Sequence record: LR756502.1
Reading direction: 5' to 3' (one strand)
Length of the DNA stretch: 64,000 nt
The translations under genes were made by a program, and so were the position numbers. The notes below the pieces were generated by a model. It had not been told where the DNA came from. It saw only the letters and a program-made list of their open reading frames with translations, and did no database searches. Numbering within the stretch: the first letter of the stretch is position 1; the number at the start of each line of letters is the position of its first letter. Below are positions 1 to 64,000 of the stretch, piece after piece.

Positions 1-165
1 GAAATTGATCAAATTGATGAGACTTCAAAGAAGTTAAATGATACTTGGTCAGAGATAAGCACAAGGATGTATCAAGAAAGTGCATCGAATGATTCAAATA
101 ATGCAACCAACGATAGTGGTAACGGTGGTGGTGTGGAAGACACTCCCTACGAGGAAGTGAAGTAA
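1..165 (+). CDS. dnaK: C-terminal end of DnaK/Hsp70 (partial, runs off window start)
   Basis: Frame 1 reads EIDQIDETSKKLNDTWSEISTRMYQE...GGGVEDTPYEEVK*, matching the DnaK lid end and the acidic VEDxxFEEVK tail. Confidence 0.7.
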   Translation, partial: EIDQIDETSKKLNDTWSEISTRMYQESASNDSNNATNDSGNGGGVEDTPYEEVK

Positions 166-183
166 AATTGAATTAAAGAGCAT

Positions 184-215
184 TAAAAAACCCAGTCATA
201 TGACTGGGTTTTTTA
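184..215. terminator. Bidirectional intrinsic terminator
   Basis: Perfect palindrome taaaaaacccagtcat/atgactgggtttttta between convergent genes. Confidence 0.85.
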
Positions 216-223
216 TTTTAATT

Positions 224-1447
224 TTAGTCGTATCCTCCATCGGTATCTCGAAGTTCTCTATCGTGATCATTATCATAGTCATTTGTTAGTGTATCACTAT
301 CTGTGTCTAAAAGGAAGAATGTATCAAGATATGGATAATATTCAAAATCTGACTTTTTTAACTCAATAGTCTCTGAGGCTGACCTAGAATCTGTGCCATT
401 TTCCATTGTAAAATCATTATCAGAATCTTGGCTTCTTTTCCACCAAAATCCCTCTTTCTTACCAAACTCTTTGAATAAATCAACATCTGAATCTCTTAGA
501 GTATATATTCTGTCCATTATTTTATATCCTCTTGTTGTTGTCCATAGAATACATCTTCCAATTATTTTATCTGATGTGTATTTTCCATTCTCGTCAATTT
601 TTCCTGACTCATCATAAAGAATAACCATTTTACAGGTGTCCTTATTTTTGGTGTATATCTTGAACCATTTTTTAGGACCACCAGCCATACATGAGTTACC
701 TAGAACACCACCTTCTCCAGCGTAATTTTTATTGTTATACCAGTGTGCTATATCATCACCCTCGACTATATCAAATCTTATTAATGCATTTGCCATTAAG
801 TCATAAGTTGCTTTATATAAGTTAACAAACTCCTCAATATCTCTATCTATGAATGGTTCTTTGGCTGATGTTAGAATTGCTCTAACCAATCTACCTATTT
901 TAATATTGTTTCTAGATGTTGACCATATTTGATTGGATACTGAATCGGCTCTCTCTAATGCCTCTTTATTTAGTACAGTTTCCTTATCACTCCATTCTTC
1001 AATTCCCTTAAACCAAACATATATCTTACCGCTTCTTGGACTAACTACCTCTTTAACTATTATACCCATTGTGTCTTCACTTGGTGACCATACATCTGTT
1101 TTTTTCTCATATCCAAGTAGTCTGTATATTGGATCATTTCCAGGTGAGTTTGTTAGGTATTTTTCCTCTTCAATAACTTTATATGTCTCTTGACTGTCTT
1201 TTTCTAACTCTTGTACTTTTCTATCAGGTGTAAAAGAAACAGTGTCCTTTTCACTACCAACATCAACGTAGTTGTGTTGTAGTGTAATATCCTTACTATA
1301 TAAATCTATAAGCTTCTTAGCAATTTGATTAGTTTTCATTTTAGATAAAAAGTTAATAAGCTTTTTTGAGTAAACTAATTTGGATTCCAGTAATAGATCA
1401 TATATAACCTTCTCAGAAATATAATCATCGTATTTTTTAATATTCAT
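224..1447 (-). CDS. Hypothetical phage protein (GNSCM / GRCILW / MDRIY / YPYLDTF motifs) with N-terminal leader tag
   Basis: 407-aa ORF; starts MNIKKYDDYISE; TAATATATAC motif upstream. Confidence 0.8.
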   Translation of the reverse strand: MNIKKYDDYISEKVIYDLLLESKLVYSKKLINFLSKMKTNQIAKKLIDLYSKDITLQHNYVDVGSEKDTVSFTPDRKVQELEKDSQETYKVIEEEKYLTNSPGNDPIYRLLGYEKKTDVWSPSEDTMGIIVKEVVSPRSGKIYVWFKGIEEWSDKETVLNKEALERADSVSNQIWSTSRNNIKIGRLVRAILTSAKEPFIDRDIEEFVNLYKATYDLMANALIRFDIVEGDDIAHWYNNKNYAGEGGVLGNSCMAGGPKKWFKIYTKNKDTCKMVILYDESGKIDENGKYTSDKIIGRCILWTTTRGYKIMDRIYTLRDSDVDLFKEFGKKEGFWWKRSQDSDNDFTMENGTDSRSASETIELKKSDFEYYPYLDTFFLLDTDSDTLTNDYDNDHDRELRDTDGGYD

Positions 1448-1468
1448 AAAAGATTATTTTTTATTAGA

Positions 1469-1478
1469 GTATATATTA
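1469..1478 (-). promoter_or_regulatory. TAATATATA putative phage late-promoter motif
   Basis: TAATATATAC 22 nt upstream of the 1447 start; motif recurs upstream of many genes. Confidence 0.55.
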
Positions 1479-1535
1479 TTTATCTAATTTCAAAAGATAA
1501 AATAAAAGACAATTTTATTTTATTATATATATTTT

Positions 1536-1772
1536 ATGAAGAAAAAAGTAGCACAGATAATAAAAATATTAGGAATTGGTATAAATGAGTTGATAATTGA
1601 TATCGAACTCGATACTATAACAGTAAATTCTATTGAGTGGTCACCATCCGATAAAAAGATATATTTACATATTTTCAATGATGATATGGATATAGAGTTG
1701 GACTTTGATGATCTTTCTGATATTAATCAAGAAATTATATACAAAAATCTATCACAAATAACTTACAACTAG
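1536..1772 (+). CDS. Hypothetical protein
   Basis: 78-aa acidic ORF filling the gap, AT-rich leader. Confidence 0.6.
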   Translation: MKKKVAQIIKILGIGINELIIDIELDTITVNSIEWSPSDKKIYLHIFNDDMDIELDFDDLSDINQEIIYKNLSQITYN

Positions 1773-2350
1773 TTTATTTCTTTAATTGATATACAAGGAT
1801 GCACTTCCCAGCAAGTTGCTCTCCATATATTAGTTCCTTTTGGTGATGTGTTTATAGCGTTTTGTTTGTGTTCCTCATCAAAGAATAACCATCCAGTTAT
1901 ATTAACTTTTTTACCAACAAGTAGTTTAATAAGTCTATATTCCATAGATTTATTATTTGCTATTGTGTATCTGTTTATTTCAACTATCATTCTCTTAGTA
2001 TCTTCTGTCTCTGATAGACTTCTTACCAACTCTATGTGAATATCTAACTGACTTTTATCATCTGAATGACAATTACATGTTTCAGATCCTCCACGCTTTA
2101 CATTAAATACATATCCTGTTATTTCAACGAATGTGTTTTGATTAAACCTTTTCTTATCATCTCCTGGTTTTAATACCGAGTCTAATGATATCTTTGTTAA
2201 TGTCTTTGATGCAATCGACCTATTCTTTAGTATATCTGATTCTTGGTGTTTTTTATTATCACTGTCTCCCTTAGTTGGACATTTAACTCCATCACCTGAT
2301 GAGAATATTATAACTATTAGTATTAGTTTTAAGTAGTTAATTAACTTCAT
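1769..2350 (-). CDS. Exported hypothetical protein, possible OB-fold
   Basis: N-terminal hydrophobic signal; ETCNCH, DIHIEL, ITGWLFFD and WEVHP motifs. Confidence 0.6.
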   Translation of the reverse strand: MKLINYLKLILIVIIFSSGDGVKCPTKGDSDNKKHQESDILKNRSIASKTLTKISLDSVLKPGDDKKRFNQNTFVEITGYVFNVKRGGSETCNCHSDDKSQLDIHIELVRSLSETEDTKRMIVEINRYTIANNKSMEYRLIKLLVGKKVNITGWLFFDEEHKQNAINTSPKGTNIWRATCWEVHPCISIKEIN

Positions 2351-2363
2351 AATTTAATTATTT

Positions 2364-3359
2364 TTATAGACTGTTTAACATTTGCATTAATTCAACTTGT
2401 GGAAATAAGTCATATTTATCCATTCTAACTTGTGTGTGTGACCTAAGTCCTCCATTTTCAAGCCAAACTTTATTATAATCAAACCAAGTCTCATTATATA
2501 TGCCTTTGCTTATTTCAATTCCCCATCTGTTTTGTAAGTAGACTATTAATCGTCTAGCACTTTCCAACTGAGAGTCTGTATACTTCTCCCAATATTTATA
2601 TCCTCTAAACTCAACCTCTACTACTTCACTCTCCATAACTGGTTTGTTTACATAGTTGTAGAATCTGCCATCACTTCCAAGCGTTAAGAATCCATAATTA
2701 CATATTTCTATCGCTACAGACTTGGAATTTAATTCTTCAGATCTTGTACTTACTCCCAAATGATATGCCCAGTATTTATCATCAAATGCTCTTAGAATTT
2801 TACCATCCCATAGACTATCTCCGGTTGATGATGACTTTCTACCAATTACATACTGAGTTCCAACTTTTAGAGGAACCATATTTCCTTTATTGTCTAGTAT
2901 TGGATCTCCCTTTTTATCTTTCATGAAATCCTTTTCCCATCCACCTATTGTCCAATCTGGTCTTGATCCACCAGCGGTGTGATGCATCCATATTGTTTCT
3001 TTTCTAACCTCCTCTTTAATATACTCATCATCTTTTAATAGACAATCATATATCATGAATCCATCGGGTCCAATATATGATGGTTTTAGTGGTATATCAT
3101 TTGATGTTATTATTGATGGTGGTTTTACCTCAGGTGTTGGAGATGCTTCTATAAATAGCTTGTTCCAAGTCATCATACCGACAACTCCGTCTGATTTTAC
3201 TCCGACAGATCTTTGAAAGTTTGATACAGCAACGAGTGTATTTTGTCCGAAGTGCCCATCGATTTTATCTTTTAAAAATCCAAGGTCCTTTAGTTTAGAT
3301 TGCATAAATCTAACATCTTCTCCGGCCATGTTATTCATTAAAACTCTATTTAGTCTCAT
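2364..3359 (-). CDS. N-acetylmuramoyl-L-alanine amidase (Amidase_2) with N-terminal peptidoglycan-binding domain; probable endolysin
   Basis: PG_binding_1 motif DGHFGQNTLVAVSNFQ...DGVVGMMTW; Zn ligands WMHHTAG, WAYHLG, SVAIEICN, SHTQVRMDKYD. Confidence 0.85.
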   Translation of the reverse strand: MRLNRVLMNNMAGEDVRFMQSKLKDLGFLKDKIDGHFGQNTLVAVSNFQRSVGVKSDGVVGMMTWNKLFIEASPTPEVKPPSIITSNDIPLKPSYIGPDGFMIYDCLLKDDEYIKEEVRKETIWMHHTAGGSRPDWTIGGWEKDFMKDKKGDPILDNKGNMVPLKVGTQYVIGRKSSSTGDSLWDGKILRAFDDKYWAYHLGVSTRSEELNSKSVAIEICNYGFLTLGSDGRFYNYVNKPVMESEVVEVEFRGYKYWEKYTDSQLESARRLIVYLQNRWGIEISKGIYNETWFDYNKVWLENGGLRSHTQVRMDKYDLFPQVELMQMLNSL

Positions 3360-3882
3360 TGTTATTGTTATTATTTTGTGAGTATCTCTCTCTATTTTTT
3401 TGTTCCATATAAGCTTTTATATCATCATATGTAACTGCTCCTGGGTTATTTGAAATTAAACCTGGATTAGCTATTCTTTTCTCTGTTTCAATTTTCTTCT
3501 CTTCTGCTGACTTTACTCTTTCCTCATGCTCTGTTTCAAGCTTCTTTAAAATATGGCCAAGATAGTGCTCTATTCCTTTATCTTTTACCATATTTTTATC
3601 AAAATCGAATATAAACTCTTCTGTGTTATAGTATACTGCTATAACATCTTCCTTAATATAGTGATCTACATAGAACTTTATATCACCTATATTTCCTTGC
3701 GCATAAATTGTTGTTTTGTATTGTGTATTGTAGTGGTGGCTGAACTTATCTTTATCATTTAATAGTCTTTCATCACTATTTTTTGATTCCATTGTGGCTG
3801 ATAGCCCTAGATTTACTCTGAAGTAACGACATTTCTTTACTTCGGTAATTACTTTAAGATTTGTAACAATATTATAAGCCAT
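3346..3882 (-). CDS. Hypothetical protein
   Basis: 178-aa ORF in the minus-strand operon. Confidence 0.7.
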   Translation of the reverse strand: MAYNIVTNLKVITEVKKCRYFRVNLGLSATMESKNSDERLLNDKDKFSHHYNTQYKTTIYAQGNIGDIKFYVDHYIKEDVIAVYYNTEEFIFDFDKNMVKDKGIEHYLGHILKKLETEHEERVKSAEEKKIETEKRIANPGLISNNPGAVTYDDIKAYMEQKNRERYSQNNNNNNETK

Positions 3883-3918
3883 GTGTTATTTATTAAAAAA
3901 ATAGCGGTTCCTTCAACT

Positions 3919-4335
3919 CTAATTTAGTTTATATAGATAAACATTTTTATAATCAGGATCATAGTCTGTTATCTCGAACCCCATTGACTTGTATAGGTTG
4001 TTTGCTACTTCATTTTCTGGATCACAATGTAGGTATATATTTGAGTATTGTTTTTTACCTTTATCAAATGATATTCCATCTTCTAATCTTTTTATTATAG
4101 TAGATAATGCTTTTTTTGAATATCCTTGTCCTCTAAAATCTTTGTATATTTTGAATGAATATATCCATATATCCCCATCATCTGGACTAAGTCCAATTCT
4201 ACCAATCTTCTCATCTCCTATATAAATAGGATATATATACCCTCCCAATTTACTCCTACTCTCTGGTGTGTATGATTCATATTCATTTGGAATGAAAACA
4301 TCATTAGTTTCTTTATATGTCTTTATGTGCTTCAT
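3919..4335 (-). CDS. GNAT-family acetyltransferase with N-terminal leader tag
   Basis: Motif A FKIYKDFRGQGYSKKAL and motif B NEVANNLYKSMGFE; starts MKHIKTYKE. Confidence 0.85.
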   Translation of the reverse strand: MKHIKTYKETNDVFIPNEYESYTPESRSKLGGYIYPIYIGDEKIGRIGLSPDDGDIWIYSFKIYKDFRGQGYSKKALSTIIKRLEDGISFDKGKKQYSNIYLHCDPENEVANNLYKSMGFEITDYDPDYKNVYLYKLN

Positions 4336-4347
4336 TTTATTGCGGTA

Positions 4348-4902
4348 CTATTCAGTTTCTATTGAAAACTCTTCACCCTCTTCTTCGAATTGATCATCAA
4401 GCTCAATTTTAAGGTTTATTAGAAATTCCTCATTTATGTCTTTGATTTTAACATTTTTTGTTATTTGTCCAATCACCTCAAATGTATCTAAGTTATACTT
4501 CTTGAACTTAATATAACACTTCTCAATATCATCAGTTGAGAAGTCCTTATCTGGTTCTTTAGGAATAGCTTCCTTTAATTCAATCATTATATAAAGATTA
4601 TATGTTGCTTCATCATCAGAAAACTTAACATTTAAGTTATCGTACTGCTTTGAGTATTTGGATATTTCAGAGCTTTCGATTCTAACTCCTAAGTCCTTAA
4701 AGGTCATTGACTTTTCTTTGCTATCTGATTTAGCATCCTTGATTGACTTACCTTCTTCAGATTCTTGTTCTTTCTCACCTTCTTGGTATTCAAACATATT
4801 ATCTATCTTCTTCTTAATTTGTCTAAGAGCAGTTTCTATGTATGTCTCTGGTGTATCATTGAACTCCTCATTGATAAACTCTGTAAATTTTCTAATCTTC
4901 AT
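4348..4902 (-). CDS. Acidic hypothetical protein with N-terminal leader tag
   Basis: 184 aa; starts MKIRKFTEFINEE; TAATATATAC at 4907-4916. Confidence 0.75.
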   Translation of the reverse strand: MKIRKFTEFINEEFNDTPETYIETALRQIKKKIDNMFEYQEGEKEQESEEGKSIKDAKSDSKEKSMTFKDLGVRIESSEISKYSKQYDNLNVKFSDDEATYNLYIMIELKEAIPKEPDKDFSTDDIEKCYIKFKKYNLDTFEVIGQITKNVKIKDINEEFLINLKIELDDQFEEEGEEFSIETE

Positions 4903-4950
4903 AATTGTATATATTAATTTTTCTATTTATATTTACAATGTTTGATAGAT

Positions 4951-5361
4951 TTAGGAAATTTCCTTTAAGGTCTTCCTTGTTGTAAATTTCGCTCTTACTC
5001 TTTCCGCTATAGGTAATGGATTACCATCCTCATCTACCCTTACAAATTTTATGTCTGTTATTAATATTGGTGTTTGTTTACCATCATAGACATTATGCCT
5101 TCTAGCCTCAACTTTTAGAGTTATTGAAGTAGTTCCTATTATAGAAACCTCAGCGTATATTTTTATTAAATGACTTGGTCCAGCCGCCTTTTTGAAAACA
5201 CATTTATCAACAGATACTGTTACCATTCTAGGTGTATCGCACCATTGCATTGCATATGCGACAGCATCTCCATCTATCCAATAAAGTAGTTTACCTCCAA
5301 ATAATGTATTGTTAAATCCAAGGTCTGAGTGTTTTACTGGGTGAACTCCTATTAATTCCAT
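4951..5361 (-). CDS. Acyl-CoA thioesterase (hotdog fold, YciA-like)
   Basis: DLGFNNTLFGGKLLYWID...VTVSVDKCVF...FVRVDEDGNP. Confidence 0.85.
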   Translation of the reverse strand: MELIGVHPVKHSDLGFNNTLFGGKLLYWIDGDAVAYAMQWCDTPRMVTVSVDKCVFKKAAGPSHLIKIYAEVSIIGTTSITLKVEARRHNVYDGKQTPILITDIKFVRVDEDGNPLPIAERVRAKFTTRKTLKEIS

Positions 5362-5379
5362 TTAAATTATTTATTTTTC

Positions 5380-5883
5380 TTATATATTTTTTTTATCTGT
5401 GTCCAGAATAGAATTAATTTTATTATCTCTCTCCTCAAATTTCTCTGTTATATCGGCATATTTTATTGTATAATATGGGTTTAGTGATACTAAATCAACA
5501 TACCTTATTATATAAAATATAACAAATTTTTTCCAAGATCCTTTTTCGAAGAATGCATCCAACTCATCATCTGTATCTAATTTAATAAGCTTTGCAGTAT
5601 ATGACTTCTCAACTATATTGTTATCCTCTACTTTAATTATTGTGAATGATGGTGATGCACATACATATGATATTTTTCTCCAGTGTTTATCCAATACATC
5701 ACCCATCCATATCGATGGATTTACTGATGCTGTGTGTGTATTTGTATTATCATGACACATTCTTAATGAATTATCATATAATATTTTTATTCCTTCTAAG
5801 TTATATTCAGATATTGGGTATATACTTATTTTTTTTGGATCTAATGTCGAATTAACATTACTACTAATTAGTTCTCTAAACAT
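5380..5883 (-). CDS. Hypothetical protein with C-terminal RxxKIxxIL tag
   Basis: Ends FEERDNKINSILDTDKKNI. Confidence 0.7.
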   Translation of the reverse strand: MFRELISSNVNSTLDPKKISIYPISEYNLEGIKILYDNSLRMCHDNTNTHTASVNPSIWMGDVLDKHWRKISYVCASPSFTIIKVEDNNIVEKSYTAKLIKLDTDDELDAFFEKGSWKKFVIFYIIRYVDLVSLNPYYTIKYADITEKFEERDNKINSILDTDKKNI

Positions 5884-6047
5884 ATAAGAATTTTTTTTAT
5901 TTTATTACTTCTAAAAACATTTCGGTTACCAAATATTTTATTGCTTACAAATATATGGTCAGCTGATGCACGCCCTGATGATGATATTATATTAGATGCT
6001 TTTAATATTTTAGAGGCTAGATCTCTTTGAATTTTGGAATTATCCAT
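5868..6047 (-). CDS. Small ORF missed by the track (59 aa) with RxxKIxxIL tag
   Basis: Manual translation MDNSKIQRDLASKILKASNIISSSGRASADHIFVSNKIFGNRNVFRSNKIKKILICLEN*; overlaps both neighbours. Confidence 0.65.
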   Translation of the reverse strand: MDNSKIQRDLASKILKASNIISSSGRASADHIFVSNKIFGNRNVFRSNKIKKILICLEN

Positions 6048-6843
6048 TCACAACCTTTGTTTTCACGCTCCACTTTTCCGGTAGAAAAGAGCAATCATTG
6101 TTATTTATAAAATGGTCTCTCCAAGCTTCTATGAAAATCTGAATATCGGTTATGTTACTCATTACAATTTCACCATGTGTTCTTTTTATAACAGTTGTTT
6201 TGACTTTTGATAACTCTAAAAGTCTCTCCTTGGTCAATCTGTTTATACCAAGTCCGTCCTTTATTATATTCCTCATTCTTCTAATTCTTGATTTTGGGAG
6301 CTTCTCAATATCATCTTTGAATAGTAATGTATTTGCTATTTTGCTATATTTTATTAAATCTTTGTTTTCAAACATTTCACCATTTATCGGTGCTTTATAA
6401 TCAATCGCTAGTTGTTCCTTTAATTTATCAGCACTTCTTTCATATTTTGAGTGACATTTAACACACAATGGTAAAACATCATGAAAGTTGTGTGATTTTA
6501 TAGATTCTGGTAGAAATTTTCTATAACAGTAAGGCACAACATGATGTCTTGTTAAGTACTCCTCAGTACCACAAGACACACATTTGTTAGCCATCTCAGT
6601 TAATCCAAATTCTTTGTTATGATTACCCAAACCCTTTGGTTCAAACCTAAGCCTTACTGTATAGGGGTTCTCATTTATTAGCTCTCCTATTGACTCACCG
6701 GTTTTATTATCAATTGTTTTTAGATACCAGTCGGCTCTTTTTTTATCACATCGGAACATTAGAATATCATCCTTTGATACAACTTGACAATTTCCGTATA
6801 TTTTTCTATCCTTATTTACTCCATAAGATAACTCAAGACTCAT
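6040..6843 (-). CDS. HNH-type nuclease resembling the C-terminal HNH-like domain of eukaryotic EXD2
   Basis: YGNCQ...RCDKKRADWY...VRLRFEP...CVSCG...RHHVVPYCYRKFLP...KSHNFHDVLPLCVKCH. Confidence 0.7.
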   Translation of the reverse strand: MSLELSYGVNKDRKIYGNCQVVSKDDILMFRCDKKRADWYLKTIDNKTGESIGELINENPYTVRLRFEPKGLGNHNKEFGLTEMANKCVSCGTEEYLTRHHVVPYCYRKFLPESIKSHNFHDVLPLCVKCHSKYERSADKLKEQLAIDYKAPINGEMFENKDLIKYSKIANTLLFKDDIEKLPKSRIRRMRNIIKDGLGINRLTKERLLELSKVKTTVIKRTHGEIVMSNITDIQIFIEAWRDHFINNNDCSFLPEKWSVKTKVVNG

Positions 6844-6845
6844 TA

Positions 6846-7394
6846 TTACTTTTCTACTTGGTGTAGATTGAGTTCAATTTCAGTTTTTCTACCGAATATT
6901 AAAACACCAACCTTTATTTTTTGTTTGTCTTCATCTATTGATTCGACAATACCTTTGAATCCACTAAATGGTCCATCATTAACCTTTACTTCCTCGTTTA
7001 TGCAGAATGTGTTGGTTATTTCTTTGCTTTCATTTGCCTCATGTTCTCCCATCATCTTATTAACTTCTGATTGGCTTAATTGTTGGATATCACCAGCTCT
7101 GTTTGTTAAAAATCCAGTTGCTCCATTTAATGATCTAACAAAATGTTTTAGTTCACCGACCGCTGATGTTTCAACAAATATATACCCTGTGTACATAACC
7201 TTTTCTTTTACTACTTTCTTTCCATCTTTCATAAAGAAGGATTTTTCCATAGGAACAAGTACTCTTCCTATTTTGCCAGTAAGATCTCCTTTTTCAGATT
7301 CTTTTCTTAGCTTTTCAGATACTGACTTTTCTCTATTTGATTGTGCTCTTACTACATACCACTTCATAGTGCTGTTTTCCATAATTGTATTCAT
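6846..7394 (-). CDS. nusG: Transcription termination/antitermination factor NusG
   Basis: NGN domain KWYVVRAQSNREKSV...MYTGYIFVE and KOW domain EEVKVNDGPFSGFKGIVE...VLIFGRKTEIEL. Confidence 0.92.
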   Translation of the reverse strand: MNTIMENSTMKWYVVRAQSNREKSVSEKLRKESEKGDLTGKIGRVLVPMEKSFFMKDGKKVVKEKVMYTGYIFVETSAVGELKHFVRSLNGATGFLTNRAGDIQQLSQSEVNKMMGEHEANESKEITNTFCINEEVKVNDGPFSGFKGIVESIDEDKQKIKVGVLIFGRKTEIELNLHQVEK

Positions 7395-7479
7395 TTTTTA
7401 TTATATTGGTTTAATTTAATGTTCTTGGTGTTGGTGGTCTTTACACATAGGTGATCCACATATAATTGACCCGTTGTAT

Positions 7480-7875
7480 TTATTTGTTATTTTTCTCAAT
7501 ATCTTTGTAGTACTTGAGTTCATCAGTTACAAACTCAAAGTGATTATTAATTAAGTATTCTAAATCCTCATTCTTAACTCTAAGTTTAGTAAGGAGTAGG
7601 TTAAAATCTTTTTCGGAAACATCTGGTTTATCTGCTTTATCACTTTTTGACCAAAACCATTTTGGATATGGTTCTGTTTGCATAAAATTATACCATAAAT
7701 CTAAAGCAGATATCTTATTTATGTTTTTTAGATTCAAAAGTTGAGCTTTGTCTGGATACTTTTTAGCAAAATACCTATTAAATATGAAAAAGAATTTTTC
7801 TTTTTCTTCATCAGTTATTTTATTCCAACCACTTTTTTTAGCAATTGCATTAAATATATCAATTAACTCCGCCAT
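7480..7875 (-). CDS. Hypothetical protein; weak resemblance to T4-like clamp-loader small subunit
   Basis: FFFIFNRYFAKKYP...LNLKN...WFWSKSDK pattern; replication-gene neighbourhood; function call is weak. Confidence 0.5.
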   Translation of the reverse strand: MAELIDIFNAIAKKSGWNKITDEEKEKFFFIFNRYFAKKYPDKAQLLNLKNINKISALDLWYNFMQTEPYPKWFWSKSDKADKPDVSEKDFNLLLTKLRVKNEDLEYLINNHFEFVTDELKYYKDIEKNNK

Positions 7876-8310
7876 TTATAGTAATACTTTATCTATCTTT
7901 TTGTCTCTGAACTTCTGTGGGTCTGTAATATAATACTCCCATTTATCTAAATCTTTTATGAACTCTTCTCCAAATAGGTCTAATATATCCTCATCTGGTA
8001 TCTTATATCCGAAATTATATTTCTTTTCTATTGGAATGAAACTACCATTCGACAGTTTATATTCAATCTCACAATTTGCTGGATTAAAATATTGACCAAT
8101 AACTTCTATCCTTTGATATCCATCTATTTTTGAATTTATTTCAAATATCCTGTCTATTATGGTATTTTGGTCTTCTAAATCACTTGTATACCATTCACAA
8201 TATAAACATATTAATTCAACAATATAGGAATTTTTTATTCCAGTTTTAGTTTCAATGATTGGTCTCCATTTTTTTATTGGTCTTTCATCTGTTCTATCTA
8301 CTCTTCTCAT
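7876..8310 (-). CDS. Hypothetical protein with C-terminal tag
   Basis: Ends QKFRDKKIDKVLL. Confidence 0.7.
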   Translation of the reverse strand: MRRVDRTDERPIKKWRPIIETKTGIKNSYIVELICLYCEWYTSDLEDQNTIIDRIFEINSKIDGYQRIEVIGQYFNPANCEIEYKLSNGSFIPIEKKYNFGYKIPDEDILDLFGEEFIKDLDKWEYYITDPQKFRDKKIDKVLL

Positions 8311-9268
8311 ATACCTCTTCCATTTTATCTATAATCTCTTTTGGGAAATTATCCAGACTTAGATCAACCAACTTTACATTCTCTTTTATACTTACAACTA
8401 TTGACTCAATAGTTGTTTTACTTAGCTTCTTTTTCTCACAAATTAGGTCAGCTATATTCTCATATAGGTCAGGATCATTTAGACTAATCTCACCAAATTC
8501 CAAAACATAGTTATCATATATTGATTTGGCTCCCTTTGCTCCTATTCCTCTACTCTTTCCATTTTTTACTGCTGACCAAACAGATTTGATATTATCACTT
8601 ATGTCCCCAGATATCATCTTTATTACAAGAGATTCTGTTGAATCAACTTCATGTATTTCATATTTATCTGTAAACTTTGTTAGTAATCCTAGAAAGTCTG
8701 TATTGTCATTCAATGCAAATATATCATCATTTGATAGTTTGGATACTTTATTTAATAGTATTTGATAGTTTTTCGGCATAAATAGCTTTTGCTTATTATA
8801 CATCTCATTTGTCATAATATTGATCCACATTGGATCAATATTGTAATTAACAATTTGCTTTATATCGTGGTCATTTGAAACAATAATTACTGATCTACCT
8901 TCTGAATTTGATCTTTTTGTTAGAAATGATATCCAATCATCTCCCTCTACATGAGGTGATTCAAATACCTTGGTGTGTCCCTTTAATGACCTTTTAAAGT
9001 CACCATATGTATCATAGACAAATCCCCAATCTATATCAGAGTCTTTTTTTCTAGTAGCCTTGTAAGTTGTATTTATCTCTTTTCTCCAAGACTTTTCCTT
9101 AGAATCAGAAACTAAGTAGATATTGGCAAAAGGATACCACTTTCTATAACTATTTATTGTGTTTTCCAGAGACTTATATAGTGCTCCGAATAGTAGGTTA
9201 TTCTTGTGAAGTGTAAATGTGTTCTTTGAGAGAATATAATTACCATCAATTATTAGGTCACATAGCAT
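8294..9268 (-). CDS. rnh: T4-like RNase H / 5'-3' flap exonuclease
   Basis: LIIDGNY, LVSDSKEKSWRK...YKATRK, VEGDDWI, IVSNDHDIKQ, ISGDISDNI acidic motifs. Confidence 0.85.
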   Translation of the reverse strand: MLCDLIIDGNYILSKNTFTLHKNNLLFGALYKSLENTINSYRKWYPFANIYLVSDSKEKSWRKEINTTYKATRKKDSDIDWGFVYDTYGDFKRSLKGHTKVFESPHVEGDDWISFLTKRSNSEGRSVIIVSNDHDIKQIVNYNIDPMWINIMTNEMYNKQKLFMPKNYQILLNKVSKLSNDDIFALNDNTDFLGLLTKFTDKYEIHEVDSTESLVIKMISGDISDNIKSVWSAVKNGKSRGIGAKGAKSIYDNYVLEFGEISLNDPDLYENIADLICEKKKLSKTTIESIVVSIKENVKLVDLSLDNFPKEIIDKMEEVYEKSR

Positions 9269-9287
9269 TCGAATTAATTAGTTTTTA

Positions 9288-9314
9288 ATTATACTATAAT
9301 GTGAAGATAAGTTT
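9288..9314 (-). promoter_or_regulatory. AAACTT-N15-TATAAT candidate promoter
   Basis: Same arrangement and spacing at 9711-9737 upstream of the preceding gene. Confidence 0.35.
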
Positions 9315-9705
9315 ATAGTATTGAGTCAATCTTTCTTTCTCTTTCCCATGATACTAAAACAGTATTTAGGTACTTTTCTATTTCTCTTGGGAAATTAACG
9401 TTCTGCTTTTTTACCTCATCATAGAATGCTTTTCCTTGTAGGTTTATCATTGATACGTATAGTGCGGTCATTATATCTTTATATCCATCAACCTCTATAT
9501 CTTTACCGAGTACGTTATATGTTGTCTTTACTGATGCAATTGATAAGTGGTTATTTGTTACTGTAGTTACTGTGGTTGCCATCATGTTCGCTATGGTGTT
9601 GGTAGCAGTAGAACCATACACAATTGATGATTGTGTCAATGTAGATATTGTGAGTGTGCTTGATGTGCTAGATGTTGCGAAGTTCATTCCGATATTTAAA
9701 TTCAT
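9313..9705 (-). CDS. Hypothetical protein, Ser/Thr-rich N-terminus, C-terminal tag
   Basis: Ends SWERERKIDSIL. Confidence 0.7.
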   Translation of the reverse strand: MNLNIGMNFATSSTSSTLTISTLTQSSIVYGSTATNTIANMMATTVTTVTNNHLSIASVKTTYNVLGKDIEVDGYKDIMTALYVSMINLQGKAFYDEVKKQNVNFPREIEKYLNTVLVSWERERKIDSIL

Positions 9706-9738
9706 ATTGGATTATATTAAATATTGGAAATAAGTTTA

Positions 9739-11316
9739 TTACTTAACAAGTAAGTGAGGTGCTGACCATGTTGACTCTGACTTTGCGAAACTAACAATCT
9801 TTGATATTACTTTATTTGCTTCAATTTGTGGCATACTCTCTAACCATTCTAGAATAATTATAGATTGCATTCTTGAATTTTGGTCGGGAGTTTTTATTGT
9901 ACCAGTACTTATATCATCATAGAATATTTCTTGTAGATCTCTATCTTTGAACCTAAATCTCTCCTTATCAAGTAATTCAGCTATTTCCTCTTTATCTGTT
10001 GATGTTCTTATAAATTCCTTTATCTTAAAAAACTTTGGACCCATTATCGATTCTAAAATAGATCCAGCTTTACCACTCATGTGCTTTGCCTTTTTAGAAC
10101 CTTTTACTTCTAGTGATACTGATGAGTTGGTTGTTCTATCAAATGTCCTGCATTGAATCTCACTTCCACCAAAGAACTTTGATTTTTTACCAAATTTATA
10201 GGAGAAGTTTATTGTAACCGTTTTCTTATCATTGCTCATTTCATATCCATCATATTTGTGTATTGCTTTTTTAGGGTCAGCATTTACTATTGATAGGCTA
10301 CCAACATTTGATCCTTGTTTTAGTGATACTCCAATCAATCCTTTGTTATTTAATATAGAATCCATCAAGAATGAGTTCAAATCATCTATATCCGAGTTAC
10401 TTTCATACTCCTCCTCTTCGATATCGCCTAAACTCTCATATTTATCAAAGTCCTCCATGGTCCACTCATATCCATCAAATATTATCCATATATCACTTGG
10501 ATTCCACTTAGCTAGTGATAGTCTAGTTGGTAGGTCAATAATACCATAGTCATCATCAACTGGTATAGTTGCAAACTTACCGGTGCCTTTCGCTGTTGAC
10601 TCATCTTTTAGATATGTTGCTGCTACTTGATTTATTAATAAGTCTGTTGTGTTTTTTATAACATATGATACATTCTTAATGTCTTCGCCAAGATACGCTA
10701 TTAGCTTTCTACATTGGTCTCTCATAGCATTAACTGCTTGTATATTTTCACTCATAAAAGTATCATACTCATGTCTAAAGGCTCCTCTCTCATCATCCGA
10801 GATTTGAGATGTTCCGTCATTATTATATGCCATTTTTATAAAACCTCTATTTGATGATATCCTTAACTCAACCCTTTTTTCCGCCCACGCTTCAATTGCT
10901 AGTGTAATTATAAATGCTGTTTCTCTGAAGTGCTCACCTCTTTTGGCTGCTCCTACTTTATCTAACTGCCTAATCATTGTAGTTCTACTCCCTTTTTTAG
11001 CAACTGCCCAAGGAAATAATTTAGATGACGTTTGGTATATCATTAGCTCATCTATTAATGATCCACTGATTCCTAATTTTGACTTTAGTTCCGAGAATTT
11101 TATCTTTTGGATTGATGATGGTTTTAACCATAATACCTCTGTGTTTGCTGATGGTCTTTTTCTAGAATATGATAGAGTCATATCTTCTGTAATTCCAAAC
11201 CTATCGATGGCTAGTCTTCCATTTCTCGATAATATATAATTGATTCCTTCTTTAGTGCTATCTAATGTAGCCTCATTGACTTGTTGAAATCCTAAAAAAT
11301 TTGAAATAAATCTCAT
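9739..11316 (-). CDS. Putative PD-(D/E)xK-fold nuclease-like phage protein with N-terminal leader
   Basis: KWNPSDIWII...LIGVSLKQ motif pair; starts MRFISNFLGFQQVNE; TAATATATAG at 11321-11330. Confidence 0.55.
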   Translation of the reverse strand: MRFISNFLGFQQVNEATLDSTKEGINYILSRNGRLAIDRFGITEDMTLSYSRKRPSANTEVLWLKPSSIQKIKFSELKSKLGISGSLIDELMIYQTSSKLFPWAVAKKGSRTTMIRQLDKVGAAKRGEHFRETAFIITLAIEAWAEKRVELRISSNRGFIKMAYNNDGTSQISDDERGAFRHEYDTFMSENIQAVNAMRDQCRKLIAYLGEDIKNVSYVIKNTTDLLINQVAATYLKDESTAKGTGKFATIPVDDDYGIIDLPTRLSLAKWNPSDIWIIFDGYEWTMEDFDKYESLGDIEEEEYESNSDIDDLNSFLMDSILNNKGLIGVSLKQGSNVGSLSIVNADPKKAIHKYDGYEMSNDKKTVTINFSYKFGKKSKFFGGSEIQCRTFDRTTNSSVSLEVKGSKKAKHMSGKAGSILESIMGPKFFKIKEFIRTSTDKEEIAELLDKERFRFKDRDLQEIFYDDISTGTIKTPDQNSRMQSIIILEWLESMPQIEANKVISKIVSFAKSESTWSAPHLLVK

Positions 11317-11354
11317 AAGACTATATATTAAATTATATCTACTAATTTATTAAA

Positions 11355-13202
11355 TCACTTAAGTAATTCTGTTTTTCTGAGATCTGAGTTTTTACCAAAC
11401 CAAGTTTCCAATGCATCCGCAGATACATCATCTTTTGTTATTTGAGTCATCTTTGGTGTATTTATAATTGCGTTATACTCATCATCAACAAGAGCACCTA
11501 ACCCCTTCTTGTATTTGATCTCAAATTGTTTCAGATCATTTTTTTCAGCCCACTCGTTATACTCAGTTTGTGTATAGAATAGAACCTTACTAGATTTTCC
11601 TTTTTTTGGTATAGCAACAACAATTGGTGTTTCAACCTTGTATATCATCTTCCTATCAAACATTTCCGGCCAATATTTATGAAAAAAGTTTAGTAATAGA
11701 GCGGATATTGAATTACCATCAACATCTGCATCTGTGTAGAATAAAACCCTTCCATATCTAAGATCCCTAAGATCTGGTGATTGTCCTAGCTTTAACCCAA
11801 TAGACGCCATTAGGTTAACAGCCTCTTCATTTTGTACTAATTTTGCATTATTCATTTCAGAGACATTGATGAACTTACCTCTTAAAGCAAATGCTCCCAT
11901 AGTTTCCGGTACTCTATACTTTCTGAAAGCTCCTGCCGCTGAGTCCCCTTCAAACAATGCAAGTGAACATTTCCATCTATCCTTACTTTTAGCATCTATA
12001 AGCTTTTCAACCTTAATTTTACCTAACTTTTTATTTAATTCCCTCTGTAGTTTATTGTCATCCGCATTTTTCTTTTGTTGAATCCAATCTAGTATTGAAT
12101 TAACTATTTCTGATTTAAGTATTGATTGTATTAATTTGTTTGATACCTCAAATGTTGACCCAAAGTCTTTAATCTCTGTTATTAGCTTTTCTTTTGTTTG
12201 TGAAGAGAATGATGGGTTAATAACTGTTGAATCTAAAAATAAAAACATATGATTCTTTAACTCTGATGGTTTAATATCCACTTTATGCTTTTTAGCAAAG
12301 AATTCACGAAGTGCTGCTATTATTTGATTCATTACATAATCAACGTGAGTCCCACCGTCATATGTTTCTGTTGAGTTGGCAAAACTAACCTGTTGAAACC
12401 CATTCTCTGATAGAGCTATTCCAAGTGACCAAGTTTTATCTTTCTTAAACTCATAGAAGTACTCAGGTACATATAGTTTTATGTAGTCCTCAAATGATTT
12501 AATATTTATAAGAGTTCCGTTAAAGTATATTTTAAGAGATGTGTTACATGCTGCTAGGTCATAGACTCTCTTTTGTATCATTTTATAGTGATCATCATCA
12601 ATTGATGTTAGTCCAAATCTTTCTAAGTCAGGTATATATGATATCTCTGTGAATCCTTTAGATTGCTTTTTTATTTTAGCTTGAGTTCTATCTCTCATAT
12701 TATTTGAGAATGCTTGATAGAAGTGGTTAGTGCCATCACAAGTTGATATTTCAAATTTTAATGAATATATGTTTGTTAGAGTTGATCCAACACCATTTGT
12801 TCCAGCCCAAGATCTTTCCTCAGTATCATCAAAGTTAGCTCCTGCTTTAAGGTTTGAGAACACCATTTCTGGTATCCATTCTTTGTGTTCTGAGTGTTTG
12901 ATAACTGGTATACCGCCATTATCCCATATTAATATTTGATTTGTATCTCTATTTAGATCTACTTTTATTATACTTAGCTTAGATCCTTTTCTCTTACTCT
13001 CATCTACTGAGTTTGTTACAATCTCATCGAATATTTTAAGAAATCCTGGATTATAGGTGACTTCCTTTTGAGACATTTTATTCTCATCATCTATTAGCCA
13101 TTTTTGTGCGGTGTGCGGTTTTATTGATCCAATATACATGCCCGGTCTCTGTAAGACATGATCTATATCGGAAAGTTTTTTGAATTTCTTATCTACTGAC
13201 AT
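11355..13202 (-). CDS. Phage type II DNA topoisomerase large subunit (gp39+gp60-like, ATPase-TOPRIM)
   Basis: HVLQRPGMYIGS, FDEIVTNSVDE, GTNGVGSTLTN, LFEGDSA, ALRGKFIN, YTDADVDG, YKKGLG. Confidence 0.95.
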   Translation of the reverse strand: MSVDKKFKKLSDIDHVLQRPGMYIGSIKPHTAQKWLIDDENKMSQKEVTYNPGFLKIFDEIVTNSVDESKRKGSKLSIIKVDLNRDTNQILIWDNGGIPVIKHSEHKEWIPEMVFSNLKAGANFDDTEERSWAGTNGVGSTLTNIYSLKFEISTCDGTNHFYQAFSNNMRDRTQAKIKKQSKGFTEISYIPDLERFGLTSIDDDHYKMIQKRVYDLAACNTSLKIYFNGTLINIKSFEDYIKLYVPEYFYEFKKDKTWSLGIALSENGFQQVSFANSTETYDGGTHVDYVMNQIIAALREFFAKKHKVDIKPSELKNHMFLFLDSTVINPSFSSQTKEKLITEIKDFGSTFEVSNKLIQSILKSEIVNSILDWIQQKKNADDNKLQRELNKKLGKIKVEKLIDAKSKDRWKCSLALFEGDSAAGAFRKYRVPETMGAFALRGKFINVSEMNNAKLVQNEEAVNLMASIGLKLGQSPDLRDLRYGRVLFYTDADVDGNSISALLLNFFHKYWPEMFDRKMIYKVETPIVVAIPKKGKSSKVLFYTQTEYNEWAEKNDLKQFEIKYKKGLGALVDDEYNAIINTPKMTQITKDDVSADALETWFGKNSDLRKTELLK

Positions 13203-13281
13203 TTAAAAATAATAAGATTTTTTATTATATATCAGAATTTTATTGATTTGTTTTATCTAAGTATTTCATATAGGTGTCTAA

Positions 13282-13524
13282 TTACTCTCCTTCCATTTTA
13301 CTAAGTCTTGTGTAATAGTCAGGTATTTCTCTTAGGTGTGACTCCGCTATTTTCTTGTAGAATTCCATTTCGGACCAAGGCATTTGAACATTAAATGATT
13401 CAAGGTAACTATCTAGTTGTCTATATACATCACCATGTTCTGATTCTATCTTGATTCCTATTTCTAGTTGTTCTTGATCAAAATTATTATTTGATTCATT
13501 TATTTTATCTGTAAATTTTCTCAT
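13282..13524 (-). CDS. DUF5661-like small protein with N-terminal leader
   Basis: QLEIGIKIESEH...HLREIPDYYTRLSKME; starts MRKFTDKINES. Confidence 0.6.
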   Translation of the reverse strand: MRKFTDKINESNNNFDQEQLEIGIKIESEHGDVYRQLDSYLESFNVQMPWSEMEFYKKIAESHLREIPDYYTRLSKMEGE

Positions 13525-14196
13525 TTAATTATTTGGTTTTAATGGTATCTCTGGATTAATCTCAAATTGTTCATTAAGATATTTTCTTAATTCATTCTCT
13601 ATATAATGGTCCGGTACTTCTGTGGATGGATCAATTTCACCCATTTTCTTTGCTAAGTGTAGTGAGAACTTATGTACAATTTCTGGCTTAACTGCTTCTA
13701 TTAGTCTATCTGATACAACAAAAGCTCTTGTGAATCTATCCTTAACTTTTATCTCACCTTCCATAACCTTCATTGTGCTATCTATTATCTTCTTTAGGAA
13801 TGCTGAATAGTCACTACCAGGGTCTGCTAGTATTGGTGCTATTACCTTATTAAATGCTCTCGATGTGCCAAGTATATACCCTAGTATTGCTAGAATAGGA
13901 AAGAATGGGGCAAGTGCTATTGGTATTAATCTGTGTGCCATTTTAACAACTCCGACTTTTAGATCTGCTTTTTTCCTTGCTTCTATAGCATCTAAGAATA
14001 TAGCCTTTAATATACCAAATGTAAACTTTGTTCCTTTCTCTTTAAGATATTCCGCCAAGTGTCCTTTATTAGCTGATATTATATGATTTTTTAATTCATC
14101 TTCATCAGTTATACCAAGCCTTATTAGTTCGGTTTTGATATTACTATCAAATTTCTCTAAAATTAAAAAATGATTATATTTTATTATGTTCTTCAT
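13525..14196 (-). CDS. Hypothetical protein with N-terminal leader and central hydrophobic segment
   Basis: Starts MKNIIKYNHFLILE; hydrophobic LIPIALAPFFPILAILGYILG. Confidence 0.7.
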   Translation of the reverse strand: MKNIIKYNHFLILEKFDSNIKTELIRLGITDEDELKNHIISANKGHLAEYLKEKGTKFTFGILKAIFLDAIEARKKADLKVGVVKMAHRLIPIALAPFFPILAILGYILGTSRAFNKVIAPILADPGSDYSAFLKKIIDSTMKVMEGEIKVKDRFTRAFVVSDRLIEAVKPEIVHKFSLHLAKKMGEIDPSTEVPDHYIENELRKYLNEQFEINPEIPLKPNN

Positions 14197-14239
14197 TTAG
14201 CTACAAAAACAAAACTTATATTTTCTTATATATAAATTT

Positions 14240-15583
14240 ATGATGATTGAAAAGTCTATATCTGAATTTCTATCGAATGAGTATAAGGAATTCGCAATGT
14301 ATGTTGTTGAAGGTAGAGCAATACCTTCTGTAATTGATGGTTTCAAACCAACTCAGAGAAAAGTAGTTCATGTATCAAACCAGGTTTGGAAGACAGGAAA
14401 TGAAAAATCCCTTAAAGTATTCCAATTGTCTGGTAAGGTTGCTAGTGATTGCTATTATCATCACGGTGATTCTAGTTTGTCAAATGCTATAATAAATATT
14501 GCTCAACGATTTAAGAATAATGCTCCATTACTAGAAGAGATTGGTCAATTTGGATCACTTAGATCTCCACAAGCCAGTGCTCCTCGATATATTGAAACAA
14601 AACTATCTGATAACTTCAGATTACTTTATAAGGATTTTGAATTACTTGATTATAAAGAAGAAGAAGGTGAAGTTATTGAACCTAAATTCTTCCTACCAAT
14701 TATACCAACAGTTTTGATAAATGGTGGGTCCGGTATCGCTGTTGGATTTGCTTCAAATATTTTAAATAGAAATGTTACTGAAATAATAGACTCTTGTGTT
14801 AAAGTTTTAAGTGGTAAAAGAGCAAGTGATGTTAGTCCAAGTCTAAATTCATTCAATGGTACATATACTGTCGATCCAGATAATAGTAAAAGATGGGTTA
14901 TTAGAGGTAAATTTGAAAGAGTAAATACATCAACTGTTAAAATAGTAGAGCTATCACCTTCAATGACATATGAGAAGTATGAAGAGATATTGGATAAACT
15001 TGTTGAGAATAAAGAAATTGTTTCATATGATGATAATTGCAAGGATAACATTGATTATACATTAAAGTTTACTAGAGTTGATTTAGAGGCACTTGATGAT
15101 GATAAGTTATATAAGCTACTTAAGCTTGAAGAGGCACAAACTGAAATATACTCAACACTTGATGAGAGAGGTAAGCTAAAGATATTTGAAGCAACAAGTG
15201 ATATTATTCAATATTTTGTTGACTTTAGACTTACATATTATCACAAGAGGAAAGAGTTTATGCTCGATAAGCTAAACAATGAGTTGAAAATACTTAGTAA
15301 TCGTGGGAGATTTATAAAGGCCATACTTGATGAGAAGATTAAAATAAATAATGTTGCTAAACAACAGATAATTGACCAGATTGAGCAGATTGGTCTAGAG
15401 AAGATTGATGAATCTTATGATTATTTATTAAGAATGCCTATCTACTCATTAACTAAAGAATTATTTGATAAACTGAAGGAGGACTTCTCTGCAAAGAAAG
15501 AAGAGATTCAGAAGTTACAATCAACTGACCCTAAGGATATGTATGTGACTGACTTGTCAGATCTGAAAAAGAAATTCAAATAA
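14240..15583 (+). CDS. Phage type II DNA topoisomerase breakage-reunion subunit (gp52-like)
   Basis: RAIPSVIDGFKPTQRK, YHHGDSSL, catalytic ASAPRYI, PIIPTVLING..GIAVGF, YLLRMPIYSLT. Confidence 0.95.
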   Translation: MMIEKSISEFLSNEYKEFAMYVVEGRAIPSVIDGFKPTQRKVVHVSNQVWKTGNEKSLKVFQLSGKVASDCYYHHGDSSLSNAIINIAQRFKNNAPLLEEIGQFGSLRSPQASAPRYIETKLSDNFRLLYKDFELLDYKEEEGEVIEPKFFLPIIPTVLINGGSGIAVGFASNILNRNVTEIIDSCVKVLSGKRASDVSPSLNSFNGTYTVDPDNSKRWVIRGKFERVNTSTVKIVELSPSMTYEKYEEILDKLVENKEIVSYDDNCKDNIDYTLKFTRVDLEALDDDKLYKLLKLEEAQTEIYSTLDERGKLKIFEATSDIIQYFVDFRLTYYHKRKEFMLDKLNNELKILSNRGRFIKAILDEKIKINNVAKQQIIDQIEQIGLEKIDESYDYLLRMPIYSLTKELFDKLKEDFSAKKEEIQKLQSTDPKDMYVTDLSDLKKKFK

Positions 15584-15891
15584 TGTTTACATTAGTAGAC
15601 CATATATCTCATCGAGATAATCCTTTTGGTTTGATATTTTGGTATGTTATACTAGAAGATGAGAATGGTGATAATTTCTTTGACCATTTCTCCACAGAGG
15701 ACTATGATTCAATTAATCTCAGTGATTCGGTTACTAGAGCAGTTCCAATTGAATTAAGTCACATTGAGTTATATTTTGAAGTTTATTTATCTGGTGATAG
15801 TAAAATGGAAATTAGTCATTACAGAAAAATAGAATCTATAAAGTGTAGATTAGAAAGAGAAAGTAAAATCAATTATATACTGGGACAATGA
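15583..15891 (+). CDS. Hypothetical protein with C-terminal tag
   Basis: Ends RLERESKINYILGQ; coupled via TAATG. Confidence 0.7.
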   Translation: MFTLVDHISHRDNPFGLIFWYVILEDENGDNFFDHFSTEDYDSINLSDSVTRAVPIELSHIELYFEVYLSGDSKMEISHYRKIESIKCRLERESKINYILGQ

Positions 15892-16217
15892 TTAATATTA
15901 AATTTAATGGATGGGAAGTAGTAGCATATTCAAGTGAAGTTGAGCATCACTCAATAAAAGAGATGTTGACAGTTTTTATCTCAAGGGATAATGAATACTA
16001 TTTTATACATGATGAGTTAGATAAAATAAGAGATGTTATTGGTATGCCGAATTATATAAGTGATGATTGGGTAAATTATAACAAGAAGGAGGTAAATGAG
16101 AAGATTTTGGACAAATACATTAAAGAATTCTCCGAAGTTGGGTTAATGGAATCACAATACATTGCATCTGAACTTAAAAGTATTAAAAGAAACCTTATTA
16201 TAAAGAAGATAATATAA
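15888..16217 (+). CDS. Hypothetical protein with variant C-terminal tag
   Basis: Ends SIKRNLIIKKII; ATGA overlap. Confidence 0.7.
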   Translation: MINIKFNGWEVVAYSSEVEHHSIKEMLTVFISRDNEYYFIHDELDKIRDVIGMPNYISDDWVNYNKKEVNEKILDKYIKEFSEVGLMESQYIASELKSIKRNLIIKKII

Positions 16218-16219
16218 AT

Positions 16220-16251
16220 TTTGTTATAAGTAAATATTTTCCGTATATTTG
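16220..16251 (+). promoter_or_regulatory. Bacteroidota primary-sigma promoter (-33 TTTG, -7 TAnnTTTG)
   Basis: TTTG 16220-16223, 20-nt spacer, TATATTTG 16244-16251. Confidence 0.75.
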
Positions 16252-16267
16252 TATAAATATATAGAAT

Positions 16268-16459
16268 ATGAGTCTAAAACATTTACTATCTAGAAAAGAT
16301 TTTGATCCTAAGCCTAAATCACCTGATTTATCAAAGTTTGCTGAGGTCGGTAAAAAACACTGCCAGGGTAAATGTGATAGAAAGGTAATTATGACTAGTG
16401 ATGGTCCCGTTGTTGCTTGTGTGGCTTGTAATCGAATAGTTATTGATAATAGAAAATAA
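16268..16459 (+). CDS. Small Zn-ribbon-like protein
   Basis: HCQGKC...CVACNR Cys pairs; directly behind the promoter. Confidence 0.65.
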   Translation: MSLKHLLSRKDFDPKPKSPDLSKFAEVGKKHCQGKCDRKVIMTSDGPVVACVACNRIVIDNRK

Positions 16460-16494
16460 GTACAATTAATTAACCTCTTGCTAATCCAATAAAC

Positions 16495-17088
16495 ATGTTT
16501 CAATCTTCAAAAACAGTTAAGCAGTTATTCTATGCCAATGTTGCAATTTTTATAATTGGTCTTTTACTGGAAGTGATAAATTTCCCATTCTATCAAACAT
16601 TTGCGCTATATCCAAAAGAGGGATTTATGTATCATCAATTGATAACACATCAATTTTTACATGGTGGGTTTATGCATATAGCATTTAATATGTTGGCTCT
16701 TCTTTCAATTGGTGCTCCCGTTGAGGACTATCTTGGTAGAAATAAGTTTATAATATTCTATCTAATGTGTGGTCTTGGATCTGCATTTCTTCACATGTAT
16801 ATGGTTAATTCTTCCGTTCCACTTGTTGGTGCTTCTGGTGCTATATATGGTATTCTTTTAATGTTTGCTATAATATCTCCAAATGAGAAAATATACTTGT
16901 TTGGGTTGATTGGTATGAGAGCGAAATATTTAGTTGGTGTATTATTTGGTGTTGAGATATTATTAGGTTTCTTATCAACTAATGATGGTATTGGTCACTT
17001 TGCACATATTGGTGGTGGGTTAACTAGTATATTACTAATACTTGTTGATAAATATCTTCCTAAAAAAAGAAAGAAAAGATGGTCGTAA
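16495..17088 (+). CDS. Rhomboid family intramembrane serine protease
   Basis: HQFLHGGFMHIAFNM, catalytic GASGAIYG and HFAHIGG; about 6 TM segments. Confidence 0.92.
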   Translation: MFQSSKTVKQLFYANVAIFIIGLLLEVINFPFYQTFALYPKEGFMYHQLITHQFLHGGFMHIAFNMLALLSIGAPVEDYLGRNKFIIFYLMCGLGSAFLHMYMVNSSVPLVGASGAIYGILLMFAIISPNEKIYLFGLIGMRAKYLVGVLFGVEILLGFLSTNDGIGHFAHIGGGLTSILLILVDKYLPKKRKKRWS

Positions 17089-17390
17089 ATATAGGAGATA
17101 CATTTAGAATTGATATGACTGAGGCGGTGAAAATTTTATATCCAAATATTTTGCGATGTAAATTTCCTAATAAGACATTCGTTGTAGAAAGGTTTAGCAA
17201 GAGCTCTAGGTCTGTCTATTATATAGATAATAGAACATCGAGTAAATGTGAGTGTGTGCTTTGTGATATGACTCCACAAGATAAATTCAGTGACCGTAAG
17301 ATGAAATGTGTTTCCGTAAATTTTATCATTATTACTGAAACAAAATTACAGAGAGAAAGAAATATAAAACTTAAACAAATATTAAAATGA
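17079..17390 (+). CDS. Hypothetical protein (Cys cluster) with C-terminal tag
   Basis: CECVLC; ends QRERNIKLKQILK. Confidence 0.7.
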   Translation: MVVNIGDTFRIDMTEAVKILYPNILRCKFPNKTFVVERFSKSSRSVYYIDNRTSSKCECVLCDMTPQDKFSDRKMKCVSVNFIIITETKLQRERNIKLKQILK

Positions 17391-17953
17391 AAGATAGATT
17401 ACTAATAATTGACTTAGACGAGACTATTATACACTCAGAGTCTTTTCCCGGTGATGATTATCTTGATAAGGGATCTTATGATTTTTCTTTTTCGATTGAT
17501 AATGAGTTCATCTATACAAGAAAGAGACCATTTTTAAAAGAGTTCATTGAATATGCCTTTTCTAACTTTAAAGTTGCTATATGGACCGCATCTGATGAGG
17601 TATATGCTAATACTATACTAGAGAAATGTAAAATACCTATATCTGAGTTAGAGTTCTTTTGGGCAAGAGATAGATGTACTATTAAAATGGACTATAATCT
17701 AAACAAATACTATGGGGTTAAGAACCTTAATAAGGTAAGAAGGTCTCTTAATTGGGATCTAAAAGATGTTCTTATAGTTGATGATATATATGCAACTGCT
17801 GAAAATAATTATGGTAACCTTATAAAGATAGAACCATTTGATTTTCAGAAAAATGATTCCGAGTTATTAAAATTAATTTCATACTTGGAAATCATAAAGG
17901 ATCAAGGTGATTTTAGAAGAATAGAGAAAAGAGGATGGTCAAATAGAAAATAA
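17387..17953 (+). CDS. HAD-superfamily NIF/FCP1-like phosphatase
   Basis: LLIIDLDETIIHS (DxDxT), KRPFLKEFI, IWTAS, LIVDD. Confidence 0.85.
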   Translation: MKDRLLIIDLDETIIHSESFPGDDYLDKGSYDFSFSIDNEFIYTRKRPFLKEFIEYAFSNFKVAIWTASDEVYANTILEKCKIPISELEFFWARDRCTIKMDYNLNKYYGVKNLNKVRRSLNWDLKDVLIVDDIYATAENNYGNLIKIEPFDFQKNDSELLKLISYLEIIKDQGDFRRIEKRGWSNRK

Positions 17954-18000
17954 ACATTATTTAAAATACCATATATAACCCTATAATAAAACCAAAAACT

Positions 18001-18369
18001 ATGAAATATTTAAAAATTATGATGATATCTTGTTTATCTATGATGTCATTTACAATGAAGTCTCAATCCATTAATACATTTGATGTGATTGAAAATGGAA
18101 ATGTTCAGGAATCTGAAATTCCAAAGTATAAAGCGGCAATTCTGTCTTCCAATATGGAAAGCTATAGAAATAAATCAACTAGAGATACATTATCCTTCGA
18201 CAATGGTTTGAAATTTGTTTTATATTCCGCTCAAGAGTTATATATTCTTGGTTACGTTATATCCCCTAATGACTATGACTCCTATAGGGATCCAAAGTAT
18301 ACCAATCCAATATTCTATTTAAGTGATACTGGATATTTAATCGCATTATATAATCACATTGAAAAATAA
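18001..18369 (+). CDS. Secreted hypothetical protein
   Basis: Sec-type signal MKYLKIMMISCLSMMSFTMKSQ. Confidence 0.7.
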   Translation: MKYLKIMMISCLSMMSFTMKSQSINTFDVIENGNVQESEIPKYKAAILSSNMESYRNKSTRDTLSFDNGLKFVLYSAQELYILGYVISPNDYDSYRDPKYTNPIFYLSDTGYLIALYNHIEK

Positions 18370-18377
18370 TAAAACCT

Positions 18378-21300
18378 ATGAAAAAACTAATTTTAATAAC
18401 ATCTATTTTACTTACAAGTCTTTTAGCCTGGGCACAACCATCAAATGATAATTGTAGTGGGGCAATAAATATTGGTACATTACCAACACCATCAGCTTGT
18501 CCAGCTGGAGTGGGTACGACAGTTAACGTTGTGGGTACAAATATAGGTGCAACCGCACCAATGCCTTATACAACATTATTGGGTTGTCAAACAGGAGGAA
18601 ATCAACCAGGACCAGCATTAGATGTGTGGTATTCATTCGTTGCCTCAGGTAATCAAGTTAATATTAATATCACACCAGGTGGAGCACCTTTCTTACCGAG
18701 TCCGGCAATTACACTTTGGACTGGTACTTGTGGTGGTTTAATAGGTTATAATTGTGATAATAACGGTACTGCAGCTGGGGCAAACTCAGTATTGTATCAA
18801 CCTTTAACACCAGGTCAAACATATTATATTCAAGTAAGTGGTATGAATGCAACCGCTTCAGGTAATTTTAATATGGCAGTTAACGCAACTAATGATTGTA
18901 ATAACTGTCTTCAAACAGCTAATTTAACAGTAACACCAGCACCAGTGGGTGGTGTTTACGCACCAGGAACTACAGTATCATTTTGTTATCACATAACAGC
19001 TTACACTCAAGTAAGTGCAAACTGGTTACACGGAGTTGTACCAACATTCGGTTGTGGATGGGATTTAACAACACTTGTACCTTCACCTCCAGCATCTTGT
19101 GGTGGTAGTGGAACGTGGGCGTGGTATAACTCTTGGAGTGGTTCTATTGCGGCTACCGCCGGACCTTGGGGTCCAGGTTTCGCATTTGATTATACAACTG
19201 CCCCAGGTAATCCAGGAAATAACTTTGGTGATAACTGTGCAACACCTAATTGGAATTTCTGTTGGACAATCAAAACAAAATCAACTTGTACACCTGGTTG
19301 TACAAGTTTAAACATATCAATTAATACGTTAGGTGATGGTGAATCTGGTTCATGGGGTTCCATTGCTTGTCTAGGTGACCCTAATTATACATTCGCTGCT
19401 GTCTTATCTTGTTGCACTACAACAGCAACTTCGACAAACGTAACTTGTTTTGGTGGAACTAATGGAACAGCAACAGCAACACCAGGACCAACAGGTGTAT
19501 CACCTTTCACATATTCTTGGAATTCAACTCCGATTCAAACAACTCAAACCGCAACTGGTCTTCCTGCTGGGTCATATACCGTAACAGTTACAGACTTTAA
19601 TGGTTGTACTTCTACAGCAAGTGTAGTAATTACCCAACCAACAGCTATAACAGTACCAACCACATTTGTTAACGCAACATGTAGTTTATTAAATGGTTCA
19701 GTAACAGCAAACCCTGCTGGTGGCGTTGGACCATATTCCTATTCTTGGAACACAGTTCCAGTTCAAACAACACAAACCGCAACAGGTCTTCCTGCTGGAT
19801 CATACACCGTAACCGTAACCGGTTTTGGAGGATGTACAGCAACAGGAACAGCAATTGTTACTTCAACTGGTTCTATAACAACAACCGCAACTTCAACAAA
19901 TGTTTCTTGTTTTGGTGGAACTAATGGGACAGCAACTGCAAATCCATTGGGTGGTGGTCCATATACTTATTCTTGGAATACAGTTCCAGTTCAAACAACA
20001 CAAACAGCTACTGGTTTACCTATCGGTACTTATACCGTTACAGTTAATAGTTCAGGATGTACTGCAACAGCAAGTGTTATTATAACTCAACCTACTTTAT
20101 TAACAGCAACAACAACTGTTGTAAATACAACTTGTGGATTACCAAACGGTAGTACTACAGTAACACCAGCTGGTAGTGTTGGTCCATATACTTATTCTTG
20201 GAATACAGTTCCTGTTCAAACAACACAAACAGCAACAGGTCTTTTAGCTGGAACTTATATAGTCACAGTGACTGGTTTTGGTGGATGTACAGTAACCGCA
20301 ACATCTGTAATATCAAACACTGGAGCACCAACAGTAACAATCCCTACTCACGTAAACGTTTCTTGTTTTGGTGGAACTAATGGTTCCGCAAATTCAAACG
20401 TAGTTGGTGGTGTAGGACCTTTTAGTTATTCTTGGAACTCAACGCCAATACAAACAACCGCTAATGCAACTGGTCTTCCAGCTGGAACATATACAGTTAC
20501 TGTAACTGGTTCTAACTTATGTTCAGCAACAGCAAGTGTAATCATAACTCAACCTACATTATTAACCATTACCAACTCACAAACTAATGTGACTTGTAAT
20601 GGTGGAAGTAACGGAACGGCTACATCAAATCCTCTTGGTGGTGTGGGACCTTATACATATTCTTGGAATTCAACACCAATACAAACAACTCAAACCGCTA
20701 CAGGTCTACCTGTTGGTAATTATACTTGTACTGTAACTGATTTTAATGGTTGTATTATAACCACATTGGTTATTATTACACAACCTACTTTATTAACAGT
20801 AACTAACACACATACAAACCCTTTATGTAATGGTGGTTTTGGGACGGCTACTGCAAACCCAGTTGGGGGTGTTGGTCCATATACTTATTCTTGGAATTCC
20901 ACTCCAGTACAAACAACACAAACCGCAACTAATCTACTTGCAGGAACCTACATTTGTACTGTAACTGATTTTAGTGGTTGTTTTACTACGACAACAGTAA
21001 CTATAACTCAACCAACATTATTAACTTCAACAACATCAATGACTATATCAACTTGTGGTGTAGCAAATGGTACGGCAACAGTTAATCCAGTTGGTGGTGT
21101 AGGTCCTTATACCTATTTATGGTCTAATGGTGGTTTAACACAAACAATTACTACATTATTACCTGGTACCTATAATATTACTGTTACAGACGCTAACTTA
21201 TGTACTGTATCAAATAGTATTATCGTAACAAGTCCTGGGTCACCAACAGTAACAATTCCGACATCAACAAATGTTTCTTGTTTTGGTGGTTCAAATGGGA

Positions 21301-23390
21301 CAGCCAATTCAAATGTGGCTAGTGGTGTTGGTCCATTTATATATTCTTGGAATTCAACTCCAGTTCAAACAACAGCAAACGCAACAGGATTACCAATTGG
21401 TACTTATGTAGTTACTGTTACTGACGTTAACTTATGTATTACAACAGCAAGTATTATAATAACACAACCTACTTTATTAACTGCGGCAATCACAACTGTA
21501 AATGTAAATTGTAATGGTGGTGCAACTGGAACAGCAACCGCAACACCAGCAGGAGGTATTGGTCCTTATAGTTATTCTTGGAATACAGTTCCAGTTCAAA
21601 CTACTCAAACCGCAACAGGTTTAATAGCTGGGACATATAACGCCACGGTGACAGACTTTAATGGTTGTATTATAGTAGCTTCAGCTATTATCACTCAACC
21701 ACCTTTGTTAACCGTAGTAATTGGTTCATCAACTAATCCTTCTTGTAATGGTGGTAACAATGGTTCTATTACCGTAACAGAATTCGGTGGTGTGGGACCT
21801 TATTTATACTCAATCAATGGTGGGGCTAATCAATTATCACCAACATTTAATACTTTAGTTGCTGGGCCATATACTATGTTAGTTACTGACGCTAATTTAT
21901 GTACCGCAACAATTAATACTGTATTAACACAACCTACACCTATTTCAGCAGTACCTACTACAACTAACGTTACTTGTAATGGTTCTTGTGATGGCCAAAT
22001 TAGTTTACTAGTTGGTGGTGGTGTTGGTCCATATTCTTATAACTGGTCAAACGGTAGTACTGTTAATCCAGCAACAACTTTATGTGATGGAACATATACG
22101 GTTACAGTAACAGACGCTAACCTATGTACATTACCTCTTACTGGTTTAATCGTTACAGAACCAACAGCATTAACAGTAGGTCCTACAGCAACTCCAGCAA
22201 TAATTTGTATAGGACAATCGTCTACATTGAATTCTAACCCAGCTGGTGGAACTGGACCATATACTTACTTATGGTCTGATGGTAGTATCACACAAAATAT
22301 AACAGTATCACCTATTGTTACAACACCTTATACAGTAACAATAACAGATGCAAATGGTTGTACAGTTGTTGGTAACGTTACGGTTACAGTATCTACATCC
22401 TTAATTGGTGGAGCTACAGCAACCCCACCGACAATTTGTGTTGGTAGTTCATCTACTTTGAACGCTACAGCAAATGGTGGTAATGGTGGTCCATATACCT
22501 ACACTTGGAGTCCTGGTGGTGGCGTTGGTCAAACTATATCGGTATCGCCTTCCATAACTACAGTTTATACTGTTACTATATCTGATGGATGTAGCCCAAG
22601 TGTTACTGCAAATGTTACTGTTACTGTTAATCCATCACCTATCGTGAGTTATACAACAACACCATTGTCTGGATGTGAACCACTAACAATAACTTATACA
22701 AACACTACACCTGGATCATCAAGTTGTATTTGGACTATAAATGGTGTACCATATAACAACTGTGTGGTTACACAAACATTTACTACTGGGTCTTATAATG
22801 CTGTATTAACGGTTACTGATGTAAATGGTTGTATAGGTAACTCCGGTACTGTTGTTGCTAATATTTACCCAACACCTACTGCTCAATTTACTGCTAATCC
22901 TAATACTACTAATATACTTGATCCAACAGTTACTTTTAATAACCTAAGTTCACCTGGTACATATTTGTGGAGTTTTGGTGATGGTGTTACATCAACAGTT
23001 CCTTCACCTATATACAATTATACCGATACTGGAAGCTATAATGTTCAGTTAATAGTAACCACATCTTTTGGATGTGTTGATACCGCATATGGTAATGTTT
23101 ATATTTCAGATTTATTTTCTGTCTATGTGCCAAACGCTTTTACTCCTAATGGTGATGGTATAAATGATTCATTCTCACCAGTGGTTATGGGTGCTGATTA
23201 TTATGAATTTTGGATTTATAATCGTTGGGGTGAGTTAATCTTCGACTCAACAACATCAGGAACACCTTGGGATGGAACTTATAAAGGTCAACATGTTGAA
23301 CAAGATGTGTATGTTTGGAAATTATTCATACAAGAAAAGAATAAGGGTAAGAAACATAATTATATTGGTCACGTTACCATAGTAAAATAA
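18378..23390 (+). CDS. SprB-repeat / PKD adhesin-like protein with T9SS type-B (gliding-motility-associated) C-terminal domain
   Basis: Signal peptide; about 12-14 repeats of YSWN...TQTATGLPAGxYTVTVTDxNGC; PKD YLWSFGDG; CTD VPNAFTPNGDGINDSF...IYNRWGELIF...WDGTYKG...DVYVW...GHVTIVK. Confidence 0.9.
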   Translation: MKKLILITSILLTSLLAWAQPSNDNCSGAINIGTLPTPSACPAGVGTTVNVVGTNIGATAPMPYTTLLGCQTGGNQPGPALDVWYSFVASGNQVNINITPGGAPFLPSPAITLWTGTCGGLIGYNCDNNGTAAGANSVLYQPLTPGQTYYIQVSGMNATASGNFNMAVNATNDCNNCLQTANLTVTPAPVGGVYAPGTTVSFCYHITAYTQVSANWLHGVVPTFGCGWDLTTLVPSPPASCGGSGTWAWYNSWSGSIAATAGPWGPGFAFDYTTAPGNPGNNFGDNCATPNWNFCWTIKTKSTCTPGCTSLNISINTLGDGESGSWGSIACLGDPNYTFAAVLSCCTTTATSTNVTCFGGTNGTATATPGPTGVSPFTYSWNSTPIQTTQTATGLPAGSYTVTVTDFNGCTSTASVVITQPTAITVPTTFVNATCSLLNGSVTANPAGGVGPYSYSWNTVPVQTTQTATGLPAGSYTVTVTGFGGCTATGTAIVTSTGSITTTATSTNVSCFGGTNGTATANPLGGGPYTYSWNTVPVQTTQTATGLPIGTYTVTVNSSGCTATASVIITQPTLLTATTTVVNTTCGLPNGSTTVTPAGSVGPYTYSWNTVPVQTTQTATGLLAGTYIVTVTGFGGCTVTATSVISNTGAPTVTIPTHVNVSCFGGTNGSANSNVVGGVGPFSYSWNSTPIQTTANATGLPAGTYTVTVTGSNLCSATASVIITQPTLLTITNSQTNVTCNGGSNGTATSNPLGGVGPYTYSWNSTPIQTTQTATGLPVGNYTCTVTDFNGCIITTLVIITQPTLLTVTNTHTNPLCNGGFGTATANPVGGVGPYTYSWNSTPVQTTQTATNLLAGTYICTVTDFSGCFTTTTVTITQPTLLTSTTSMTISTCGVANGTATVNPVGGVGPYTYLWSNGGLTQTITTLLPGTYNITVTDANLCTVSNSIIVTSPGSPTVTIPTSTNVSCFGGSNGTANSNVASGVGPFIYSWNSTPVQTTANATGLPIGTYVVTVTDVNLCITTASIIITQPTLLTAAITTVNVNCNGGATGTATATPAGGIGPYSYSWNTVPVQTTQTATGLIAGTYNATVTDFNGCIIVASAIITQPPLLTVVIGSSTNPSCNGGNNGSITVTEFGGVGPYLYSINGGANQLSPTFNTLVAGPYTMLVTDANLCTATINTVLTQPTPISAVPTTTNVTCNGSCDGQISLLVGGGVGPYSYNWSNGSTVNPATTLCDGTYTVTVTDANLCTLPLTGLIVTEPTALTVGPTATPAIICIGQSSTLNSNPAGGTGPYTYLWSDGSITQNITVSPIVTTPYTVTITDANGCTVVGNVTVTVSTSLIGGATATPPTICVGSSSTLNATANGGNGGPYTYTWSPGGGVGQTISVSPSITTVYTVTISDGCSPSVTANVTVTVNPSPIVSYTTTPLSGCEPLTITYTNTTPGSSSCIWTINGVPYNNCVVTQTFTTGSYNAVLTVTDVNGCIGNSGTVVANIYPTPTAQFTANPNTTNILDPTVTFNNLSSPGTYLWSFGDGVTSTVPSPIYNYTDTGSYNVQLIVTTSFGCVDTAYGNVYISDLFSVYVPNAFTPNGDGINDSFSPVVMGADYYEFWIYNRWGELIFDSTTSGTPWDGTYKGQHVEQDVYVWKLFIQEKNKGKKHNYIGHVTIVK

Positions 23391-23395
23391 GGTAA

Positions 23396-23427
23396 TTTGT
23401 AGATATTGATTTTTTTTACTATATTTG
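23396..23427 (+). promoter_or_regulatory. Bacteroidota primary-sigma promoter
   Basis: TTTG 23396-23399, 20-nt spacer, TATATTTG 23420-23427. Confidence 0.75.
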
Positions 23428-23432
23428 TATAG

Positions 23433-23798
23433 ATGAAAAAAGAAAGTGTTATGGGGTTTGTAGATAGAAGAATCCATCAGTCTATGATTGATGGATTATC
23501 TATTTTCGCTATAAAACAAGACATAGAAACTAGATATACTAATATGTCAAATGTTCTTACCAACAAGGATATATCAGTAGATGAATTTGAAGAGTTATTA
23601 AGAGGGGATATTGAGAAGATAGAATCTAGTCGTATTAAATACACTGCCTTTTATGTTAGACATGCTAGAAAAAGACTATTTGATCTAGATTGGTTATTAT
23701 CTAATAAGAGTAGATTTCCAAAATATTCCAATTCTCAAATATTTAATTTAATTAAACTTAGAGATAAATTACAACCAAAAACAGAATTATCAGTATAA
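23433..23798 (+). CDS. Hypothetical protein
   Basis: 121-aa ORF 5 nt after the -7 box. Confidence 0.65.
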   Translation: MKKESVMGFVDRRIHQSMIDGLSIFAIKQDIETRYTNMSNVLTNKDISVDEFEELLRGDIEKIESSRIKYTAFYVRHARKRLFDLDWLLSNKSRFPKYSNSQIFNLIKLRDKLQPKTELSV

Positions 23799-23804
23799 TA
23801 TATA

Positions 23805-23981
23805 ATGAAAACTATCGACAATGATTCAGGTGAATTTGACTTATCACAAGTAACTTTTACTTTCACTTGTGATTATTGGATGCCTACTTTTTCTAACAAG
23901 GAAGAGAATAGGAAGAAGAGGATAGAGAAAATACTGACTAATTTAAATGACAAAGAAGGAACTAAAGGCATTATTCTCTAG
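23805..23981 (+). CDS. Small ORF missed by the track (58 aa) with tag
   Basis: MKTIDNDSGEFDLSQVTFTFTCDYWMPTFSNKEENRKKRIEKILTNLNDKEGTKGIIL*. Confidence 0.55.
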   Translation: MKTIDNDSGEFDLSQVTFTFTCDYWMPTFSNKEENRKKRIEKILTNLNDKEGTKGIIL

Positions 23982-25446
23982 GCCAGATTGGGATGATAAT
24001 ACAATCATCGAGGCTGATAAGATTATATCTAGGATATCAAAAGAGTATCTTGGTTTAGATACCTATCCAAATCAATTTGAGATTGTTTCATCTGAGCAGA
24101 TGTTGGATGCCTATTCACTTATAGGTCTACCTATTTCATACAACCACTGGAAGTTTGGAAAGGACTTCGTAATAAACCAAAATCAATATAAAAAAGGTAA
24201 GATGGGACTGGCATATGAGTTAGTTATAAACTCAAATCCATGTATATCTTATAATATGGAAGACAATACAACTTGTCTAATGGTTCTTGTTTTGGCTCAT
24301 GCTGCTTATGGACACAATCACTTCTTTAAGAATAACTATTTATTCAAACAGTGGACACAAGCAGACTCAATAATTGACTATATGTTGTTTGCTAAGAACT
24401 ACATTTCTAAATGTGAGGAGAAATATGGTTATGAGGAAGTTGAATCGACTCTTGATGCTTGTCACGCTCTAATGAATTATGGTGTTGATAAGTATAAGAA
24501 GCCACGTAAGCTAACTCCTATGGAAGAACAAGAGAGATTAAAAAAGAAGCTAGAGGATGATAGAGTTCTTTTGGATGATATATGGAGAACACTGCCAAAT
24601 TCTGAAAAAGATAAAAAGACTAATCCAAATAGATTTCCATCACAACCAGAAGAAAATATTCTATATTTTATTGAAAAAAACTCTCCTAAATTAAAGGAGT
24701 GGCAAAGAGAGATTGTTCGTATAGTTAGAAAAGTTTCGCAATATTTCTATCCACAAGGTCAGAGTAAGGTTGTTAATGAAGGTTGTGCGACCTTTACACA
24801 CTATGAAATTATAAATAGGATGTATGAGGAGGGATATCTTGATGATGGGTTTATGATGGAGTTCTATCACAACCATTCAAACGTTATATTCCAACCAGCA
24901 TTTGACTCAAAGTATTACTCTGGTATAAATCCATATACCTTAGGCTTTAATATATTCAATGACTTAAAGAGAATGTCTCTTAAGCCAACTGATGAAGATA
25001 AGCATTGGTTTCCTGATATTGCTGGTAACCCTAATTGGCAAGAAACTTTTAGATATATTGTTGAGAATTTCAAGGATGAGACATTTGTTTTGCAATACTT
25101 ATCTCCAAAGGTGATAAGGGATATGAAGTTATTTGCTGTTGATGATAAGAGTGAGAGTAACTACTATGAGGTTACATCAATTCATAATGAGAGTGGGTAT
25201 AAGAAGGTAAGAGAGTCTTTGTCGATGTCATATAATAGGAGTCGATATGTTCCTGATATACAAGTATATCACGTTGATGTGCATGGTGATAGAACAATAT
25301 CACTTGAGTATATCCCTGAGAGTGGTAAGGAATTAGAGGTAAGAGAAGTTGATAAGGTTCTCCCTTATATTAAGTATTTATGGGGATTTCCGGTCAAGGT
25401 TATAAAGAGAGAGAATGGTAAAAAATACGTAATTTCTACCATATAA
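23947..25446 (+). CDS. SpoVR / YcgB family protein
   Basis: YPNQFEIVSSEQMLDAY..IGLPISYNHWKFGK, LAYELVINSNP, AHAAYGHNHFFKNN, YFYPQGQSKVVNEGCATF, NPYTLGF. Confidence 0.92.
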   Translation: MTKKELKALFSRPDWDDNTIIEADKIISRISKEYLGLDTYPNQFEIVSSEQMLDAYSLIGLPISYNHWKFGKDFVINQNQYKKGKMGLAYELVINSNPCISYNMEDNTTCLMVLVLAHAAYGHNHFFKNNYLFKQWTQADSIIDYMLFAKNYISKCEEKYGYEEVESTLDACHALMNYGVDKYKKPRKLTPMEEQERLKKKLEDDRVLLDDIWRTLPNSEKDKKTNPNRFPSQPEENILYFIEKNSPKLKEWQREIVRIVRKVSQYFYPQGQSKVVNEGCATFTHYEIINRMYEEGYLDDGFMMEFYHNHSNVIFQPAFDSKYYSGINPYTLGFNIFNDLKRMSLKPTDEDKHWFPDIAGNPNWQETFRYIVENFKDETFVLQYLSPKVIRDMKLFAVDDKSESNYYEVTSIHNESGYKKVRESLSMSYNRSRYVPDIQVYHVDVHGDRTISLEYIPESGKELEVREVDKVLPYIKYLWGFPVKVIKRENGKKYVISTI

Positions 25447-25486
25447 TTCAATAAAATTCCGTATGTTTGTATAAACAATCAGATAT

Positions 25487-27007
25487 ATGAGCAATCTAAC
25501 AAGAAACAAAATTCTTTCAGTTTTCATTGTACTAAGTACATTGTTTACTCTATTAGGTGTTTTTACTAACATATTTTTCCTAATCCCTTGTGGGTTATCT
25601 ACCCTTGGGTTACTTATTGTTATTAAGGACATTACACAATCAAAACATTCACTTCTAAGAAACTATCCATTGATAGGTAGACTAAGATGGGTATTTGAAC
25701 AAGAAAGAAGTAAAATTCAACAATATTTTGTTGAACATGACACTAACGGTACTCCTTATAACCGTGAGAAGAGATCTGATGTATATCAGAAAGCGAAAAA
25801 AGATATAAACACCACACCATTTGGTACTCAAATGGATGTCTATGAGAATGGATATGAATTTATAAAACATTCTCTATACCCAAAAGATACTGACTCTATA
25901 AAGGAACCAAGAATTAACATTGGATCTAAATTCTGTTCACAACCATATAACGCTAGTGTATTTAATGTTAGTGCTATGAGTTATGGTGCATTATCAGATG
26001 CTGCTGTTAGAGCAATAAATGGTGGTGCTAAGATTGATAGATTTTATCAGAATACTGGTGAGGGTGGTTTGTCTTCATATCATTTAGAGAACGGTGGTGA
26101 TATTTGTTTTCAAATTGGTACTGGATATTTTGGAGCTGGTAAAACAGTTAATGGTAAACGAGTTTTTGATGAAGAAACATTCAAACAAAATGCACTTCGT
26201 AAAGAAGTTAAGATGATTGAGATTAAACTTTCACAAGGTGCTAAACCTGGACATGGTGGTATCCTACCTGCTAAGAAAAATACACAAGAAATTGCAACAA
26301 TTCGTGGTGTTGAACCAGGTGTTGATGTTGTTAGTCCACCATATCATTCATCTTTTAATAGCCCAGAGACTATGTTGAAGTTTATAAAAAAACTTAGAAG
26401 TCTAAGTGGTGGTAAACCAATTGGTATTAAGATGTGTATGGGTGATAATGATGAAGTATTAAATCTAATATGTACAATGAAACGCATTAATACATTTCCT
26501 GACTTCATAACTATAGATGGTGGTGAAGGTGGTACTGGAGCAGCCCCACTTGTTTTCACTAATAGTGTTGGCACACCACTTATTGATTCACTCATTTTCA
26601 TTGACAAACATCTAAGAATTAATGGTCTTAGAGATCAGATTAGAATTATTGCTAGTGGTAAAGCGTCAAATAGCTTTGATGTTATTAAATTAATTTCTCT
26701 TGGTGCTGATGCTGTAAACGCGGCTAGAGCATTTATGTTAAGTCTTGGATGTATTCAAGCAAGAGAGTGTAATAAAAACACTTGTCCTGTTGGGATAGCA
26801 ACACAAAATAAACAACTTATAAAGGGATTAGACCCATCTGAAAAGAAAGTTCGTGTGGCTAATTATCATAACGGTGTTATTCACGAGATAAAAGAGGTAT
26901 TGGGTGCTATGGGGTTGGATTCAACTGAGAACTTAACACCTAGTCATATAAATATCAGAATTGATAAGTCACAAATATTAACATATAAAGAACTATTTAA
27001 ATTATAA
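25487..27007 (+). CDS. FMN-binding glutamate synthase family protein (membrane-anchored, YerD-like)
   Basis: SAMSYGALS, NTGEGG, MIEIKLSQGAKPGHGGILP, DFITIDGGEGGTGAAP, CIQARECNKNTCPVGIATQ; two N-terminal TM helices. Confidence 0.93.
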   Translation: MSNLTRNKILSVFIVLSTLFTLLGVFTNIFFLIPCGLSTLGLLIVIKDITQSKHSLLRNYPLIGRLRWVFEQERSKIQQYFVEHDTNGTPYNREKRSDVYQKAKKDINTTPFGTQMDVYENGYEFIKHSLYPKDTDSIKEPRINIGSKFCSQPYNASVFNVSAMSYGALSDAAVRAINGGAKIDRFYQNTGEGGLSSYHLENGGDICFQIGTGYFGAGKTVNGKRVFDEETFKQNALRKEVKMIEIKLSQGAKPGHGGILPAKKNTQEIATIRGVEPGVDVVSPPYHSSFNSPETMLKFIKKLRSLSGGKPIGIKMCMGDNDEVLNLICTMKRINTFPDFITIDGGEGGTGAAPLVFTNSVGTPLIDSLIFIDKHLRINGLRDQIRIIASGKASNSFDVIKLISLGADAVNAARAFMLSLGCIQARECNKNTCPVGIATQNKQLIKGLDPSEKKVRVANYHNGVIHEIKEVLGAMGLDSTENLTPSHINIRIDKSQILTYKELFKL

Positions 27008-27011
27008 AAAT

Positions 27012-27494
27012 ATGGGAGAAGTAACACTATTTATATTTTCACTTTCTATATTAATACTATTATCTGGTAACGTTATTCAGTTTTTTAGGTCCAGTGAGCT
27101 TAGAAATGAATTAAAAAAGGCCAATATGTTGATTATTGATAAAGATAATGAGATCCGTAATACCAATAAATCAAAGGAAGCTATACTGGGTATAGAGCCT
27201 GGGAGTAAAGGAATATTACATGATTTTGCATTACAATATGGATCTGAATCAAAAGGTGATAAGGTTGCTTTCAAAGTAACATTTGAGGTTGATGTTGTTG
27301 ATATATCTCCTGCTAAAATAAAGGTTGTCGCGACTAACTTTACATCATGTGACTCTATTGCAAAAGATCCAAAAAACATTAAGGGTATAATTGAATTTAT
27401 GAATAATAAATGGGTAGATCGTAATTTATTTGAACTAATTGTTGGTGATTCCGAAAGAAGAAATGATAAGTTAAGTAAAATACTTGGGGATTAA
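27012..27494 (+). CDS. Membrane-anchored hypothetical protein with C-terminal tag
   Basis: N-terminal TM, coiled coil; ends ERRNDKLSKILGD. Confidence 0.7.
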   Translation: MGEVTLFIFSLSILILLSGNVIQFFRSSELRNELKKANMLIIDKDNEIRNTNKSKEAILGIEPGSKGILHDFALQYGSESKGDKVAFKVTFEVDVVDISPAKIKVVATNFTSCDSIAKDPKNIKGIIEFMNNKWVDRNLFELIVGDSERRNDKLSKILGD

Positions 27495-27644
27495 ATGGCT
27501 AAAACTGTTAAAAATATTATAAAAATGGACTATACTAGCTTATACTCCAATATCATTTTGTCTCATAATATTATGCCTGAAAGAGTTAGGAGAATTGCCA
27601 AAATTAAAAGAATATTAACAGAGATAGAAAATTTAAATAGATAA
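27495..27644 (+). CDS. Small ORF missed by the track (49 aa) with tag
   Basis: MAKTVKNIIKMDYTSLYSNIILSHNIMPERVRRIAKIKRILTEIENLNR*; abuts both neighbours (TAAATG, TAATG). Confidence 0.65.
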   Translation: MAKTVKNIIKMDYTSLYSNIILSHNIMPERVRRIAKIKRILTEIENLNR

Positions 27645-28018
27645 TGTATTGTATTTGTTGTAAAAAAGATAAATTAAAGCCCAACTCAAATTCCATTCAC
27701 TTAAATTCTGGTTGGTCTGAAGAAGATTATATCTGGAGAATTGATAAAAAAGAAAACCCAGTCGGTAAAAGAACAACAAATAATAGGATGTGGAATGATG
27801 GAATCGTAAATATCATAGATGCTGGATATGGTAGTAGTCATGATACAGATAGCTTTGTAATAGCAATTTGTGATGATTGTATAAAAACAAACCTAGAGGA
27901 TGGTACATTATTATATCATAGTAATTATATGAGTCCGAATGCTCCTTTTGTAGAAGAGGAAGTAAACAAATCTAAACAAATCTATCGTCGCCGTAAAAAC
28001 CTAGACAATTTAGTTTAA
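27644..28018 (+). CDS. Zn-binding hypothetical protein with variant tag
   Basis: MYCICCK...ICDDC; ends YRRRKNLDNLV. Confidence 0.7.
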   Translation: MYCICCKKDKLKPNSNSIHLNSGWSEEDYIWRIDKKENPVGKRTTNNRMWNDGIVNIIDAGYGSSHDTDSFVIAICDDCIKTNLEDGTLLYHSNYMSPNAPFVEEEVNKSKQIYRRRKNLDNLV

Positions 28019-28019
28019 A

Positions 28020-28679
28020 ATGTGTATTGCTAATAAAATAAAATCATCATTGGATGAGTATTTGGAGTTCGACTCATCTGAACTATTTGTGCCTGATATA
28101 ACTAAAGTTTTTGGTGGTGCCATACGAGATATTATTGCTAATATGCCAATACATGATGTTGATATTATTTGTGCGTCTAGATCTGCTAAGATGTTGGATT
28201 CAATATTGAAAAATAACGGATATCATTGCGTTGATGGTCTAATTCCAAAAGACCTATCAAGTGTCTATACTGATATTAAAATAATATGTGAGCCAAAAAC
28301 ATATATAAAGGGGATAAAAATAGTTCAGGTTATAAAACCAAGTGGTGCTGCAACTCAACTCAATAACTATATAGATTCTATTGAACGACTTATTTCAAAT
28401 GTTGATATAAGTTGTTGTGGAGTATCATATGATGGTGTTGGTTTAGTTGAGAATGTACCAGATGCTATTCTACATTGTAGAAACAAAGTTTATAAAGTAA
28501 ATAATGGGGCTGAAATGCTAAATAAAAGACTGATACATAGAAAGGCTAAACTAGAAGATAGAGGATGGGAAGAAATAGAAGGTGGTATTCTAAACAATAG
28601 AGATATAAAGATAGATGAAGTATTAAAGGCCGATGCCTATGAAGATGGATATTATGATCATATTAAATCTTGGAAGTAA
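28020..28679 (+). CDS. Nucleotidyltransferase, CCA-adding/poly(A) polymerase head-like, with tag
   Basis: VFGGAIRDII...HDVDII, DISCCGV; NRDIKIDEVL near the C-terminus. Confidence 0.7.
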   Translation: MCIANKIKSSLDEYLEFDSSELFVPDITKVFGGAIRDIIANMPIHDVDIICASRSAKMLDSILKNNGYHCVDGLIPKDLSSVYTDIKIICEPKTYIKGIKIVQVIKPSGAATQLNNYIDSIERLISNVDISCCGVSYDGVGLVENVPDAILHCRNKVYKVNNGAEMLNKRLIHRKAKLEDRGWEEIEGGILNNRDIKIDEVLKADAYEDGYYDHIKSWK

Positions 28680-28918
28680 TGTGTAGAAAACCTTGTAGAG
28701 AATGCCCTTGGGTGGTTGATAAGAAGTCAAGTCATGATAAGAATTGGGTAGACCATGTAGATGTTATGACAAAGCTTGGTCAGATTAAAGATAGAAAACA
28801 TGCATGTCATATGATAACATCTGATGCCTGGGGATATAAAAATAAAATAGAAGAATCCAATGTTTGTATTGGTTCACTAAATAATTCAATAAATAATGGA
28901 AACAGGAACAATTATTAA
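28670..28918 (+). CDS. Small Cys/His-rich protein
   Basis: KPCRECPW...HACHM...CIG; start probably TTG. Confidence 0.6.
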   Translation: MEVMCRKPCRECPWVVDKKSSHDKNWVDHVDVMTKLGQIKDRKHACHMITSDAWGYKNKIEESNVCIGSLNNSINNGNRNNY

Positions 28919-29144
28919 ATCGACAAAGTTTAATACATCACCATACTGGGTTGTTAAGTGTGATAGTTCATCAGATGAGCTACCAATAAACCCACTGACA
29001 ATGCCAAGTGAATATAATAATTTTATGGGTAGGTGGTATAGTAAGCCATTGTTAGGTAGAAAGGTTAAATTTGAGTTGGAGGAAATAGAACATAAAGATT
29101 CAAGTGGGGAGTCATTTTCAATGTGGTATGCCTGTATAGAATAA
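28896..29144 (+). CDS. Hypothetical protein
   Basis: 82-aa ORF in the plus-strand operon. Confidence 0.6.
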   Translation: METGTIIKSTKFNTSPYWVVKCDSSSDELPINPLTMPSEYNNFMGRWYSKPLLGRKVKFELEEIEHKDSSGESFSMWYACIE

Positions 29145-29147
29145 TTT

Positions 29148-29179
29148 TTTGTGTATTTGGCTTAATTTTTGTATATTTG
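29148..29179 (+). promoter_or_regulatory. Bacteroidota primary-sigma promoter
   Basis: TTTG 29148-29151, 20-nt spacer, TATATTTG 29172-29179, 6 nt before the rnpA ATG. Confidence 0.75.
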
Positions 29180-29185
29180 TATATA

Positions 29186-29491
29186 ATGAAAAATACAATA
29201 AAAAATAAGTCGGATATTGATAACCTATTTAAGAATGGTAAGTCCACATATGATAATCTAATTATGCTTAAGTGGGTAGATTCTACTGATACTAAGTATC
29301 TATTTGCTGTTTCCTCTAAGAAATTTAAAAGAGCAGTTGATAGAAATAGGGTTAAGAGATTGATGAGGGAGTCTGTTTCTAAAATATCTATACGTGGTAA
29401 GAGTATTGCTTTTATTCTAAGAGGAGATATTGTACCAACATTTAACGAGATTAATAAATCAATTAGTAATTTAACAAAGACATGGATTTAG
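29186..29491 (+). CDS. rnpA: Ribonuclease P protein component
   Basis: IKNKSDIDNLFKNGKS and RNR motif FAVSSKKFKRAVDRNRVKRLMRES; start reassigned to ATG 29186. Confidence 0.88.
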   Translation: MKNTIKNKSDIDNLFKNGKSTYDNLIMLKWVDSTDTKYLFAVSSKKFKRAVDRNRVKRLMRESVSKISIRGKSIAFILRGDIVPTFNEINKSISNLTKTWI

Positions 29492-30084
29492 GAGATAAAA
29501 CAAAAATAATTCTAATATTGGTTGGGTTAGCTTTAATGGTATATTTAATTATTAAAACGATGCTAGCTATTAGAAATAAGAAGACTGATGGAGGTATCAT
29601 GGGAATACTTGGTGCTGCTGATAGTTTACCAACTGTATTGAAAAAAGTTGAGGCATTTGATGAGAATGCTTATGTCTATGAGATATTTAAGGCTGTATTT
29701 GTTTCTATAGGTCTAGTGGATGATTGGTCAATTGATGTTGGTTGGGATAAAATTCTATTTAAAAAGAAAAAGTCCAATTCAGTAAATGGTGTATGGAAAC
29801 CCGATTCTTCAATAACTCTAAGAGTTGAATATGAATTTGTCGGTGATATTTTTACTATTAAGAAAGTAATTCTAACAGATGAATTGGAGAGGAGAGATTT
29901 TAGATGTTATTCTGATAAGTTGAGTGAGAGTGAGATTCTTATTATATACAATGCCTATTCTGATTCTGTTGATAAGTCAAATGAAGCTAGTAAGGAGGTT
30001 GTTGATAGGAGTCTTTTAAATATTAGAAATATTATTGGTAAGGCAGCTGATAGAGAGGATAAACTAAATAAAATATTAGGATAA
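29482..30084 (+). CDS. Membrane-anchored hypothetical protein with C-terminal tag
   Basis: N-terminal TM; ends ADREDKLNKILG. Confidence 0.7.
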   Translation: MDLGDKTKIILILVGLALMVYLIIKTMLAIRNKKTDGGIMGILGAADSLPTVLKKVEAFDENAYVYEIFKAVFVSIGLVDDWSIDVGWDKILFKKKKSNSVNGVWKPDSSITLRVEYEFVGDIFTIKKVILTDELERRDFRCYSDKLSESEILIIYNAYSDSVDKSNEASKEVVDRSLLNIRNIIGKAADREDKLNKILG

Positions 30085-30998
30085 TGATTATAAAATATGA
30101 TACTATAAAGGAAAATATTAAAATATTTGATGAGGTTAAAAAGTCTCTACCAATTATTAAAAAGTATATTGATGGTGAAGTTTCAATTTCTGCCTTACAA
30201 ACAGTAGGTCTAGGTCCTTTTGGTAACTTCTATGACTACTCAGTAAACCCAGCAAAAAATTACCTTGCTAAACCAGTCCTAGATCCAAAACCAATTATAA
30301 TGGAAGGTATTACTTGGAGAAAACTAAAGGCTATTCTTGTAGAAAATACAACGATAGAAAGGTTTAAGACCTATATTAAGAATAGAACACAAAAACAGTT
30401 TAATGCAATATTAAATAACCCTGATGTATATGATAGACTATTAAATGGTCGTTGGGTTAGAAGACCAAGTAGAAGACGCTCACAGGGCACAAGAGGTGAA
30501 AAGATTAGTTCATTTACCACTTGTCAAATAGAGATAATAAATTATGTAATATTCAATCAAATTGATATTGGTGTTAGCCTACTTGGTTCTAATTGGTTCG
30601 TTGATTCTAAATTAATATTGGATAATACTCTATTGAGAGAGATGACTGTTACCGAGAATTTACTAACATCATTTGTTGATGTTATATCTACATCAAAGAT
30701 AGATTTCAAGAAATTAAACCTTGACTACATTACATCATATATTAGTGATAGTATTAGGAAGTTAATAACTATTGAAAATGATACAAGTATTAAATGTATA
30801 AAGGATTATGGTACTGTCGGATCAATGTTTTTAACTGAAGGTGTTTCGTATGTTGTGTCTGGTTACCATATAAGAAGTGGTTATCTTAATGTTTTGATTA
30901 AAGATGATACTGGTCGACTAAACTACTATCCATTTTCATACTTTGAGGATATGGCATACCATAGAGGTAGTCTATTAGATAGTTTACTTGGTGATTAA
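30084..30998 (+). CDS. Hypothetical protein with variant C-terminal tag
   Basis: Ends YFEDMAYHRGSLLDSLLGD. Confidence 0.7.
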   Translation: MIIKYDTIKENIKIFDEVKKSLPIIKKYIDGEVSISALQTVGLGPFGNFYDYSVNPAKNYLAKPVLDPKPIIMEGITWRKLKAILVENTTIERFKTYIKNRTQKQFNAILNNPDVYDRLLNGRWVRRPSRRRSQGTRGEKISSFTTCQIEIINYVIFNQIDIGVSLLGSNWFVDSKLILDNTLLREMTVTENLLTSFVDVISTSKIDFKKLNLDYITSYISDSIRKLITIENDTSIKCIKDYGTVGSMFLTEGVSYVVSGYHIRSGYLNVLIKDDTGRLNYYPFSYFEDMAYHRGSLLDSLLGD

Positions 30999-31015
30999 TA
31001 AAAATATAAATGTAA

Positions 31016-31654
31016 ATGATACCAACAGCTGAAGATATAATTAGCGCCTCTGGATTTCATCCTAGTCGGGTTTTCTGTGTCTATTTATTTGGTAGTCGAG
31101 TATATGGTACTGCTAGTGATAAATCTGATTGGGATATAATAATGGTTGCTAATAACTCAGTAGAATCAACTGAATTATCTGGTCTTAAAAGGGGTATCTA
31201 TAACATACACGTTTATACCCCGAAGAAGTTCCAGGAAGATTTGGATTGGCATAGAATTAACAACCTTGAGTGTGTGTTTGCTCCAAACTGGGCAAAATTA
31301 AAGGAGGATATAAAGTGGGAGTTTAAGATAGATACTGCTAAGCTTCGACATGCTATATCACACATTAGTTCCAATAGTTGGGTAAAATGTAAGAAAAAGT
31401 TAGCACAGGATGAGTACTACCTTGGTATAAAGAGTTTATTCCATTCTATTAGAATACCTATGTTTGGTCTTCAGATTGCTAACTTCGGAAAGATTGTTGA
31501 TTTTTCAGAGGCAAATTATATTTGGGATGATTTGACATTTAAGTCCATTCCATTATACATGAGGGATAAGTCTGAGTGGACCTGGGATGAATTATCAAAA
31601 AAATGGAAACCTGAACTTAATAGTATACTTACTAAGTTTAGAATTTCTCTTTAG
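31016..31654 (+). CDS. Pol-beta-superfamily nucleotidyltransferase
   Basis: YLFGSRVYGTASDKSDWDII, then helical domain with KSLFHSIRI. Confidence 0.8.
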   Translation: MIPTAEDIISASGFHPSRVFCVYLFGSRVYGTASDKSDWDIIMVANNSVESTELSGLKRGIYNIHVYTPKKFQEDLDWHRINNLECVFAPNWAKLKEDIKWEFKIDTAKLRHAISHISSNSWVKCKKKLAQDEYYLGIKSLFHSIRIPMFGLQIANFGKIVDFSEANYIWDDLTFKSIPLYMRDKSEWTWDELSKKWKPELNSILTKFRISL

Positions 31655-31656
31655 TA

Positions 31657-32067
31657 TTACTCTCCTTCCTCACGAAAATATCCGTCTTCTTCTTCTTCAC
31701 CACTTCCAATGAAGCTTTCCGCATCTTCAATAATATAAACAAGTTCGTCTTGAATAGGGTTATTATTTTGCCAGAAGAATAATCTCATTATTTCCTCACC
31801 ATCCTTACTAAGTAAGTCAGTTATACCCATTGCCCAATCTAAACAGGATCCTTTTCTAATTTGATCTCCTTGCTTAGCAATAATTATACCATCTCTAACT
31901 TCTAGTATTTTACTTCCTGGGAAATAATCCTTTATGATATTAACAACCGATTCAATATCATTTTCAGTTGGTTTATAGATTTTAACATGTTTCATATCTA
32001 GCTTAAGATTCTTACCACTTGATTTAGTGTCCTCGTTACTTTCGTTAAATTTATTTAAGTGTTTCAT
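31657..32067 (-). CDS. Hypothetical protein with N-terminal leader
   Basis: Likely ATG at 32067: MKHLNKFNES. Confidence 0.65.
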   Translation of the reverse strand: MKHLNKFNESNEDTKSSGKNLKLDMKHVKIYKPTENDIESVVNIIKDYFPGSKILEVRDGIIIAKQGDQIRKGSCLDWAMGITDLLSKDGEEIMRLFFWQNNNPIQDELVYIIEDAESFIGSGEEEEDGYFREEGE

Positions 32068-32074
32068 ATAAAAT

Positions 32075-32665
32075 TTATTTATTATATCCAAGCTGTTTTG
32101 CTCTAAAATAAAACTTATCAGCTATTTGATTCATAATTGTTCTTGGGAATTTGCCTTCTGTTGCCATTTGTTCAGCAGTTAATGCTCTCCAGAATGCCTT
32201 CTCACCATTCTTAATTTTGTCTGCCATCTCTGTTACTTGTTGTAACAACATATCTTTATCATCTTTGTATGATTTGTATATATCAATTATTCTTGTTCTA
32301 TGTGATAACATTTTACCTTTGTTAGATGATTCATTTATCTTTAAGTTTACTTCTTCTATTCCCTTATCTAGTGATTCCCAATCAGATATTTTTGATTTAA
32401 GACCTTCTAATAACTTAACCTTATCTTTTAGAGTTTTACTATCCATTAAATTCATAAGTGCTTCGATGAACATTTCCTTGCCCGCAATTTTAATACTGCC
32501 TGCTCTAAGATACCTATCAACTGGTCCATAAGTTCTTATGGTTAATAATTTTTCCATTAAATCTAATACACCATACTTAAATATATCTTCTTCAGTTATA
32601 AGTGTTTCTTTAACTTTAGGTTTCTCATTTATTTTTTGATTAGTTATATTACTAAACTTTTTCAT
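32075..32665 (-). CDS. Hypothetical helical protein with N-terminal leader
   Basis: Starts MKKFSNITNQKINE; TAATATATAA at 32689-32698. Confidence 0.7.
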   Translation of the reverse strand: MKKFSNITNQKINEKPKVKETLITEEDIFKYGVLDLMEKLLTIRTYGPVDRYLRAGSIKIAGKEMFIEALMNLMDSKTLKDKVKLLEGLKSKISDWESLDKGIEEVNLKINESSNKGKMLSHRTRIIDIYKSYKDDKDMLLQQVTEMADKIKNGEKAFWRALTAEQMATEGKFPRTIMNQIADKFYFRAKQLGYNK

Positions 32666-32715
32666 ATCATTAAACTTTATTTCGTTTCTTATATATTAAA
32701 AATATGAATTCTATT

Positions 32716-32746
32716 TTTGGTTTCCTATTAATAATTCGTATATTAG
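32716..32746 (+). promoter_or_regulatory. Variant Bacteroidota primary-sigma promoter
   Basis: TTTG 32716-32719, 19-nt spacer, TATATTAG 32739-32746. Confidence 0.5.
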
Positions 32747-32750
32747 CAAC

Positions 32751-33626
32751 ATGATAAGACTGCTACGTAGATTTGATGGATGGCTCTTAATGAGTGATTT
32801 TAGAAATAAATGGTTCGAAAAGAATATCAAGTGGCAGTTGCACTCACTGATAGTGTATATAATATATCCAGAGTTTAGATACTCACGTAATATTAAAAGT
32901 ATAATTTACTCTAATAAGTACCTAATCTACTTAACTTCTATAATATTAATATCTTTAATATCATCATTTTATATTGGTAGAATGATCAGTGTAGGTGAGA
33001 TTAAAGAGCTTAGATCAGACATTGGTGATAATGTAGTTGAGATTTGCAGACTTAATAAATCACTAGTTACTAGTCTAAATAAAATATCAGACATCTCTAC
33101 TGAGATAAGGTCAAGAGATTATATACAATATAAAGTAATAAGTGAGTCAAAGATAGAACAAATATCAAATCTTAAATCTGTTCCGGATTCTATATTCCTA
33201 CTTATGGTTGATGAGGCTGATAAGTACAAAATACCATATGTTATATTTTTCCGAGTAATGGAAAGGGAATCTAAATTTCAATTCGTATCAAATACAGAAG
33301 GATCTGGTGCGATGGGTTATATGCAAGTTGTTAGGTCTACATTCTCTATGTATTATGATAAGCTTAAATTGGTTGGTGGTCATACACCAGGTAATAACAT
33401 AAGAGTGTCCGCTGATCTTATAAGTTCTATTCATGACTTTTGGGAGAGTAAATTTGTGGATGATAGAAAAATATGGGAGTATACTTTATCTGAATATGCT
33501 TGTGGTAGAGCCCCTATGTCTAGTGAATCTGGATACTTTATACCTGAGAGCGTTAAGGGTGGTATAGACTATGTAATGAAGTATTATGTAGATTCTAAAT
33601 TGAATAAAAGAAAAAAGTCGAGTTAA
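32751..33626 (+). CDS. Membrane-anchored lytic transglycosylase (SLT domain)
   Basis: TM and coiled coil, then VMERESKF...GAMGYMQV...YTLSEYACG. Confidence 0.8.
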   Translation: MIRLLRRFDGWLLMSDFRNKWFEKNIKWQLHSLIVYIIYPEFRYSRNIKSIIYSNKYLIYLTSIILISLISSFYIGRMISVGEIKELRSDIGDNVVEICRLNKSLVTSLNKISDISTEIRSRDYIQYKVISESKIEQISNLKSVPDSIFLLMVDEADKYKIPYVIFFRVMERESKFQFVSNTEGSGAMGYMQVVRSTFSMYYDKLKLVGGHTPGNNIRVSADLISSIHDFWESKFVDDRKIWEYTLSEYACGRAPMSSESGYFIPESVKGGIDYVMKYYVDSKLNKRKKSS

Positions 33627-33640
33627 ACCCGACTTTTCTT
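33613..33640. terminator. Intrinsic terminator between convergent genes
   Basis: aaaagtcgagtt/aacccgactttt hairpin flanked by A and T runs. Confidence 0.65.
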
Positions 33641-33646
33641 AATTTT

Positions 33647-33883
33647 TTATATTTTGCTTTTGTAATCTTGTACATCATTTCTTATTTCTTGTGAGACCTT
33701 TTTAATCTCTTGCATCATTCTTCTTATTCTTGTACCTGCTGTCTTATTTCCTCTCACAAAGAACTTTTCGAAATCATCTTTCAAATTATGTTTCTTACCC
33801 TTTCCAGTTGCTTTATCAATGTCAAGATCAACCTCCTCTGTAAGAAGCTTTATAAGTGCTTCGTATTTATCTACATACTCCAT
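33647..33883 (-). CDS. Hc1-family histone H1-like protein (Bacteroidota type)
   Basis: DFEKFFVRGNKTAGTRIRRMMQEIKKVSQEIRNDVQ. Confidence 0.75.
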   Translation of the reverse strand: MEYVDKYEALIKLLTEEVDLDIDKATGKGKKHNLKDDFEKFFVRGNKTAGTRIRRMMQEIKKVSQEIRNDVQDYKSKI

Positions 33884-33940
33884 AATAACAATTATTTTTT
33901 ATTATATATTCGTAAATTACATCTACCTTGTTTTCATAAA

Positions 33941-33965
33941 AAAACCCACTCAATGAGTGGGTTTT
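33941..33965. terminator. Intrinsic terminator
   Basis: aaaacccactca-a-tgagtgggtttt perfect stem. Confidence 0.8.
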
Positions 33966-33985
33966 AAAAGAATTATATTATTCTG

Positions 33986-34522
33986 TTATTTTTTAACTTT
34001 CTTATCTGCAACCTTCTTAGGAGCCTTTTTAGGTTCTTCAACTTTCTTAGCTGCAACCTTTTTAGGAGCTGCTTTCTTAGCCGCAACCTTCTTAGCTGGT
34101 TTCTTTACTTCTTCCTTCTTAGCTGGTGACTTATCCTCTTTCTTTTTAGCAATAAAGTCTTTATTATCAACCTCATTTTTTTCTTCATACTTTTCTTTAG
34201 CATCCTTAGCTTCTGCTTCAGTTAATCCAATATAGTAATATGGGTAGTTTTCGTTATAGTGGTAGTTCTTTACTAAGATATGCTTAACACCTACCTTTTT
34301 ATCCGCTTTTAAGTCGTGTAATGCGTTTAGAACCTGATCAGTAGTATATTTTCCCTTAAGATATGCAATAATACCAGCTTGTGAATATGCTGACTTTTCA
34401 GTTGGCCAGTTTTTGCTACTCATTGTGACAGTTGGATTGCTGTTAAGCATCTTAAGAATCTCTTCTTTCGCGTCATCTTTTTTAGCTTCATTGATGAACT
34501 GATTATATCTTTTCACTTCCAT
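33986..34522 (-). CDS. Protein with N-terminal leader and Lys/Ala/Pro-rich histone-H1-like tail
   Basis: Starts MEVKRYNQFINEAKK; ends PAKKVAAKKAAPKKVAAKKVEEPKKAPKKVADKKVKK. Confidence 0.8.
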   Translation of the reverse strand: MEVKRYNQFINEAKKDDAKEEILKMLNSNPTVTMSSKNWPTEKSAYSQAGIIAYLKGKYTTDQVLNALHDLKADKKVGVKHILVKNYHYNENYPYYYIGLTEAEAKDAKEKYEEKNEVDNKDFIAKKKEDKSPAKKEEVKKPAKKVAAKKAAPKKVAAKKVEEPKKAPKKVADKKVKK

Positions 34523-34607
34523 ATTTTATATTATTTTTATAACTTATATATTAAATATAAACTATTGATTTTTTTATTTTTTACTTAAATTTTTGTATAT
34601 TTATATT

Positions 34608-35237
34608 ATGGACTATAAATTAAAGGAAATATCAAATAGAATATGGTTAGTCGAGTTTGATGACTACTATAATCTATCAATGACATTCTTGAGGTATCAA
34701 GAGTTCTACGAGTCACCAAATGAAAAATTCTTCAGAACCCCATTCCTTATAAAAGAATATGTTGATTGGTATTCCTCTGGTGAAGATTTTACTTATCATC
34801 TAGATTGGATGGGATTTAATATACCGTCCAATTTTATTATTGAGTGTCAAAGTAATATACCTGATATAAATGAGTGGGACATTGTAATGTCTGATATAGT
34901 TAATAAAATAAAGGATAAGTCTGGTGATTTGTTTTACCTAATTGGTATAAAGGATGGTGATAATGATGTTCTTAGACATGAAATGGCACATGGTTTATTC
35001 TATACAAATGATAGTTATAAATCAGAAATGATGGATTTGTATAGAAGTTTGCCGGATAGTATTATAGAAAGAATTAATAATTACCTAATTGATACTGGTG
35101 GTTATTCCGAGGATGTTTTCATAGATGAAACACAATCATATATGGCTACCGGCTTACCAAATGTTCTTTCTAAACAGAAGGATATTAAATTGGAGAGTAT
35201 TAAATTCAGTAATGTATTTAAAAAATATATAGATTAA
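34608..35237 (+). CDS. Hypothetical protein with HExxH zincin-like motif
   Basis: VLRHEMAHGLFY...DETQSY; ATG at 34608. Confidence 0.65.
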   Translation: MDYKLKEISNRIWLVEFDDYYNLSMTFLRYQEFYESPNEKFFRTPFLIKEYVDWYSSGEDFTYHLDWMGFNIPSNFIIECQSNIPDINEWDIVMSDIVNKIKDKSGDLFYLIGIKDGDNDVLRHEMAHGLFYTNDSYKSEMMDLYRSLPDSIIERINNYLIDTGGYSEDVFIDETQSYMATGLPNVLSKQKDIKLESIKFSNVFKKYID

Positions 35238-35380
35238 TGAATATAATTGCTTCGATAGTTGCGTTTTTGACAATATGTGAGAATATTTATAAAATATTCA
35301 CGACAGAAAGTAATGGTGAGAGAATATTGAGAATTGCTATAATGGCTTTTATGTTGATAATATTGTGTATTTTCCTGTAA
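35237..35380 (+). CDS. Small two-TM membrane protein missed by the track (47 aa)
   Basis: MNIIASIVAFLTICENIYKIFTTESNGERILRIAIMAFMLIILCIFL*; TAATG coupling. Confidence 0.55.
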   Translation: MNIIASIVAFLTICENIYKIFTTESNGERILRIAIMAFMLIILCIFL

Positions 35381-35393
35381 TGGCATTTACCAA

Positions 35394-35705
35394 TTACTTT
35401 AGTATACTATCAATAACTTTATTCCTAAAATCATCTAATATAATAAAGTTACCATCTGCAAAATCTGAGTAACAACCAAATCCATGATTTTCAAAATACA
35501 ATACTTCCATTCCGTAGTTTGAATCGTTTTCATCAATCTTGTAGTCAATTATGGTCTTCTTTGAAATTGTGTAGTGTTTCCCCTTATCAAATGACTTCCC
35601 ATGTACTTCTTCCTCTTTGGATGAATATTTACCACCAATATAGATAAGAACAGTGCCTTCGTTATATTTACTATTCTCTAGGACATCTTTGATATAATCA
35701 TTCAT
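35394..35705 (-). CDS. Hypothetical protein with variant C-terminal tag
   Basis: Ends DDFRNKVIDSILK. Confidence 0.7.
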   Translation of the reverse strand: MNDYIKDVLENSKYNEGTVLIYIGGKYSSKEEEVHGKSFDKGKHYTISKKTIIDYKIDENDSNYGMEVLYFENHGFGCYSDFADGNFIILDDFRNKVIDSILK

Positions 35706-35707
35706 AT

Positions 35708-36832
35708 CTAGTTTATATTAAAATGTGACTTCAGTATATCAAATGCAATATCTCTTTGTTTAGAGATATATCTAGCACTCCCACTTGATTTTACAATATT
35801 CAAGTTTATCATTAGCTTTACAAAGTCATTTGTGTCCTTTTGTAGTACTATTATATCATTTAACTTACACATCTCCATAATATTTTTATTTGATGGTAGT
35901 TTATCATTTGTTTTTGTATCTTTTCCGTAAATAACATTTAATATTGACTCATACATTTCCCACTTCTGATAGTTAGGATCTCTTCCTACTTTGTCTCTAA
36001 ACTCAGTATATGATCTGAACTTATAGTACTTATTGAAATAAACTCCAGCTAATATAGTAATCTCAATTATTGTTGAAATTATAACAAATAATGAAGAGTT
36101 CTTGCTATTATCATCTTTTTGAGAGTCAGTGTCTTTATTAACTTCATCGGTCTCAGCTTTTATCTTATCCGCCAGCTCCGTATTTACTTTTGATACATCC
36201 CCCTCTAGTTTAGTGTTTTCCTCTCTTAAAAGTCTTCTTTCTTCTTTAAGATCTCTTACTCGATTTCTTTGTTGTGATGATAAAGGTAGTACCGATTCTA
36301 TCTCAGTTTGTTCTTTATCTTTTGAGTCTATCTTAGCCTTATTGCCCTTTATATCTTTGTTTATTTCTTCTACTTTTAGATTGTATACTAGGCTCAAACT
36401 GTCACTATACTTCTGTATAATTTCCTTCTTGTTTGTTTCTAATATTGCACTCTTTGATGAAAATTCCTTAGCGCCACTTATTGATGAGTAAAAGGATATA
36501 CTTATTATAATTACACTAAGTAGTAATAGAGGTACTACATCCTTTCCAAAGCTCTTTGTCTTTAGATATTGAAAGCTAAATTTTTCAAAAATGTCTCTCT
36601 TAAGCATTTCTATACCAGAAAGTATAATAATAGATGCTATAGCAACTACTGATGGACTATCAGTCATTGTTGCTGATAGTATTTTAGATAACATGAAATA
36701 AGCTAAAAATATTGATGCGAGATGTCCAAAGATAGAAAGAAGAAACATTATTATGTTTATGTTCTTATAGCTTTTGTTAAAATCTTGCTCGTTAATACTT
36801 TCTTCAAGCTTCTTGTATTCCTGGATCTTCAT
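35708..36832 (-). CDS. Membrane protein with long coiled coil (about 4 TM)
   Basis: Three N-terminal hydrophobic helices, heptad-rich middle, fourth TM, soluble tail. Confidence 0.75.
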   Translation of the reverse strand: MKIQEYKKLEESINEQDFNKSYKNINIIMFLLSIFGHLASIFLAYFMLSKILSATMTDSPSVVAIASIIILSGIEMLKRDIFEKFSFQYLKTKSFGKDVVPLLLLSVIIISISFYSSISGAKEFSSKSAILETNKKEIIQKYSDSLSLVYNLKVEEINKDIKGNKAKIDSKDKEQTEIESVLPLSSQQRNRVRDLKEERRLLREENTKLEGDVSKVNTELADKIKAETDEVNKDTDSQKDDNSKNSSLFVIISTIIEITILAGVYFNKYYKFRSYTEFRDKVGRDPNYQKWEMYESILNVIYGKDTKTNDKLPSNKNIMEMCKLNDIIVLQKDTNDFVKLMINLNIVKSSGSARYISKQRDIAFDILKSHFNIN

Positions 36833-37154
36833 CTTTTTTAGTTATAATTTTTCCTGAAATTCTTTCCTTCCAGGTGAGAGATCTATTCTCTATTGATGAT
36901 ATAGTATTCTCCAAATTAGCAGACTTCATCTGTAGCTTTGTTATCTGGTCCTTTAGTCCAAGTATTTCCTCTGATAATTTTCTTGTATCTCCATCTCTTT
37001 CATCTTTGGATCTACTAAGCTTACCATGTAAACCTCTATAGAAATATCGCCACTTCAAAAGTAGATACTTTAATTCATCCGGTGAATAGTCTCCATTAAG
37101 ATCGGAGCTCATTAGAAAATCTAAAATATCCTCATCATTTAATTCTGAAATCAT
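36804..37154 (-). CDS. Coiled-coil hypothetical protein
   Basis: 116 aa; AATATATA motif just upstream. Confidence 0.65.
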   Translation of the reverse strand: MISELNDEDILDFLMSSDLNGDYSPDELKYLLLKWRYFYRGLHGKLSRSKDERDGDTRKLSEEILGLKDQITKLQMKSANLENTISSIENRSLTWKERISGKIITKKDEDPGIQEA

Positions 37155-37172
37155 TTTTTATATATTTAATTT

Positions 37173-38237
37173 TTATAGTCCTATCTCAATTATATCTTTT
37201 TCCTGACGGTTTTTTACAATATCTATTAATCTAGTATCTGATTTGTATTTTTTTGACTTATCAAGATATTTACTAAGATCAGTAGATTCCTCACCCGTAA
37301 GATTATTAAATTCAACAACACCAACTAGGTTATTGCAGTCCAATAGAGAATGATCAATCGAGTCATCACTATCCACATTGAATATTGTTATAATATGAGC
37401 CTCAATTGAGTCTGATAAAAACCCATCTACTAATTGAATCAAATTATTAACCAATGCATTTGACTTTGTATACGACTCATTGAACATCATTTCACAATCA
37501 TCAATAATAATTATTGGACTTGGATATCTTCTAAGAAATCTTTTAAATTCAGGGTTGTTTATTGTTAAATCAATCATATTATTTGGGATAAATATGATCA
37601 TTCTATCGATTGATGTTGAGAGGTAGTTGATCATTGATGTCTTACCAGTTCCTCTGTCACCATATAGAACACTTAGTCCCTTTTTACTCTTCTTAATTGA
37701 CTTTATTAACTTTTTAACATCCTTAAAAGTCCTATTATTATAGAACATTTCAATATTATTCAAGTCTGTATCCATAAGGTGAGCTGGGTCCATTTCAAGA
37801 CCATTTGGTCCTATTGATAAAGTGTTTATCCTATTATTCTGCTCCTCACAAAAATCAATTAAACAACTGTCTAGCTTATCAGTTATTTCTTGAATTTTTT
37901 TAGAATCTTTATCACTCTTATATATGAAGCATATCTCATTTACTATTGATTTATCAGACTTTCTGTCGATTTGAACATATGATATATAGAGTTCTTCACT
38001 TATCTTAACAAGTATCTTATCATTAATTAGGTAATCATCACCATCTGGTATTATCTCAGTCATCACATTTCTATCTGATGTATATGATGATAATATCTTA
38101 TTAAATTCCTTTGTTGAATAGGTATTGTAGAGAACAACCTTGTTTGGTCTACTATTGAACTCTGACCAACAGAACAAAAAGTCGTTTAGCGTTGCGTCAT
38201 CTCTATTTATATTTATATTTATTTTACTCATTTTCAA
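37173..38237 (-). CDS. AAA+ ATPase domain protein
   Basis: Walker A LYGDRGTGKTS, Walker B IIIIDDCE, LIQLVDGFL. Confidence 0.8.
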   Translation of the reverse strand: MKMSKINININRDDATLNDFLFCWSEFNSRPNKVVLYNTYSTKEFNKILSSYTSDRNVMTEIIPDGDDYLINDKILVKISEELYISYVQIDRKSDKSIVNEICFIYKSDKDSKKIQEITDKLDSCLIDFCEEQNNRINTLSIGPNGLEMDPAHLMDTDLNNIEMFYNNRTFKDVKKLIKSIKKSKKGLSVLYGDRGTGKTSMINYLSTSIDRMIIFIPNNMIDLTINNPEFKRFLRRYPSPIIIIDDCEMMFNESYTKSNALVNNLIQLVDGFLSDSIEAHIITIFNVDSDDSIDHSLLDCNNLVGVVEFNNLTGEESTDLSKYLDKSKKYKSDTRLIDIVKNRQEKDIIEIGL

Positions 38238-38487
38238 AAAAGTAGTTTTTAATTTTTATATATATCACAAATAAAATCTCTGCATCATCAGATGAAAAAA
38301 GAAGATATAGATTCAATTTTACTAGCCAACTGGTATTTTACTAAATGTAAAATTGAGACACCGTCTTCTGACAGAACTGAGTTAGCTAGAAAGTATCTTA
38401 CACAGAAAGTAAATAAGGCCCTCTTTGAAAGAACTAAAGTTAATACAACTAAAGCCTTTTACTTTTTATCATTGATATTCTTGATTT

Positions 38488-38703
38488 CTAGATAGAAGGT
38501 CCTATCACAGGTAAATCATTACCTGGTCCAACTGGTTGGATTGTAGGATTTTCATTAAACATACCTTTTTCTTGTTCTCTTTTTATAAGATTAGAAATAA
38601 ACTCTCTTTTCATCTTATCCATTCTGTTTTGTTCTTGCTTCATTCTGTTTTTTCTAGCCAAAACTTTCTTCTTGTGATCTTTTCTATGTTTAGTATTTCC
38701 CAT
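38488..38703 (-). CDS. Small basic hypothetical protein
   Basis: MGNTKHRKDHKKKVLARKNR. Confidence 0.65.
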   Translation of the reverse strand: MGNTKHRKDHKKKVLARKNRMKQEQNRMDKMKREFISNLIKREQEKGMFNENPTIQPVGPGNDLPVIGPSI

Positions 38704-38748
38704 AATTATTAAGTATTTTTTATTTATATTAAGTAAGTAGGCAAATGT

Positions 38749-41700
38749 TTAACTAAAGAGAAAATCAAAGCTAACATCTTTGTTATCTTCTACAAATTTC
38801 TTAAGATCTTCCTGGTTAAGATCTCTAATTGATCGACCATCCGATAACTTGACCTCGTATATAAAATTATAATCCCCACCATTTGCTCCAGCTGTTGGAT
38901 CTTTTAGTAATCCATTTAATATATCCATTATATCTTCTGTACTCATATCTCCTGGTTCGTTTAGTTGGTTACAAAGCTTTATATGTGGTGCTGGTATAAT
39001 AGCCTCTATCCCAAGAGTAGACCAAACAAAGTCTATTATTCCATTTATTAATCCTTCTAATAAACATAAAATTGAGTATAGTATTCTGAATGGCTTCTTA
39101 AGCATATCAAGAAATTGATCCTTTTTAACTTTTGGCATCTTTGCTATCAATGCAATATCAATAACCTCTGATAGATCAAACTCATAATCTTTTGGGAAAT
39201 TTTTTAAGTTACTTACCCATCCTATTAGTTTTGGTATGTCAAACTTTATGCCAGCTAACTCCAGTAATTTTGTTGGTTTGAAGAAGTCCATTATCCATTG
39301 GAATGATAGTAGGTCTGACATTTTTGATGGCAACTCTGGTAGTTTTGATAGACTTTTAAAGAAGTCCATTAACCATTGTATTATACCCGCAATTATCTTA
39401 ATTGGTAGTGATACTATCTCTATTAAGAATTTTAGTATAGGTTGTATATAGTTATTACTCTTTTTAAATAGGTCATCAAATTTACTCTGTAAAAGAGGAT
39501 TTTTTGGATCAGATTTCAATGCTAACTCAAGCTTTGCCTTTGCTAACTCAATATTATCTGGATCATTTGTTTGTTCAAGTTCGTCCGCCTCCTTAACAAG
39601 TTTAGCAACATACTCAGTTAGATATATGTATTTATAGTCAACTCCCTCAACAAACTTACCAGTTGAATATTGTATTGATACTTCCTCTGTATTTTGCTTA
39701 CCATTTGATTCTGTTACAATAGTATTTTTAACACTATTTTGATCTGCCCTTAGATCAATATTTCCTGTGCTGTCAATAACTGGCTTTGTGTCTTTATTTA
39801 AGAATGAATCAAGTGTTTTATTAGGAATATCATTGAAGTCAACTGATGATATAAGACTAATTAATGGCTTTAACATAGATAATTGCATACCAAATGTTAT
39901 TGTATTGCCAAGTATTGGTAGCTTCATTAGGCCTGATCCATCAAGTAAAAACTTATAACTACCATCCGGACTAACTGAAATATAATTACTAAGTACTGAC
40001 TTCTTTATGAAGTTAGCTCTATCACCAACTGCTATACTTGGTAGTTTCTTCATAACATCCATTGACTCTGGTGAGAATATTAGAAAACTCTCACCAAGTT
40101 TTTGAGATATTATATCTGTTATAAAACTAGCTGGATTCTTAAATAATTCCAATAGCTTTTTTATTGCTGGTACTAGCTTTGAGAAGATGTCTGCTAGCAT
40201 TGATAAAAATACCTTTGTTGCTCCAAGAGCATTAGGCATTCTATACCATTCAATTCCAGCTGCATTCTGATTACTACCTCCTATTCCACTTTGTACATTG
40301 TCATCAATTAAAATACCTTCAACTATATAATATGTTTCTGTGTCTAGTTCAGTCTTCATATATCTTTTGATAATACCAACCTCTTGTGGTGTTCCACCAT
40401 ACTTACCTTGTGAGTATAACTCTGGATGTGTTAAATGGTTGTTAGTTATTTTACTTGGATCAATCATTTTGCCATATTTTGTTGTGTCTTTTACTCTCAC
40501 CTGGAATGCCGGTATATCAATTGTACTAACCGATATATCGAATGTTTCATTATTACCAAATGTGTTATAAAGAAGTGAGATACTATTATTCTTTCTAAAA
40601 CCGGGCATTATAGCTTTCTCATTTATAACTGTATTAAGATCTAATTGACTTCTCCAAACTATCCATCTTTTAACTTTATAGTTATCAACCTCTATTAGCG
40701 ATTTGTCATCAAGTGTTTTTTCTCCATTTGCTACTTGTATATATGTTCTTAGTTCCTTTGATACCTTAATGTCGTCAAACTGCCAAATAGAAGATGACGC
40801 TGTTGCTCCTGGGATTACGCCTATATGAAACTTACTAGAATTTACTAACCTTGTTTGTGGTAGTGATCCGTTCGCGATGCTAGTAGTTTCAATAGTTTGC
40901 CAATCAATGGAAAAGTTATTCTCATTCCATGACGCTGGTGCATCGTTGTGCCAATCTGCTGATGATTCAGTAGACTTTTTATAATACCATCTAATTATTC
41001 GACTAGTGTGTAGGCTTGCTGATTGTAAGGTTTGTATAGTTACTTTTGTAACTATTTCCCCATTCAATGTAGGGCTTCCTTCGATATTGTATTCCGCTGT
41101 TGATGAGCTTATAGGAATAGGTGATATCGTCTCAGTTGTGCTTGTTACTGAATACTCCCTGTATGACCACTGTGTAGTTGAGTCATTAACCTGTCTCTCC
41201 ATTTCTATATAAATATTATTCTGTAATGGGAAAGTAATGTTATTTTTACCAACAAAATAAGGATTCTCATCATATCTCCAAGTCTCAATTTTATATGAGT
41301 TATTGTTATTTAGCTCTGGTTTTATTGGACCAGATAATCCATCAACATCATCATAGTTCCAGTTGTCTAGTTGATATTCTGTTATGTTTTCGAATATTTT
41401 AGCATCTTCTTGGTTCTTAGTTACACTTATACTGAATGGTAATTTTGTTTTATTATTATCTATATCTATACTAAGAGAGTTCTTTATAAAGCTTAGTATC
41501 TGTGTTTCAACTTCTGGGCTTCCTTGAGCATCTTCATATCTAATATCAAGTGCAGAATCGACCTTTATCACCTTTAAGTCATAGTCTGATTCTGGATCCA
41601 TCCAAATATCACTTCCAGATATTTTAAGCTTACTTGGTTTGAATGGGTATTTCAATCCACTTGGTATATCCATTACTTGCTGATTATTTGGATTAACAAA

Positions 41701-43158
41701 TGTACTTGCGTTTAGTATTCCATACTTAAAGGCGTTGTCTATGTGATTATCTATTTGTGTTTTCTCAAGAGTGTATGTTCCTACTCTTTTAGTTCCCTCA
41801 TCATCTTTAACATCTAGCTTTGATATAACCTCATTTATGTACCCAGATTTCTCATCAGGATCAAGTCCAGGTGATGAGTTTATCTTTTTTGATACTAAAT
41901 CGGTAAAGTAATCTATGAATTCATTTCTCTCATTTGTTCCGGTGAAATCAACAATATATTCTCCCTTACGAAGGCCATCTTCATATTTCTTCCTAGTGAA
42001 CTCATCACCTCCACCAGCATCTGGCTTTGATTGTTGTCTTCTTATATCAGCACCTCCATATCTCTCCCAATAATAAAATGGTGATCCAAACCTAGGCCAA
42101 TTATACTGAGATGATATACTAGCTATGTTATTTGGAAAGTACCATTTATCAGACCTTGTTATCCAATCAGCTACATAAAAAGGAGTATCTGCCTCATTTC
42201 CAAACTGGTCTAATGTTTTTAACTTAGTCATTGGGTTTATAATCTCTCCCTTGCTGTTAAATATACCAAATATTACTTTTTTAGGCTTTAATTTTTTATA
42301 TGGATCGTCATCTTCTAGACTTAAATCGGAATTTGAATCCTCAGTAACAACTGAATCATCTTTAACATCTTTGTATGTGTATTTATATTCGATAGATGGA
42401 TCAAAAACTCCTGTTGAGTATACTGTTGATATTATTCTATAATCTCCATCAACTACATCAGTTGAGTTTGACTCTGGTGTTCCATCAGTTGTTGTTTTAG
42501 TTGGGGACTTTTTACTTAATGATTGAAGCTTACCAAGACTTGATTTTATATCTTCTCCAGATTTATATCCAATCGCCTTTGGTCTGCCATTTGTTATACC
42601 AGCATTTGTCTTTGGTTTCTCTGACTGTACTGTAAGCTTGGCTTCCGTTGGTAGTGGTGCTAATATTGGCATGAACCTAGCTATTATATCTTCAACCTTA
42701 GCTATATTATCAATAACTAGTTTAGCAATCTCTATGTAAGGCTTCTGTGTTTCAAATATTGACTTTAATATCGTTTTCTCCATTGCCTTAACGCCCATTA
42801 GATCGTTTGATGGGTCCAAACTTATTAAATCTTTTGGTATGCTATATCCATTTTTTGTTTTATATTTTGATGGATCTGGTATGTCTAGTTTGACAAGCTT
42901 TGCAAATTGCTTAAATGATTCTTCGTCTTTGCACTTATTTATATTCTTTAGCATCATTGACTTCTTCATTGAGTCTGCTATACCAATATCCCCATTGACA
43001 AATTTAGTTATATAATCAATATTTGGTAGTAGAAGAGATGAGTTGGCTGTCATTCCTATTGACTTAGATATTTCACTTATTGGACCTGGCATAGCAAGAG
43101 ATACGTGAAATTTAATTGGACTATCAGGATAAGTTGGAAATAAACCAGGTAAAGACAT
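38749..43158 (-). CDS. Large (1469 aa) hypothetical protein, probably virion-associated
   Basis: Long uninterrupted ORF; AATATATA upstream; helical Pro-punctuated ends and beta-rich centre; function is inference. Confidence 0.7.
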   Translation of the reverse strand: MSLPGLFPTYPDSPIKFHVSLAMPGPISEISKSIGMTANSSLLLPNIDYITKFVNGDIGIADSMKKSMMLKNINKCKDEESFKQFAKLVKLDIPDPSKYKTKNGYSIPKDLISLDPSNDLMGVKAMEKTILKSIFETQKPYIEIAKLVIDNIAKVEDIIARFMPILAPLPTEAKLTVQSEKPKTNAGITNGRPKAIGYKSGEDIKSSLGKLQSLSKKSPTKTTTDGTPESNSTDVVDGDYRIISTVYSTGVFDPSIEYKYTYKDVKDDSVVTEDSNSDLSLEDDDPYKKLKPKKVIFGIFNSKGEIINPMTKLKTLDQFGNEADTPFYVADWITRSDKWYFPNNIASISSQYNWPRFGSPFYYWERYGGADIRRQQSKPDAGGGDEFTRKKYEDGLRKGEYIVDFTGTNERNEFIDYFTDLVSKKINSSPGLDPDEKSGYINEVISKLDVKDDEGTKRVGTYTLEKTQIDNHIDNAFKYGILNASTFVNPNNQQVMDIPSGLKYPFKPSKLKISGSDIWMDPESDYDLKVIKVDSALDIRYEDAQGSPEVETQILSFIKNSLSIDIDNNKTKLPFSISVTKNQEDAKIFENITEYQLDNWNYDDVDGLSGPIKPELNNNNSYKIETWRYDENPYFVGKNNITFPLQNNIYIEMERQVNDSTTQWSYREYSVTSTTETISPIPISSSTAEYNIEGSPTLNGEIVTKVTIQTLQSASLHTSRIIRWYYKKSTESSADWHNDAPASWNENNFSIDWQTIETTSIANGSLPQTRLVNSSKFHIGVIPGATASSSIWQFDDIKVSKELRTYIQVANGEKTLDDKSLIEVDNYKVKRWIVWRSQLDLNTVINEKAIMPGFRKNNSISLLYNTFGNNETFDISVSTIDIPAFQVRVKDTTKYGKMIDPSKITNNHLTHPELYSQGKYGGTPQEVGIIKRYMKTELDTETYYIVEGILIDDNVQSGIGGSNQNAAGIEWYRMPNALGATKVFLSMLADIFSKLVPAIKKLLELFKNPASFITDIISQKLGESFLIFSPESMDVMKKLPSIAVGDRANFIKKSVLSNYISVSPDGSYKFLLDGSGLMKLPILGNTITFGMQLSMLKPLISLISSVDFNDIPNKTLDSFLNKDTKPVIDSTGNIDLRADQNSVKNTIVTESNGKQNTEEVSIQYSTGKFVEGVDYKYIYLTEYVAKLVKEADELEQTNDPDNIELAKAKLELALKSDPKNPLLQSKFDDLFKKSNNYIQPILKFLIEIVSLPIKIIAGIIQWLMDFFKSLSKLPELPSKMSDLLSFQWIMDFFKPTKLLELAGIKFDIPKLIGWVSNLKNFPKDYEFDLSEVIDIALIAKMPKVKKDQFLDMLKKPFRILYSILCLLEGLINGIIDFVWSTLGIEAIIPAPHIKLCNQLNEPGDMSTEDIMDILNGLLKDPTAGANGGDYNFIYEVKLSDGRSIRDLNQEDLKKFVEDNKDVSFDFLFS

Positions 43159-43193
43159 TGAAACTTTAAAAATTTAAGGTATATATTCAGGAA

Positions 43194-43634
43194 CTATTTT
43201 TCCCCAAAGTTATTCTCCCTATCTAATTCTACTATTAGTGTGTCCAGCTTAACTCCCTTTAGTTTTTCTAAAATGTTGGCTGATGAGTTGATATAATATG
43301 GTCTTCTCTTTTTAGTTGAAACACCAGAAATACTATATGTTATATGATATTTATATTTTAGATTATTTGAATCACAATATGACTCAAAGCTCTTGAGTGT
43401 ATCAATAATCTCCTCGATAAAAAATCCTTTTAGCCTACCTGGTCCCATCCAAGCAGACATAATGGTTATATTCCACGAAATTACACCGGTATATGCATCT
43501 ATTGAAAACCCATCATCAGATATTGGATAGAGATAGTCTAGTGAATCTATTATAAATTGTGGTAAATCATCCTCTCTTGTAAATGGATGTGGTGTCTCAG
43601 ATTCAAATAGGCTATATGGTTTAAGATGGTTCAT
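43194..43634 (-). CDS. Hypothetical protein with N-terminal leader
   Basis: Starts MNHLKPYSLFES. Confidence 0.65.
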   Translation of the reverse strand: MNHLKPYSLFESETPHPFTREDDLPQFIIDSLDYLYPISDDGFSIDAYTGVISWNITIMSAWMGPGRLKGFFIEEIIDTLKSFESYCDSNNLKYKYHITYSISGVSTKKRRPYYINSSANILEKLKGVKLDTLIVELDRENNFGEK

Positions 43635-45006
43635 CAATCTCTAACATTTTCTTAGAAACTTTGTAATTGAAGTCCTCTGAAAGGTCAAATTTGTACTTAG
43701 CTGATAGCTTACCACTCATCTCACCTCCAGAAAATCTAACAGATATATTCATATTTATTAGTGGTTTATCATCTAATTCCAAAACTATTTTTATAGTAAA
43801 GTCATTATTCTCTTCCTCTTCATTAACAATAAACTTAACATGATAATCAAATTTAATAACCAAATCATCATAGAATTTTCTAAAAAATTCTCTTGATGGT
43901 ACTTGATGGAAGTAGTTGCCATTGTTACCAAGGAAGTAAACAGGTCTTTCTAGACAACCTATTTTTTCAACAATTGTTTTGAATAGCTTCATCTTTACCG
44001 TTCCATCCGCTATTTTAAAACCATCTTCTGTTCTAACTATATCATCTTGATGAGTTGACTTTAGTGAGTCCGTTAATAAGTGTTCTAGTATTTTTGAGTT
44101 TAGAATAAATACTTTAGTCTCCATCCATTCTTTATATACCCTCTCGGTGTCCATAAAACAATTATCTCTATTTTTCCATATCTCACTCATTAGGTCAGAG
44201 AACTTAAGAATATTTTTATCAAAGTCTTTAATAAATTCACCTAGATGTTTAAATCTTGGGTCTCTATGTCTTATATCATAATACTCAAAGTATCCAATTG
44301 TATCAATTCTATTTGGATCAATAAACTTTTCTATATGCTGTTGTATATTTTTGTTTGCATTCTCATATACAACCTTTACCCACTCTTGAGTAAGCTTATT
44401 CCATTTACCTAGATATTCTTCTTTATAAAGATTATCCATATCCTGTCCAATCAAATCATCCGCAAATAGATTGAAGCTTGCTGACTTCTGTGAGCTTAAG
44501 TTCTTATTTAAGAAGAAACTATATTGCTTACCATCTGCTGTTTCAATTACTATATCCTCTTGATGTTCGGCGTCTTTATTTGGTCCAACCCAAAAAACTG
44601 CAGTTACTCTATCAGGTGATAGTTTTTCATCCGGGATAAGCTTATCTATAATGTTGCGTGCAGTTGTTCTTGCTGATATAAGTTTATCCCAGTCTTCCTC
44701 AATGCTAAATTCAACTGAGTCAAATAGTCCATTTATCTTTGATACTTCATCATCTGAAACACATTTATTATTCTCCACGAATTTACCAAGATGTAATCTA
44801 TTATTAGATAATAATAGATTTTTAAGATCTGTTAAAAATACACTAGAGTCTTCGCTATATCTAGCTTTCAACCCTTTGTCTAGTATATTATCAAGAAATT
44901 CATTATTTAATATAACCATACTGACACAAATCTCAAGAATAATATTCTTATTGGAGTATTCCTTCTTAGACTCTGTAAATAATTTATAACCTCTTAGCCA
45001 CTTCAT
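43621..45006 (-). CDS. Hypothetical protein with N-terminal leader
   Basis: True start likely ATG 45006 (MKWLRGYKLFTES), not the track's 45153. Confidence 0.75.
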   Translation of the reverse strand: MKWLRGYKLFTESKKEYSNKNIILEICVSMVILNNEFLDNILDKGLKARYSEDSSVFLTDLKNLLLSNNRLHLGKFVENNKCVSDDEVSKINGLFDSVEFSIEEDWDKLISARTTARNIIDKLIPDEKLSPDRVTAVFWVGPNKDAEHQEDIVIETADGKQYSFFLNKNLSSQKSASFNLFADDLIGQDMDNLYKEEYLGKWNKLTQEWVKVVYENANKNIQQHIEKFIDPNRIDTIGYFEYYDIRHRDPRFKHLGEFIKDFDKNILKFSDLMSEIWKNRDNCFMDTERVYKEWMETKVFILNSKILEHLLTDSLKSTHQDDIVRTEDGFKIADGTVKMKLFKTIVEKIGCLERPVYFLGNNGNYFHQVPSREFFRKFYDDLVIKFDYHVKFIVNEEEENNDFTIKIVLELDDKPLINMNISVRFSGGEMSGKLSAKYKFDLSEDFNYKVSKKMLEIDEPS

Positions 45007-45023
45007 CGATTTTGATAAACGTA

Positions 45024-45043
45024 TTTTAATATATATATTAAAA
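45024..45043. promoter_or_regulatory. Palindromic bidirectional TAATATATA element
   Basis: ttttaatatatatattaaaa perfect palindrome between divergent genes 45006(-) and 45086(+). Confidence 0.6.
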
Positions 45044-45085
45044 CCATCAATCCGATTTATGAAATTGATGAAGTAAAAGATAAAA

Positions 45086-45715
45086 ATGAAATATCTAAAA
45101 AAATATAAAAAGTATAAAGAGTCCTTAGAGATTGATCTGGCGCTATATAACATTGATTTAATGGAGTCATTAAATCTTTGGCATGATGTAATTCTTAATT
45201 CAATAGGTGCTGAAGAGATGGATATCTATGAAACATTTAAGTTACCAAAAGATCAGTACCAAGGTAGAATGAATATCGACTTTTTATCAAATGATGTTGA
45301 ATTTATTAATTCATTAGCTAGTATTGGATTAAAGAAATCACCTATACAAAGTACAGATGACTATGCTACTTTTATAAATAAACCTTGTAAATTTATGTTT
45401 ATTTATGGGGTTGAGTCAAATGAGTTAGAAAATCCAATGTATATATTGTTTGAGAGTTGGAACGAGACTTTAAGTAAGTGGCAAGATGGTAGACTATATA
45501 AGGTTAATGATGATGTTAAACGATTCTATGATAAATTATCATCAAAAACAATTGAGATAACTGATGGTGATCAGAACTACATATATTCAACTTCTAATGG
45601 TAGTGAATGGGAGCTTCAAAATAATAAGGAAAGTGAAATATACCAAAAGGTATTTAGAAAGGATGAGTTTGAGAAGCTTATAAATGACCGAAAGGCAAAG
45701 CTAAAAATTATTTAA
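45086..45715 (+). CDS. Hypothetical protein with N-terminal leader
   Basis: Starts MKYLKKYKKYKES. Confidence 0.75.
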   Translation: MKYLKKYKKYKESLEIDLALYNIDLMESLNLWHDVILNSIGAEEMDIYETFKLPKDQYQGRMNIDFLSNDVEFINSLASIGLKKSPIQSTDDYATFINKPCKFMFIYGVESNELENPMYILFESWNETLSKWQDGRLYKVNDDVKRFYDKLSSKTIEITDGDQNYIYSTSNGSEWELQNNKESEIYQKVFRKDEFEKLINDRKAKLKII

Positions 45716-46383
45716 ATTTGCATCCTTATATAAAGGAATATTAGGTTATCCTTCTCTTGTTGAGTTTGACTATAATGCCATTTCCAAGTAAATGTTGATT
45801 CGACAAATACTATTCTATCTTTAAGTGTTTTAATTTTCATTGTGATATTATCCGCATCATCCTCATCTATTTCATATTCAATATTTAATTCATTACATAT
45901 CGCATATATACTAGCTAAATCATTGTTATCATACATATTTGTTGACTTTATGTATATTTCATTAAGTCTTTCATCATTAACCCTATCTGGATGAGTTAGC
46001 TTTACTATATCTCTATATAACTTTTTTATTTTATTAGATTTAATATCTTTGATATCCTCATCAACCTCTGTAACCTCGTCACTTTCCTCCGGTATCTCAT
46101 TATTATCTCCCTCGTCTTCTTTGTTATCATTAGTTTCCTCAAATTTTATTATATCCTTTGTTTCATTATCTTTGGATTTTTTTATTATATCTTCTATTCT
46201 CTCATTTACTTTCTTATCAAATATATCCTTAAGTTCTTTGTTTCTTTCTAAAAATGAATTAACCTCCATCATAAATTTACTATCATTCTCAACTATTATT
46301 TCAGACTTATACTCAAAGTCTGATTCTATATAATCAAGCTCCTTTATAAGTTTTTTTATTTCTAGTTGTTTTAATTTGTTCAT
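45712..46383 (-). CDS. J-domain-like protein (HPD motif)
   Basis: Coiled coil and acidic linker, then KIKKLYRDIVKLTHPDRV. Confidence 0.7.
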   Translation of the reverse strand: MNKLKQLEIKKLIKELDYIESDFEYKSEIIVENDSKFMMEVNSFLERNKELKDIFDKKVNERIEDIIKKSKDNETKDIIKFEETNDNKEDEGDNNEIPEESDEVTEVDEDIKDIKSNKIKKLYRDIVKLTHPDRVNDERLNEIYIKSTNMYDNNDLASIYAICNELNIEYEIDEDDADNITMKIKTLKDRIVFVESTFTWKWHYSQTQQEKDNLIFLYIRMQI

Positions 46384-46441
46384 TTATGCTTTTATGTATT
46401 TGATAATTTATATATAATCCAAACAGATTTTTGTTTGAAAT

Positions 46442-46747
46442 ATGAGTAGTGATAAACGAAAAATAAAAAATTATGGCGACTTTAGTATGCAAAAACCATC
46501 ATGCTATAAAGTATCAAATTTGCTAGCTATAACTGGAGAGCATAAACCAGGCTTCTTTGCTAAGAAGAGGAAATTTGAGATTATAATCTACTATACTCCA
46601 CTAAAAGGTAGAATAATGGATATTAATGCTATCGATATAGATCCATCATTCTTTCCATTTAAAAATGGTGATAATATATCTTTGGTTAGAGATTGGGTTA
46701 AGCTATATAACTATAATATAGTGATAGATAAAAAGATTTTTGGATAA
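46442..46747 (+). CDS. Hypothetical protein with weak leader
   Basis: KIKNYGDF near the N-terminus. Confidence 0.65.
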   Translation: MSSDKRKIKNYGDFSMQKPSCYKVSNLLAITGEHKPGFFAKKRKFEIIIYYTPLKGRIMDINAIDIDPSFFPFKNGDNISLVRDWVKLYNYNIVIDKKIFG

Positions 46748-46897
46748 ATGGTAGCTGTTTATATTTTAATGGGATCCGTTTTGGTAACATTTTCAATTTT
46801 TTTAGCAATGGGGCTATCTCATATGAATGAAAATCATCCAGATTATAATGGTGATGATTTGTTTGATCAAGACAAAATAGATAAAAAGAAAGTTTAA
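46748..46897 (+). CDS. Small single-TM protein missed by the track (49 aa)
   Basis: MVAVYILMGSVLVTFSIFLAMGLSHMNENHPDYNGDDLFDQDKIDKKKV*. Confidence 0.6.
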   Translation: MVAVYILMGSVLVTFSIFLAMGLSHMNENHPDYNGDDLFDQDKIDKKKV

Positions 46898-46907
46898 TAT
46901 ATAGTTT

Positions 46908-47423
46908 ATGAAAAACCTACCAATAGTTGAATTGTACTTAATAAAGAAAAGACTTATTAATGAGGGAATGCAAAATGACCCATTGATGGATGAGGTATAT
47001 GAGGCTATAAAATATAGAGAATTAATGATACTTGAAGATACGTCAGCAACTGGTGGTCCTTGTGTATCTGGTGGTATGGGTGCTGTTGTATCATCTCAAC
47101 CATCTGGATTAGCTGGTGCTACAATTGGTACAAATTGGTCAAGTGGTGGTGGTACTATTGGTTCTGGTGATGTTTCAATTCCATATAACCCAGGTGTTGG
47201 TAGTGCTAGAATGTCTCAAAAGATACCAATGCAAATGGGTACTAGTCATGGTAGTAGAACTGGTAAGAAGTCCAGAAAGAAAAGAATGACTATGAAGACA
47301 CTTCAACAATTAAAGAATACATTCGCACAAAAGCAAGACTACACAAAGACCGGTGAGCCTAAAAGTAAAGTTATGAACTTTGATGACTTTCAGAAAGCCG
47401 ACATTGATAAAATTAAGAAATAA
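46908..47423 (+). CDS. Gly/Ser-rich hypothetical protein
   Basis: ILEDTSATGGP...GGGTIGSGD; TAATATATAG at 46895-46904. Confidence 0.7.
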   Translation: MKNLPIVELYLIKKRLINEGMQNDPLMDEVYEAIKYRELMILEDTSATGGPCVSGGMGAVVSSQPSGLAGATIGTNWSSGGGTIGSGDVSIPYNPGVGSARMSQKIPMQMGTSHGSRTGKKSRKKRMTMKTLQQLKNTFAQKQDYTKTGEPKSKVMNFDDFQKADIDKIKK

Positions 47424-47450
47424 TATTTCTTGGTAAAAGTGGTTCTGGTA
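47417..47450 (+). pseudogene. Remnant of the original gmk 5' end (P-loop)
   Basis: gaa ata ata ttt ctt ggt aaa agt ggt tct ggt a = EIIFLGKSGSG, no ATG, mirrors gmk CIIMGPSGSGK. Confidence 0.6.
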
Positions 47451-47466
47451 GCTTAATATATAGACT

Positions 47467-48270
47467 ATGGAAACAGTTTTTATATATGTTTTAGTCGACC
47501 CGAGAAATGAACAAGTTAGATATGTTGGTAAAGCAAAGGATCCTATCGATAGGTATAGAAATCACTATAATTCTGCTCGGGATAAAAATACACACAAGAG
47601 AAATTGGATAAATAATCTTAGAAAAGATGGACTTCGACCAGAACTACTAGTTATTGATGAGGTTGAGTCTAATAATTGGGTATTCTGGGAATGTTTTTAT
47701 ATATCTCTTTATAAATCATATGGATTTAATCTAGTTAACTATACATCTGGTGGAGATGGTTCTACTTTTGGAAATAATGGATCCTTCAAAATTGGAAATA
47801 TTCCGCATAATAAGGGTGTGCCTCGAAGTGAGGAGACAAAGGTTAAATTGAGAAATGCTATGCTCGGTAAGCCAAACAAACATAGTTATAAACCAATAAT
47901 ACAATATGATTTACAGTATAATCAAATTAAAAAGTTTAAGTGTATAAAAGATGCTATAGATGAAAGTAGTGGATTTTTCAGTGCTGGTAAAATATCAAAC
48001 TGTCTCAAAGGTAAAAGACCACATCATAGAAATTTTATTTGGAAGTATGATGATGGTAGTGAATTATTAAACATTAAAATAGAGAGAAAAATAAAGACTG
48101 GTAGGAGTGTTTATCAGTATAGCAAAGACTACATACTTTTAAATGTGTTTATATCACTAGAACAAGCAGCTAAACATGTTGGTGCTAAGTCACAAAATAT
48201 TCTATTTTGTTGTAAAAATGAGAATAGGAGGGCTAAGGGTTTCTATTGGAGATATAAACAAATTGAATAA
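47467..48270 (+). mobile_element. Free-standing GIY-YIG homing endonuclease with NUMOD3/NUMOD1-like DNA-binding repeats
   Basis: FIYVLVDPRNEQVRYVGKA...RYRNH...WECFYI...NYTSGGDG; HNKGVPRSEETKVKL; PIIQYDL and VYQYSKD repeats; own TAATATATAG at 47454-47463. Confidence 0.88.
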
Positions 48271-48283
48271 TTTACAATATAAA

Positions 48284-48847
48284 ATGAAAATATCTTTAGA
48301 ATTAATGGTTAAGTATGAGAAATGTATAATTATGGGACCTAGTGGTTCGGGAAAAGATTTCTTAATGAGGAAACTAGTTGAGAAAGGTCTTAGTCCTTGT
48401 TTAAAGACCACTACTCGTCCTAAGAGAAAATTTGAGCAACAAGGAGTTACATATAATTTCATATCAAATTTTGAATTCACAAAACTAATTAAGGAAAGTA
48501 AACTGTTTGCATACCAAGAGTTTATGGTTACTCCGGATAATTCTGAGCCTGAGAAGTGGTTTTATGGGTTAACAAACGAGGAGTTTAAGACATCCCAGAT
48601 TTTCATAATGACACCAAGTGAATTGATTAATTTATCAGAGGAAGATAGAAAGAAATGCTTTGTAATATATCTTGATATATCGAGATCTGTTAGAGAGTCT
48701 AGGTTATTCAAAAGAGAGGATAAAAACGATTCAGTTACTAGAAGAATGGATTCTGATGAGCTGGATTTTTCCGGATTCACAAATTATGATTTAAGAGTAA
48801 CTGACCCTGAATTTACTGCGGATGAGGTTTATGATTTAATGTTTTAG
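48284..48847 (+). CDS. gmk: Guanylate kinase
   Basis: IIMGPSGSGKD, TTRPKRKFEQQGVTYNFIS, WFYG; start ATG 48284 or 48305. Confidence 0.85.
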   Translation: MKISLELMVKYEKCIIMGPSGSGKDFLMRKLVEKGLSPCLKTTTRPKRKFEQQGVTYNFISNFEFTKLIKESKLFAYQEFMVTPDNSEPEKWFYGLTNEEFKTSQIFIMTPSELINLSEEDRKKCFVIYLDISRSVRESRLFKREDKNDSVTRRMDSDELDFSGFTNYDLRVTDPEFTADEVYDLMF

Positions 48848-48848
48848 A

Positions 48849-49472
48849 CTACTTACACTTTATAACAAAAGCTGCCTTTCTTGTTAAGAAACCAAAATTT
48901 GCTTCGAAATATGTATATTTAACACCATCTATCTCAAAAGCATTCTCATCATTCTTATATCCTTTATTTACTAAAATGTAATCAAAGCTTGACCAAAATG
49001 ATGGAACTCTTAATATTCTATAATCACTAGTCTCTTTAACAACTTCTAACTCATTCAGATTAACTTGTTGACCATTTGGTAGGTCATTCTTATTAGTTGT
49101 AGCATAGATATATGATCCCCATGTACTTGTTTTATAGTATATAGTCGATACTCCTTCTTCAACAGTTACCGCGTAGTCACTACTCTTTCCTGCTTGTCTA
49201 TAAGTACCAATTACTCCATCATTTTTATTAATTGATATATTTAGATTAGCATCAAAAAATTGAGCAGTGTGTATATGATATTCTGGGAAGTTAGATAGTT
49301 CTGTCTCTTGATAAGATGCTTTTGATTTACCTGGTGTGGTATCAATTGAATGAATACCAGCAGCTAAGCCTCCTACTAGAGCTCCTCCGATGAGTAATTT
49401 TGCAGGAACAGTAAACTTCTTCATATCTACTTCTTCGTTACAGAAGTCATTATAGTTTTTAATATTCTTCAT
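48849..49472 (-). CDS. Hypothetical protein with N-terminal leader followed by a TM-like segment
   Basis: MKNIKNYNDFCNEE...LLIGGALVGGLAAGI. Confidence 0.7.
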   Translation of the reverse strand: MKNIKNYNDFCNEEVDMKKFTVPAKLLIGGALVGGLAAGIHSIDTTPGKSKASYQETELSNFPEYHIHTAQFFDANLNISINKNDGVIGTYRQAGKSSDYAVTVEEGVSTIYYKTSTWGSYIYATTNKNDLPNGQQVNLNELEVVKETSDYRILRVPSFWSSFDYILVNKGYKNDENAFEIDGVKYTYFEANFGFLTRKAAFVIKCK

Positions 49473-49475
49473 AGT

Positions 49476-50201
49476 TTAAGGTTCTGTTTTTCCATCCATA
49501 GATAGTCCTTTCAATTGACCATTTATTGAATTACAAACTGTTTCAGAGTTTGTAATTGTATTTTCAAGTACAGATAGCATAATATTTAATATTGAATATA
49601 CTTTTAGTAAGTTCTTTTCAGATGAATAAAATTGAGAGTTACAAATTCCCTCAATTAGATCAATTGTTAATGTTATTGTATCATTGTTTTTAGCTTTCAT
49701 TTTTTCAATGACAACCTTAGGTATTCCAGCTTCTTCCATTTCTTTCTCATAAGTAAATACAATTCTATTAATTAGATCTAATAGAGATTTCCAAACTTTT
49801 GAATCATCCATAGATTGGTAATCTTTTTTAGTAACAAAGTCATTGATATTCTTTTTATAACTTCTTAAGTATATTGTTAGGTATTTTCTAAATACAACTG
49901 TTCTATACTCTGTTGAGAATTGAAATGTTGGTACTTTTGAATACATCCAAAAGTCAATATAATTAAATATGTCGTGGTTTGTTATGTCTGATTCGGTTAT
50001 CATCTTAACTTGTGACTTGATGTCCTTCGTCTTGCTCTTCATAAACTTTTCAACAAATTTATCCGAAACTTTTGATAGTATATCACTAAACCATTTGCTC
50101 TTTACCGCTCCTAGTATTATGAAAGTTATCAATATGAATATTACTCCTTTAATCCCATACTTGTCAATCAGTGATGTTATACCATCTATATCCATATTCA
50201 T
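49476..50201 (-). CDS. Single-TM membrane protein, holin-like topology possible
   Basis: N-terminal TM GVIFILITFIILGAV, then a large soluble domain; holin call is inference only. Confidence 0.6.
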   Translation of the reverse strand: MNMDIDGITSLIDKYGIKGVIFILITFIILGAVKSKWFSDILSKVSDKFVEKFMKSKTKDIKSQVKMITESDITNHDIFNYIDFWMYSKVPTFQFSTEYRTVVFRKYLTIYLRSYKKNINDFVTKKDYQSMDDSKVWKSLLDLINRIVFTYEKEMEEAGIPKVVIEKMKAKNNDTITLTIDLIEGICNSQFYSSEKNLLKVYSILNIMLSVLENTITNSETVCNSINGQLKGLSMDGKTEP

Positions 50202-50309
50202 GCCTTATTTTATTTATTATATATTTATTAATTAAAGTCGAAATCATATTTTATGTAAAATGTTTAAGTGAAACATAATATTTTATATATACAATAAAAT
50301 AGTATTCAT

Positions 50310-50642
50310 ATGGACATGCAATATAATATCAATAAGATACATGGTAATCTAGTAACTAGATTTTATGATGTAAAGATTGAGGAGAAATCAAACCACAAGT
50401 TTGGTAACTACTTTGAAATGACAGCATCTAAAGATAATACCGATGTTAAAATGATAATAACAAAAAAGGATATTGAGAATGATACATTCAAGTGGTCATA
50501 CTATGCAAATCCTCTTAAAGAAAATTCTGACCTTGTTGAGAGAGTATCTAATATCAGTGAAATATACGATCACGTCACTGATATTATTGATAATAAGAGA
50601 TTTAATAAAGAGTACTTAGATACCATAAAAAATGATAACTAA
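50310..50642 (+). CDS. Hypothetical protein
   Basis: 110-aa ORF preceding the baseplate gene. Confidence 0.7.
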   Translation: MDMQYNINKIHGNLVTRFYDVKIEEKSNHKFGNYFEMTASKDNTDVKMIITKKDIENDTFKWSYYANPLKENSDLVERVSNISEIYDHVTDIIDNKRFNKEYLDTIKNDN

Positions 50643-50645
50643 TAA

Positions 50646-52370
50646 ATGAAATTTGTTGAGATAACATATCAAAACATAAAGTTCGAAATTGAGAAGTTCT
50701 TAAAGATAGAGCATAACAAAGCTGGAATACTTTTTAGTCCAGCGAGTCCATATGGTCAGATTCTAACTGTTTTAGAGAATCTACATCAGTTATCATTTTT
50801 ATACTTAAAGAACTCTGTTAGTCAGTTCGATCTAAGTGATCCAAATTCTCTTAATGAAAGAGTAATAAGAAATGCCGCTATTTTCGCTGGTCATATTCCA
50901 GGAAGAGGAATAAGTTCAACTGGTACCTTAAAACTAACATTAAAGACAAATATCGACCTTGATAAAGAAATACCAGGTGGTAGAGTTACATTTTTTAATA
51001 GAACATCATTGAAGAATAAGACAAATTCATTAGAGTATTCAATAAATATAGGTGGTGATAAAGTAACACATAAGATATCACCTAACTTTCAGTTTTTTCT
51101 ACCATTAATACAAGGAAAATGGGGTAGAACAACATTTACCGGCACAGGTGAAATGTTACAAACATTCCAAGTTGCATTGACTGGTCAAAAGGATGTTGAG
51201 AACTTTAATGTTGAAGTATTGGTGAATGGTAGCTTTTGGTCAATTAAAAAGCATATCTATGAATTACTTCCAGATGAACAATCTTGTATTGTGAGAACTG
51301 GATTTAATGGTGGTATTGATATAATATTTGGTAACAATGGGTTTGGATCCATACCTCCAATTGGTGCGATCATAGAGGTTAATTATATAATAACCGATGG
51401 CTCTTTTGGTAATATCTTTAGAAGAACACCAAATGATTGGACATTCATAACAGATGCTATCGATGGTTTTGGTAATACTTTGGATGCATCGAAAGTATTT
51501 AATATAGAAATATACACTGATATAAATTTTGGTGCTGATAAAGAGAGTCTTCAATTTACAAAGAACATACTACCTATTGCTAGTAATAACTTTGTTTTGG
51601 GACTACCTCAACAATACGCATATGAAATAAAAAAACTTGGTGTTTTCTCACACGTCAATGCTTATGAGAAATTTGGTACTATATTTATAGTCGCTACTCC
51701 AAATATAAAGCTATTCAAGAATCAAAATGCTGACTACTTTACTATTGATATAAGAGCATTTGAGCTTGATGACTATGAGAAATCAAAAATAGATAAGTAT
51801 CTAAGAACTGGTGGTAATATACAACTAACTAGAAAGTATAAAATAAGCTCTCCTGTACTATCCTATTATATTATAAACGTATTTATAATGACATATTCTG
51901 ATGCGTCTGATGACTCGGTTAATGCTCAGATATTGGACAAGATATCAGAATATTTTCTTAATTTCAGTAGAATAGATAGAGTTCCTAAAGTTGATATAAT
52001 TAAGGAAATTGCTTCCATAACAGACATACACTCTGTTGATATACAATTTATATGCAAAAATAATGAGGACTATCATAGAGCTAATAAATTAAATGCAGAA
52101 AACAAACAAAATAAATATGCATCTAAATTCAACACCGATATATCTACTCCTAAAGTTGACCCAACTTATAACCAAAATCAAACAAATGGGTTAGATCCAG
52201 TGCTTGGTGATATTATATTTGAATCAAGTGATATACCTGTTATAAGGGGTGGTTGGTATGATAGAAATAATGTCTATTATTCGGATAATATTGATGATAG
52301 AGGATTAAAGTCTGTTAACATAATTAAGAAGGGTACAATAGATGCAAAAAATAAACCATCAATAAAATAA
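50646..52370 (+). CDS. Baseplate wedge protein, T4 gp6-like
   Basis: ITYQNIKFEIEKFL, GGIDIIFGNNGFGSIPPIGAIIEVNYIITDG, GADKESL..TK. Confidence 0.75.
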   Translation: MKFVEITYQNIKFEIEKFLKIEHNKAGILFSPASPYGQILTVLENLHQLSFLYLKNSVSQFDLSDPNSLNERVIRNAAIFAGHIPGRGISSTGTLKLTLKTNIDLDKEIPGGRVTFFNRTSLKNKTNSLEYSINIGGDKVTHKISPNFQFFLPLIQGKWGRTTFTGTGEMLQTFQVALTGQKDVENFNVEVLVNGSFWSIKKHIYELLPDEQSCIVRTGFNGGIDIIFGNNGFGSIPPIGAIIEVNYIITDGSFGNIFRRTPNDWTFITDAIDGFGNTLDASKVFNIEIYTDINFGADKESLQFTKNILPIASNNFVLGLPQQYAYEIKKLGVFSHVNAYEKFGTIFIVATPNIKLFKNQNADYFTIDIRAFELDDYEKSKIDKYLRTGGNIQLTRKYKISSPVLSYYIINVFIMTYSDASDDSVNAQILDKISEYFLNFSRIDRVPKVDIIKEIASITDIHSVDIQFICKNNEDYHRANKLNAENKQNKYASKFNTDISTPKVDPTYNQNQTNGLDPVLGDIIFESSDIPVIRGGWYDRNNVYYSDNIDDRGLKSVNIIKKGTIDAKNKPSIK

Positions 52371-52624
52371 TGTTAGATGATAGAAGACAATTGCCTGAGA
52401 TTAACTATCTTAAGCACAGGAGTGATGATAATAAGGAGTATGTTGATTATGAGAGTATGTTACTTGATAGGTCTCTATCTCCTTATATGTATGAGAATGA
52501 CCTTATGAATGGATATTTAAAGAGATTACAAAAGCTTACTAGTATAATATTTGACCAAATGAATTTAATGAAAAACTTTAAGAACTATATGGTTGAAAAA
52601 TACTATTATAAACATAATGGTTAA
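52370..52624 (+). CDS. Small protein coupled to the wedge gene (putative baseplate)
   Basis: TAATG coupling; VDYESMLLDRSLSPYM. Confidence 0.6.
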   Translation: MLDDRRQLPEINYLKHRSDDNKEYVDYESMLLDRSLSPYMYENDLMNGYLKRLQKLTSIIFDQMNLMKNFKNYMVEKYYYKHNG

Positions 52625-52693
52625 TTTTATTAAAAATAAGAAAACCAAGTAAATTTTTTAATATATAATAAACAAAACTAATAAATATCAAGT

Positions 52694-53317
52694 ATGGCAG
52701 ATAAGAGGATACCAGGATTTAAGAAATTTTCAGACATGAAATCCGGTGAAAAAAGTAAAGTGGAAGAAGTTAGTCCATCTATCCAACCAGATAGTGATTC
52801 GGATATTCCTATGAATCCTAATTTGCCAAACGGATCTAGAAAAATTGAAAAGCCTGCATCTAGAAAGGGTTTAATACCTAAAGATCAAGATATAAATCTT
52901 GACTCTGATGTTGATTCTAGTGACGAATCAAATGAATCTAAGGTTGAGACATTTGGTAGAGTTGCTAAGTTCCCAAAGAATATTAAGGCATCAAAGGCAT
53001 TTAACTTTCTTGAGAATGTTAAAGTTTCTAAAAAGTCTATTTGGTATATAATGGTTGAGAAACAAGATAACGAATTGCAAATGGTTAAGTATAACTATCG
53101 TGAAGGTGTTGATCTAAACAAATTTGTAAACGAATTAAAAGGTTTCTATATTAAAAAGTATTCTAAAGATCCTAAAATATGTAAGCTTATCGAAGCTATA
53201 AATGTTGATGGTAATGATAAATATTCTATGGTTAAGAATATACCACTAGTTAGTGTCGAGGGTAGAAAAATGATTTCTATAATCACAGAAGACTTAATAA
53301 GACTATTAAGTAAGTAA
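52694..53317 (+). CDS. Hypothetical protein with leader-like N-terminus
   Basis: RIPGFKKFSD; TAATATATAA at 52659-52668. Confidence 0.7.
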   Translation: MADKRIPGFKKFSDMKSGEKSKVEEVSPSIQPDSDSDIPMNPNLPNGSRKIEKPASRKGLIPKDQDINLDSDVDSSDESNESKVETFGRVAKFPKNIKASKAFNFLENVKVSKKSIWYIMVEKQDNELQMVKYNYREGVDLNKFVNELKGFYIKKYSKDPKICKLIEAINVDGNDKYSMVKNIPLVSVEGRKMISIITEDLIRLLSK

Positions 53318-53343
53318 TTAAATTAAACTTATAAATTTCCTTT

Positions 53344-53376
53344 CACCCACCTCTTAGAAATAATGTGGGTGTTTTT
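53344..53376 (+). terminator. Intrinsic terminator (plus strand)
   Basis: cacccac...gtgggtg followed by a T-run. Confidence 0.6.
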
Positions 53377-53382
53377 ATTAAC

Positions 53383-53407
53383 AAAAAAACCACCTTTATG
53401 GTGGTTT
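53383..53407 (-). terminator. Intrinsic terminator (minus strand)
   Basis: aaaccacc-tttat-ggtggttt preceded by an A-run. Confidence 0.65.
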
Positions 53408-53410
53408 CTA

Positions 53411-53980
53411 TTATAGAAGAAGTTTCTTTACTACTTCGGATGGTCTATTATCAAGAGGTGTTGTTGATAGGTCATGATGATATATATTCTCCATCTCCAA
53501 GTATGACTTTATCCATCTGTCTATCTTTGTAATTTGTGCTTTATTGTGAAATCTAATTCCATCATCAACATTGGTGTCAATTGGTGGTACATAGTATATA
53601 TTGTCCCATGATCCAATTGTCTTAAGTATTTCCTTTTGTAGATGATTTATTGTAGCAATATCCTTTTTAGATAGTTGTATAGGGAAAAGCTTTCTGAAAT
53701 AGAAATAGTTTAATATTGTACTTGAATCACATATAATAAAGTCTTTTGAGTCTAGAAACATTCTTTCTCGCTCTAATTGCTTGTAAAATATGACCATCTG
53801 ATCCGATGGTGTGTTTGGTGTTCCATACTCTGCTATAAAGTCAGTCGCTGCTTCACCAACAAATACTGAGTTTTTACCAAGCTTTTTTAGTTCAGTATGT
53901 ACCTGAGATGCCAATGTTGACTTGCCAGAACCAGGAGCACCAATAAATGTAACTAACTTGCCCTTTTTAGGATTTTTCAT
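53411..53980 (-). CDS. P-loop NTPase/kinase, AAA_28 (NadR-kinase-like)
   Basis: GAPGSGKSTLA...VGEAATDFI...IICDSS...DDGIRFH. Confidence 0.75.
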   Translation of the reverse strand: MKNPKKGKLVTFIGAPGSGKSTLASQVHTELKKLGKNSVFVGEAATDFIAEYGTPNTPSDQMVIFYKQLERERMFLDSKDFIICDSSTILNYFYFRKLFPIQLSKKDIATINHLQKEILKTIGSWDNIYYVPPIDTNVDDGIRFHNKAQITKIDRWIKSYLEMENIYHHDLSTTPLDNRPSEVVKKLLL

Positions 53981-53989
53981 TAAATTAAA

Positions 53990-54262
53990 TTAATTTTTTC
54001 GGGTTGGAGTTGGATTGCCTACAAAAAAGGAACCATTTGATATAGAAGCCTGATCTATTTTTTTGTCAATAATGCTTTTCAATTTCCAGGATTTGTGACT
54101 TTTAGAAACACCGACTAGTATTATTAGTGGTATAGAAAACGCCCACCATCTCCAATCTTCTAATCCTATTTTGAAGAAGTATCCTATTCCAAAGCCAATC
54201 CAAGCTGACCACCCGTATTCCATCATTATGGACTTTATAAAGTATAAACTTTTTTTTATCAT
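53990..54262 (-). CDS. Small two-TM membrane protein
   Basis: WSAWIGFGIGYFF and WWAFSIPLIILVGV. Confidence 0.6.
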   Translation of the reverse strand: MIKKSLYFIKSIMMEYGWSAWIGFGIGYFFKIGLEDWRWWAFSIPLIILVGVSKSHKSWKLKSIIDKKIDQASISNGSFFVGNPTPTRKN

Positions 54263-54271
54263 TTTTTAATT

Positions 54272-55444
54272 TTATTTGTTAAAGAACTGACCATTCATAG
54301 ATATTTTGTTCAAGTCTTCTTGAGTAAAGAATTGTGGATGTGTTTTTGTTATTCTTACTATTTCTTGATAGTTAGCTTTTGCCTCATCCATTCTACCTGT
54401 ATAGAAACATGCAGCTGCGTGAGCCTCAGCAAACTTCCAAATGTAAAGAGATTCATCAACGAAGAGTAATCTTGTTGGATATGGGTTCTTTCCGTGGAAA
54501 TTAACCTTAGCAAATTTAGTATATAAATATGCATTATTCCATTCACCAACTTGTAGATAATAATCAACAATTGCTTTTATTGGCTCACCTCTCAATGAAT
54601 CAATCGAGTATGCCTTTAGTAACTCTTGGTGTGTTTCTGCCCAAGGAGATTCCATTACTCTCATTATTGTTCCAATTCTGAATTGAGAATAAAAAACCTC
54701 TTCCGCATACCCATCATTTCTATTTACTCTTTCCTTGTAGTATTTAAGAGCTCTTCTTAATCTTTCCTCATTCTCATCTCTGTTATCAGGCATAGATGCT
54801 GAGTCATGGTATGATTGAGCTGTGTAGAATATCCATCTCGGATCTTGTCTATCGCTATCTATATACTTCTCTAATACAAATGCATGTGCCTTATACTTCT
54901 CTGGTATATTACCCTTCCAAGACCCACCATCCATTTGTACATTAACAGATAGTCCTTCCATAAGTCCTGATGTTATATTCTTATCATCACTTACAATAAA
55001 CTCATGAACTGGTCCATAGAATCTAAATTCTTTTTCTAATTTATAACATTCGTTGCGAGTATATTTCATTTGACCAATGTATGTATTGAACATATAAAGA
55101 TCCTTATTAAGTTTTGCCTTACTGAATACTTTCTCATCAATTATAAGTTGTTCATCACAGTCAAGCCAGAATCCCCAGTAATCATTACCTCTATCTTTTG
55201 TAACTTGTCTACCCATTTCTATTGAGAAATTTCTAGATGCTTCGAAGTTATCGAATGGTCTTTCAAAAACGTGAGTTTCTACTCCATTATCAGTTCCCCA
55301 TTTTCTAACAACAGACACTGTATCATCAGTTGATCCTGTGTCTATTAGAACAACAATGTCAACGATTTTTTTAATTGAGTCCAACATACGAGTTACAACG
55401 TGTGCCTCATTCTTCATTATTTGTGTAAGTACTAATTTTCCCAT
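54272..55444 (-). CDS. GT2-family glycosyltransferase with TPR-like C-terminus
   Basis: IMKNEAHVV, IDTGSTDDT, WLDCDE, FYGPVHE, WIFYTAQSYHD, helical repeats. Confidence 0.85.
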   Translation of the reverse strand: MGKLVLTQIMKNEAHVVTRMLDSIKKIVDIVVLIDTGSTDDTVSVVRKWGTDNGVETHVFERPFDNFEASRNFSIEMGRQVTKDRGNDYWGFWLDCDEQLIIDEKVFSKAKLNKDLYMFNTYIGQMKYTRNECYKLEKEFRFYGPVHEFIVSDDKNITSGLMEGLSVNVQMDGGSWKGNIPEKYKAHAFVLEKYIDSDRQDPRWIFYTAQSYHDSASMPDNRDENEERLRRALKYYKERVNRNDGYAEEVFYSQFRIGTIMRVMESPWAETHQELLKAYSIDSLRGEPIKAIVDYYLQVGEWNNAYLYTKFAKVNFHGKNPYPTRLLFVDESLYIWKFAEAHAAACFYTGRMDEAKANYQEIVRITKTHPQFFTQEDLNKISMNGQFFNK

Positions 55445-55605
55445 CCGGTAATTATATTTTTTGTGTTTTTATTTATATGATATATGTAAAGATTGTTTGA
55501 TTATTTATTATTTCTTTTTGAAGTTTCTTTTGGTATCGTGGTAGAATAAAAAACACATTTTATTTTTATATTCATAATATTTTATTAGTTTATTGGTTAT
55601 TGGGC

Positions 55606-55636
55606 AAAAAAATAGCACCAATTAGGTGCTATTTTT
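55606..55636. terminator. Intrinsic terminator
   Basis: aaaaatagcacc-aatta-ggtgctattttt. Confidence 0.8.
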
Positions 55637-55652
55637 GTATTCTAATAAGTTA

Positions 55653-56618
55653 CTAAACAATATTTATCTCATGAATGCTTTTGTGAGTAACTAAACTATT
55701 TATTGCTTTAGCTATTAGTCTATCACATGATACGATTGTTAGCTTTGATGAATCTATATCTTGGTTAGACTTAATTGTGTCCGAAACAATTAGCTCAGTT
55801 AACTTTGATAGTTCAAGATTCTCATATGCCTTACCACTTAATACTCCGTGTGTTGCAATTGCTCTAACAGATTTGGCCCCGTGTTCCATAACTAACTCAC
55901 TTGCCTTTTTCATTGTTCCGAGTGTATCTGCCATATCATCCACTATGACAACATTTCTACCAGTTACATCACCAACAAGTTCCATTGAGTGAATCTCATT
56001 CGGTTTTACTCTCTTCTTGTTAATCATTGCAAATGTTGCCTCTGGGAATGCTTTTGTGAAGTCTGATGCTCTCTTAACCGCTCCTTGATCAGGTGCTATG
56101 ATTGTTAAGTCTTCTATATTGTGATTTTTAATATGTTCGATGAATATCTTGTTACCATTTAAGTGAATAACTGGTACGTTATAGAACCCTTGAATAGCTG
56201 ACGCATGTAAGTCAATTGTTATTATTCTTGTCATGCCTGTTTTCTCTAATATATCCGCTAACACCTTTGATCCAATTGATGAACGAAGATGGTCTGTCTT
56301 ATCTTGACGTGAATATGATTGAAATGGAGCTATTAATGTGAATGACTTACACCCTGCTCTTTTAGCAGCATCAATAACTAATAGTGTTTCTATAATAGAA
56401 TCTGACGTATTTGTTGTCTGTACAAAGAATACATCTTCATCCCTAATAGTCTCGTTGAATAGTGGCAACATTTCTCCGTCGGAGAACTTATCGATTTGTA
56501 GTCTACCTAGAGAAATCTTCTCAAAGTCTAAATCTGATGATGAATTTTTAATTTCATTCAATGAATTACAAATTCTATTTGCTAATTCCTTACTAGATGT
56601 TCCGCTGAATAGTTTCAT
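55653..56618 (-). CDS. prs: Ribose-phosphate pyrophosphokinase
   Basis: FSDGE, YSRQDK, DLHASAIQGFY, APDQGAVKRA, KKR, VDDMADTLGT, THGVLSG. Confidence 0.95.
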   Translation of the reverse strand: MKLFSGTSSKELANRICNSLNEIKNSSSDLDFEKISLGRLQIDKFSDGEMLPLFNETIRDEDVFFVQTTNTSDSIIETLLVIDAAKRAGCKSFTLIAPFQSYSRQDKTDHLRSSIGSKVLADILEKTGMTRIITIDLHASAIQGFYNVPVIHLNGNKIFIEHIKNHNIEDLTIIAPDQGAVKRASDFTKAFPEATFAMINKKRVKPNEIHSMELVGDVTGRNVVIVDDMADTLGTMKKASELVMEHGAKSVRAIATHGVLSGKAYENLELSKLTELIVSDTIKSNQDIDSSKLTIVSCDRLIAKAINSLVTHKSIHEINIV

Positions 56619-56681
56619 ATTATTATTTATTTTTTAGAATTATTAGTAATTACAATACAAATATAGTGAAAAAGTATCAAT

Positions 56682-57392
56682 TTACCTCTTGAAATACATT
56701 TCTCTTTTAATATTACTACCATTTGTATATTCTCTCATATAGAAGCCAGTTACCGCATTATCAATATCAACTAACTGATTTATCATGTTGTAGTATGATA
56801 CAATGACATTAGTGCCTTGTACATAACCACAAGATGTTATGTATGATGACTTCTCAACTCCATTGTAGTCTTTCTGAATCAACTTATAGTAGTATGTCCC
56901 TGTTGGTGGGAAATAGTCTATAAACCAATAATTAATTGGTGATGTGGATGTTCCTGCTCCAGGTTTTGTGAAAACCTTAGTCCAATTTATTGCATCCATA
57001 CTTCTCCATATTTGGAACTCTTGATTGTTTGTTTCTGTTGCGGTTGTCCAATCTATTGTAATATTATCAATCTTTGTCTCACAATTAAAGTATGTTAGTT
57101 CGATTGGTAATGCTGATATTAGAGATCCATCACTGGAATATACACATCCATCCATAATTACTGTTGAGAAATTTGTTCCAGGAATATTAAAAAGACAAGT
57201 AGATGGACAGTCTAAGTTCCCAGAACTCCCCGCTAATGTACAATTACAAGTTCCTAGTAATACTCCGGATATATCATAGTAACTAAGAGTAACCGGAGTT
57301 GCGTTGTTATTACCTTGGTCTTGTATATTTGATAGACACTGACCAAAAAAATGTAAAGGTAAAATCATTAAAATCATTAAAAGAGTTTTCAT
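56682..57392 (-). CDS. Secreted Bacteroidota-type protein with LPIEL-beta-sandwich domain (T9SS-cargo-like)
   Basis: Signal peptide; ALPIELTYF...IDWTTATETNNQEFQIWRS.D...W...YYKLIQKDYNG. Confidence 0.75.
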   Translation of the reverse strand: MKTLLMILMILPLHFFGQCLSNIQDQGNNNATPVTLSYYDISGVLLGTCNCTLAGSSGNLDCPSTCLFNIPGTNFSTVIMDGCVYSSDGSLISALPIELTYFNCETKIDNITIDWTTATETNNQEFQIWRSMDAINWTKVFTKPGAGTSTSPINYWFIDYFPPTGTYYYKLIQKDYNGVEKSSYITSCGYVQGTNVIVSYYNMINQLVDIDNAVTGFYMREYTNGSNIKREMYFKR

Positions 57393-57395
57393 ATT

Positions 57396-58400
57396 CTATA
57401 TATTTGTATTTTTCTGCCAATTCCAAGCACTATTCATCATTTCTTCCACTCCGAGCTCTGCCTTCCATCCTAATTTCTCCTCTGCTTTTGATGAGTCTGA
57501 GTATATTTGTATTACATCTCCTGGTCTTCTATCTGAGATTTTATAATTTACTTTTAATCCATTTTCTTTCTCAAATGCTTTTATCATTTCAAGTACAGTT
57601 ATACCAGATCCACTTCCTAAGTTGAATATATCATACTTTATATCATTCTTACCACTTAATAGGAAATCAATTGCCTTGACATGTGCTTTTGCAATATCAA
57701 CAACATGTATATAATCTCTAACCGCTGTGCCGTCTCTTGTTGGGTAGTCTGATCCAAATACATTCATCTCTTCATTATTAAATACTGAATTGCATATAAC
57801 TGGTACAAGATTATTTGGCTTGTTTATTGGTGACTCTCCGATAAGACCACTATTATGAGCACCGACTGGATTAAAATATCTTAATGATATTGCATTGAAG
57901 TCTCTTGAATTACAAAAGTCTTTAATTATTTGCTCACCAACTAATTTTGTATTTGCATATGGTGATTCTGGGTATGATATAGGAGTGTTCTCATTTACTG
58001 GTAGATTATCGACATTACCATATACTGAACAAGATGATGAGAATATGAAATTATTTATATTGAATCCACCACAATGCTTTAATATATTTAATAGACCATT
58101 GATATTATTATCATAATATTTGATTGGATCTTCTACTGACTCACTTACTGATTTATGTGCAGCAAAGTGTATTACTCCATCAATTTTTTGATGATCCATT
58201 ATATCATCTAGTTGATCTCTTATATCTCTCGCATAGAACTTTACATATCTACCAGTTATTTGGTGTATTTTGTTTAGTGTTATTGGATTGGAGTTATCAA
58301 AGTTATCAAACACAATTACATCATATCCACTATTTAGTAATTCAACAACTGTGTGTGATCCAATATATCCTGACCCACCTGTTACTAATATTGTCTTCAT
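57396..58400 (-). CDS. galE: UDP-glucose 4-epimerase
   Basis: GGSGYIGSHT, HFAAHKSVSES, FSSSCSVYG, PYANTK, LRYFNPVGAH, DGTAVRDYIHVVD. Confidence 0.95.
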   Translation of the reverse strand: MKTILVTGGSGYIGSHTVVELLNSGYDVIVFDNFDNSNPITLNKIHQITGRYVKFYARDIRDQLDDIMDHQKIDGVIHFAAHKSVSESVEDPIKYYDNNINGLLNILKHCGGFNINNFIFSSSCSVYGNVDNLPVNENTPISYPESPYANTKLVGEQIIKDFCNSRDFNAISLRYFNPVGAHNSGLIGESPINKPNNLVPVICNSVFNNEEMNVFGSDYPTRDGTAVRDYIHVVDIAKAHVKAIDFLLSGKNDIKYDIFNLGSGSGITVLEMIKAFEKENGLKVNYKISDRRPGDVIQIYSDSSKAEEKLGWKAELGVEEMMNSAWNWQKNTNI

Positions 58401-58867
58401 TAGTTTATTATTTTTGATAAATCCGCTGCTGAGTATTTTACTGACTTTAGAATCTTATCATCACCATTTCTGTATACGATATACTTACCATTCAATTCTT
58501 TGTAATACCCTTCTGTGCCATCTTTCTTCTTGTAGTGAGATAGAGTTTCAATTGCCTCTTGTATGGATGAACATGCCTTACTCATGTTACTTCTTTGTAC
58601 CTCATCGAATAATTCTATGAATTTATCACCAAATCCGAACTCAAGAACAGCTCCAGACAAGACATATTGTAAGTCACAAAGTGCATCGGATATTTCTACT
58701 AAATCTCCATCTTTTATAGCTTGTGATAATTCATCAAGTTCTTCTTGTAGAAGACTTACCCTTAGTTCACATCTCTGTTCTGATGGTATCTGTGGTTTGT
58801 CAAGTATTGGTGCGTTAAATGTTTTGTGAAATTCAGCTACCTGGTTTAATGCGTCTAATTTTTTCAT
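58400..58867 (-). CDS. MazG-like nucleoside-triphosphate pyrophosphohydrolase
   Basis: EFHKTF...LLQEELDEL...ISDALCDLQYV...EVQRSNMSK. Confidence 0.85.
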   Translation of the reverse strand: MKKLDALNQVAEFHKTFNAPILDKPQIPSEQRCELRVSLLQEELDELSQAIKDGDLVEISDALCDLQYVLSGAVLEFGFGDKFIELFDEVQRSNMSKACSSIQEAIETLSHYKKKDGTEGYYKELNGKYIVYRNGDDKILKSVKYSAADLSKIIN

Positions 58868-58931
58868 AAGAATAATTTTGGTTATTATATGATAAAACTA
58901 ATTTATAGTTCATTAAAATAATATATAGTTT

Positions 58932-60002
58932 ATGAAACATTTGAGAAATTTTGATAAGTTTAAGAAGTCTAATGTTAACGAAGAGCTTCTTGGTGGTCTA
59001 ATGAATTGGTTCAAGAACATGTGGAATAAAGCAGTTAAAGACCTTGAGGGTTTGGAAGATGATCCAAACAAAATAAAGGAATGGGTAATAAATAATGCTT
59101 TGAACCCAAAAGATGATACAAATGTTTTCTCACAAGTACTTAAAGATTTTCAGAAGAAAGATAAAGCAAATGATCAAGACTGCTTAACACTTATTGACAA
59201 CTTACTTGATCCTGAGACTGGTTCACTTGGTAAGCAAGGTATCGGTGTTTTATTATCAAATAAAGCTCTACAAGGTGAGAAGTTAAAGGCTAAGAGAGTA
59301 ATGTTAGAATATATTGTGACTACTGCTAGAAATCAAACAATTGCTAAGATTAAGTTTGCTGGTGGTCCAAAGGATGGTAAGATAGACCCGAAGAAAAAGA
59401 ATATTGATTTGAAAGATACAAATCATCTACCTGATTTAAAGAAGATATTAATTGCTCAGAAAACGGATGAGAAGAAAAAGAAGGACGAGACTATTAAATG
59501 GGTTAATGTAACATTTATACCAATGATTCAGAATTTTGTTAAGGCGATAAAAGAAGATGATATTAGAGCAGCACTCACAAAGCAAGGAATTGAATTATCT
59601 GGTGGTGATTATAAAGAAGGTGATAGTGTTATCTATCTATTAAAAGATAAGACTAAAGAGGAGTGGGATAAGCTAACAGATGATCAGAAAAAGTTAACAG
59701 CTGAAGCCCCTGCAAATACAATAGTTGGAGTACATAAGATAGAGAAGATAGAAGGTGATAATGTTACCCTATTGGATAAGGATGATAAACCAACAATTGT
59801 AAAGACTAAGGAGGATATTATTGGTAAGTCTGAAGTCGAGAAGGGTCCTAATGCTCAAGATTTGGCTAAAAAACTTGGTGATATTAAAACAGATGAGGAT
59901 AAAATGAAGAAAGTATCCAGTTATGTTGACTTCATGAATGATGCCGCAAATAAAGATAAGATCGCCGAGATTGATAAAATAATTGGCGGTGGTGGTGCTT
60001 AG
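58932..60002 (+). CDS. Lys/Asp-rich hypothetical protein with N-terminal leader
   Basis: Starts MKHLRNFDKFKKSNVNEE; TAATATATAG at 58919-58928. Confidence 0.75.
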   Translation: MKHLRNFDKFKKSNVNEELLGGLMNWFKNMWNKAVKDLEGLEDDPNKIKEWVINNALNPKDDTNVFSQVLKDFQKKDKANDQDCLTLIDNLLDPETGSLGKQGIGVLLSNKALQGEKLKAKRVMLEYIVTTARNQTIAKIKFAGGPKDGKIDPKKKNIDLKDTNHLPDLKKILIAQKTDEKKKKDETIKWVNVTFIPMIQNFVKAIKEDDIRAALTKQGIELSGGDYKEGDSVIYLLKDKTKEEWDKLTDDQKKLTAEAPANTIVGVHKIEKIEGDNVTLLDKDDKPTIVKTKEDIIGKSEVEKGPNAQDLAKKLGDIKTDEDKMKKVSSYVDFMNDAANKDKIAEIDKIIGGGGA

Positions 60003-60414
60003 TAATTTCAAACAATTTAATGAGTCTAATTCAAACTTTATGTCAGAAGATGATGTTAAGGATATATTTATTGATATAATCGATGAGGGGTTTGATGTTG
60101 AGTTCTTCCGTGTGAGGTCAGAGAATGAGTGTGTGTACTCTGGCAAGTACTTTTTTGAGTTTAGAAAAAATCTATCAAACGAATCACTGGGATATATTGA
60201 TGTTGGAGATGTTGATGGATATACTAACCTTAATAACATGAAGTCTCAATTAGATATATTTGATATATTAATCGACATAAAAACCAGAGTAAACTCACTT
60301 GGATATACAATATCTTTTGGATATGAATCATCATTAACATCAACCTCCGATAACCAAGTGATTTTAATTTGCAATATGCAACATTCGAAACTTGATTCAG
60401 ACTCTCTTGATTAA
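59995..60414 (+). CDS. Hypothetical protein with N-terminal leader
   Basis: Probable GTG start: MLSNFKQFNES. Confidence 0.65.
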   Translation: MLSNFKQFNESNSNFMSEDDVKDIFIDIIDEGFDVEFFRVRSENECVYSGKYFFEFRKNLSNESLGYIDVGDVDGYTNLNNMKSQLDIFDILIDIKTRVNSLGYTISFGYESSLTSTSDNQVILICNMQHSKLDSDSLD

Positions 60415-60450
60415 ATATTAATCATGTAGCATAATTTTAATATATAACCT

Positions 60451-61443
60451 ATGAGTAAGGAAATTAGGAAACACCTAGAAAAGATTTTTAATAAGATTGA
60501 CTCTATTGCTAAGAAAGGCAAAGACAACGTATTTGAATACTATAAATATGTTGATGAGTTGGTTAATAAGGGTGAATATAGCTATTTTGAACAGGCTTTG
60601 TACTATTATTATAAGATAGACACATCCATTTATATTGATGTGTCTGTTGTTAAAAGGAAGACTTGGAAGCCTATATTATTTGAAACATCGTCATCATTTT
60701 CAACAAAGCTTAAAAGATTATATGATGAAAGAAAGGTATATCAAATAGGATTTGATATTTATAGTGATGATATAAGTAGATTGCAAATTTCACTATCCAA
60801 TCCTTTAAGTTCAACATTTTCATCTATCTCATCAACACAGTCAATATCAATTACTAGAACTGATGATGTAATCTATTTTAACACAGATGATAATATTTAT
60901 AGAATTGAGATATCTCAAGCAAACTGGTCGTTTGTTGCAGGTAGTACAACTTCATATCAACCACCAAAAATAATAAAGGATGTTGATCAAGTTTTAGTTA
61001 CACAGTCATCTACAAGAACACAGATACCAACATCATATGCTGCTGACTATTTACTTAGTGTATATGTTAGACCTCCATTCGGTCCTTGTGGTGGAGGTGG
61101 TGGGGCGACAAGCGTTACAAATTATAGAATAAGTCTTTCGAATAATAGATTGCTTGGTCAAATAAAAGAGGTAGATGCCTACTCAACAAATAGTAAATAT
61201 CTTATAGAAAATAAGGAATTCGCTAAACTAATGGGATCCAAAAAAATAAACTTGGATGTTTATAAAAACACATCTGTTACTGAGATAACACTAAATGTTG
61301 ACTCACTTTCTTTCGATCAAAACTTACTGATAAGATATTCAATGGCCATTGATATATTACTTGGACTTGATTTTGTTATAATGAATGGATATTGGAATGA
61401 TATAGGAGTTTGGATAGATTCTGAAATCTGGGCAGATGCTTAG
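60451..61443 (+). CDS. Hypothetical protein, probably structural
   Basis: TAATATATAA at 60438-60447; C-terminal GYWNDIGVWIDSEIW. Confidence 0.7.
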   Translation: MSKEIRKHLEKIFNKIDSIAKKGKDNVFEYYKYVDELVNKGEYSYFEQALYYYYKIDTSIYIDVSVVKRKTWKPILFETSSSFSTKLKRLYDERKVYQIGFDIYSDDISRLQISLSNPLSSTFSSISSTQSISITRTDDVIYFNTDDNIYRIEISQANWSFVAGSTTSYQPPKIIKDVDQVLVTQSSTRTQIPTSYAADYLLSVYVRPPFGPCGGGGGATSVTNYRISLSNNRLLGQIKEVDAYSTNSKYLIENKEFAKLMGSKKINLDVYKNTSVTEITLNVDSLSFDQNLLIRYSMAIDILLGLDFVIMNGYWNDIGVWIDSEIWADA

Positions 61444-61458
61444 AAAACTATATAAAAT

Positions 61459-61494
61459 AAAAAAAAGTGGTTAAGATTCTTAACCACTTTTTTA
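61459..61494. terminator. Bidirectional intrinsic terminator
   Basis: aaaaaagtggttaaga-t-tcttaaccactttttt. Confidence 0.85.
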
Positions 61495-61499
61495 TTTCC

Positions 61500-64000
61500 T
61501 TATATCTCAACGATTGAGAAACTTAAATCCCTTACCCTTGCTACACCTGCACCTACTGATGCTAACGATATATCAACCCAAACTGCTGTACCAATTGATA
61601 GGCCAGATACAATTGCATTTGAGTGAAATGGTGTTCTAATATTTAAGTTGTTCTGTGCCATATTTATAAGTGATCCAGCTGTTGTTCCTGTTAGTACCGC
61701 TGCATTTAATGGTGGTGTTCCTGTTCCATATCTTATTTGTACAGCAACCCCTCTAGCGTTAGTATCATTATCAATATCTCCCGCTACTATGATCAGAATT
61801 GTACCAGATCTGCTTGGTGTTATACTAGCAGAGCATCCCATCATTACACCAATCGTTGATGTTGTTGTTGTTGGATTTGCTGGTGTTATTTGTGATGATG
61901 TTATAGAGACTGCTGGTCCGGTAGCACCGGTAGCACCGGTTAGTCCTTGACTTCCGGTTGCTCCTGCTGGTCCTGTGGATCCAGTAGATCCACTTCCAGT
62001 TGCTCCTGCAGGACCTGTTGATCCTGTTGCACCTTGTATACCTTGACTTCCAGTTGCTCCTGCAGGACCTGTTGATCCTGTTGCACCTTGTATACCTTGA
62101 CTTCCAGTTGCTCCTGCAGGACCTGTTGATCCTGTTGCACCTTGTATACCTTGACTTCCAGTTGCTCCTGTTGATCCGGTAGCACCTTGTATACCTTGAC
62201 TTCCAGTTGCTCCGGTAGCACCTTGTATACCTTGACTCCCAGTTGCTCCTGTTATACCTTGTATACCTTGACTTCCGGTATCACCTTGTATACCTTGACT
62301 TCCGGTTGCTCCAGTTGGTCCAGTGTTAACTGGTGCTGTTTGCCAAGTAGCTGAGGTTGCTGAAGTGGCTATTAATGTCTGTCCAACACTTGGTCCAGTT
62401 GATCCTGATACATAAACAGACAAACCATTTGTCCTAATAGCATTTGTCTCAATATAATTTGTTGATCCTATAATTGTTTTGTTTGTAAGTGATGCTGTTA
62501 CTGACGGAAAACTAGATAAAATACTTGGTATATTATCTAAGTATATCTTATCAGCTACTGACATAAACCCAGCACTTGTTTGTGATGCTGTTGCATGTGT
62601 TGTACCACCTCCTATTTGTCCGTGACTATGAACGTGATCTTGTCTAGCAAATGCATTTTGACTACCAATTTGATTTGTTGACCCAATTGTTGACGGTGTT
62701 CCTGTTGTTAGTGGATCAGAACCGTTTGGTAGATGTCTGGACTGATGTGATTCTATTGTAATACCATTTACTTGACCAACTCCTGTTATTGAGTTACTAC
62801 CCATAACTAAATTACCAGACATTGCTCTGCCTCCATTTGTTAGTAGGTATTGTGTGTGTGAATCGACTCCTAGATTTATTAAGGATGAGTGATCTGCTGC
62901 CGCATTTATACCAGATGCTTTGAACCCTATAACCGGTCTTTGATCTCTTATCTCAACTATACTAGATGTTCCTTGTTGAACAATAATACCAGCTATTAAA
63001 GCAACTCCATCACTGAAATATGTTGGTGGTGTTGGTATATCAGCATTTTGAGCATCTAATAATAATGCATATTCTGCTTGGCCATAAACCATAAAGTATT
63101 TTTCTTGGCCATCGTCACCTAATACATAAAGTGAGTGTTTTGTATAATTTGATGCAGACAAACCGATTAATGAGTTTGTTCCTCCATAGTATGAGCTATC
63201 AACTGAATTGGTTATTGATATAACATGACCTCCTAATCCATCGCTATAATATGAACTAAATGTTATGCCAGTTCCTCCAGATGGTAGAAATTCATTGGCA
63301 CCGAAGTAGTAGACACCTGATGTTATATCTAGTTTATATGGTGTTATGCTAGTAGATACTATAGATCCAGATGAATAAACTGGTCCAAATCCTTTTCTGA
63401 ATAATTTAACAACTCTATTTGACCAATGTTCTGATGGTACAGGAGATCTCTCAACAAATTCCAATGATGCTGTTCCTGATCTAACTCTACCAAGTAATAT
63501 GTTTTCAGATGTTATTGGTATAGTTGAACTGTAGCTCAAAATTCCAGATGAGTTATAATAAATGTAACTTGTTGTGCTAGGTGGTACTGATAATGATGTG
63601 TTTATCCATGTCTTTTTATATAATACATCATCCACCTCATAGTATCCAAATCCTTCAGCTATACTAACTGTAAGTCCTCCTCCATCACCAATAACACCAC
63701 CTTGAACAACACCCATTGTGGATGTTTCTGTTATTAATGTTGAAACATCTGTAGTTGTAGTTGTATTGTATGTTATATTTAAACCACCATTTATTGTAAA
63801 ATCACCAACTTCTGTGTCTGTGAATACAATAGATAAATTATCTGAAGTTGATAATACCTTTGATGTCTCAAAAGATCCAAATATACTACCTGTTGATGTT
63901 GGGTTGTTAATTATAACATGATTGTTTGTATTCTCAACAACTGTTGAAATTACCCTGAGCTCACATGGATTTCCCGCATCATTTGGATTGTATATAGCAT
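61500..64000 (-). CDS. Collagen-like tail fibre/spike protein (partial; frame stays open to the window end)
   Basis: No stop between 63716 and 63998 in frame; (Gly-X-Y)n tract [18 protein letters not shown]; Ser/Thr/Gly-rich; globular C-terminus. Confidence 0.8.
61992..62153. repeat. Three exact 54-bp tandem repeats within the collagen tract
   Basis: Unit acttccagttgctcctgcaggacctgttgatcctgttgcaccttgtataccttg x3, with degenerate copies to about 62320. Confidence 0.9.

What the first reader, a model, noticed from the sequence alone, without database searches (positions are those of the whole stretch)
224..60414. About 17 proteins begin with a T4 capsid-targeting-sequence-like leader
Seen in sequence: MNIKKYDDYISE (224), MKHIKTYKE (3919), MKIRKFTEFINE (4348), MRFISNFLGFQQVNE (9739), MRKFTDKINE (13282), MKNIIKYNHFLILE (13525), MKHLNKFNE (31657), MKKFSNITNQKINE (32075), MEVKRYNQFINE (33986), MNHLKPYSLFE (43194), MKWLRGYKLFTE (43621), MKYLKKYKKYKE (45086), MKNIKNYNDFCNE (48849), MKHLRNFDKFKKSNVNE (58932), MLSNFKQFNE (59995), and weaker versions at 46442 and 52694. 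Established: T4 internal protein III uses the N-terminal sequence MKTYQEFIAE for packaging into the prohead, and gp21 protease removes it after Glu. Inference: this phage has expanded that system into a large cargo programme that packages and probably injects many unrelated proteins.
Basis: partly seen in the sequence, partly recalled or inferred. Interest (0 to 1): 0.8.

Follow-up and report, generated by a model that had tools for sequence, protein, structure and literature searches.

The report
Capsid-targeting leaders on 185 phage proteins
A 642-kb "huge" phage puts the same short, T4-like head-targeting tag on about one in six of its proteins (12-15 of them in this window). This suggests that much of its unexplained gene content is cargo loaded into the capsid and delivered to the host, although no experiment has shown this yet.

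Summary
The window is positions 496,001-560,000 of LR756502.1, a 642-kb uncultured Mahaphage.

Genome-wide the leader heads 176-185 of 1,006 ORFs, against about 1-3 expected by shuffling. It sits on at least 130 unrelated protein bodies, and selection acts on the peptide rather than the DNA.

A scoring matrix trained only on these leaders places all three T4 internal proteins in the top 4 of 800 T4 ORFs. The genome encodes a T4-type portal, a gp23-type capsid protein and a gp21-type protease with the catalytic His and Ser conserved. That protease is fused to a scaffold-like domain with about 11 repeats of Y-S-E-Y-I/L-A-E, which resembles both the T4 targeting sequence and the leader.

In the cultured relative PAU, 4 of 5 annotated "internal capsid proteins" carry the equivalent leader. 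Leader genes also share a TAATATATA element with head, terminase and lysis genes.

Best reading: a greatly expanded T4-type capsid-targeting system. Packaging, cleavage and injection remain inferred.

The parts
224..1447 (-). Leader ORF, 407 aa, starts MNIKKYDDYISE
   Evidence: PSSM 15.8 bits. No Pfam or PHROG hit. Belongs to a 9-member paralog family whose other members carry intact or degenerate leaders.
3919..4335 (-). Leader ORF, 138 aa, starts MKHIKTYKE, followed by a GNAT acetyltransferase domain
   Evidence: PSSM 24.7. Pfam Acetyltransf_1 E 1.5e-10 on residues 27-120, so the leader and a linker lie outside the fold. An 85%-identical homologue keeps the leader as MKYIKTYKE.
4348..4902 (-). 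Leader ORF, 184 aa, starts MKIRKFTEFINE (K-x-F-x-x-F-I-x-E, the T4-CTS pattern)
   Evidence: PSSM 17.2. TAATATATA begins 13-14 nt upstream of the ATG. No Pfam hit.
13525..14196 (-). Leader ORF, 223 aa, starts MKNIIKYNHFLILE
   Evidence: PSSM 17.8. No Pfam hit.
31657..32067 (-). Leader ORF, 136 aa, starts MKHLNKFNE at an ATG 8 codons inside the TTG ORF 31657-32091
   Evidence: PSSM 28.9, the best in the window. No Pfam hit.
33986..34522 (-). Leader ORF, 178 aa, starts MEVKRYNQFINE (K-x-Y-x-x-F-I-x-E)
   Evidence: PSSM 15.8. Only a sub-threshold HC2 hit on the lysine-rich C-terminus.
43194..43634 (-). Leader ORF, 146 aa, starts MNHLKPYSLFE
   Evidence: PSSM 26.3. Weak member (E 2.8e-4) of the 46-member 'DILLDLxDDGF' paralog family.
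43621..45006 (-). Leader ORF, 461 aa, starts MKWLRGYKLFTE. The longest ORF runs up to 45153, but the leader ATG is at 45006.
   Evidence: PSSM 22.2. AATATA[TA] lies 33 nt upstream. No Pfam hit.
45086..45715 (+). Leader ORF, 209 aa, starts MKYLKKYKKYKE
   Evidence: PSSM 24.6. No Pfam hit.
48849..49472 (-). Leader ORF, 207 aa, starts MKNIKNYNDFCNE
   Evidence: PSSM 25.9. Paralog of record 95990-96634, which also carries a leader.
58932..60002 (+). Leader ORF, 356 aa, starts MKHLRNFDKFKKSNVNE
   Evidence: PSSM 21.4. AATATATA starts 12 nt upstream of the ATG. No Pfam or PHROG hit.
59995..60414 (+). Leader ORF, 139 aa, GTG start, (M)LSNFKQFNE. A shortened leader on a body with a 'DIFIDIIDEGF' stretch resembling the 'DILLDLxDDGF' family motif (no significant family match).
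   Evidence: PSSM 14.8. Body motif seen.
9739..11316 (-). Weak variant leader, 525 aa, starts MRFISNFLGFQQVNE
   Evidence: PSSM only 6.4, but TAATATATA begins 13-14 nt upstream of the ATG. PHROG 1462, unknown function, E 4.4e-16 on residues 269-522.
13282..13524 (-). Weak variant leader, 80 aa, starts MRKFTDKINE, on a DUF5661 protein
   Evidence: PSSM 2.1. Pfam DUF5661 E 4.6e-12 on residues 15-79.
32075..32665 (-). Weak variant leader, 196 aa, starts MKKFSNITNQKINE
   Evidence: PSSM 2.8. AATATA[TA] lies 32 nt upstream. No Pfam hit.

Best explanation
The leader is a capsid targeting sequence (CTS) of the T4 kind, expanded to about 185 genes.

Proposed sequence of events:
1. The tagged genes are transcribed with the head, terminase and lysis genes from a TAATATATA promoter-like element.
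2. The 9-13-residue N-terminal leader, with hydrophobic residues at positions 4, 7 and 10/11, docks each protein onto the prohead core. That core is built by the fused protease-scaffold protein. Its roughly 11 tandem 14-residue repeats carry the same heptad (Y-S-E-Y-I/L-A-E).
3. The gp23-type shell closes around the core on the gp20-type portal.
4. The gp21-type serine protease cuts after Glu in hydrophobic-x-Glu sites. This shreds the scaffold, trims the capsid protein and removes the leader.
5. The freed proteins stay in the head with the DNA and enter the host at infection as ready-made effectors.

Shown here from sequence: the leader, its modularity, its match to the T4 CTS, the T4-type head genes, the conserved catalytic residues, the shared upstream element and the PAU annotation. 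Inferred: docking, cleavage, retention in the head and injection.
For: Enrichment: 176 ORFs score 12 bits or more against 1.2 expected. The regex gives 64 hits against 4.0 +/- 2.1 expected.

The signal is a peptide, not DNA. Synonymous codons are used much as in the rest of the genome, and conservation starts at the ATG.

The leader is modular. The 185 bodies fall into 134 jackhmmer components, 121 of them singletons. It sits on GNAT, lysozyme, Rnl1-like RNA ligase, NUDIX, SET, methyltransferase, 2H/Acb1-like and HNH folds. In the RNA ligase the family profile starts at residue 27.

Match to T4: IpII, IpI and IpIII rank 2-4 of 800 T4 ORFs under this phage's PSSM, with scores of 12.8-13.0 against 6.5 for the sixth-ranked ORF, the best score below the top five. 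By my own hand calculation the chance probability is about 5e-8. The aromatic i/i+3 pair and the I-x-E match the T4 residues 4 and 7 (targeting) and 8 and 10 (processing).

Cleavage-type site: 157 of 185 have [ILVFYMW]-x-E ending at residues 7-20, with modes at 9 and 11. An E occurs at residues 8-14 in 178 of 185, against 34% of other proteins.

Head machinery: Portal_T4 E 1.3e-57 and Gp23 E 3.7e-28. The protease matches PHROG 207 at 6.1e-28 and PAU gp151 at 2.6e-22, and its H72 and S127 align with T4 gp21 H85 and S140. The scaffold carries Y-S-E-Y-[IL]-A-E repeats, and the capsid protein has ..FHQINE at residues 38-43.

Cultured relative PAU: 19 of 292 ORFs carry MK[TS][IL]xxLYE, against 0.04 expected. 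They include 4 of the 5 genes annotated 'internal capsid protein' (hypergeometric p about 6e-5, hand calculation). N-terminal sequencing shows that the PAU capsid protein loses about 65 residues, which places the cut at or beside L-M-E64.

Co-regulation: AATATATA lies 8-45 nt upstream of 91 of 185 leader genes against 102 of 821 others. The same element precedes the portal, protease, capsid protein, terminase and endolysin genes, but not replication or metabolism genes.

The tagged proteins look soluble: 2% have a transmembrane segment against 11% of the others.

The leader is virus-specific: 30 IMG/VR stretches match an exact leader pattern, against 1 match in 185,579 bacterial and archaeal species genomes.
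Against: There is no virion proteome or N-terminal data for this uncultured phage. The basis of the PAU 'internal capsid protein' notes is not stated in the record.

About 185 cargo species would be unprecedented. T4 has about 4 and PAU 19.

The bodies are mostly acidic (72% with pI below 6), unlike the T4 internal proteins, which the review cited describes as basic.

Some tagged proteins are homologues of enzymes that are not virion components in T4: the Rnl1-like ligase, NUDIX, an endolysin-type lysozyme and methyltransferases. One matches a 'DNA primase' PHROG.

28 of 185 lack a clear hydrophobic-x-E site in the first 20 residues.

The Pfam Peptidase_S77 score is below the gathering cut-off (20.2 against 27). 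A PDB sequence search did not return gp21.

76 leader genes have the upstream element only 5 nt from the ATG. Part of the conservation of the first codons could therefore reflect translation of leaderless mRNAs.
Confidence: 0.6

Rival explanations
1. The leader does take proteins into the prohead core and is cut there. However, most tagged proteins would be core or filler components that help build a very large capsid and are then degraded or expelled, as T4 gp22, gp67 and gp68 are. They would not be effectors kept and injected.
For: The leader resembles one unit of the scaffold repeat. Most bodies are small and acidic, like scaffold proteins. One 46-member paralog family accounts for 41 of the 185. 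In PAU the gene annotated 'scaffolding' (gp152) carries the leader itself, and 14 of 19 leader genes lie inside the head-gene block at 100-121 kb.
Against: The leader also sits on recognisable enzymes: GNAT, SET, NUDIX, RNA ligase, lysozyme, HNH and 2H phosphoesterase. These would be pointless as filler. 121 bodies are unique. The PAU proteins are annotated as internal capsid proteins.
Confidence: 0.15
2. The leader addresses proteins to some other destination or partner, for example a membrane site, an assembly factory, a chaperone or another protease. The 458-aa peptidase next to the capsid gene is one candidate partner. The resemblance to the T4 CTS would then be convergent.
For: A second peptidase (PHROG 4191, E 3.2e-64) lies just after the capsid gene. 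No partner has been shown. The 9-residue (..YNES) and 11-residue (..YKIFES) forms are shorter than the T4 pattern.
Against: The leader is hydrophilic and amphipathic, not a Sec or lipoprotein signal. Tagged proteins are depleted in membrane segments. T4 internal proteins are picked out specifically by the PSSM. The PAU internal capsid proteins carry the equivalent tag.
Confidence: 0.08
3. The conserved start is an mRNA-level signal, needed for example to translate leaderless late transcripts, rather than a peptide signal.
For: In 76 leader genes TAATATATA ends 5 nt before the ATG. With T4-late-promoter geometry this would start the transcript at the AUG. The first codons are A-rich.
Against: Third codon positions carry much less information than second positions, and His, Leu and Glu use their synonymous codons freely. 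94 leader genes have no such element within 45 nt, and many are translationally coupled inside operons. 47 non-leader genes have the near-ATG element. Substitutions keep the amino-acid class (Y/F, I/L, K/R).
Confidence: 0.07
4. The shared start is simply the inherited N-terminus of one large gene family, or a by-product of the 30% G+C composition, with no addressing role.
For: 41 of the leader proteins belong to one family. K, N, I, Y and F are the cheap residues in an AT-rich genome.
Against: Shuffled N-termini of the same composition give 1.2 hits against 176. AT-rich control sequence gives none at 12 bits or more: Lak-B1 (26% G+C), a 50-kb piece of LR756504 (27%) and PAU (31%). The bodies form 134 unrelated components and include several unrelated enzyme folds.
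Confidence: 0.05

Closest known systems
T4 capsid targeting sequence on the internal proteins IpI, IpII and IpIII (and the Alt propeptide), removed by the gp21 prohead protease
   Same: An N-terminal tag of about 10 residues with the same pattern, K-x-Y/F-x-x-F-I-x-E, ending at a hydrophobic-x-Glu site. The tag is modular and sits on unrelated bodies. The same genome encodes a gp20-type portal, a gp23-type capsid protein and a gp21-type protease.
   Different: About 185 tagged genes (18% of ORFs) against 3-4 in T4. Shorter 9- and 11-residue forms dominate (MKHLKxYNES, MKHLKxYKIFES). The bodies are mostly acidic rather than basic. The protease is fused to the scaffold, and the scaffold repeats resemble the tag; T4 gp22, gp67 and gp68 show no such heptad. 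Nothing has been shown experimentally.
Sphingomonas (Sphingobacterium) phage PAU 'internal capsid proteins' gp142, gp154, gp199 and gp270 (GenBank JQ362498 annotation)
   Same: The same clade by capsid protein and protease homology. A stereotyped N-terminal tag of the same length up to the first Glu (MKTISKLYE against MKHLKKYNE), often followed by AKLNE. The tag is attached to many small ORFs.
   Different: The PAU tag has a different sequence and scores below threshold with this phage's PSSM. PAU has 19 tagged genes, mostly clustered with the head genes, and its protease and scaffold are separate genes. No paper describing the PAU tag was found.
Ejection and inner-body proteins of phiKZ-like giant phages (phiKZ, SPN3US), processed by gp175/gp245
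   Same: Many head-internal proteins carry N-terminal propeptides thought to target them to the prohead. A gp21-related protease cuts them after Glu.
   Different: Those propeptides are mostly over 100 residues long and are not one shared short tag. Only about eight SPN3US head proteins were reported as cleaved (abstract listed). That lineage does not have T4-type portal and capsid genes.
Cargo-loading peptides of encapsulins (own knowledge)
   Same: A short terminal peptide is enough to load unrelated cargo into an HK97-fold shell.
   Different: The encapsulin peptide is C-terminal, binds the shell protein itself, is not cleaved, and involves no DNA or delivery to another cell.

Membership tests
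T4-type capsid targeting sequence (CTS) | A short (10-19 residue) propeptide at the extreme N-terminus | tested here: met
   The leader starts at Met1. In 173 of 185 ORFs this is the first possible start codon after the upstream stop. The first Glu of a hydrophobic-x-E site falls at residue 9 or 11 in most cases.
T4-type capsid targeting sequence (CTS) | Targeting determinants at residues 4 and 7 (Tyr, Phe) and processing determinants at residues 8 and 10 (Ile, Glu), as mapped in IpIII | tested here: met
   The consensus has Y/F at position 0 and F at +3. In the long form it also has I/V at +4 and E at +6, the same spacing as in T4. T4 IpI, IpII and IpIII rank 2-4 of 800 ORFs under this phage's PSSM. 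The short forms keep the aromatic residue and the Glu but change the spacing.
T4-type capsid targeting sequence (CTS) | The tag is portable: the same tag on unrelated proteins | tested here: met
   134 jackhmmer components, 121 of them singletons, and several unrelated Pfam folds. The RNA-ligase and GNAT profiles start at residue 27.
T4-type capsid targeting sequence (CTS) | A gp21-family prohead protease and a T4-type head module in the same genome | tested here: met
   Portal_T4 E 1.3e-57 and Gp23 E 3.7e-28. Protease: PHROG 207 E 6.1e-28, with H72 and S127 aligned to T4 gp21 H85 and S140.
T4-type capsid targeting sequence (CTS) | Tagged proteins are found inside proheads and virions, and the tag is removed after Glu | not testable with these tools
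   There is only indirect evidence. PAU annotation marks 4 of 5 internal capsid proteins as tag-bearing. The PAU capsid protein loses about 65 residues, next to L-M-E64.
T4 internal proteins (IpI-III) as a protein family | Small basic bodies homologous to IpI, IpII or IpIII | tested here: not met
   72% of bodies have pI below 6. Neither Pfam nor PHROGs returned an internal-protein family for the 150 longest tagged proteins. The resemblance is confined to the tag.
Peptidase S77 (T4 gp21 prohead protease) | Catalytic His and Ser in the GE(L/F)xHP and VSSRxxG motifs | tested here: met
   Alignment with T4 gp21 and PAU gp151. Residue numbering was checked.
Peptidase S77 (T4 gp21 prohead protease) | Score above Pfam's gathering threshold | tested here: not met
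   PF03420 gives 20.2 bits against a cut-off of 27, E 4.6e-4. This is offset by PHROG 207 at 99 bits and by the gene's position between portal and capsid genes.
T4 gp22-type scaffold | Sequence homology to gp22 | tested here: inconclusive
   phmmer with T4 gp22 found nothing convincing (best E 0.008, to an 89-aa ORF). The scaffold role of the protease's C-terminal repeat region rests on three things: its position, its composition, and the PTm1 annotation 'prohead core scaffolding protein and protease' for the equivalent fused gene.
phiKZ-like ejection or inner-body proteins | Long (over 100 residue) propeptides | tested here: not met
   The leaders here are 9-17 residues long with a hydrophobic residue at P3.

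The most novel reading that the evidence does not exclude
Nearly a fifth of the genes of the largest known phages would encode a capsid-delivered arsenal of over 100 different pre-made proteins. Each would be addressed by a 9-13-residue tag that mimics one repeat of the phage's own scaffold. Growth of this cargo set (T4 about 4, PAU 19, Mahaphage about 185) would then be one driver of genome and capsid gigantism.
Probability: 0.35. Interest if true: 0.9.

Novelty: new variant of a known kind. Interest (0 to 1): 0.75.

Why it matters
Most genes of huge phages have no assigned role. If a 10-residue tag marks about 18% of them as head cargo, then hundreds of orphan genes in this genome, and many more in related metagenomic contigs, gain a testable location and timing: made late, loaded into the prohead, and present in the host at time zero.

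It would also show that the T4 CTS system is ancient and scalable. It suggests how the tag is read, as a mimic of the scaffold repeat. It offers natural tag variants for loading proteins into phage capsids. And it gives a simple sequence rule for finding candidate injected counter-defence proteins such as acetyltransferases, a SET methyltransferase, an Acb1-like phosphoesterase and an RNA ligase.

Tried and rejected
- A PDB sequence search with the protease N-domain returned only chance coiled-coil hits, not gp21. Identity was settled instead with PHROGs, PAU gp151 and a motif alignment.
- A fixed-register upstream base profile showed no promoter. The TAATATATA element appeared only with k-mer enrichment on genes that have intergenic spacers.
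- phmmer with T4 gp22, gp67 and gp68 found no homologues. These T4 core proteins contain no [YF]xx[FY][ILV]xE heptad, so the idea that the tag mimics the scaffold cannot be extended to T4.
- Tenacibaculum phage PTm1 (45 kb around its head genes) shows no stereotyped leader. The sampled 50-kb pieces of LR756504 and Lak-B1 gave no PSSM hits either.
- The homologue search with the GNAT protein gave only 5 hits. This was too few to contrast with cellular GNATs.
- Full-text searches found no paper linking a CTS to huge phages, Lak phages or PAU.
- Composition and paralogy explanations were tested and rejected.
- Structure prediction of the protease was not attempted, because its locus came from a tool whose sequences that service does not accept.

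Full report
**What the window is.** The window is identical to positions 496,001-560,000 of LR756502.1, an unannotated 642,428-bp "uncultured phage". This is one of the four largest complete genomes described by Al-Shayeb et al. 2020. It belongs to the Mahaphage clade, whose members are predicted to infect Bacteroidetes. The window has about 30% G+C, no tRNA genes and no N. It encodes both T4-type topoisomerase II subunits. It also encodes an SprB-repeat protein with a type IX secretion C-terminal domain, which fits a Bacteroidota host. I fetched the rest of the record in 50-kb pieces and analysed it piece by piece. A simple greedy ORF call gave 1,006 ORFs covering 94.6% of the genome.

**Checking the observation.**
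- Twelve score 14.8-28.9 bits with a position matrix (PSSM) for the leader.
- Three (9739, 13282, 32075) are weak variants that share only the ..[IV]NE ending.

The pattern is far beyond chance. A hand-written regex hits 64 of 1,006 N-termini. It hits 4.0 +/- 2.1 in shuffled N-termini of the same composition, 3 of 1,655 decoy ORFs and 12 of 3,489 internal Met positions.

**Extent across the genome.** An iterated PSSM anchored on the aromatic residue finds 176 ORFs at 12 bits or more (1.2 expected) and 185 at 10 bits or more (3.2 expected). This is still an undercount, because several paralogs carry degenerate leaders.
- The consensus is M-K-[HY]-[LI]-K-x-[YF], followed by N-E-S, by K-[IL]-F-E-S, or by x-x-F-[IV]-N-E.
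- The window's 12-15 leader genes are therefore a sample of a feature that marks about 18% of ORFs and 17% of the encoded residues.

**A peptide signal, and a modular one.**
- Conservation begins exactly at the ATG. Third codon positions carry little information. His, Leu and Glu use their synonymous codons about as freely as in the rest of the genome.
- With the leader removed, the 185 bodies fall into 147 BLAST components, or 134 jackhmmer components with 121 singletons. The one large family, with a shared "DILLDLxDDGF" motif, has 46 members, 41 of them tagged.
- Recognisable bodies include two GNAT acetyltransferases (one in the window at 3919-4335), a phage lysozyme, a T4 Rnl1-like RNA ligase, NUDIX, SAM methyltransferases, a SET domain, a 2H/Acb1-like phosphoesterase, HNH nucleases and DUF5661.
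- In the GNAT and the RNA ligase the family profile begins at residue 27, so the leader plus a linker is an add-on.
- Tagged proteins are small (median 163 aa), mostly acidic (72% with pI below 6) and depleted in membrane segments (2% against 11% of the others).

**Is the leader like the T4 CTS?** I translated the whole T4 record and scored 800 ATG-ORF N-termini with the PSSM trained only on the huge phage.
- The top five are gp61.1 (13.2), IpII (13.0), IpI (12.9), IpIII (12.8) and MobB (12.6). The next best score is 6.5.
- Three named ORFs landing in the top four of 800 has a chance probability of about 5e-8 (hand calculation).
- T4 genetics places targeting at CTS residues 4 and 7 and processing at residues 8 and 10 (citing Mullaney and Black 1996). 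The conserved Y/F, F, I/V and E of the long leader form have exactly that spacing.
- 157 of 185 leaders contain a hydrophobic-x-Glu site ending at residues 7-20, with modes at 9 and 11. This is the T4 gp21 type of site.

**The machinery that would read the tag.** The same genome has a T4-type head module.
- The portal lies at record 222,545-224,260 (Pfam Portal_T4, E 1.3e-57).
- The capsid protein lies at 227,452-229,167 (Pfam Gp23, E 3.7e-28).
- Between them, at 225,272-227,371, is a 699-aa protein. Its N-terminal domain matches PHROG 207 "head maturation protease" (E 6.1e-28), PAU gp151 "capsid maturation protease" (E 2.6e-22) and T4 gp21 (E 1e-3).
- The Pfam Peptidase_S77 hit on that domain is below the gathering threshold.
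- In the alignment, its H72 and S127 coincide with T4 gp21 H85 and S140 in the GE(L/F)xHP and VSSRxxG motifs.
- The C-terminal part holds about 11 tandem 14-residue repeats, NLDKNIxYSEY[IL]AE. These are conserved in LR756501 and LR756504. Tenacibaculum phage PTm1 has the equivalent fused gene, annotated "prohead core scaffolding protein and protease".
- The repeat heptad Y-S-E-Y-I-A-E resembles both the core of the T4 CTS and the long leader form (Y-N-Q-F-I-N-E). The capsid protein has ..FHQINE at residues 38-43.
- I infer that the tag is read as a single scaffold-like unit and is cut at the same kind of site as the scaffold.

**A cultured relative.** The capsid protein's relatives in the phage collection are the other huge phages, the Lak phages and several cultured phages of Bacteroidota. 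One of these is PAU, whose host is in fact a Sphingobacterium.
- PAU has its own version of the tag, MK[TS][IL]xxLYE, often followed by AKLNE. It occurs on 19 of 292 ORFs, against 0.04 expected by shuffling, and 14 of the 19 lie inside the head-gene block.
- The depositors annotated five genes as "internal capsid protein". Four of them (gp142, gp154, gp199, gp270) carry the tag, as does "scaffolding" gp152. The hypergeometric p is about 6e-5 (hand calculation).
- The basis of those notes is not stated. Only 4 of the 19 tagged genes, and one untagged gene, are so labelled, which suggests the notes were not derived from the tag.
- N-terminal sequencing showed that the PAU capsid protein matures from 585 to 520 residues. 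That places the cut within one residue of L-M-E64.

**Distribution.**
- The MKHLKxY.. form recurs in LR745206 (9 of 104 ORFs in a 50-kb piece), LR756501 (4 of 58) and LR756500 (2 of 47).
- An exact back-translated pattern for MKHLKxYKIFE found 30 stretches in IMG/VR, on contigs of up to 476 kb. In those stretches 79 of 328 ORFs carry a leader.
- The same pattern found one match in 185,579 bacterial and archaeal species genomes.
- AT-rich control sequence (Lak-B1, a piece of LR756504, PAU) gives no PSSM hits.

**Regulation (found in passing).**
- TAATATATA occurs 211 times in the genome, and 165 copies lie 8-45 nt upstream of a same-strand start codon. Two spacings are preferred.
- AATATATA precedes 91 of 185 leader genes, against 102 of 821 others.
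- The element starts 26-36 nt upstream of the portal, protease, capsid protein, tail-tube and adjacent peptidase genes.
- The 95 untagged genes that have the element include the terminase, portal, protease, capsid protein and endolysins. A length-matched set without it holds topoisomerase, helicases, SbcC, NAD-salvage and nucleotide-metabolism genes.
- It therefore looks like a late promoter, comparable to T4's TATAAATA (own knowledge). Cargo would then be made when proheads assemble.
- In 76 leader genes the element ends 5 nt before the ATG, which would give leaderless mRNAs. This is an inference.

**Mechanism and confidence.** I judge the T4-type CTS reading the most likely, at about 0.6.
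- Capacity is not a barrier. T4 carries about 1,000 internal-protein copies plus 40 copies of Alt for 169 kb of DNA. This is an inference.
- The main rival (0.15) keeps the targeting and cleavage but treats most tagged proteins as disposable core material.
- The other rivals are a different destination (0.08), an mRNA-level signal (0.07), and paralogy or composition (0.05).
- Points against the preferred reading: the acidic bodies, the tagged homologues of enzymes that are not virion proteins in T4, the 28 leaders without a clear cleavage site, and the complete lack of experimental data for this phage.

**Novelty.** The kind of system, a CTS with a gp21-type protease, is known. The reviews note that T4 relatives carry variable internal proteins with CTS-like starts.
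- What I did not find in the searchable literature is a CTS-like tag in the PAU, Lak or Mahaphage lineage.
- Nor did I find its expansion to hundreds of genes, or its resemblance to scaffold repeats.
- I therefore rate it a new variant of a known kind.

Noticed in passing
window 58919-58927 (+), just upstream of the ATG at 58932. Also upstream of the ATGs at 4902(-) and 11316(-). 211 copies genome-wide.: TAATATATA is a strongly oriented, positioned upstream element. 165 of 211 copies lie 8-45 nt before a same-strand start codon, at two preferred spacings (about 13 nt and about 30 nt). It precedes head, terminase and lysis genes and half of the leader genes. It is a probable late promoter, and the 13-nt class would give leaderless mRNAs.
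   Followed up: partly
L005:29272-31371 (record 225,272-227,371): The prohead protease is fused to a scaffold-like region with about 11 tandem 14-residue repeats (NLDKNIxYSEY[IL]AE). The repeats are conserved in LR756501 and LR756504 and weaker in LR756500. The repeat heptad resembles the T4 CTS core.
   Followed up: partly
L017:18966-19130 (-), T4 gene 61.1: The uncharacterised 54-aa T4 protein gp61.1 starts MKTFKEFIKE. It scores higher than the three internal proteins with the leader PSSM, so it may be an unrecognised CTS-bearing T4 protein.
   Followed up: no
window 18378-23390 (+): A 1,670-aa phage-encoded protein with a signal peptide, 12 SprB repeats, a PKD domain and a CHU_C type IX secretion sorting domain. 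It lies in a stretch of higher G+C (38%). It looks like a host-type gliding or adhesin surface protein and points to a Bacteroidota host.
   Followed up: partly
window 23947-27007, 55653-56618 and 57396-58400: Host-like metabolic genes lie in a row or nearby: a SpoVR-like protein (E 2.4e-157), a glutamate-synthase-domain protein, PRPP synthetase and an NAD-dependent sugar epimerase/dehydratase. None carries the leader.
   Followed up: no
L005:33975-35351 (record 229,975-231,351): A second peptidase (PHROG 4191, E 3.2e-64, no Pfam hit) lies two genes after the capsid gene, with the TAATATATA element upstream. An NFACT-R RNA-binding-domain protein sits between them.
   Followed up: no
L001:13051-13518 and about 45 paralogs, mostly record 10-45 kb. 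In the window, 43194-43637 is a weak member; 59995-60414 shows a similar motif but did not match.: A 46-member paralog family of small acidic proteins shares a 'DILLDLxDDGF' motif 20-40 residues after the leader. It is densely arrayed near one end of the record. Its function is unknown.
   Followed up: partly
L023:5320-6384 (+), 34813-36051 (-) and 47308-48348 (+) (Lak-B1): Lak megaphage ORFs show a different recurrent start, MNKLIKKL[MV]E[GS]LFDD.. or ..LNESLFDD. This may be a lineage-specific counterpart of the leader.
   Followed up: no
P0003 and P0004: Distant homologues of the window's GNAT lie on contigs of 779,616 and 726,793 bp and start MQKFTEHVE or MKKFTEHVE. Contigs of the same size class as, or larger than, the published 735-kb record therefore exist in the protein collection.
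   Followed up: no
L055:2186-2218 (-), contig JAIOYD010000005.1: The only exact MKHLKxYKIFE match in 185,579 species genomes is on an 18-kb contig binned into a Rickettsiaceae MAG. It may be a mis-binned phage contig.
   Followed up: no
window 43621-45153 (-) and 31657-32091 (-): The longest-ORF starts are probably wrong for these two genes. The leader ATGs at 45006 and 32067 are the likely true starts. Automatic annotation of such genomes may therefore hide leaders behind upstream TTG, GTG or ATG codons.
   Followed up: partly

Follow-up and report, generated by a model that had tools for sequence, protein, structure and literature searches.

Phage T4 delivers a handful of internal proteins, IPI, IPII, IPIII and Alt, into its capsid by means of the capsid-targeting sequence (CTS), an N-terminal peptide of 10-19 residues shared by otherwise unrelated proteins. 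The CTS carries two aromatic residues three positions apart, followed by hydrophobic-x-Glu; T4 IPII and IPIII begin MKTYQEFIAE, and in T4 residues 4 and 7 direct targeting whereas residues 8 and 10 direct processing (PMC9026906). In the giant phages phiKZ, 201phi2-1 and SPN3US, head and ejection proteins bear propeptides that are cut at A/S/G-x-E, after Glu, by a T4-related prohead protease; identical N-termini on diverged paralogues have been read as CTS-like, and an ejection protein can have a membrane helix right after its propeptide (PMC5694885). Other short terminal peptides are the cargo-loading peptides of encapsulins, which are C-terminal and address unrelated proteins to one binding site on an HK97-fold shell. 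Among regulatory elements, the T4 late promoter consists of a single -10-like element, TATAAATA, that depends on gp55, gp33 and the clamp, while Bacteroidetes primary-sigma promoters comprise TTTG at -33 and TAnnTTTG at -7. Finally, promoter/stem-loop cassettes (PeSLs) flank variable early genes in T4-like phages (PMC4122927).

Here we examined a 64,000-nucleotide window, positions 496001-560000 of LR756502.1, which belongs to an uncultured 642,428-bp huge phage of the Mahaphage clade. The predicted host phylum, Bacteroidetes, agrees with PMC7162821 and with a phage-encoded SprB/CHU_C protein. A first-pass annotation of the window had proposed that an N-terminal and a C-terminal tag are mutually exclusive and track different promoter classes, and had inferred that late-made proteins are labelled for the capsid and early-made proteins for an intracellular partner. 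We called 962 genes in the whole genome and scored 956 proteins with iterative HMMs. The N-leader (MKHLKxYxxFES) was found at >=10 bits in 167 of 956 proteins, against 4 of 2690 internal-Met control peptides, and the C-tag (RDxKLxxIL/LGI, with an invariant Arg) in 159 of 956, against 7 of 5040 internal control segments, so that control rates were near 0.15%. No protein had both tags at >=10 bits, where 27.8 were expected (Fisher P=3.6e-15), and one borderline case appeared at >=8 bits. The observation thus holds, and it is stronger genome-wide than in the window. About a third of the proteins carry one of the two peptides, which suggests a proteome-wide addressing system not yet described; we found no description of either tag in the literature.

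The two tags also split by promoter class. The box AATATATA lies within 60 nt upstream of 90/167 leader genes, 0/159 C-tag genes and 112/580 other genes. At the operon level, with classes L (the late-type box), H (Bacteroidetes-type) and A (AAACTT-N15-TATAAT), leader genes divided into L 154, H 2 and none 11, and C-tag genes into L 25, H/A 43 and none 91 (chi-square P=6e-42). When the -7 box alone served as the host-type criterion and the genome was treated as circular, leader genes divided into L 146 versus H 14, and C-tag genes into H/A 122 versus L 16 (P=2e-48). The host-type promoter is less exclusive to C-tag genes than the TAATATATA box is to leader genes, and 16-25 C-tag genes lie downstream of an AATATATA box. 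C-tag genes lie in long, promoter-poor arrays of small genes headed by Bacteroidetes-type promoters; in the two divergent arrays on either side of a 530-bp non-coding region, 72 of 142 genes carry the tag.

The AATATATA box has 339 copies, of which 231 fall in the 6.9% of the genome that is intergenic. Like the T4 late promoter, it is one AT-rich element of 8-9 bp without a -35-like partner, oriented and positioned relative to start codons and placed just upstream of structural genes: it precedes the portal (Portal_T4, 1e-57), capsid (Gp23, 4e-28), protease (phrog_207, 6e-28) and sheath genes, although the Pfam S77 match of the protease is below the curated cut-off. Unlike in T4, the sequence is TAATATATA, it often lies only 0-9 nt from the ATG, and it would be read by an as yet unidentified factor; TATAAATA itself shows no such pattern in this genome. 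As the head and tail genes use the TAATATATA class, 'late' is a reasonable label for it, albeit one inferred from promoter motifs only. Both Bacteroidetes-type elements occur with 17-23-nt spacing at 16220, 23396 and 29148 of the window, there are 44 intergenic sites genome-wide, and their use by host polymerase early in infection is likewise inferred.

Within the window, all motif coordinates of the first-pass annotation were confirmed within 1 nt. TAATATATA boxes lie on the minus strand at 1470-1478, 4908-4916, 11322-11330 (before gene 9739-11316), 32690-32698 and 34545-34553, and on the plus strand at 52659-52667 and 58919-58927. A palindromic TAATATATATATTA-type box at 45027-45040, between divergent genes, reads as TAATATATA on both strands (45027/45032). 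An AAATATATA box lies at 50218-50226 (-), and TTATATATA-type variants at about 14226 and 46408. Class H promoters, TTTG-N20-TATATTTG, are present on the plus strand at 16220-16251, 23396-23427 and 29148-29179, the first being followed by an AAATATATA box at 16255. Promoter-like sites of class A lie on the minus strand at 9288-9314 and 9711-9737, and all 13 genomic copies of this motif are intergenic. The operons at 16268 and 23805 carry both a host-type promoter and an AATATATA box, so their class is ambiguous.

On the minus strand, N-leaders occupy 1409-1447 of gene 224-1447 (MNIKKYDDYISEK; 12.1 bits, with TAATATATA 22 nt upstream); 4297-4335 of gene 3919-4335 (MKHIKTYKETNDV; 15.7 bits), a GNAT acetyltransferase whose Pfam domain starts at residue 27 and whose gene is one gene downstream of the box at 4908; 14158-14196 of gene 13525-14196 (MKNIIKYNHFLIL; 13.6 bits, with a TTATATATA variant in the divergent spacer); 32029-32067 of gene 31657-32067 (MKHLNKFNESNED; 21.0 bits, one gene downstream of the box at 32690); 34484-34522 of gene 33986-34522 (MEVKRYNQFINEA; 12.9 bits, with the box at 34545 lying 22 nt upstream); 43596-43634 of gene 43194-43634 (MNHLKPYSLFESE; 20.8 bits); and 49434-49472 of gene 48849-49472 (MKNIKNYNDFCNEE; 23.9 bits), which is followed by a hydrophobic segment and lies one gene downstream of the box at 50218. 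On the plus strand they occupy 45086-45124 of gene 45086-45715 (MKYLKKYKKYKES; 16.7 bits, behind the palindromic box) and 58932-58970 of gene 58932-60002 (MKHLRNFDKFKKS..NVNEE; 16.1 bits, with the box at 58919 4 nt upstream). Two further starts are borderline. The leader at 4864-4902 (-) of gene 4348-4902 (MKIRKFTEFINEE; 8.8 bits), with the box 5 nt upstream, is in the T4-like register and has the same F-x-E-F-I-x-E core as T4 IPII/IPIII, whereas the leader-like start at 59983-60027 (+) of gene 59983-60414 (..SNFKQFNES; 9.8 bits), a member of the DDG-domain family, has an uncertain start codon. Several leaders that the first-pass annotation probably counted, at 9739, 13282, 32075, 35708 and 52694, score only 2-3 bits and are below threshold.

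C-tags on the minus strand lie at 5404-5430 (RDNKINSIL, gene 5380-5883, 18 bits), 5886-5912 (RSNKIKKIL, gene 5868-6047, 14 bits), 7882-7908 (RDKKIDKVL, gene 7876-8310, 16 bits) and 9316-9342 (RERKIDSIL, gene 9313-9705, 16 bits, behind the class A promoter-like site at 9711). On the plus strand they lie at 17358-17384 (RNIKLKQIL, gene 17079-17390, 15 bits), at 27459-27485 (RNDKLSKIL, gene 27012-27494, 14 bits) and at 30052-30078 (REDKLNKIL, gene 29482-30084, 14 bits, behind the host-type promoter at 29148); the latter two proteins have an N-terminal membrane helix. Weaker tags of 9 bits each are found at 15856-15882 (RESKINYIL, gene 15583-15891) and 16188-16214 (RNLIIKKII, gene 15888-16217), both plus strand. 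The tag at 35400-35426 (-) (RNKVIDSIL, gene 35394-35705, 15 bits) is an exception to the promoter rule, being two genes behind an AAATATATA box at 37159.

Both tags are conserved as amino acids and not as DNA. The invariant Arg uses six codons in genome-wide proportions, L/I and Y/F interchange at conserved positions, and Lys at leader position 5 is AAA 61 / AAG 41, exactly as expected. With the tags trimmed, there were 149 BLAST families among the 167 leader proteins and 155 among the 159 C-tag proteins. Pfam folds among leader proteins are unrelated to one another, and the Rnl1-like protein has about 21 extra N-terminal residues relative to T4 Rnl1. The tags persist in orthologues and are predicted as detached helices: leader residues 1-20 have pLDDT below 50, while the predicted C-tag helix of gene 5380-5883 has pLDDT about 55 although R152, D153 and K155 are invariant in 42 orthologues, and this tag is kept in 88/94 orthologues. 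Both tags occur in the relatives LR745206 and LR756504.

The capsid reading of the leader gains independent support from its resemblance to the T4 CTS, and the phage also has T4-type portal, capsid and prohead-protease genes, the counterparts of gp20, gp23 and gp21. In 37 Rnl1 orthologues, Y7 and F10 are >=90% conserved and E13 is invariant, with the same spacings as in T4, and 113 of 120 orthologues keep Y-x-x-F-[ILV]-x-E. Hydrophobic-x-Glu occurs within residues 7-18 in 82% of leader proteins against 29% of others. Leader proteins are poor in membrane segments (3% against 12%), and leader genes flank the T4-type head module at genome positions 222007 and 231351. There are, however, differences. 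The leader occurs on at least 167 proteins and has 2-3 extra residues after Met-Lys; the majority form (MKHLKxYKIFES) matches the T4 register only loosely, only about 26 of 199 leaders having the exact register and most reading Y-K-[I/L]-F-E or Y-N-E, with Ser following in the shorter forms Y-K-I-F-E-S and Y-N-E-S. T4 internal proteins score only 5-8.6 bits against the leader HMM, below our 10-bit threshold. The mature parts of leader proteins are acidic (median pI 5.1), whereas T4 internal proteins are described as basic, and a few leaders are followed by signal-peptide-like or lipobox-like segments. Compared with the giant-phage propeptides, which are mostly longer than 100 residues and are not one shared motif, the residue before x-Glu is hydrophobic or aromatic instead of small. 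Only about 8 of about 50 SPN3US head proteins are processed, and packaging some 170 different cargo proteins would far exceed those roughly 50 head proteins.

The interpretation given in the first-pass annotation is therefore partly supported. With moderate confidence, we consider the leader, M-K-[H/Y]-[L/I]-K-x-[Y/F]-x-x-F-E-S with a subset reading [Y/F]-x-x-F-[I/L/V]-x-E, to be most likely an expanded version of the T4 CTS. In this view it is a detachable N-terminal helix on late-made, mostly soluble proteins that would bind the scaffolding core of the T4-type prohead and be cut off by a gp21-type prohead protease after the Glu of a hydrophobic-x-Glu site. The tagged proteins, which include lysozyme, an Rnl1-type RNA ligase, NUDIX, SET, GNAT, methyltransferase and HNH enzymes, a 46-member paralogous family and many orphans, would then be packaged and ejected with the DNA. 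The C-tag, [I/L/V]-R-[D/N/E]-x-K-[L/I]-x-x-[I/L]-[L/G], ending in ..LGI or ..IL plus 0-9 further residues, is most likely a docking helix through which small early proteins of unrelated sequence bind one common partner, phage or host. No such partner was identified and a fold search of a C-tag protein returned nothing; an intracellular partner is thus only the generic reading, and recruitment to a takeover hub, localisation and timed degradation cannot be told apart on present evidence. Whereas the existence of both tags, their exclusivity, their link to promoter classes, peptide-level selection and modularity are established by our analysis, expression timing, packaging, cleavage and the partner are inferences from sequence.

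Alternatively, the tags might be inherited gene ends, either conserved termini of lineage-specific families expanded by tandem duplication, or cassette ends that help new genes recombine into late or early arrays, as proposed for PeSLs. Exclusion and the promoter link would then simply reflect two separate expansion histories. Indeed, 46 proteins, 41 of them leader-tagged (about a quarter of leader proteins), share a 62-residue domain right after the leader; same-class genes are adjacent far more often than by chance (N-N 74 against 28.6, C-C 65 against 26); and C-tag proteins show, by eye, recurring N-terminal types such as M.FKVGD.. and M..VCI.D... PeSLs resemble the tags as conserved short elements at the borders of many unrelated small genes in variable arrays, and cassette-mediated shuffling is described in T4-like phages (PMC4122927). 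We nevertheless regard this alternative as unlikely. The tags sit on unrelated folds (lysozyme, Rnl1, NUDIX, SET, GNAT and HNH for the leader, riboflavin kinase and BtpA for the C-tag), and the leader is an add-on relative to T4 Rnl1. PeSLs are non-coding, whereas synonymous sites of the tags vary as in the rest of the genome, so there is no DNA-level cassette. Moreover, 46% of leader genes have no box of their own, and the key tag residues are invariant across orthologues of 47-87% identity while neighbouring positions drift.

More doubtful still is the possibility that the leader is an expression device, the late box abutting the start codon of nearly leaderless mRNAs whose first dozen codons or nascent peptide are selected to allow initiation or early elongation. 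Among leader genes with their own box, 80% have it 0-9 nt from the ATG, against 42% of other genes (P=8e-8), and A-ending codons are enriched at some leader positions. Yet 76 of 167 leader genes sit inside operons without a box of their own, conserved positions are defined by residue class (Y/F, L/I, E) with synonymous codon variation, and the portal, protease, capsid and sheath genes use the same box without the leader. The C-tag is likewise not a coupling signal, for 59 of 159 C-tag genes are not tightly followed by another gene and 314 of 414 tightly coupled upstream genes lack it.

That the addresses are reversed or different altogether, with the C-tag, a terminal, conserved helix predicted to be detached, serving as the capsid cargo signal by analogy with encapsulins and the leader serving another late function such as assembly-site targeting or protection from proteolysis, is very unlikely, since the C-tag belongs to the gene class that is not co-regulated with the capsid gene, none of the 159 C-tag genes lying directly behind the box used by the head genes and C-tag genes being concentrated in the promoter-poor arrays of small genes with host-type promoters, since the tag can be followed by up to 9 residues here and about 25 in some orthologues, and since it is the leader, not the C-tag, that matches the T4 targeting pattern.

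The window occupies positions 496001-560000 of the 642,428-bp genome LR756502.1, an unannotated record of an uncultured phage known only from metagenomes. The survey of huge phages lists a manually curated, circular 642-kb genome among its four largest and places all of these in the Mahaphage clade with predicted Bacteroidetes hosts (PMC7162821). The window itself encodes, at 18378-23390 on the plus strand, a 1670-residue Bacteroidetes gliding-adhesin-like exported protein with a signal peptide, 13 SprB repeats, a PKD domain and a CHU_C type-IX-secretion signal, which fits the predicted host phylum. The first-pass annotation had proposed a contingency test of tag class against upstream motif over the full genome. 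We therefore retrieved the complete sequence and called 962 genes with a simple self-trained caller that covers 93% of the genome. Although this caller is home-made, start-codon errors will mostly cause leaders to be missed rather than invented.

Position-specific residue enrichment over all proteins revealed both terminal tags without any prior model. At the N-terminus we found M-K-H-L-K-K-[Y/F]-N-x-F-E, with His enriched 5.7-fold at position 3, and ten residues from the C-terminus Arg was enriched 3.6-fold. At a threshold of 10 bits, iterative HMMs detected the N-leader in 167 of 956 proteins, against 4 of 2690 control peptides starting at internal Met, and the C-tag in 159 of 956 proteins, against 7 of 5040 internal segments. 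A further 32 and 24 proteins, respectively, scored 5-10 bits. The consensus sequences are MKHLKKYKEFESE for the leader and (I)RDxKLNxIL(G/I/K) for the C-tag, in which the Arg is present in all 159 aligned copies. Of the genes in the window, here named by their first coordinate, nine have a strong leader (224, 3919, 13525, 31657, 33986, 43194, 45086, 48849 and 58932) and two are borderline (4348 and 59983), whereas eight have a strong C-tag (5380, 5868, 7876, 9313, 17079, 27012, 29482 and 35394) and two a weaker one (15583 and 15888). Some N-termini that look similar by eye (9739, 13282, 32075, 35708 and 52694) scored only 1-3 bits.

No protein carries both tags at 10 bits or more, where independence predicts 27.8 (Fisher P=3.6e-15), and lowering the threshold to 8 bits yielded one marginal case. 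Genes of the same class also cluster along the genome, with 74 N-N neighbours observed against 28.6 expected, 65 C-C neighbours against 26, and only 20 N-C neighbours against 55.

The octamer AATATATA occurs 339 times, 231 of them in the 6.9% of the genome that is intergenic. The sites are oriented towards the next gene and end either 0-9 nt or 15-29 nt before its ATG. A logo of 217 sites showed only T-T-AATATATA to be conserved, so there is no -35-like partner. In this respect, and in lying upstream of structural genes, the box resembles the T4-type late promoter, a single AT-rich -10-like element. Its sequence, however, is TAATATATA rather than the T4 consensus TATAAATA, which has 277 copies in this genome, only 57 of them intergenic, with no class bias. 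T4-type late promoters are read by a gp55-like sigma factor with gp33 and the sliding clamp. As a mere lead in that direction, only two proteins in the genome end in [L/F]DFLF[D/S], a 1469-residue protein with no Pfam or PHROG match (window 38749-43158, minus strand) and a 133-residue protein (phrog_1401; genome 267443-267844), and these endings could be clamp-binding tails of the T4 type.

The box lies within 60 nt upstream of 90/167 leader genes, 0/159 C-tag genes and 112/580 other genes. Walking up each same-strand run to the first recognisable promoter assigned the leader genes to the AATATATA class (L) in 154 cases, to host-type promoters in 2 and to none in 11. In contrast, the C-tag genes were assigned to L in 25 cases, to host-type promoters in 37, to AAACTT-type sites in 6 and to none in 91, and the other genes to L in 274, host-type in 118, AAACTT-type in 23 and none in 165 (chi-square P=6e-42). 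Many of the heads without a promoter have a good TATATTTG -7 box but no exact TTTG at -33. When we repeated the count with the -7 box alone as the criterion for the host-type class (H) and with the genome treated as circular, leader genes split L 146 against H 14, and C-tag genes split host-type or AAACTT-type (H/A) 122 against L 16 (P=2e-48). Counting each transcription unit once gave the same picture, as L-headed units hold leader genes only in 102 cases and C-tag genes only in 9, whereas H-headed units hold C-tag genes only in 52 cases and leader genes only in 9. Because the relaxed criterion admits chance matches, the strict and relaxed counts should be read together.

The motif positions that the first-pass annotation had assigned within the window proved correct to within one base. 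Two of the 'host-type' operons, at 16268 and 23805, also have an AATATATA box just upstream, and their class is therefore ambiguous. Sites of the host type, with TTTG and TAnnTTTG in the expected arrangement, number 99, of which 44 are intergenic and three lie in the window. AAACTT-N14-17-TATAAT is a third promoter-like class, represented in the window at 9288-9314 and 9711-9737 on the minus strand. All 13 copies in the genome are intergenic, lying before a helicase-like gene, a thioredoxin-like gene and others, and they possibly form a 'middle' class.

The labels 'late' and 'early' are reasonable but rest on promoter motifs and gene layout alone. The AATATATA box precedes the portal gene (Portal_T4, 1e-57; genome 222545-224260), a gene for a 699-residue head maturation protease (phrog_207, 6e-28; 225272-227371), the major capsid gene (Gp23 family, 4e-28; 227452-229167), and the operon containing the tail sheath gene (phrog_34521, 4e-92), which lies two genes behind the box. 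The protease matched Peptidase_S77 only at 5e-4, below the curated cut-off. Its protease-like part is at the N-terminus and is followed by a long extension, possibly a protease-scaffold fusion. Between the capsid gene and a second peptidase gene lies a protein with an NFACT RNA-binding domain (229253-229939). The position of the box differs between these genes and the leader genes. Among leader genes that have their own box, it ends 0-9 nt before the ATG in 80%, as at 58919-58931 and 4903-4916 in the window, but for portal, protease and capsid genes it ends 15-30 nt before the ATG, suggesting nearly leaderless mRNAs for the putative cargo class.

The host-type sites match the Bacteroidetes primary-sigma consensus, with TTTG and TAnnTTTG separated by about 19-21 nt, and host polymerase could therefore use them without phage factors. 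C-tag genes are short, with a median of 111 residues, and tightly packed. Seventy-two of them fill two divergent arrays, at 606-642 kb on the minus strand and at 0.3-21 kb on the plus strand, a layout that is typical of early regions. The arrays lie either side of a 530-bp non-coding region at the junction of the circular record (642193..294). This region holds four TTGTTC(A) repeats where 0.2 are expected and is a candidate early control region or replication origin. The C-tag has two endings, of which '..LGI' is concentrated in the two large arrays (33 of 43 copies), whereas '..IL' followed by 0-9 residues occurs everywhere.

To determine whether the tags act as peptide or as DNA signals, we examined codon usage at their conserved positions and found that synonymous codons vary as they do genome-wide. 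The invariant Arg is encoded by AGA 111, AGG 33, CGT 10, CGA 2, CGC 2 and CGG 1 (P=0.18 against expectation), Lys at leader position 5 is AAA 61 / AAG 41, exactly as expected, and conservation is by residue class (L/I, Y/F). Some excess of A-ending codons near gene ends may be a weak overlay from neighbouring initiation regions. The leader is not an extension of the promoter, since 76 leader genes have no box of their own, and on the same codon and context tests we rejected a recombination cassette. Nor is the C-tag a translational-coupling signal, since 59 of 159 C-tag genes are not tightly followed by another gene and 314 of 414 tightly coupled upstream genes lack the tag.

Both tags are modular. 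With the tags trimmed, leader proteins fall into 149 BLAST families and C-tag proteins into 155. Unrelated Pfam domains among 150 leader proteins include phage lysozyme, T4 RNA ligase 1, NUDIX, SAM methyltransferase, SET, HNH, GNAT, PQ-loop and Toprim, and among 150 C-tag proteins there are riboflavin kinase, BtpA, DUF6011, DUF2158 and a TFIIB zinc ribbon. Neither a motif search nor a scan of 10 proteins located the riboflavin-kinase C-tag protein itself. The Rnl1-like leader protein aligns from its residue 28 to residue 7 of T4 Rnl1 and therefore carries about 21 extra N-terminal residues. A Pfam search with 20 tagged window proteins gave a GNAT match plus two hits below cut-off, HC2 and DUF5755, and a PHROGs search with 10 further proteins, nine of them from the window and including four strong-leader proteins and one sub-threshold leader candidate, added a baseplate wedge subunit and two families of unknown function.

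Modularity is not complete, however. A 62-residue domain (DIL.DL.DDGF.V) directly follows the leader position in a paralogous family of 46 proteins, 41 of them leader-tagged, encoded at 10-45 kb and scattered through the genome. Window gene 59983-60414 is among the 46 HMM hits, whereas gene 43194-43634 is not and only shows a similar ..ISDDGF.. motif by eye. The family evolves fast, and a search of 5.8 billion proteins with the product of gene 43194-43634 detected only 3 relatives, too few for an alignment. C-tag proteins also show a few recurring N-terminal types by eye.

Both tags occur in related phages. A 50-kb piece of LR745206, whose topoisomerase is 79% identical, holds 8 leaders and 19 C-tags, and a piece of LR756504 (44% identical) holds 4 and 1. 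We saw no tags in the first 50 kb of Lak-B1, but as our caller covered only 74% of that stretch the result is uninformative. The Rnl1-like protein has more than 1400 relatives in public metagenomes, on contigs up to 631 kb. In 37 aligned orthologues of 69-87% identity, leader residues Y7 and F10 are at least 90% conserved and E13 is invariant, and 113 of 120 orthologues keep Y-x-x-F-[I/L/V]-x-E. For the C-tag protein 5380-5883, 88 of 94 orthologues keep the tag, and E150, R152, D153 and K155 are invariant in 42 aligned sequences. In 16 orthologue pairs the identity of tag and body was similar (0.52/0.55 for the leader, 0.48/0.45 for the C-tag), and conservation is therefore of the pattern, not of every residue.

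In the predicted structure of the C-tag protein 5380-5883 the mean pLDDT is 83, and above 90 through most of residues 20-145, but the tag lies in a terminal helix (148-164) whose pLDDT falls to 55 and then 46. High conservation without predicted packing is what a docking peptide looks like. A fold search of this confident model against the PDB found no match better than E=0.14, with TM about 0.12. In the Rnl1-like protein, residues 1-20 have pLDDT below 50 and include a short predicted helix at residues 7-15, and the confident core starts after that.

The leader most likely corresponds to the capsid-targeting sequence (CTS) of T4. T4 IPII and IPIII begin MKTYQEFIAE and IPI begins MKTFKEFTST (GenBank AF158101). 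According to a review of the T4 work, these 10-19-residue propeptides target proteins into the prohead core, residues 4 and 7 matter for targeting and residues 8 and 10 for processing, and the peptide is thought to let T4-like phages package varied proteins (PMC9026906). The two best-conserved positions of our leader are aromatics three residues apart. In the T4-like register they are followed by [I/L/V]-x-Glu, as in window gene 4348 (MKIRKFTEFINEE) and in the Rnl1 family, but only about 26 of 199 leaders have the exact T4 register, most use a shorter one, and the T4 internal proteins score only 5-8.6 bits against the leader HMM, below threshold. We therefore claim a shared pattern, not membership by sequence score. 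Taken together, 82% of leaders contain hydrophobic-x-Glu within residues 7-18, against 29% of other proteins, the commonest tripeptides being IFE, FNE, LFE, YNE and INE, most often followed by Ser.

Other observations fit this reading. The phage has the T4-type head gene set, and its portal, protease, capsid and sheath proteins lack the leader, just as the T4 shell proteins lack the IP-type CTS. Leader genes flank the head module at 222007 and 231351, and leader proteins are mostly soluble, with 3% having a membrane-like segment. The capsid protein has an 88-residue extension before its Gp23 domain that contains AEYAEFHQINE-43, and the portal has GINE-55. Both resemble the hydrophobic-N-E site of the leader and are suggestive as protease cleavage sites, but no more. 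We therefore read the leader as a capsid-targeting propeptide that would be removed after Glu. Besides the register and the HMM scores, what speaks against the capsid reading is that the presumed cargo is acidic and that about 170 cargo species would be unprecedented. A few leaders also precede signal-peptide-like or lipobox-like segments, although an ejection protein with a membrane helix after its propeptide does have a precedent in SPN3US.

For the C-tag we can propose only a generic mechanism, in which a short amphipathic helix with an invariant Arg, exposed at the end of many unrelated small proteins inferred to be early, would bind one common site on a partner that might be a host hub, a phage scaffold or a protease adaptor. 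Some specific models are ruled out. The tag is not an ssrA-type degron, which ends at the free C-terminus, because 0-9 variable residues follow the motif here and up to about 25 in orthologues, some orthologues of window gene 5380-5883 ending in DDADDLFL. This excludes only that type of degron, not regulated degradation in general. An encapsulin-type C-terminal cargo peptide, whose carriers should be co-regulated with the shell protein, is not supported, as no C-tag gene lies directly behind the box used by the capsid gene.

The observation that two mutually exclusive terminal tags follow different promoter classes is thus confirmed across the genome. The accompanying proposal, that late-made proteins are labelled for the capsid and early-made proteins for an intracellular partner, is supported only in part. 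Our analysis establishes the existence of both tags, their mutual exclusion, their association with promoter classes, their nature as peptide-level signals and their modularity, whereas expression timing, packaging, cleavage and binding of the C-tag to a partner are inferred from sequence. Full-text literature searches for capsid targeting in huge, mega or jumbo phages, and for the motif strings, found no description of either tag and no link between capsid targeting and huge phages. The leader would be a greatly expanded version of a known kind of signal, while the C-tag, and the pairing of the two tags with presumed temporal promoter classes, have no described counterpart that we could find.

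It is possible, though doubtful on present evidence, that huge phages of this clade run a proteome-wide, two-channel peptide addressing system. In one channel, a CTS-like leader would load some 170-200 different late proteins into the capsid, the largest known arsenal of co-injected enzymes and counter-defence proteins. In the other, the invariant-Arg C-terminal helix would plug some 160-180 unrelated early proteins into a single hub, such as a takeover complex, a compartment or a protease adaptor, letting the phage control a whole temporal class of proteins at once.

Most genes of huge phages have no recognisable function. A terminal tag that sorts about 35% of the proteome into two classes gives every one of those orphan genes a first, testable label, either as packaged and ejected cargo or as an early protein that binds a shared hub. 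If the leader works like the T4 CTS, it would show that this mechanism predates the split between T4 and the largest known phages and that it can scale by two orders of magnitude, and the leader would then offer a ready handle for loading foreign proteins into capsids. Identifying the partner of the C-tag could reveal how a 642-kb phage coordinates host takeover. Both tags are simple sequence markers that can be searched for in the many related metagenomic contigs of 385-631 kb.

The window also contains genes of other kinds. A collagen-repeat protein of 738 residues (61500-63716, minus strand) and a baseplate wedge subunit homologue (50646-52370, plus strand) show that tail genes are interspersed in it. 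At 23947-27007 on the plus strand, the window has a SpoVR-like protein and a membrane protein with a glutamate-synthase domain, and elsewhere in the genome (273831-277142) there is a 641-residue phrog_22605 protein next to a 'sporulation protein' homologue. Together they resemble a PrkA/YeaH/SpoVR-type set split over two sites.

Follow-up and report, generated by a model that had tools for sequence, protein, structure and literature searches.

About one in eight proteins of LR756502.1, the 642-kb genome of an uncultured Mahaphage with a predicted Bacteroidetes host, end in a conserved peptide of ~13 residues that looks like an undescribed address or docking label. We consider this C-terminal tag to be a portable docking or interaction helix, serving as an address for one shared and probably phage-encoded partner, with a probability of roughly 45%. 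The tag may reveal protein sorting in the largest known phages.

With a weight matrix, 116 of the 970 LR756502.1 proteins (12%) were found to be C-terminally tagged, beside 26 internal copies and a background of 6.4 false matches per shuffled proteome. The strict motif gave 66 matches in the same 970 proteins, 52 of them at most 8 residues from the stop codon, whereas per-protein shuffles of the proteome predict 1.36 matches overall and 0.065 at C-termini. The consensus is …I-R-D-x-K-I-D-x-I-L-x-stop or, in a degenerate form, [K or hydrophobic]-[S/Q]-x-[I/L/V]-R-[D/E/N]-x-K-[I/L]-[N/D/K/E]-x-[I/V/L]-[L, or G-I]-x-stop. The tail following the tag Leu spans 0-19 polar residues (1 aa in 43 cases, 2 aa in 20). 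Nearly all carriers are small proteins with no assigned function, mostly orphan and fast-evolving, and no described family in Pfam, PHROG or NCBIfam covers the tag. A first-pass annotation of the window, a 64-kb stretch of this genome, had already placed the motif at or near the C-terminus, known no named family for it, and proposed a comparison with shuffled proteomes; the whole-genome counts and the three databases bear it out on each point. Its figure of about 15 carriers, all present in the window, falls far short of the ~116 per genome.

Tagged proteins in the window

All 11 near-exact copies and four variants reported earlier were found in the window, where the positions then given are the low coordinates of the open reading frames and not those of the motif. 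A six-frame search with R..K[IL]..[IV]L returned 11 matches, 10 of which lie within long ORFs, 0-17 aa before the stop; for the ~80 window proteins, ~0.005 C-terminal matches would be expected from shuffles, scaled from the whole-genome figure. The match at 17860-17886 falls in a 10-codon junk frame. The copies and variants are as follows.

5404..5430, minus strand: RDNKINSIL in ORF 5380-5883 (167 aa, orphan), 7 aa from the stop; 27.4 bits
5886..5912, minus strand: RSNKIKKIL in mini-ORF 5868-6047 (59 aa), 5 aa from the stop; 18.7 bits
7882..7908, minus strand: RDKKIDKVL in ORF 7876-8310 (144 aa), 1 aa from the stop; 20.8 bits
9316..9342, minus strand: RERKIDSIL, exact C-terminus of ORF 9313-9705 (130 aa); 24.1 bits
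15856..15882, plus strand: RESKINYIL in ORF 15583-15891 (102 aa), 2 aa from the stop; 21.7 bits
16188..16214, plus strand: variant RNLIIKKII, exact C-terminus of ORF 15888-16217 (109 aa)
17358..17384, plus strand: RNIKLKQIL in Cys-rich ORF 17079-17390 (103 aa), 1 aa from the stop; 23.8 bits
23910..23936, plus strand: borderline RKKRIEKIL in ORF 23805-23981 (58 aa), 14 aa from the stop; 10.4 bits
27459..27485, plus strand: RNDKLSKIL in ORF 27012-27494 (160 aa, membrane segment at the N-terminus), 2 aa from the stop; regular expression and weight matrix
27591..27617, plus strand: RIAKIKRIL in mini-ORF 27495-27644 (49 aa), 8 aa from the stop; 17.2 bits
27989..28015, plus strand: possible variant RRKNLDNLV, exact C-terminus of Cys-rich ORF 27644-28018 (124 aa); <6 bits
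28599..28625, plus strand: RDIKIDEVL in ORF 28020-28679 (219 aa), 17 aa from the stop; 21.4 bits
30052..30078, plus strand: REDKLNKIL in ORF 29482-30084 (200 aa), 1 aa from the stop; 22.6 bits
30963..30989, plus strand: possible variant RGSLLDSLL in ORF 30084-30998 (304 aa), 2 aa from the stop; <6 bits
35400..35426, minus strand: variant RNKVIDSIL in ORF 35394-35705 (103 aa), 1 aa from the stop; 14.1 bits

Several of these endings are conserved among orthologues. The tag of ORF 5380-5883 is kept in 8 orthologues as EERDNK[IL]xxIL; the tag Arg is one of 6 invariant columns in the 8-member family of ORF 7876-8310; and R122 and K125 are among the 6 invariant columns of the ORF 9313-9705 family (16-17 orthologues). 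In 16 orthologues the variant RNLIIKKII is retained at the very C-terminus as R-x-[LFI]-x-I-x-x-I-[IL]-stop, after a linker that varies in length, and the LR745206 orthologue of ORF 27012-27494 ends in RDAKLRKLGIE. RKKRIEKIL has R instead of K at position 4, and the coding status of its ORF is uncertain because of a 35-nt overlap with the start of the SpoVR gene. RRKNLDNLV and RGSLLDSLL are plausible tag variants, unproven because of their low weight-matrix scores. The nucleotidyltransferase body previously suggested for ORF 28020-28679 is weak, with a PolyA_pol head domain at E=0.006, short of Pfam's cutoff. The C-terminus of ORF 29482-30084 is probably cytoplasmic, since basic residues follow its N-terminal membrane segment.

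One peptide on unrelated bodies

The tag is under purifying selection at the amino-acid level. Among 38 orthologue pairs with bodies 42% identical, R1 is 100% identical although its codon differs in 16 of the 38; K4 is 71%, [IL]5 76% and L9 82% identical, compared with 34-39% at the x positions. Synonymous positions in the tag codons also vary freely within LR756502.1. The first-pass annotation had asked whether the DNA or only the protein is conserved; it is the protein that is kept.

It had also described the bodies as completely different and the tag as modular, and both descriptions stood up. The 116 tagged bodies form 111 BLAST clusters, some tagged pairs being paralogues; BLASTP gave no body similarity, and in hhalign comparisons between the profiles of three tagged families the alignment was limited to the tag. 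The bodies include a flavokinase (domain 2-128), a DUF1660 zinc ribbon (2-71, then the tag), Cse60, a PP-binding/ACP-like protein, an EF-Tu fragment, further zinc ribbons and membrane proteins, and are mostly orphans.

The AlphaFold2 models are consistent with the amphipathic helix proposed from residue spacing. In ORF 9313-9705 the tag forms the end of a helix spanning residues 107-129 of 130 (pLDDT 78-90), and ORF 5380-5883 has a helix at 146-165 of 167. On a helical wheel, Ile/Leu at positions 0, +5, +8 and +9 make up a single face; the invariant residues Arg (+1) and Lys (+4) lie in its middle, and the acidic and variable positions point away from it. The tag may pack partly in cis instead of hanging free, because in the 9313-9705 model, the one confident model, it ends the long helix of a folded domain.

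Distribution among phages

The tag is present across a clade of huge Bacteroidetes phages. The sister genome LR745206 has 109 tags, relatives with at least 70% topoisomerase identity have 85 tags in 688 genes, and 70 of 120 IMG/VR loci caught by a DNA pattern contain tags. LR756504, a more distant 636-kb Mahaphage, has a variant tag, EYRKxxIEDLL-stop; the genes concerned lie in tandem and encode small proteins (70-110 aa) that begin with GD[IR][VL]xI and are visibly paralogous. Pattern matches were C-terminally placed in 67 of 122 cases in viral contigs but in 3 of 120 in cellular genomes, making a natural host signal or a host degron less likely.

Promoter classes and an N-terminal tag

Carriers of the C-terminal tag lean to early, host-promoter units. 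TAnnTTTG, the sigma-A -7 box of flavobacteria (PMC9723704), precedes 47% of tagged and 28% of untagged genes (p=3.5e-5), whereas TAATATATA, the phage-specific gene-start motif preceding most large genes, stands alone before 14% of tagged and 50% of untagged genes (p=1.5e-14), with classes assigned by a crude walk upstream to the nearest motif that leaves 39% of tagged genes unclassed. Five tagged genes of the window are in L-class units.

A second tag of ~11 residues, MK[HY][LI]Kx[YF]x[IL]FE (MKHLKxYKIFE), is found at the N-terminus of 66 LR756502.1 proteins, 58 of which belong to L-class units, and it ends in an L/I-x-E protease-site pattern. None of the 116 C-tagged and 66 N-tagged proteins carries both tags (p=2.6e-4), and likewise none does in LR745206.

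Docking and its alternatives

The hydrophobic Ile/Leu face with its central Arg and Lys would suit a groove that contains an acidic pocket, on a single cytoplasmic receptor common to the carriers, with the tag inserted in a manner akin to the docking of LxxLL, BH3 or PIP helices. Because cellular genomes lack the C-terminal placement, this receptor is more likely to be phage-encoded, or a hijacked host protein, than a host sorting system. The lean to host-type promoters and the absence of the N-terminal tag from all carriers suggest that the C-terminal tag might label a second destination or fate for accessory proteins, which would be recruited to a phage-built hub or site, as we prefer, or passed to a protease. 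Against docking, 26 internal copies exist, and docking alone needs no placement 1-2 residues from the end. The first-pass reading, a modular docking helix or degron, is supported in part, as to a modular, C-terminal, protein-conserved motif with no family; a host degron has become less likely.

A degron in general, by which a protease/unfoldase or adaptor would clear the early accessory proteins together later in a long infection cycle, appears rather unlikely. It would account for the position near the C-terminus with very short tails, for the lean to early units, and for the small accessory carriers, whose persistence could be harmful; the lambda regulators CII, N and O have short half-lives through host proteases. 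However, ssrA-type degrons need a non-polar free end where the motif is followed by 0-19 polar residues, cellular genomes do not show the C-terminal placement, the phage lacks a tmRNA, enzymes (flavokinase) and genes of L-class units bear the tag as well, and no candidate protease was identified. We find it unlikely that the helix associates with itself, tags binding each other with no separate receptor, either for avidity of small binding domains or to hold numerous carriers together in mixed assemblies or condensates. Around its hydrophobic stripe the motif has self-complementary charges (Arg and Lys versus two acidic positions), the tag lies within the long terminal helix of the 9313 model, and the best-ranked fold matches, ZapA-type proteins, oligomerise through a long helix at the C-terminus. 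Those matches are weak and not significant (E=0.25), though; hydrophobic positions 0, 5, 8 and 9 do not form a heptad, an Arg in the middle of the hydrophobic face is unusual in coiled-coil cores, and the conserved stretch is just ~13 residues.

Common descent offers a quite unlikely explanation, in which the tag is the last relic of one ancient, hyper-diverged small-protein family, an inherited structural end-helix with no common partner. The GD[IR][VL]xI tandem arrays of LR756504, the paralogous pairs among carriers, and the strand-like aromatic stretch with a T/S-x-x-E cap ahead of the helix in many carriers all fit it. Yet tags occur on demonstrably different folds and architectures, profile comparisons align the tag alone, and the GD start, in 4 of 116 LR756502 carriers, is not enriched; nor would an Arg exposed to solvent be expected to stay invariant on unrelated bodies if the helix were purely structural. 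A role in capsid packaging or ejection, with carriers loaded into the huge head for injection as first-wave effectors, is very unlikely. The models for it are the T4 capsid targeting sequence (CTS) and encapsulin cargo-loading peptides, which are likewise C-terminal; at 12% of the proteome, the carriers also recall effector repertoires, and a short common tag on diverse, fast-evolving small proteins is seen in the T4 internal proteins (PMC3012670, PMC9026906). Tagged genes are nevertheless depleted from TAATATATA units (14% vs 50%), and the N-terminal tag, with its ~11 residues, L/I-x-E end, L-class units and lack of co-occurrence, resembles the T4 CTS more and seems the better candidate for capsid targeting. 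It is highly improbable that the signal acts on nucleic acid or translation (as a promoter, a recombination cassette or a termination-reinitiation signal, or through the nascent peptide at the stop codon) with the peptide motif a mere by-product. Overlap or abutment with the next gene is somewhat more frequent (49% of tagged genes vs 33%), as are TGA stops (27% vs 16%), and tail length peaks at 1 codon; but the packing difference is expected anyway from dense gene arrays, codons at conserved residues differ freely within the genome and between orthologues, and tails of 0-19 residues and 26 internal copies speak against it.

Comparison with known systems

Unrelated cargo is docked on one shell protein by the peptides of encapsulins and microcompartments, which are short and terminal with variable linkers: amphipathic helices of ~18 aa in microcompartments, and C-terminal peptides binding the HK97-fold shell in encapsulins. 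The tag is likewise a short terminal peptide on unrelated proteins, but it lacks the G/S-rich LxIGSLK-type motif of encapsulin peptides, and its carriers are early-leaning and one to two orders of magnitude more numerous. The T4 CTS (IPI-III, Alt) is a transplantable address of ~10 residues and the sole common part of diverse, fast-evolving accessory and anti-defence proteins (PMC3012670, PMC9026906). The C-terminal tag shares this character of a short conserved peptide on diverse, fast-evolving phage proteins, and LR756502.1 encodes T4-type topoisomerase II subunits. The CTS, however, is N-terminal, is cut after L/I-x-E by the prohead protease and sends a handful of late proteins into the head, whereas the C-terminal tag has no such cleavage pattern and occurs on ~116 proteins depleted from TAATATATA units; the closer match to the CTS in this genome is MKHLKxYKIFE.

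In its hydrophobic spacing, [IL]-x-x-[IL]-L, the tag resembles LxxLL (NR box) and PIP-box motifs. Motifs of this kind bring many unrelated clients to one hub, and the PIP box, Qxx[LIM]xx[FY][FY], is in archaea usually at the extreme C-terminus. Unlike these motifs and the clamp-binding tails of bacteria and T4, the tag has no Gln or aromatics, and its Arg and Lys have no counterpart there. Separately from the tag, a 1469-aa protein at 38749-43158 has a T4-like clamp-binding ending (…FDFLFS).

Dot/Icm (type IVB) effectors carry a C-terminal signal on ~10% of the proteome and are fast-evolving and mostly orphan, and terminal peptides decide protein fate in degrons of the ssrA and MuA types. These signals are compositional, or at the extreme end with a non-polar terminus, in contrast to the defined helical motif and polar tails of the tag, to which no secretion machine or protease is linked. 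The CHU_C domain of type IX secretion is also a C-terminal sorting signal in Bacteroidetes, but it folds as a domain of ~80 aa and belongs to secreted proteins that have signal peptides, whereas the tag comprises 13 aa on cytoplasmic or C-in membrane proteins. A true CHU_C domain is present in the window on a 1670-aa SprB-repeat protein at 18378-23390.

Source genome and gene content

The window is identical in sequence to positions 496001-560000 of LR756502.1, a 642,428-bp uncultured phage genome whose record carries no annotation. The genome is among the four largest curated by Al-Shayeb et al. 2020 and belongs to the Mahaphage clade, for which Bacteroidetes hosts are predicted (PMC7162821). 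The gene content of the window agrees with this assignment. Besides T4-type topoisomerase II subunits and a 5'-3' exonuclease, the window encodes an SprB-repeat protein of 1670 aa that bears a CHU_C signal, which fits a Bacteroidetes host; it looks like a gliding-motility adhesin-like protein and would use the host type IX secretion system (T9SS). Several genes that are unusual phage cargo lie amid genes for proteins bearing the C-tag, a helix motif of the R-x-x-K-[IL]-x-x-[IV]-L type at or near the C-terminus. When cultured relatives were sought among GenBank phages, only LR756502 and its sister genome LR745206 matched.

Adhesin-like protein and unusual phage cargo in the window
6846-7394, minus strand, NusG homologue (unusual cargo amid tagged genes)
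16495-17088, plus strand, rhomboid intramembrane protease (unusual cargo amid tagged genes)
17387-17953, plus strand, NIF/FCP1-like phosphatase (unusual cargo amid tagged genes)
18378-23390, plus strand, SprB-repeat protein of 1670 aa with 12 SprB repeats, a PKD domain and a CHU_C type IX secretion signal
23947-25446, plus strand, SpoVR (unusual cargo amid tagged genes)
25487-27007, plus strand, glutamate-synthase-domain protein (unusual cargo amid tagged genes)

Frequency, position and logo of the C-tag

A six-frame search of the window with the expression R..K[IL]..[IV]L returned 11 matches, of which ten fall in long ORFs, with 0-17 residues left before the stop, and one falls in a junk frame. 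The positions that the first-pass annotation had given as motif sites turned out to be ORF starts, and the true tag coordinates differ. We called 970 ORF-based proteins from the whole LR756502 genome as simple longest ORFs (one carrier of 132 aa in public calls, for example, measures 89 aa here). The strict motif is found 66 times, and 52 of these copies end within 8 residues of the stop, compared with a mean of 0.065 (1.36 anywhere) in 200 per-protein shuffles, which bears out the claimed excess at C-termini and rules out a composition artefact. Because iteration of a weight matrix drifted, only the first-round matrix was used, with a threshold of >10 bits and the tag within 20 aa of the protein end. 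It identified 116 C-tagged proteins, 12% of the LR756502 proteome, against 6.4 false proteins per shuffled proteome, although the threshold lets in a few false carriers such as a DNA methyltransferase. With 26 internal copies against these 116 C-terminal ones, the motif is indeed not placed equally at internal sites.

Across the 116 carriers, the distance between tag and C-terminus is 0-19 aa, the number of residues after the final Leu peaking at 1 (n=43), followed by 2 (20), 3 (10) and 0 (8). Carriers are small (median 116 aa vs 155 aa) and are distributed over the entire genome, most densely at 620-642 kb and 0-20 kb. Built from 180 tags of two genomes, the logo covers some 13 residues, [K or hydrophobic]-[S/Q]-x-[I/L/V]-R(99%)-[D/E/N]-x-K(85%)-[I/L]-[N/D/K/E]-x-[I/V/L]-L-x, and the information upstream of it is nearly zero. 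A variant end, K-L-x-x-[IL]-G-I-stop, is present alongside the main form and swaps with it between orthologues. In one 198-aa ORF at 397265-397861 of LR756502 (on the piece L008), an internal tag at residue 99 precedes a second one at the end, which looks like a fusion of two tagged genes; behind other internal tags the protein continues for 50-130 residues.

Unrelated bodies of the carriers

The carriers had been described as proteins with different bodies and without a named family, and both statements stood up to database comparison. BLASTP among the 15 window carriers detected no similarity beyond the tag. The 116 tag-stripped bodies form 111 BLAST clusters, and profile-profile comparison of three orthologue families with hhalign aligned 13-24 columns, all around the tag only; these two results argue against one hidden family of paralogues. 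The GD-start (SH3/KOW-like) motif of LR756504, a more distant 636-kb Mahaphage with a variant tag, is not enriched in LR756502 carriers (4/116).

Scanning 115 carriers from LR756502 and 102 from relatives against Pfam, PHROGs and NCBIfam revealed no family with more than two members and none recurrent at the tag. About 6 of the 115 match a Pfam family, with one member per family; in a 214-aa carrier, a flavokinase domain covers residues 2-128 and the tag stands at the end. Matches among the 102 carriers from relatives are to Cse60, PP-binding, zinc ribbons and DUF1660, which spans residues 2-71 and is followed by the tag. Two fragments come to light with PHROGs and NCBIfam: a C-tagged protein of LR756502 is similar to elongation factor Tu models (EF-Tu fragment, E ~1e-6), and a second has a weak match to family-B DNA polymerase. 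From these matches, fragments of core proteins seem to have been captured and then given the C-tag. A membrane-like segment occurs in about 9% of carriers, equal to the share in other proteins, and in two such carriers of the window the basic residues after the N-terminal segment suggest that the tagged end is probably cytoplasmic.

Selection on the protein

The first-pass annotation had left a choice between conservation of the DNA and conservation of the protein. Ten window tags vary freely at synonymous positions (AAA/AAG; ATT/ATA/ATC/CTT/TTA/CTA; CTG/CTT/TTA/CTA), and because such positions vary within and between genomes, a DNA cassette, a promoter or a terminator was rejected. A termination or coupling signal was also rejected: tagged genes are slightly tighter packed than other small genes, and dense arrays account for the difference.

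Carriers evolve fast, as only 40 of 116 (34%) have a reciprocal best match in LR745206 compared with 46% of other proteins, and orthologue identity between the two genomes is 42% for carriers and 55% for other proteins. Among the 40 orthologues, 29 pass the weight matrix and 9 of the remaining 11 have a visible variant tag. In 38 orthologue pairs with bodies 41.8% identical, R1 is 100% identical while its codon differs in 16/38; identity amounts to 71% at K4, 76% at [IL]5 and 82% at L9, and to 34-39% at the x positions. The family alignments contain just six invariant columns, among them the tag Arg and, in one family, also the tag Lys. Length variation is found in the N-terminal parts and in the linker ahead of the helix.

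Predicted structure of the tag

AlphaFold2 models of two families, the orthologues of the window carriers at 9313-9705 (130 aa) and 5380-5883 (167 aa), both place the tag in a terminal helix, as had been proposed from the residue spacing. In the 9313-9705 family (16 sequences), the N-terminal half is disordered and Ser/Thr-rich, and the C-terminal domain is confident (pLDDT 85-90), in which a hairpin and two helices are followed by a long terminal helix (107-129) ending in the tag. The model of the 5380-5883 family is poor (pLDDT 60), with a terminal helix at 146-165. A Foldseek search of the PDB and BFVD with the 9313 model found nothing below E=0.25, and phmmer with the tag peptide found no match in the PDB. 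On a helical wheel with 100 degrees per residue, calculated from the logo, positions 0, 8, 5 and 9 are located at 0, 80, 140 and 180 degrees; Lys4 at 40 and Arg1 at 100 degrees lie within this hydrophobic arc, and positions 2 and 6, mostly acidic, are at 200-240 degrees. Arg and Lys, set against the two mostly acidic positions, give a net charge of about 0.

Distribution among phages and cells

In LR745206, 109 C-terminal tags were counted among 942 proteins. We retrieved loci of relatives through the topoisomerase gene: the 27 loci with topoisomerase identity of at least 70% contain 85 tags in 688 genes, and the 53 loci with 53-59% identity, which cover 20-kb core-gene neighbourhoods only, contain 0 tags in 1174 genes. 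Single internal matches in the latter are a chance-like stretch within the topoisomerase itself. In LR756504, whose topoisomerase is just 44% identical, arrays of 70-110-aa proteins end in [FW]-x-T-[LA]-x-E-[YH]-R-K-x-x-I-[EK]-[DE]-L-[LI]-stop or N-x-R-K-N-R-I-x-N-L-N, and this variant indicates that the tag predates the LR756502 subclade and has drifted. At 1-9000 of LR756504 (L108), tandem paralogues of 70-110 aa start with GD[IR][VL]xI (SH3/KOW-like) and carry the tag EYRKxxIEDLL-stop or NxRKNRIxNLN; these arrays show the expansion of tagged gene families.

IMG/VR was scanned with one DNA rendering of RDxKI[DN]xIL. Among the matches listed, at least 70 of 120 loci have C-terminal tags, and nearly all of these tagged loci have 35-65%-identical proteins in common with LR756502. 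Tagged genes make up 40-50% of some arrays, as in the viral loci L203 and L210 (RExKLNxLGI-stop). A stop follows within 8 aa in 67 of the 122 pattern matches listed for the viral set. In a control with the same DNA pattern on the genomes of 185,579 species, the matches came from scattered taxa, and 3 of the 120 listed were this close to a stop, as expected by chance. The C-terminal tag is therefore a feature of these phages and not of cells. A search of 5.8 billion proteins, for which only the last 40 residues were used as the query, returned 6 close orthologues only and is thus uninformative on the spread. In a Bacteroidia MAG (JANYIQ010000011.1, L246 357-632), a 91-aa ORF ending …SQSRDKKINLILRK stands amid cellular genes (YifB-like, trigger factor); it may be a chance match, or the MAG may come from a candidate host that has a tagged gene.

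Gene-start motifs and a separate N-terminal tag

Upstream of LR756502 genes, two motifs stand out with 10- to 17-fold enrichment. The first, tttTtctTATATTTGTa / TATATTTGTA (TAnnTTTG), is a host-like box before 79 genes, TAnnTTTG being the flavobacterial sigma-A -7 box (PMC9723704). The second, tTAATATATA, is phage-specific and precedes the ATG by 5-8 nt in 179 genes, among them the topoisomerase and most of the large genes; it may be a signal for translation start, or a promoter from which near-leaderless mRNAs arise. Each gene was classed by the nearest motif upstream along its own strand, a crude assignment from which timing is deduced. By these crude classes, 47% of the tagged genes are behind the host-type box, compared with 28% of the untagged ones (Fisher p=3.5e-5), and 14% of tagged vs 50% of untagged genes are behind the phage-type TAATATATA motif alone (p=1.5e-14).

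A separate N-terminal motif, MK[HY][LI]Kx[YF]x[IL]FE[SD] (N-tag), is present in 66 LR756502 proteins vs 1.0 in shuffles, and 58 of the 66 belong to the phage-motif class behind TAATATATA. It also occurs in LR745206 (45 proteins) and LR756504. No protein has both tags (p=2.6e-4 in LR756502; p=0.007 in LR745206). The N-tag and the T4 capsid targeting sequence are alike in length and in the I/L-x-E ending, as at the gp21 cleavage site (PMC9026906; PMC3012670).

N-tag proteins in the window
3919-4335, minus strand, looser form, MKHIKTYKETNDV
4348-4902, minus strand, looser form, MKIRKFTEFINEEF
13282-13524, minus strand, looser form, MRKFTDKINESNNN
31657-32067, minus strand, looser form, MKHLNKFNESNED
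33986-34522, minus strand, looser form, MEVKRYNQFINEAKK
48849-49472, minus strand, N-tag protein, start MKNIKNYNDF…
58932-60002, plus strand, N-tag protein, start MKHLRNFDKF…

Possible role of the C-tag

These results show that the C-tag is a portable, protein-level, clade-wide and virus-specific C-terminal helix on unrelated, mostly orphan accessory proteins. Searches of curated families, solved structures and the literature found none that describes the motif, and no relevant paper on a C-terminal motif in huge phages was found. We infer that the C-tag docks on one common partner, probably phage-encoded, and that it marks a destination or fate other than that of the capsid-like N-tag.

Instead of recruitment, the tag might serve the timed degradation of its carriers, which we consider less likely. 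The ssrA/ClpX degron has a non-polar free C-terminus, whereas 1-19 mostly polar or charged residues follow the C-tag motif in 108 of 116 carriers. The ssrA/ClpX signal is also used by the cell, whereas the C-tag belongs to a phage without tmRNA and its C-terminal placement in cells is at chance (3/120 listed). LR756502 has 46 tRNA genes, most of them clustered at about 373-435 kb (L008 23174-41227 and L009 1555-35174) and two further ones at about 581.7-582.4 kb (L012); a tmRNA was looked for and none was found, so that no phage tmRNA tag points to a degron. Self-association of the tags is less likely still as a substitute for recruitment.

Readings of the C-tag as a product of common descent or as related to nucleic acids or packaging are weaker. 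As to packaging, the encapsulin cargo-loading peptide is, like the C-tag, a C-terminal peptide on unrelated proteins. Its consensus, of the LxIGSL[KR] type, comes behind a flexible linker rich in G/S/P, and the cargo gene adjoins the shell gene; the C-tag, [ILV]-R-[DEN]-x-K-[IL]-[ND]-x-[IV]-L, has no Gly/Ser core and its carriers are spread genome-wide. The encapsulation peptide of microcompartments, encoded in the same genome as BMC shell genes (BMC-H, BMC-P), is an amphipathic terminal helix of about 18 aa with a poorly conserved linker; the C-tag likewise has a predicted helix, with a linker of variable length within families. The T4 capsid targeting sequence is N-terminal (first ~10 residues) and ends with the L/I-x-E site of the prohead protease gp21 (PMC9026906), by which it is removed, whereas the C-tag is at the opposite end in 116 proteins and its logo has no bordering L/I-x-E. 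The T4 carriers are made late, together with head proteins, and occur in virions; among C-tagged genes 14%, against 50% of untagged ones, are behind TAATATATA alone, and their timing is judged from such motifs.

Beyond docking on a common partner, we give a probability of roughly one in four to the reading that the largest known phages use two-address sorting. In this scheme, about 7% of the proteome would be directed to the prohead by the N-tag, acting as a propeptide (MKHLKxYKIFE|S). Another 12%, comprising accessory or effector proteins that evolve fast, would be routed by the C-tag helix and one phage-encoded receptor to a different destination built by the phage, perhaps a compartment, a scaffold or a dedicated unfoldase. 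To our knowledge, a proteome-wide sorting code of this two-address kind is known in no bacterial virus. Huge phages have hundreds of orphan genes that so far defy functional sorting, and a C-tag grouping about 116 of them per genome, with an N-tag grouping about 66 others, offers a first handle on this dark matter. The labels predict common partners or destinations, which are retrievable with a peptide. If the tag is an address, very large phages would organise their proteome by sorting signals as cells do, and the tag would be portable for cargo delivery to that destination. The C-tag is also a specific metagenome marker of the clade (67/122 viral vs 3/120 cellular C-terminal placements among the matches listed).

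Resemblance to other terminal signals

The membrane-targeting helices of the MinD/FtsA type have an unbroken hydrophobic face and a net positive charge, whereas helical-wheel arithmetic puts Arg and Lys inside the arc of the C-tag. The CHU_C signal of T9SS is a folded domain of about 80 aa (PF13585) that no tagged protein matches; the true CHU_C of the window is on 18378-23390. PIP boxes and related clamp-binding peptides (Q-x-x-[LIM]-x-x-[FY]-[FY] or QL[SD]LF) have the same spacing of three hydrophobic residues as the C-tag, which lacks the Gln and the aromatics. Two other sequences, the C-terminus …KDVSFDFLFS of a 1469-aa protein (window 38749-43158, minus strand) and …ELDFLFKWS directly ahead of the tag in a C-tagged protein at 70200-70607 of LR756502, resemble T4-type sliding-clamp-binding tails.
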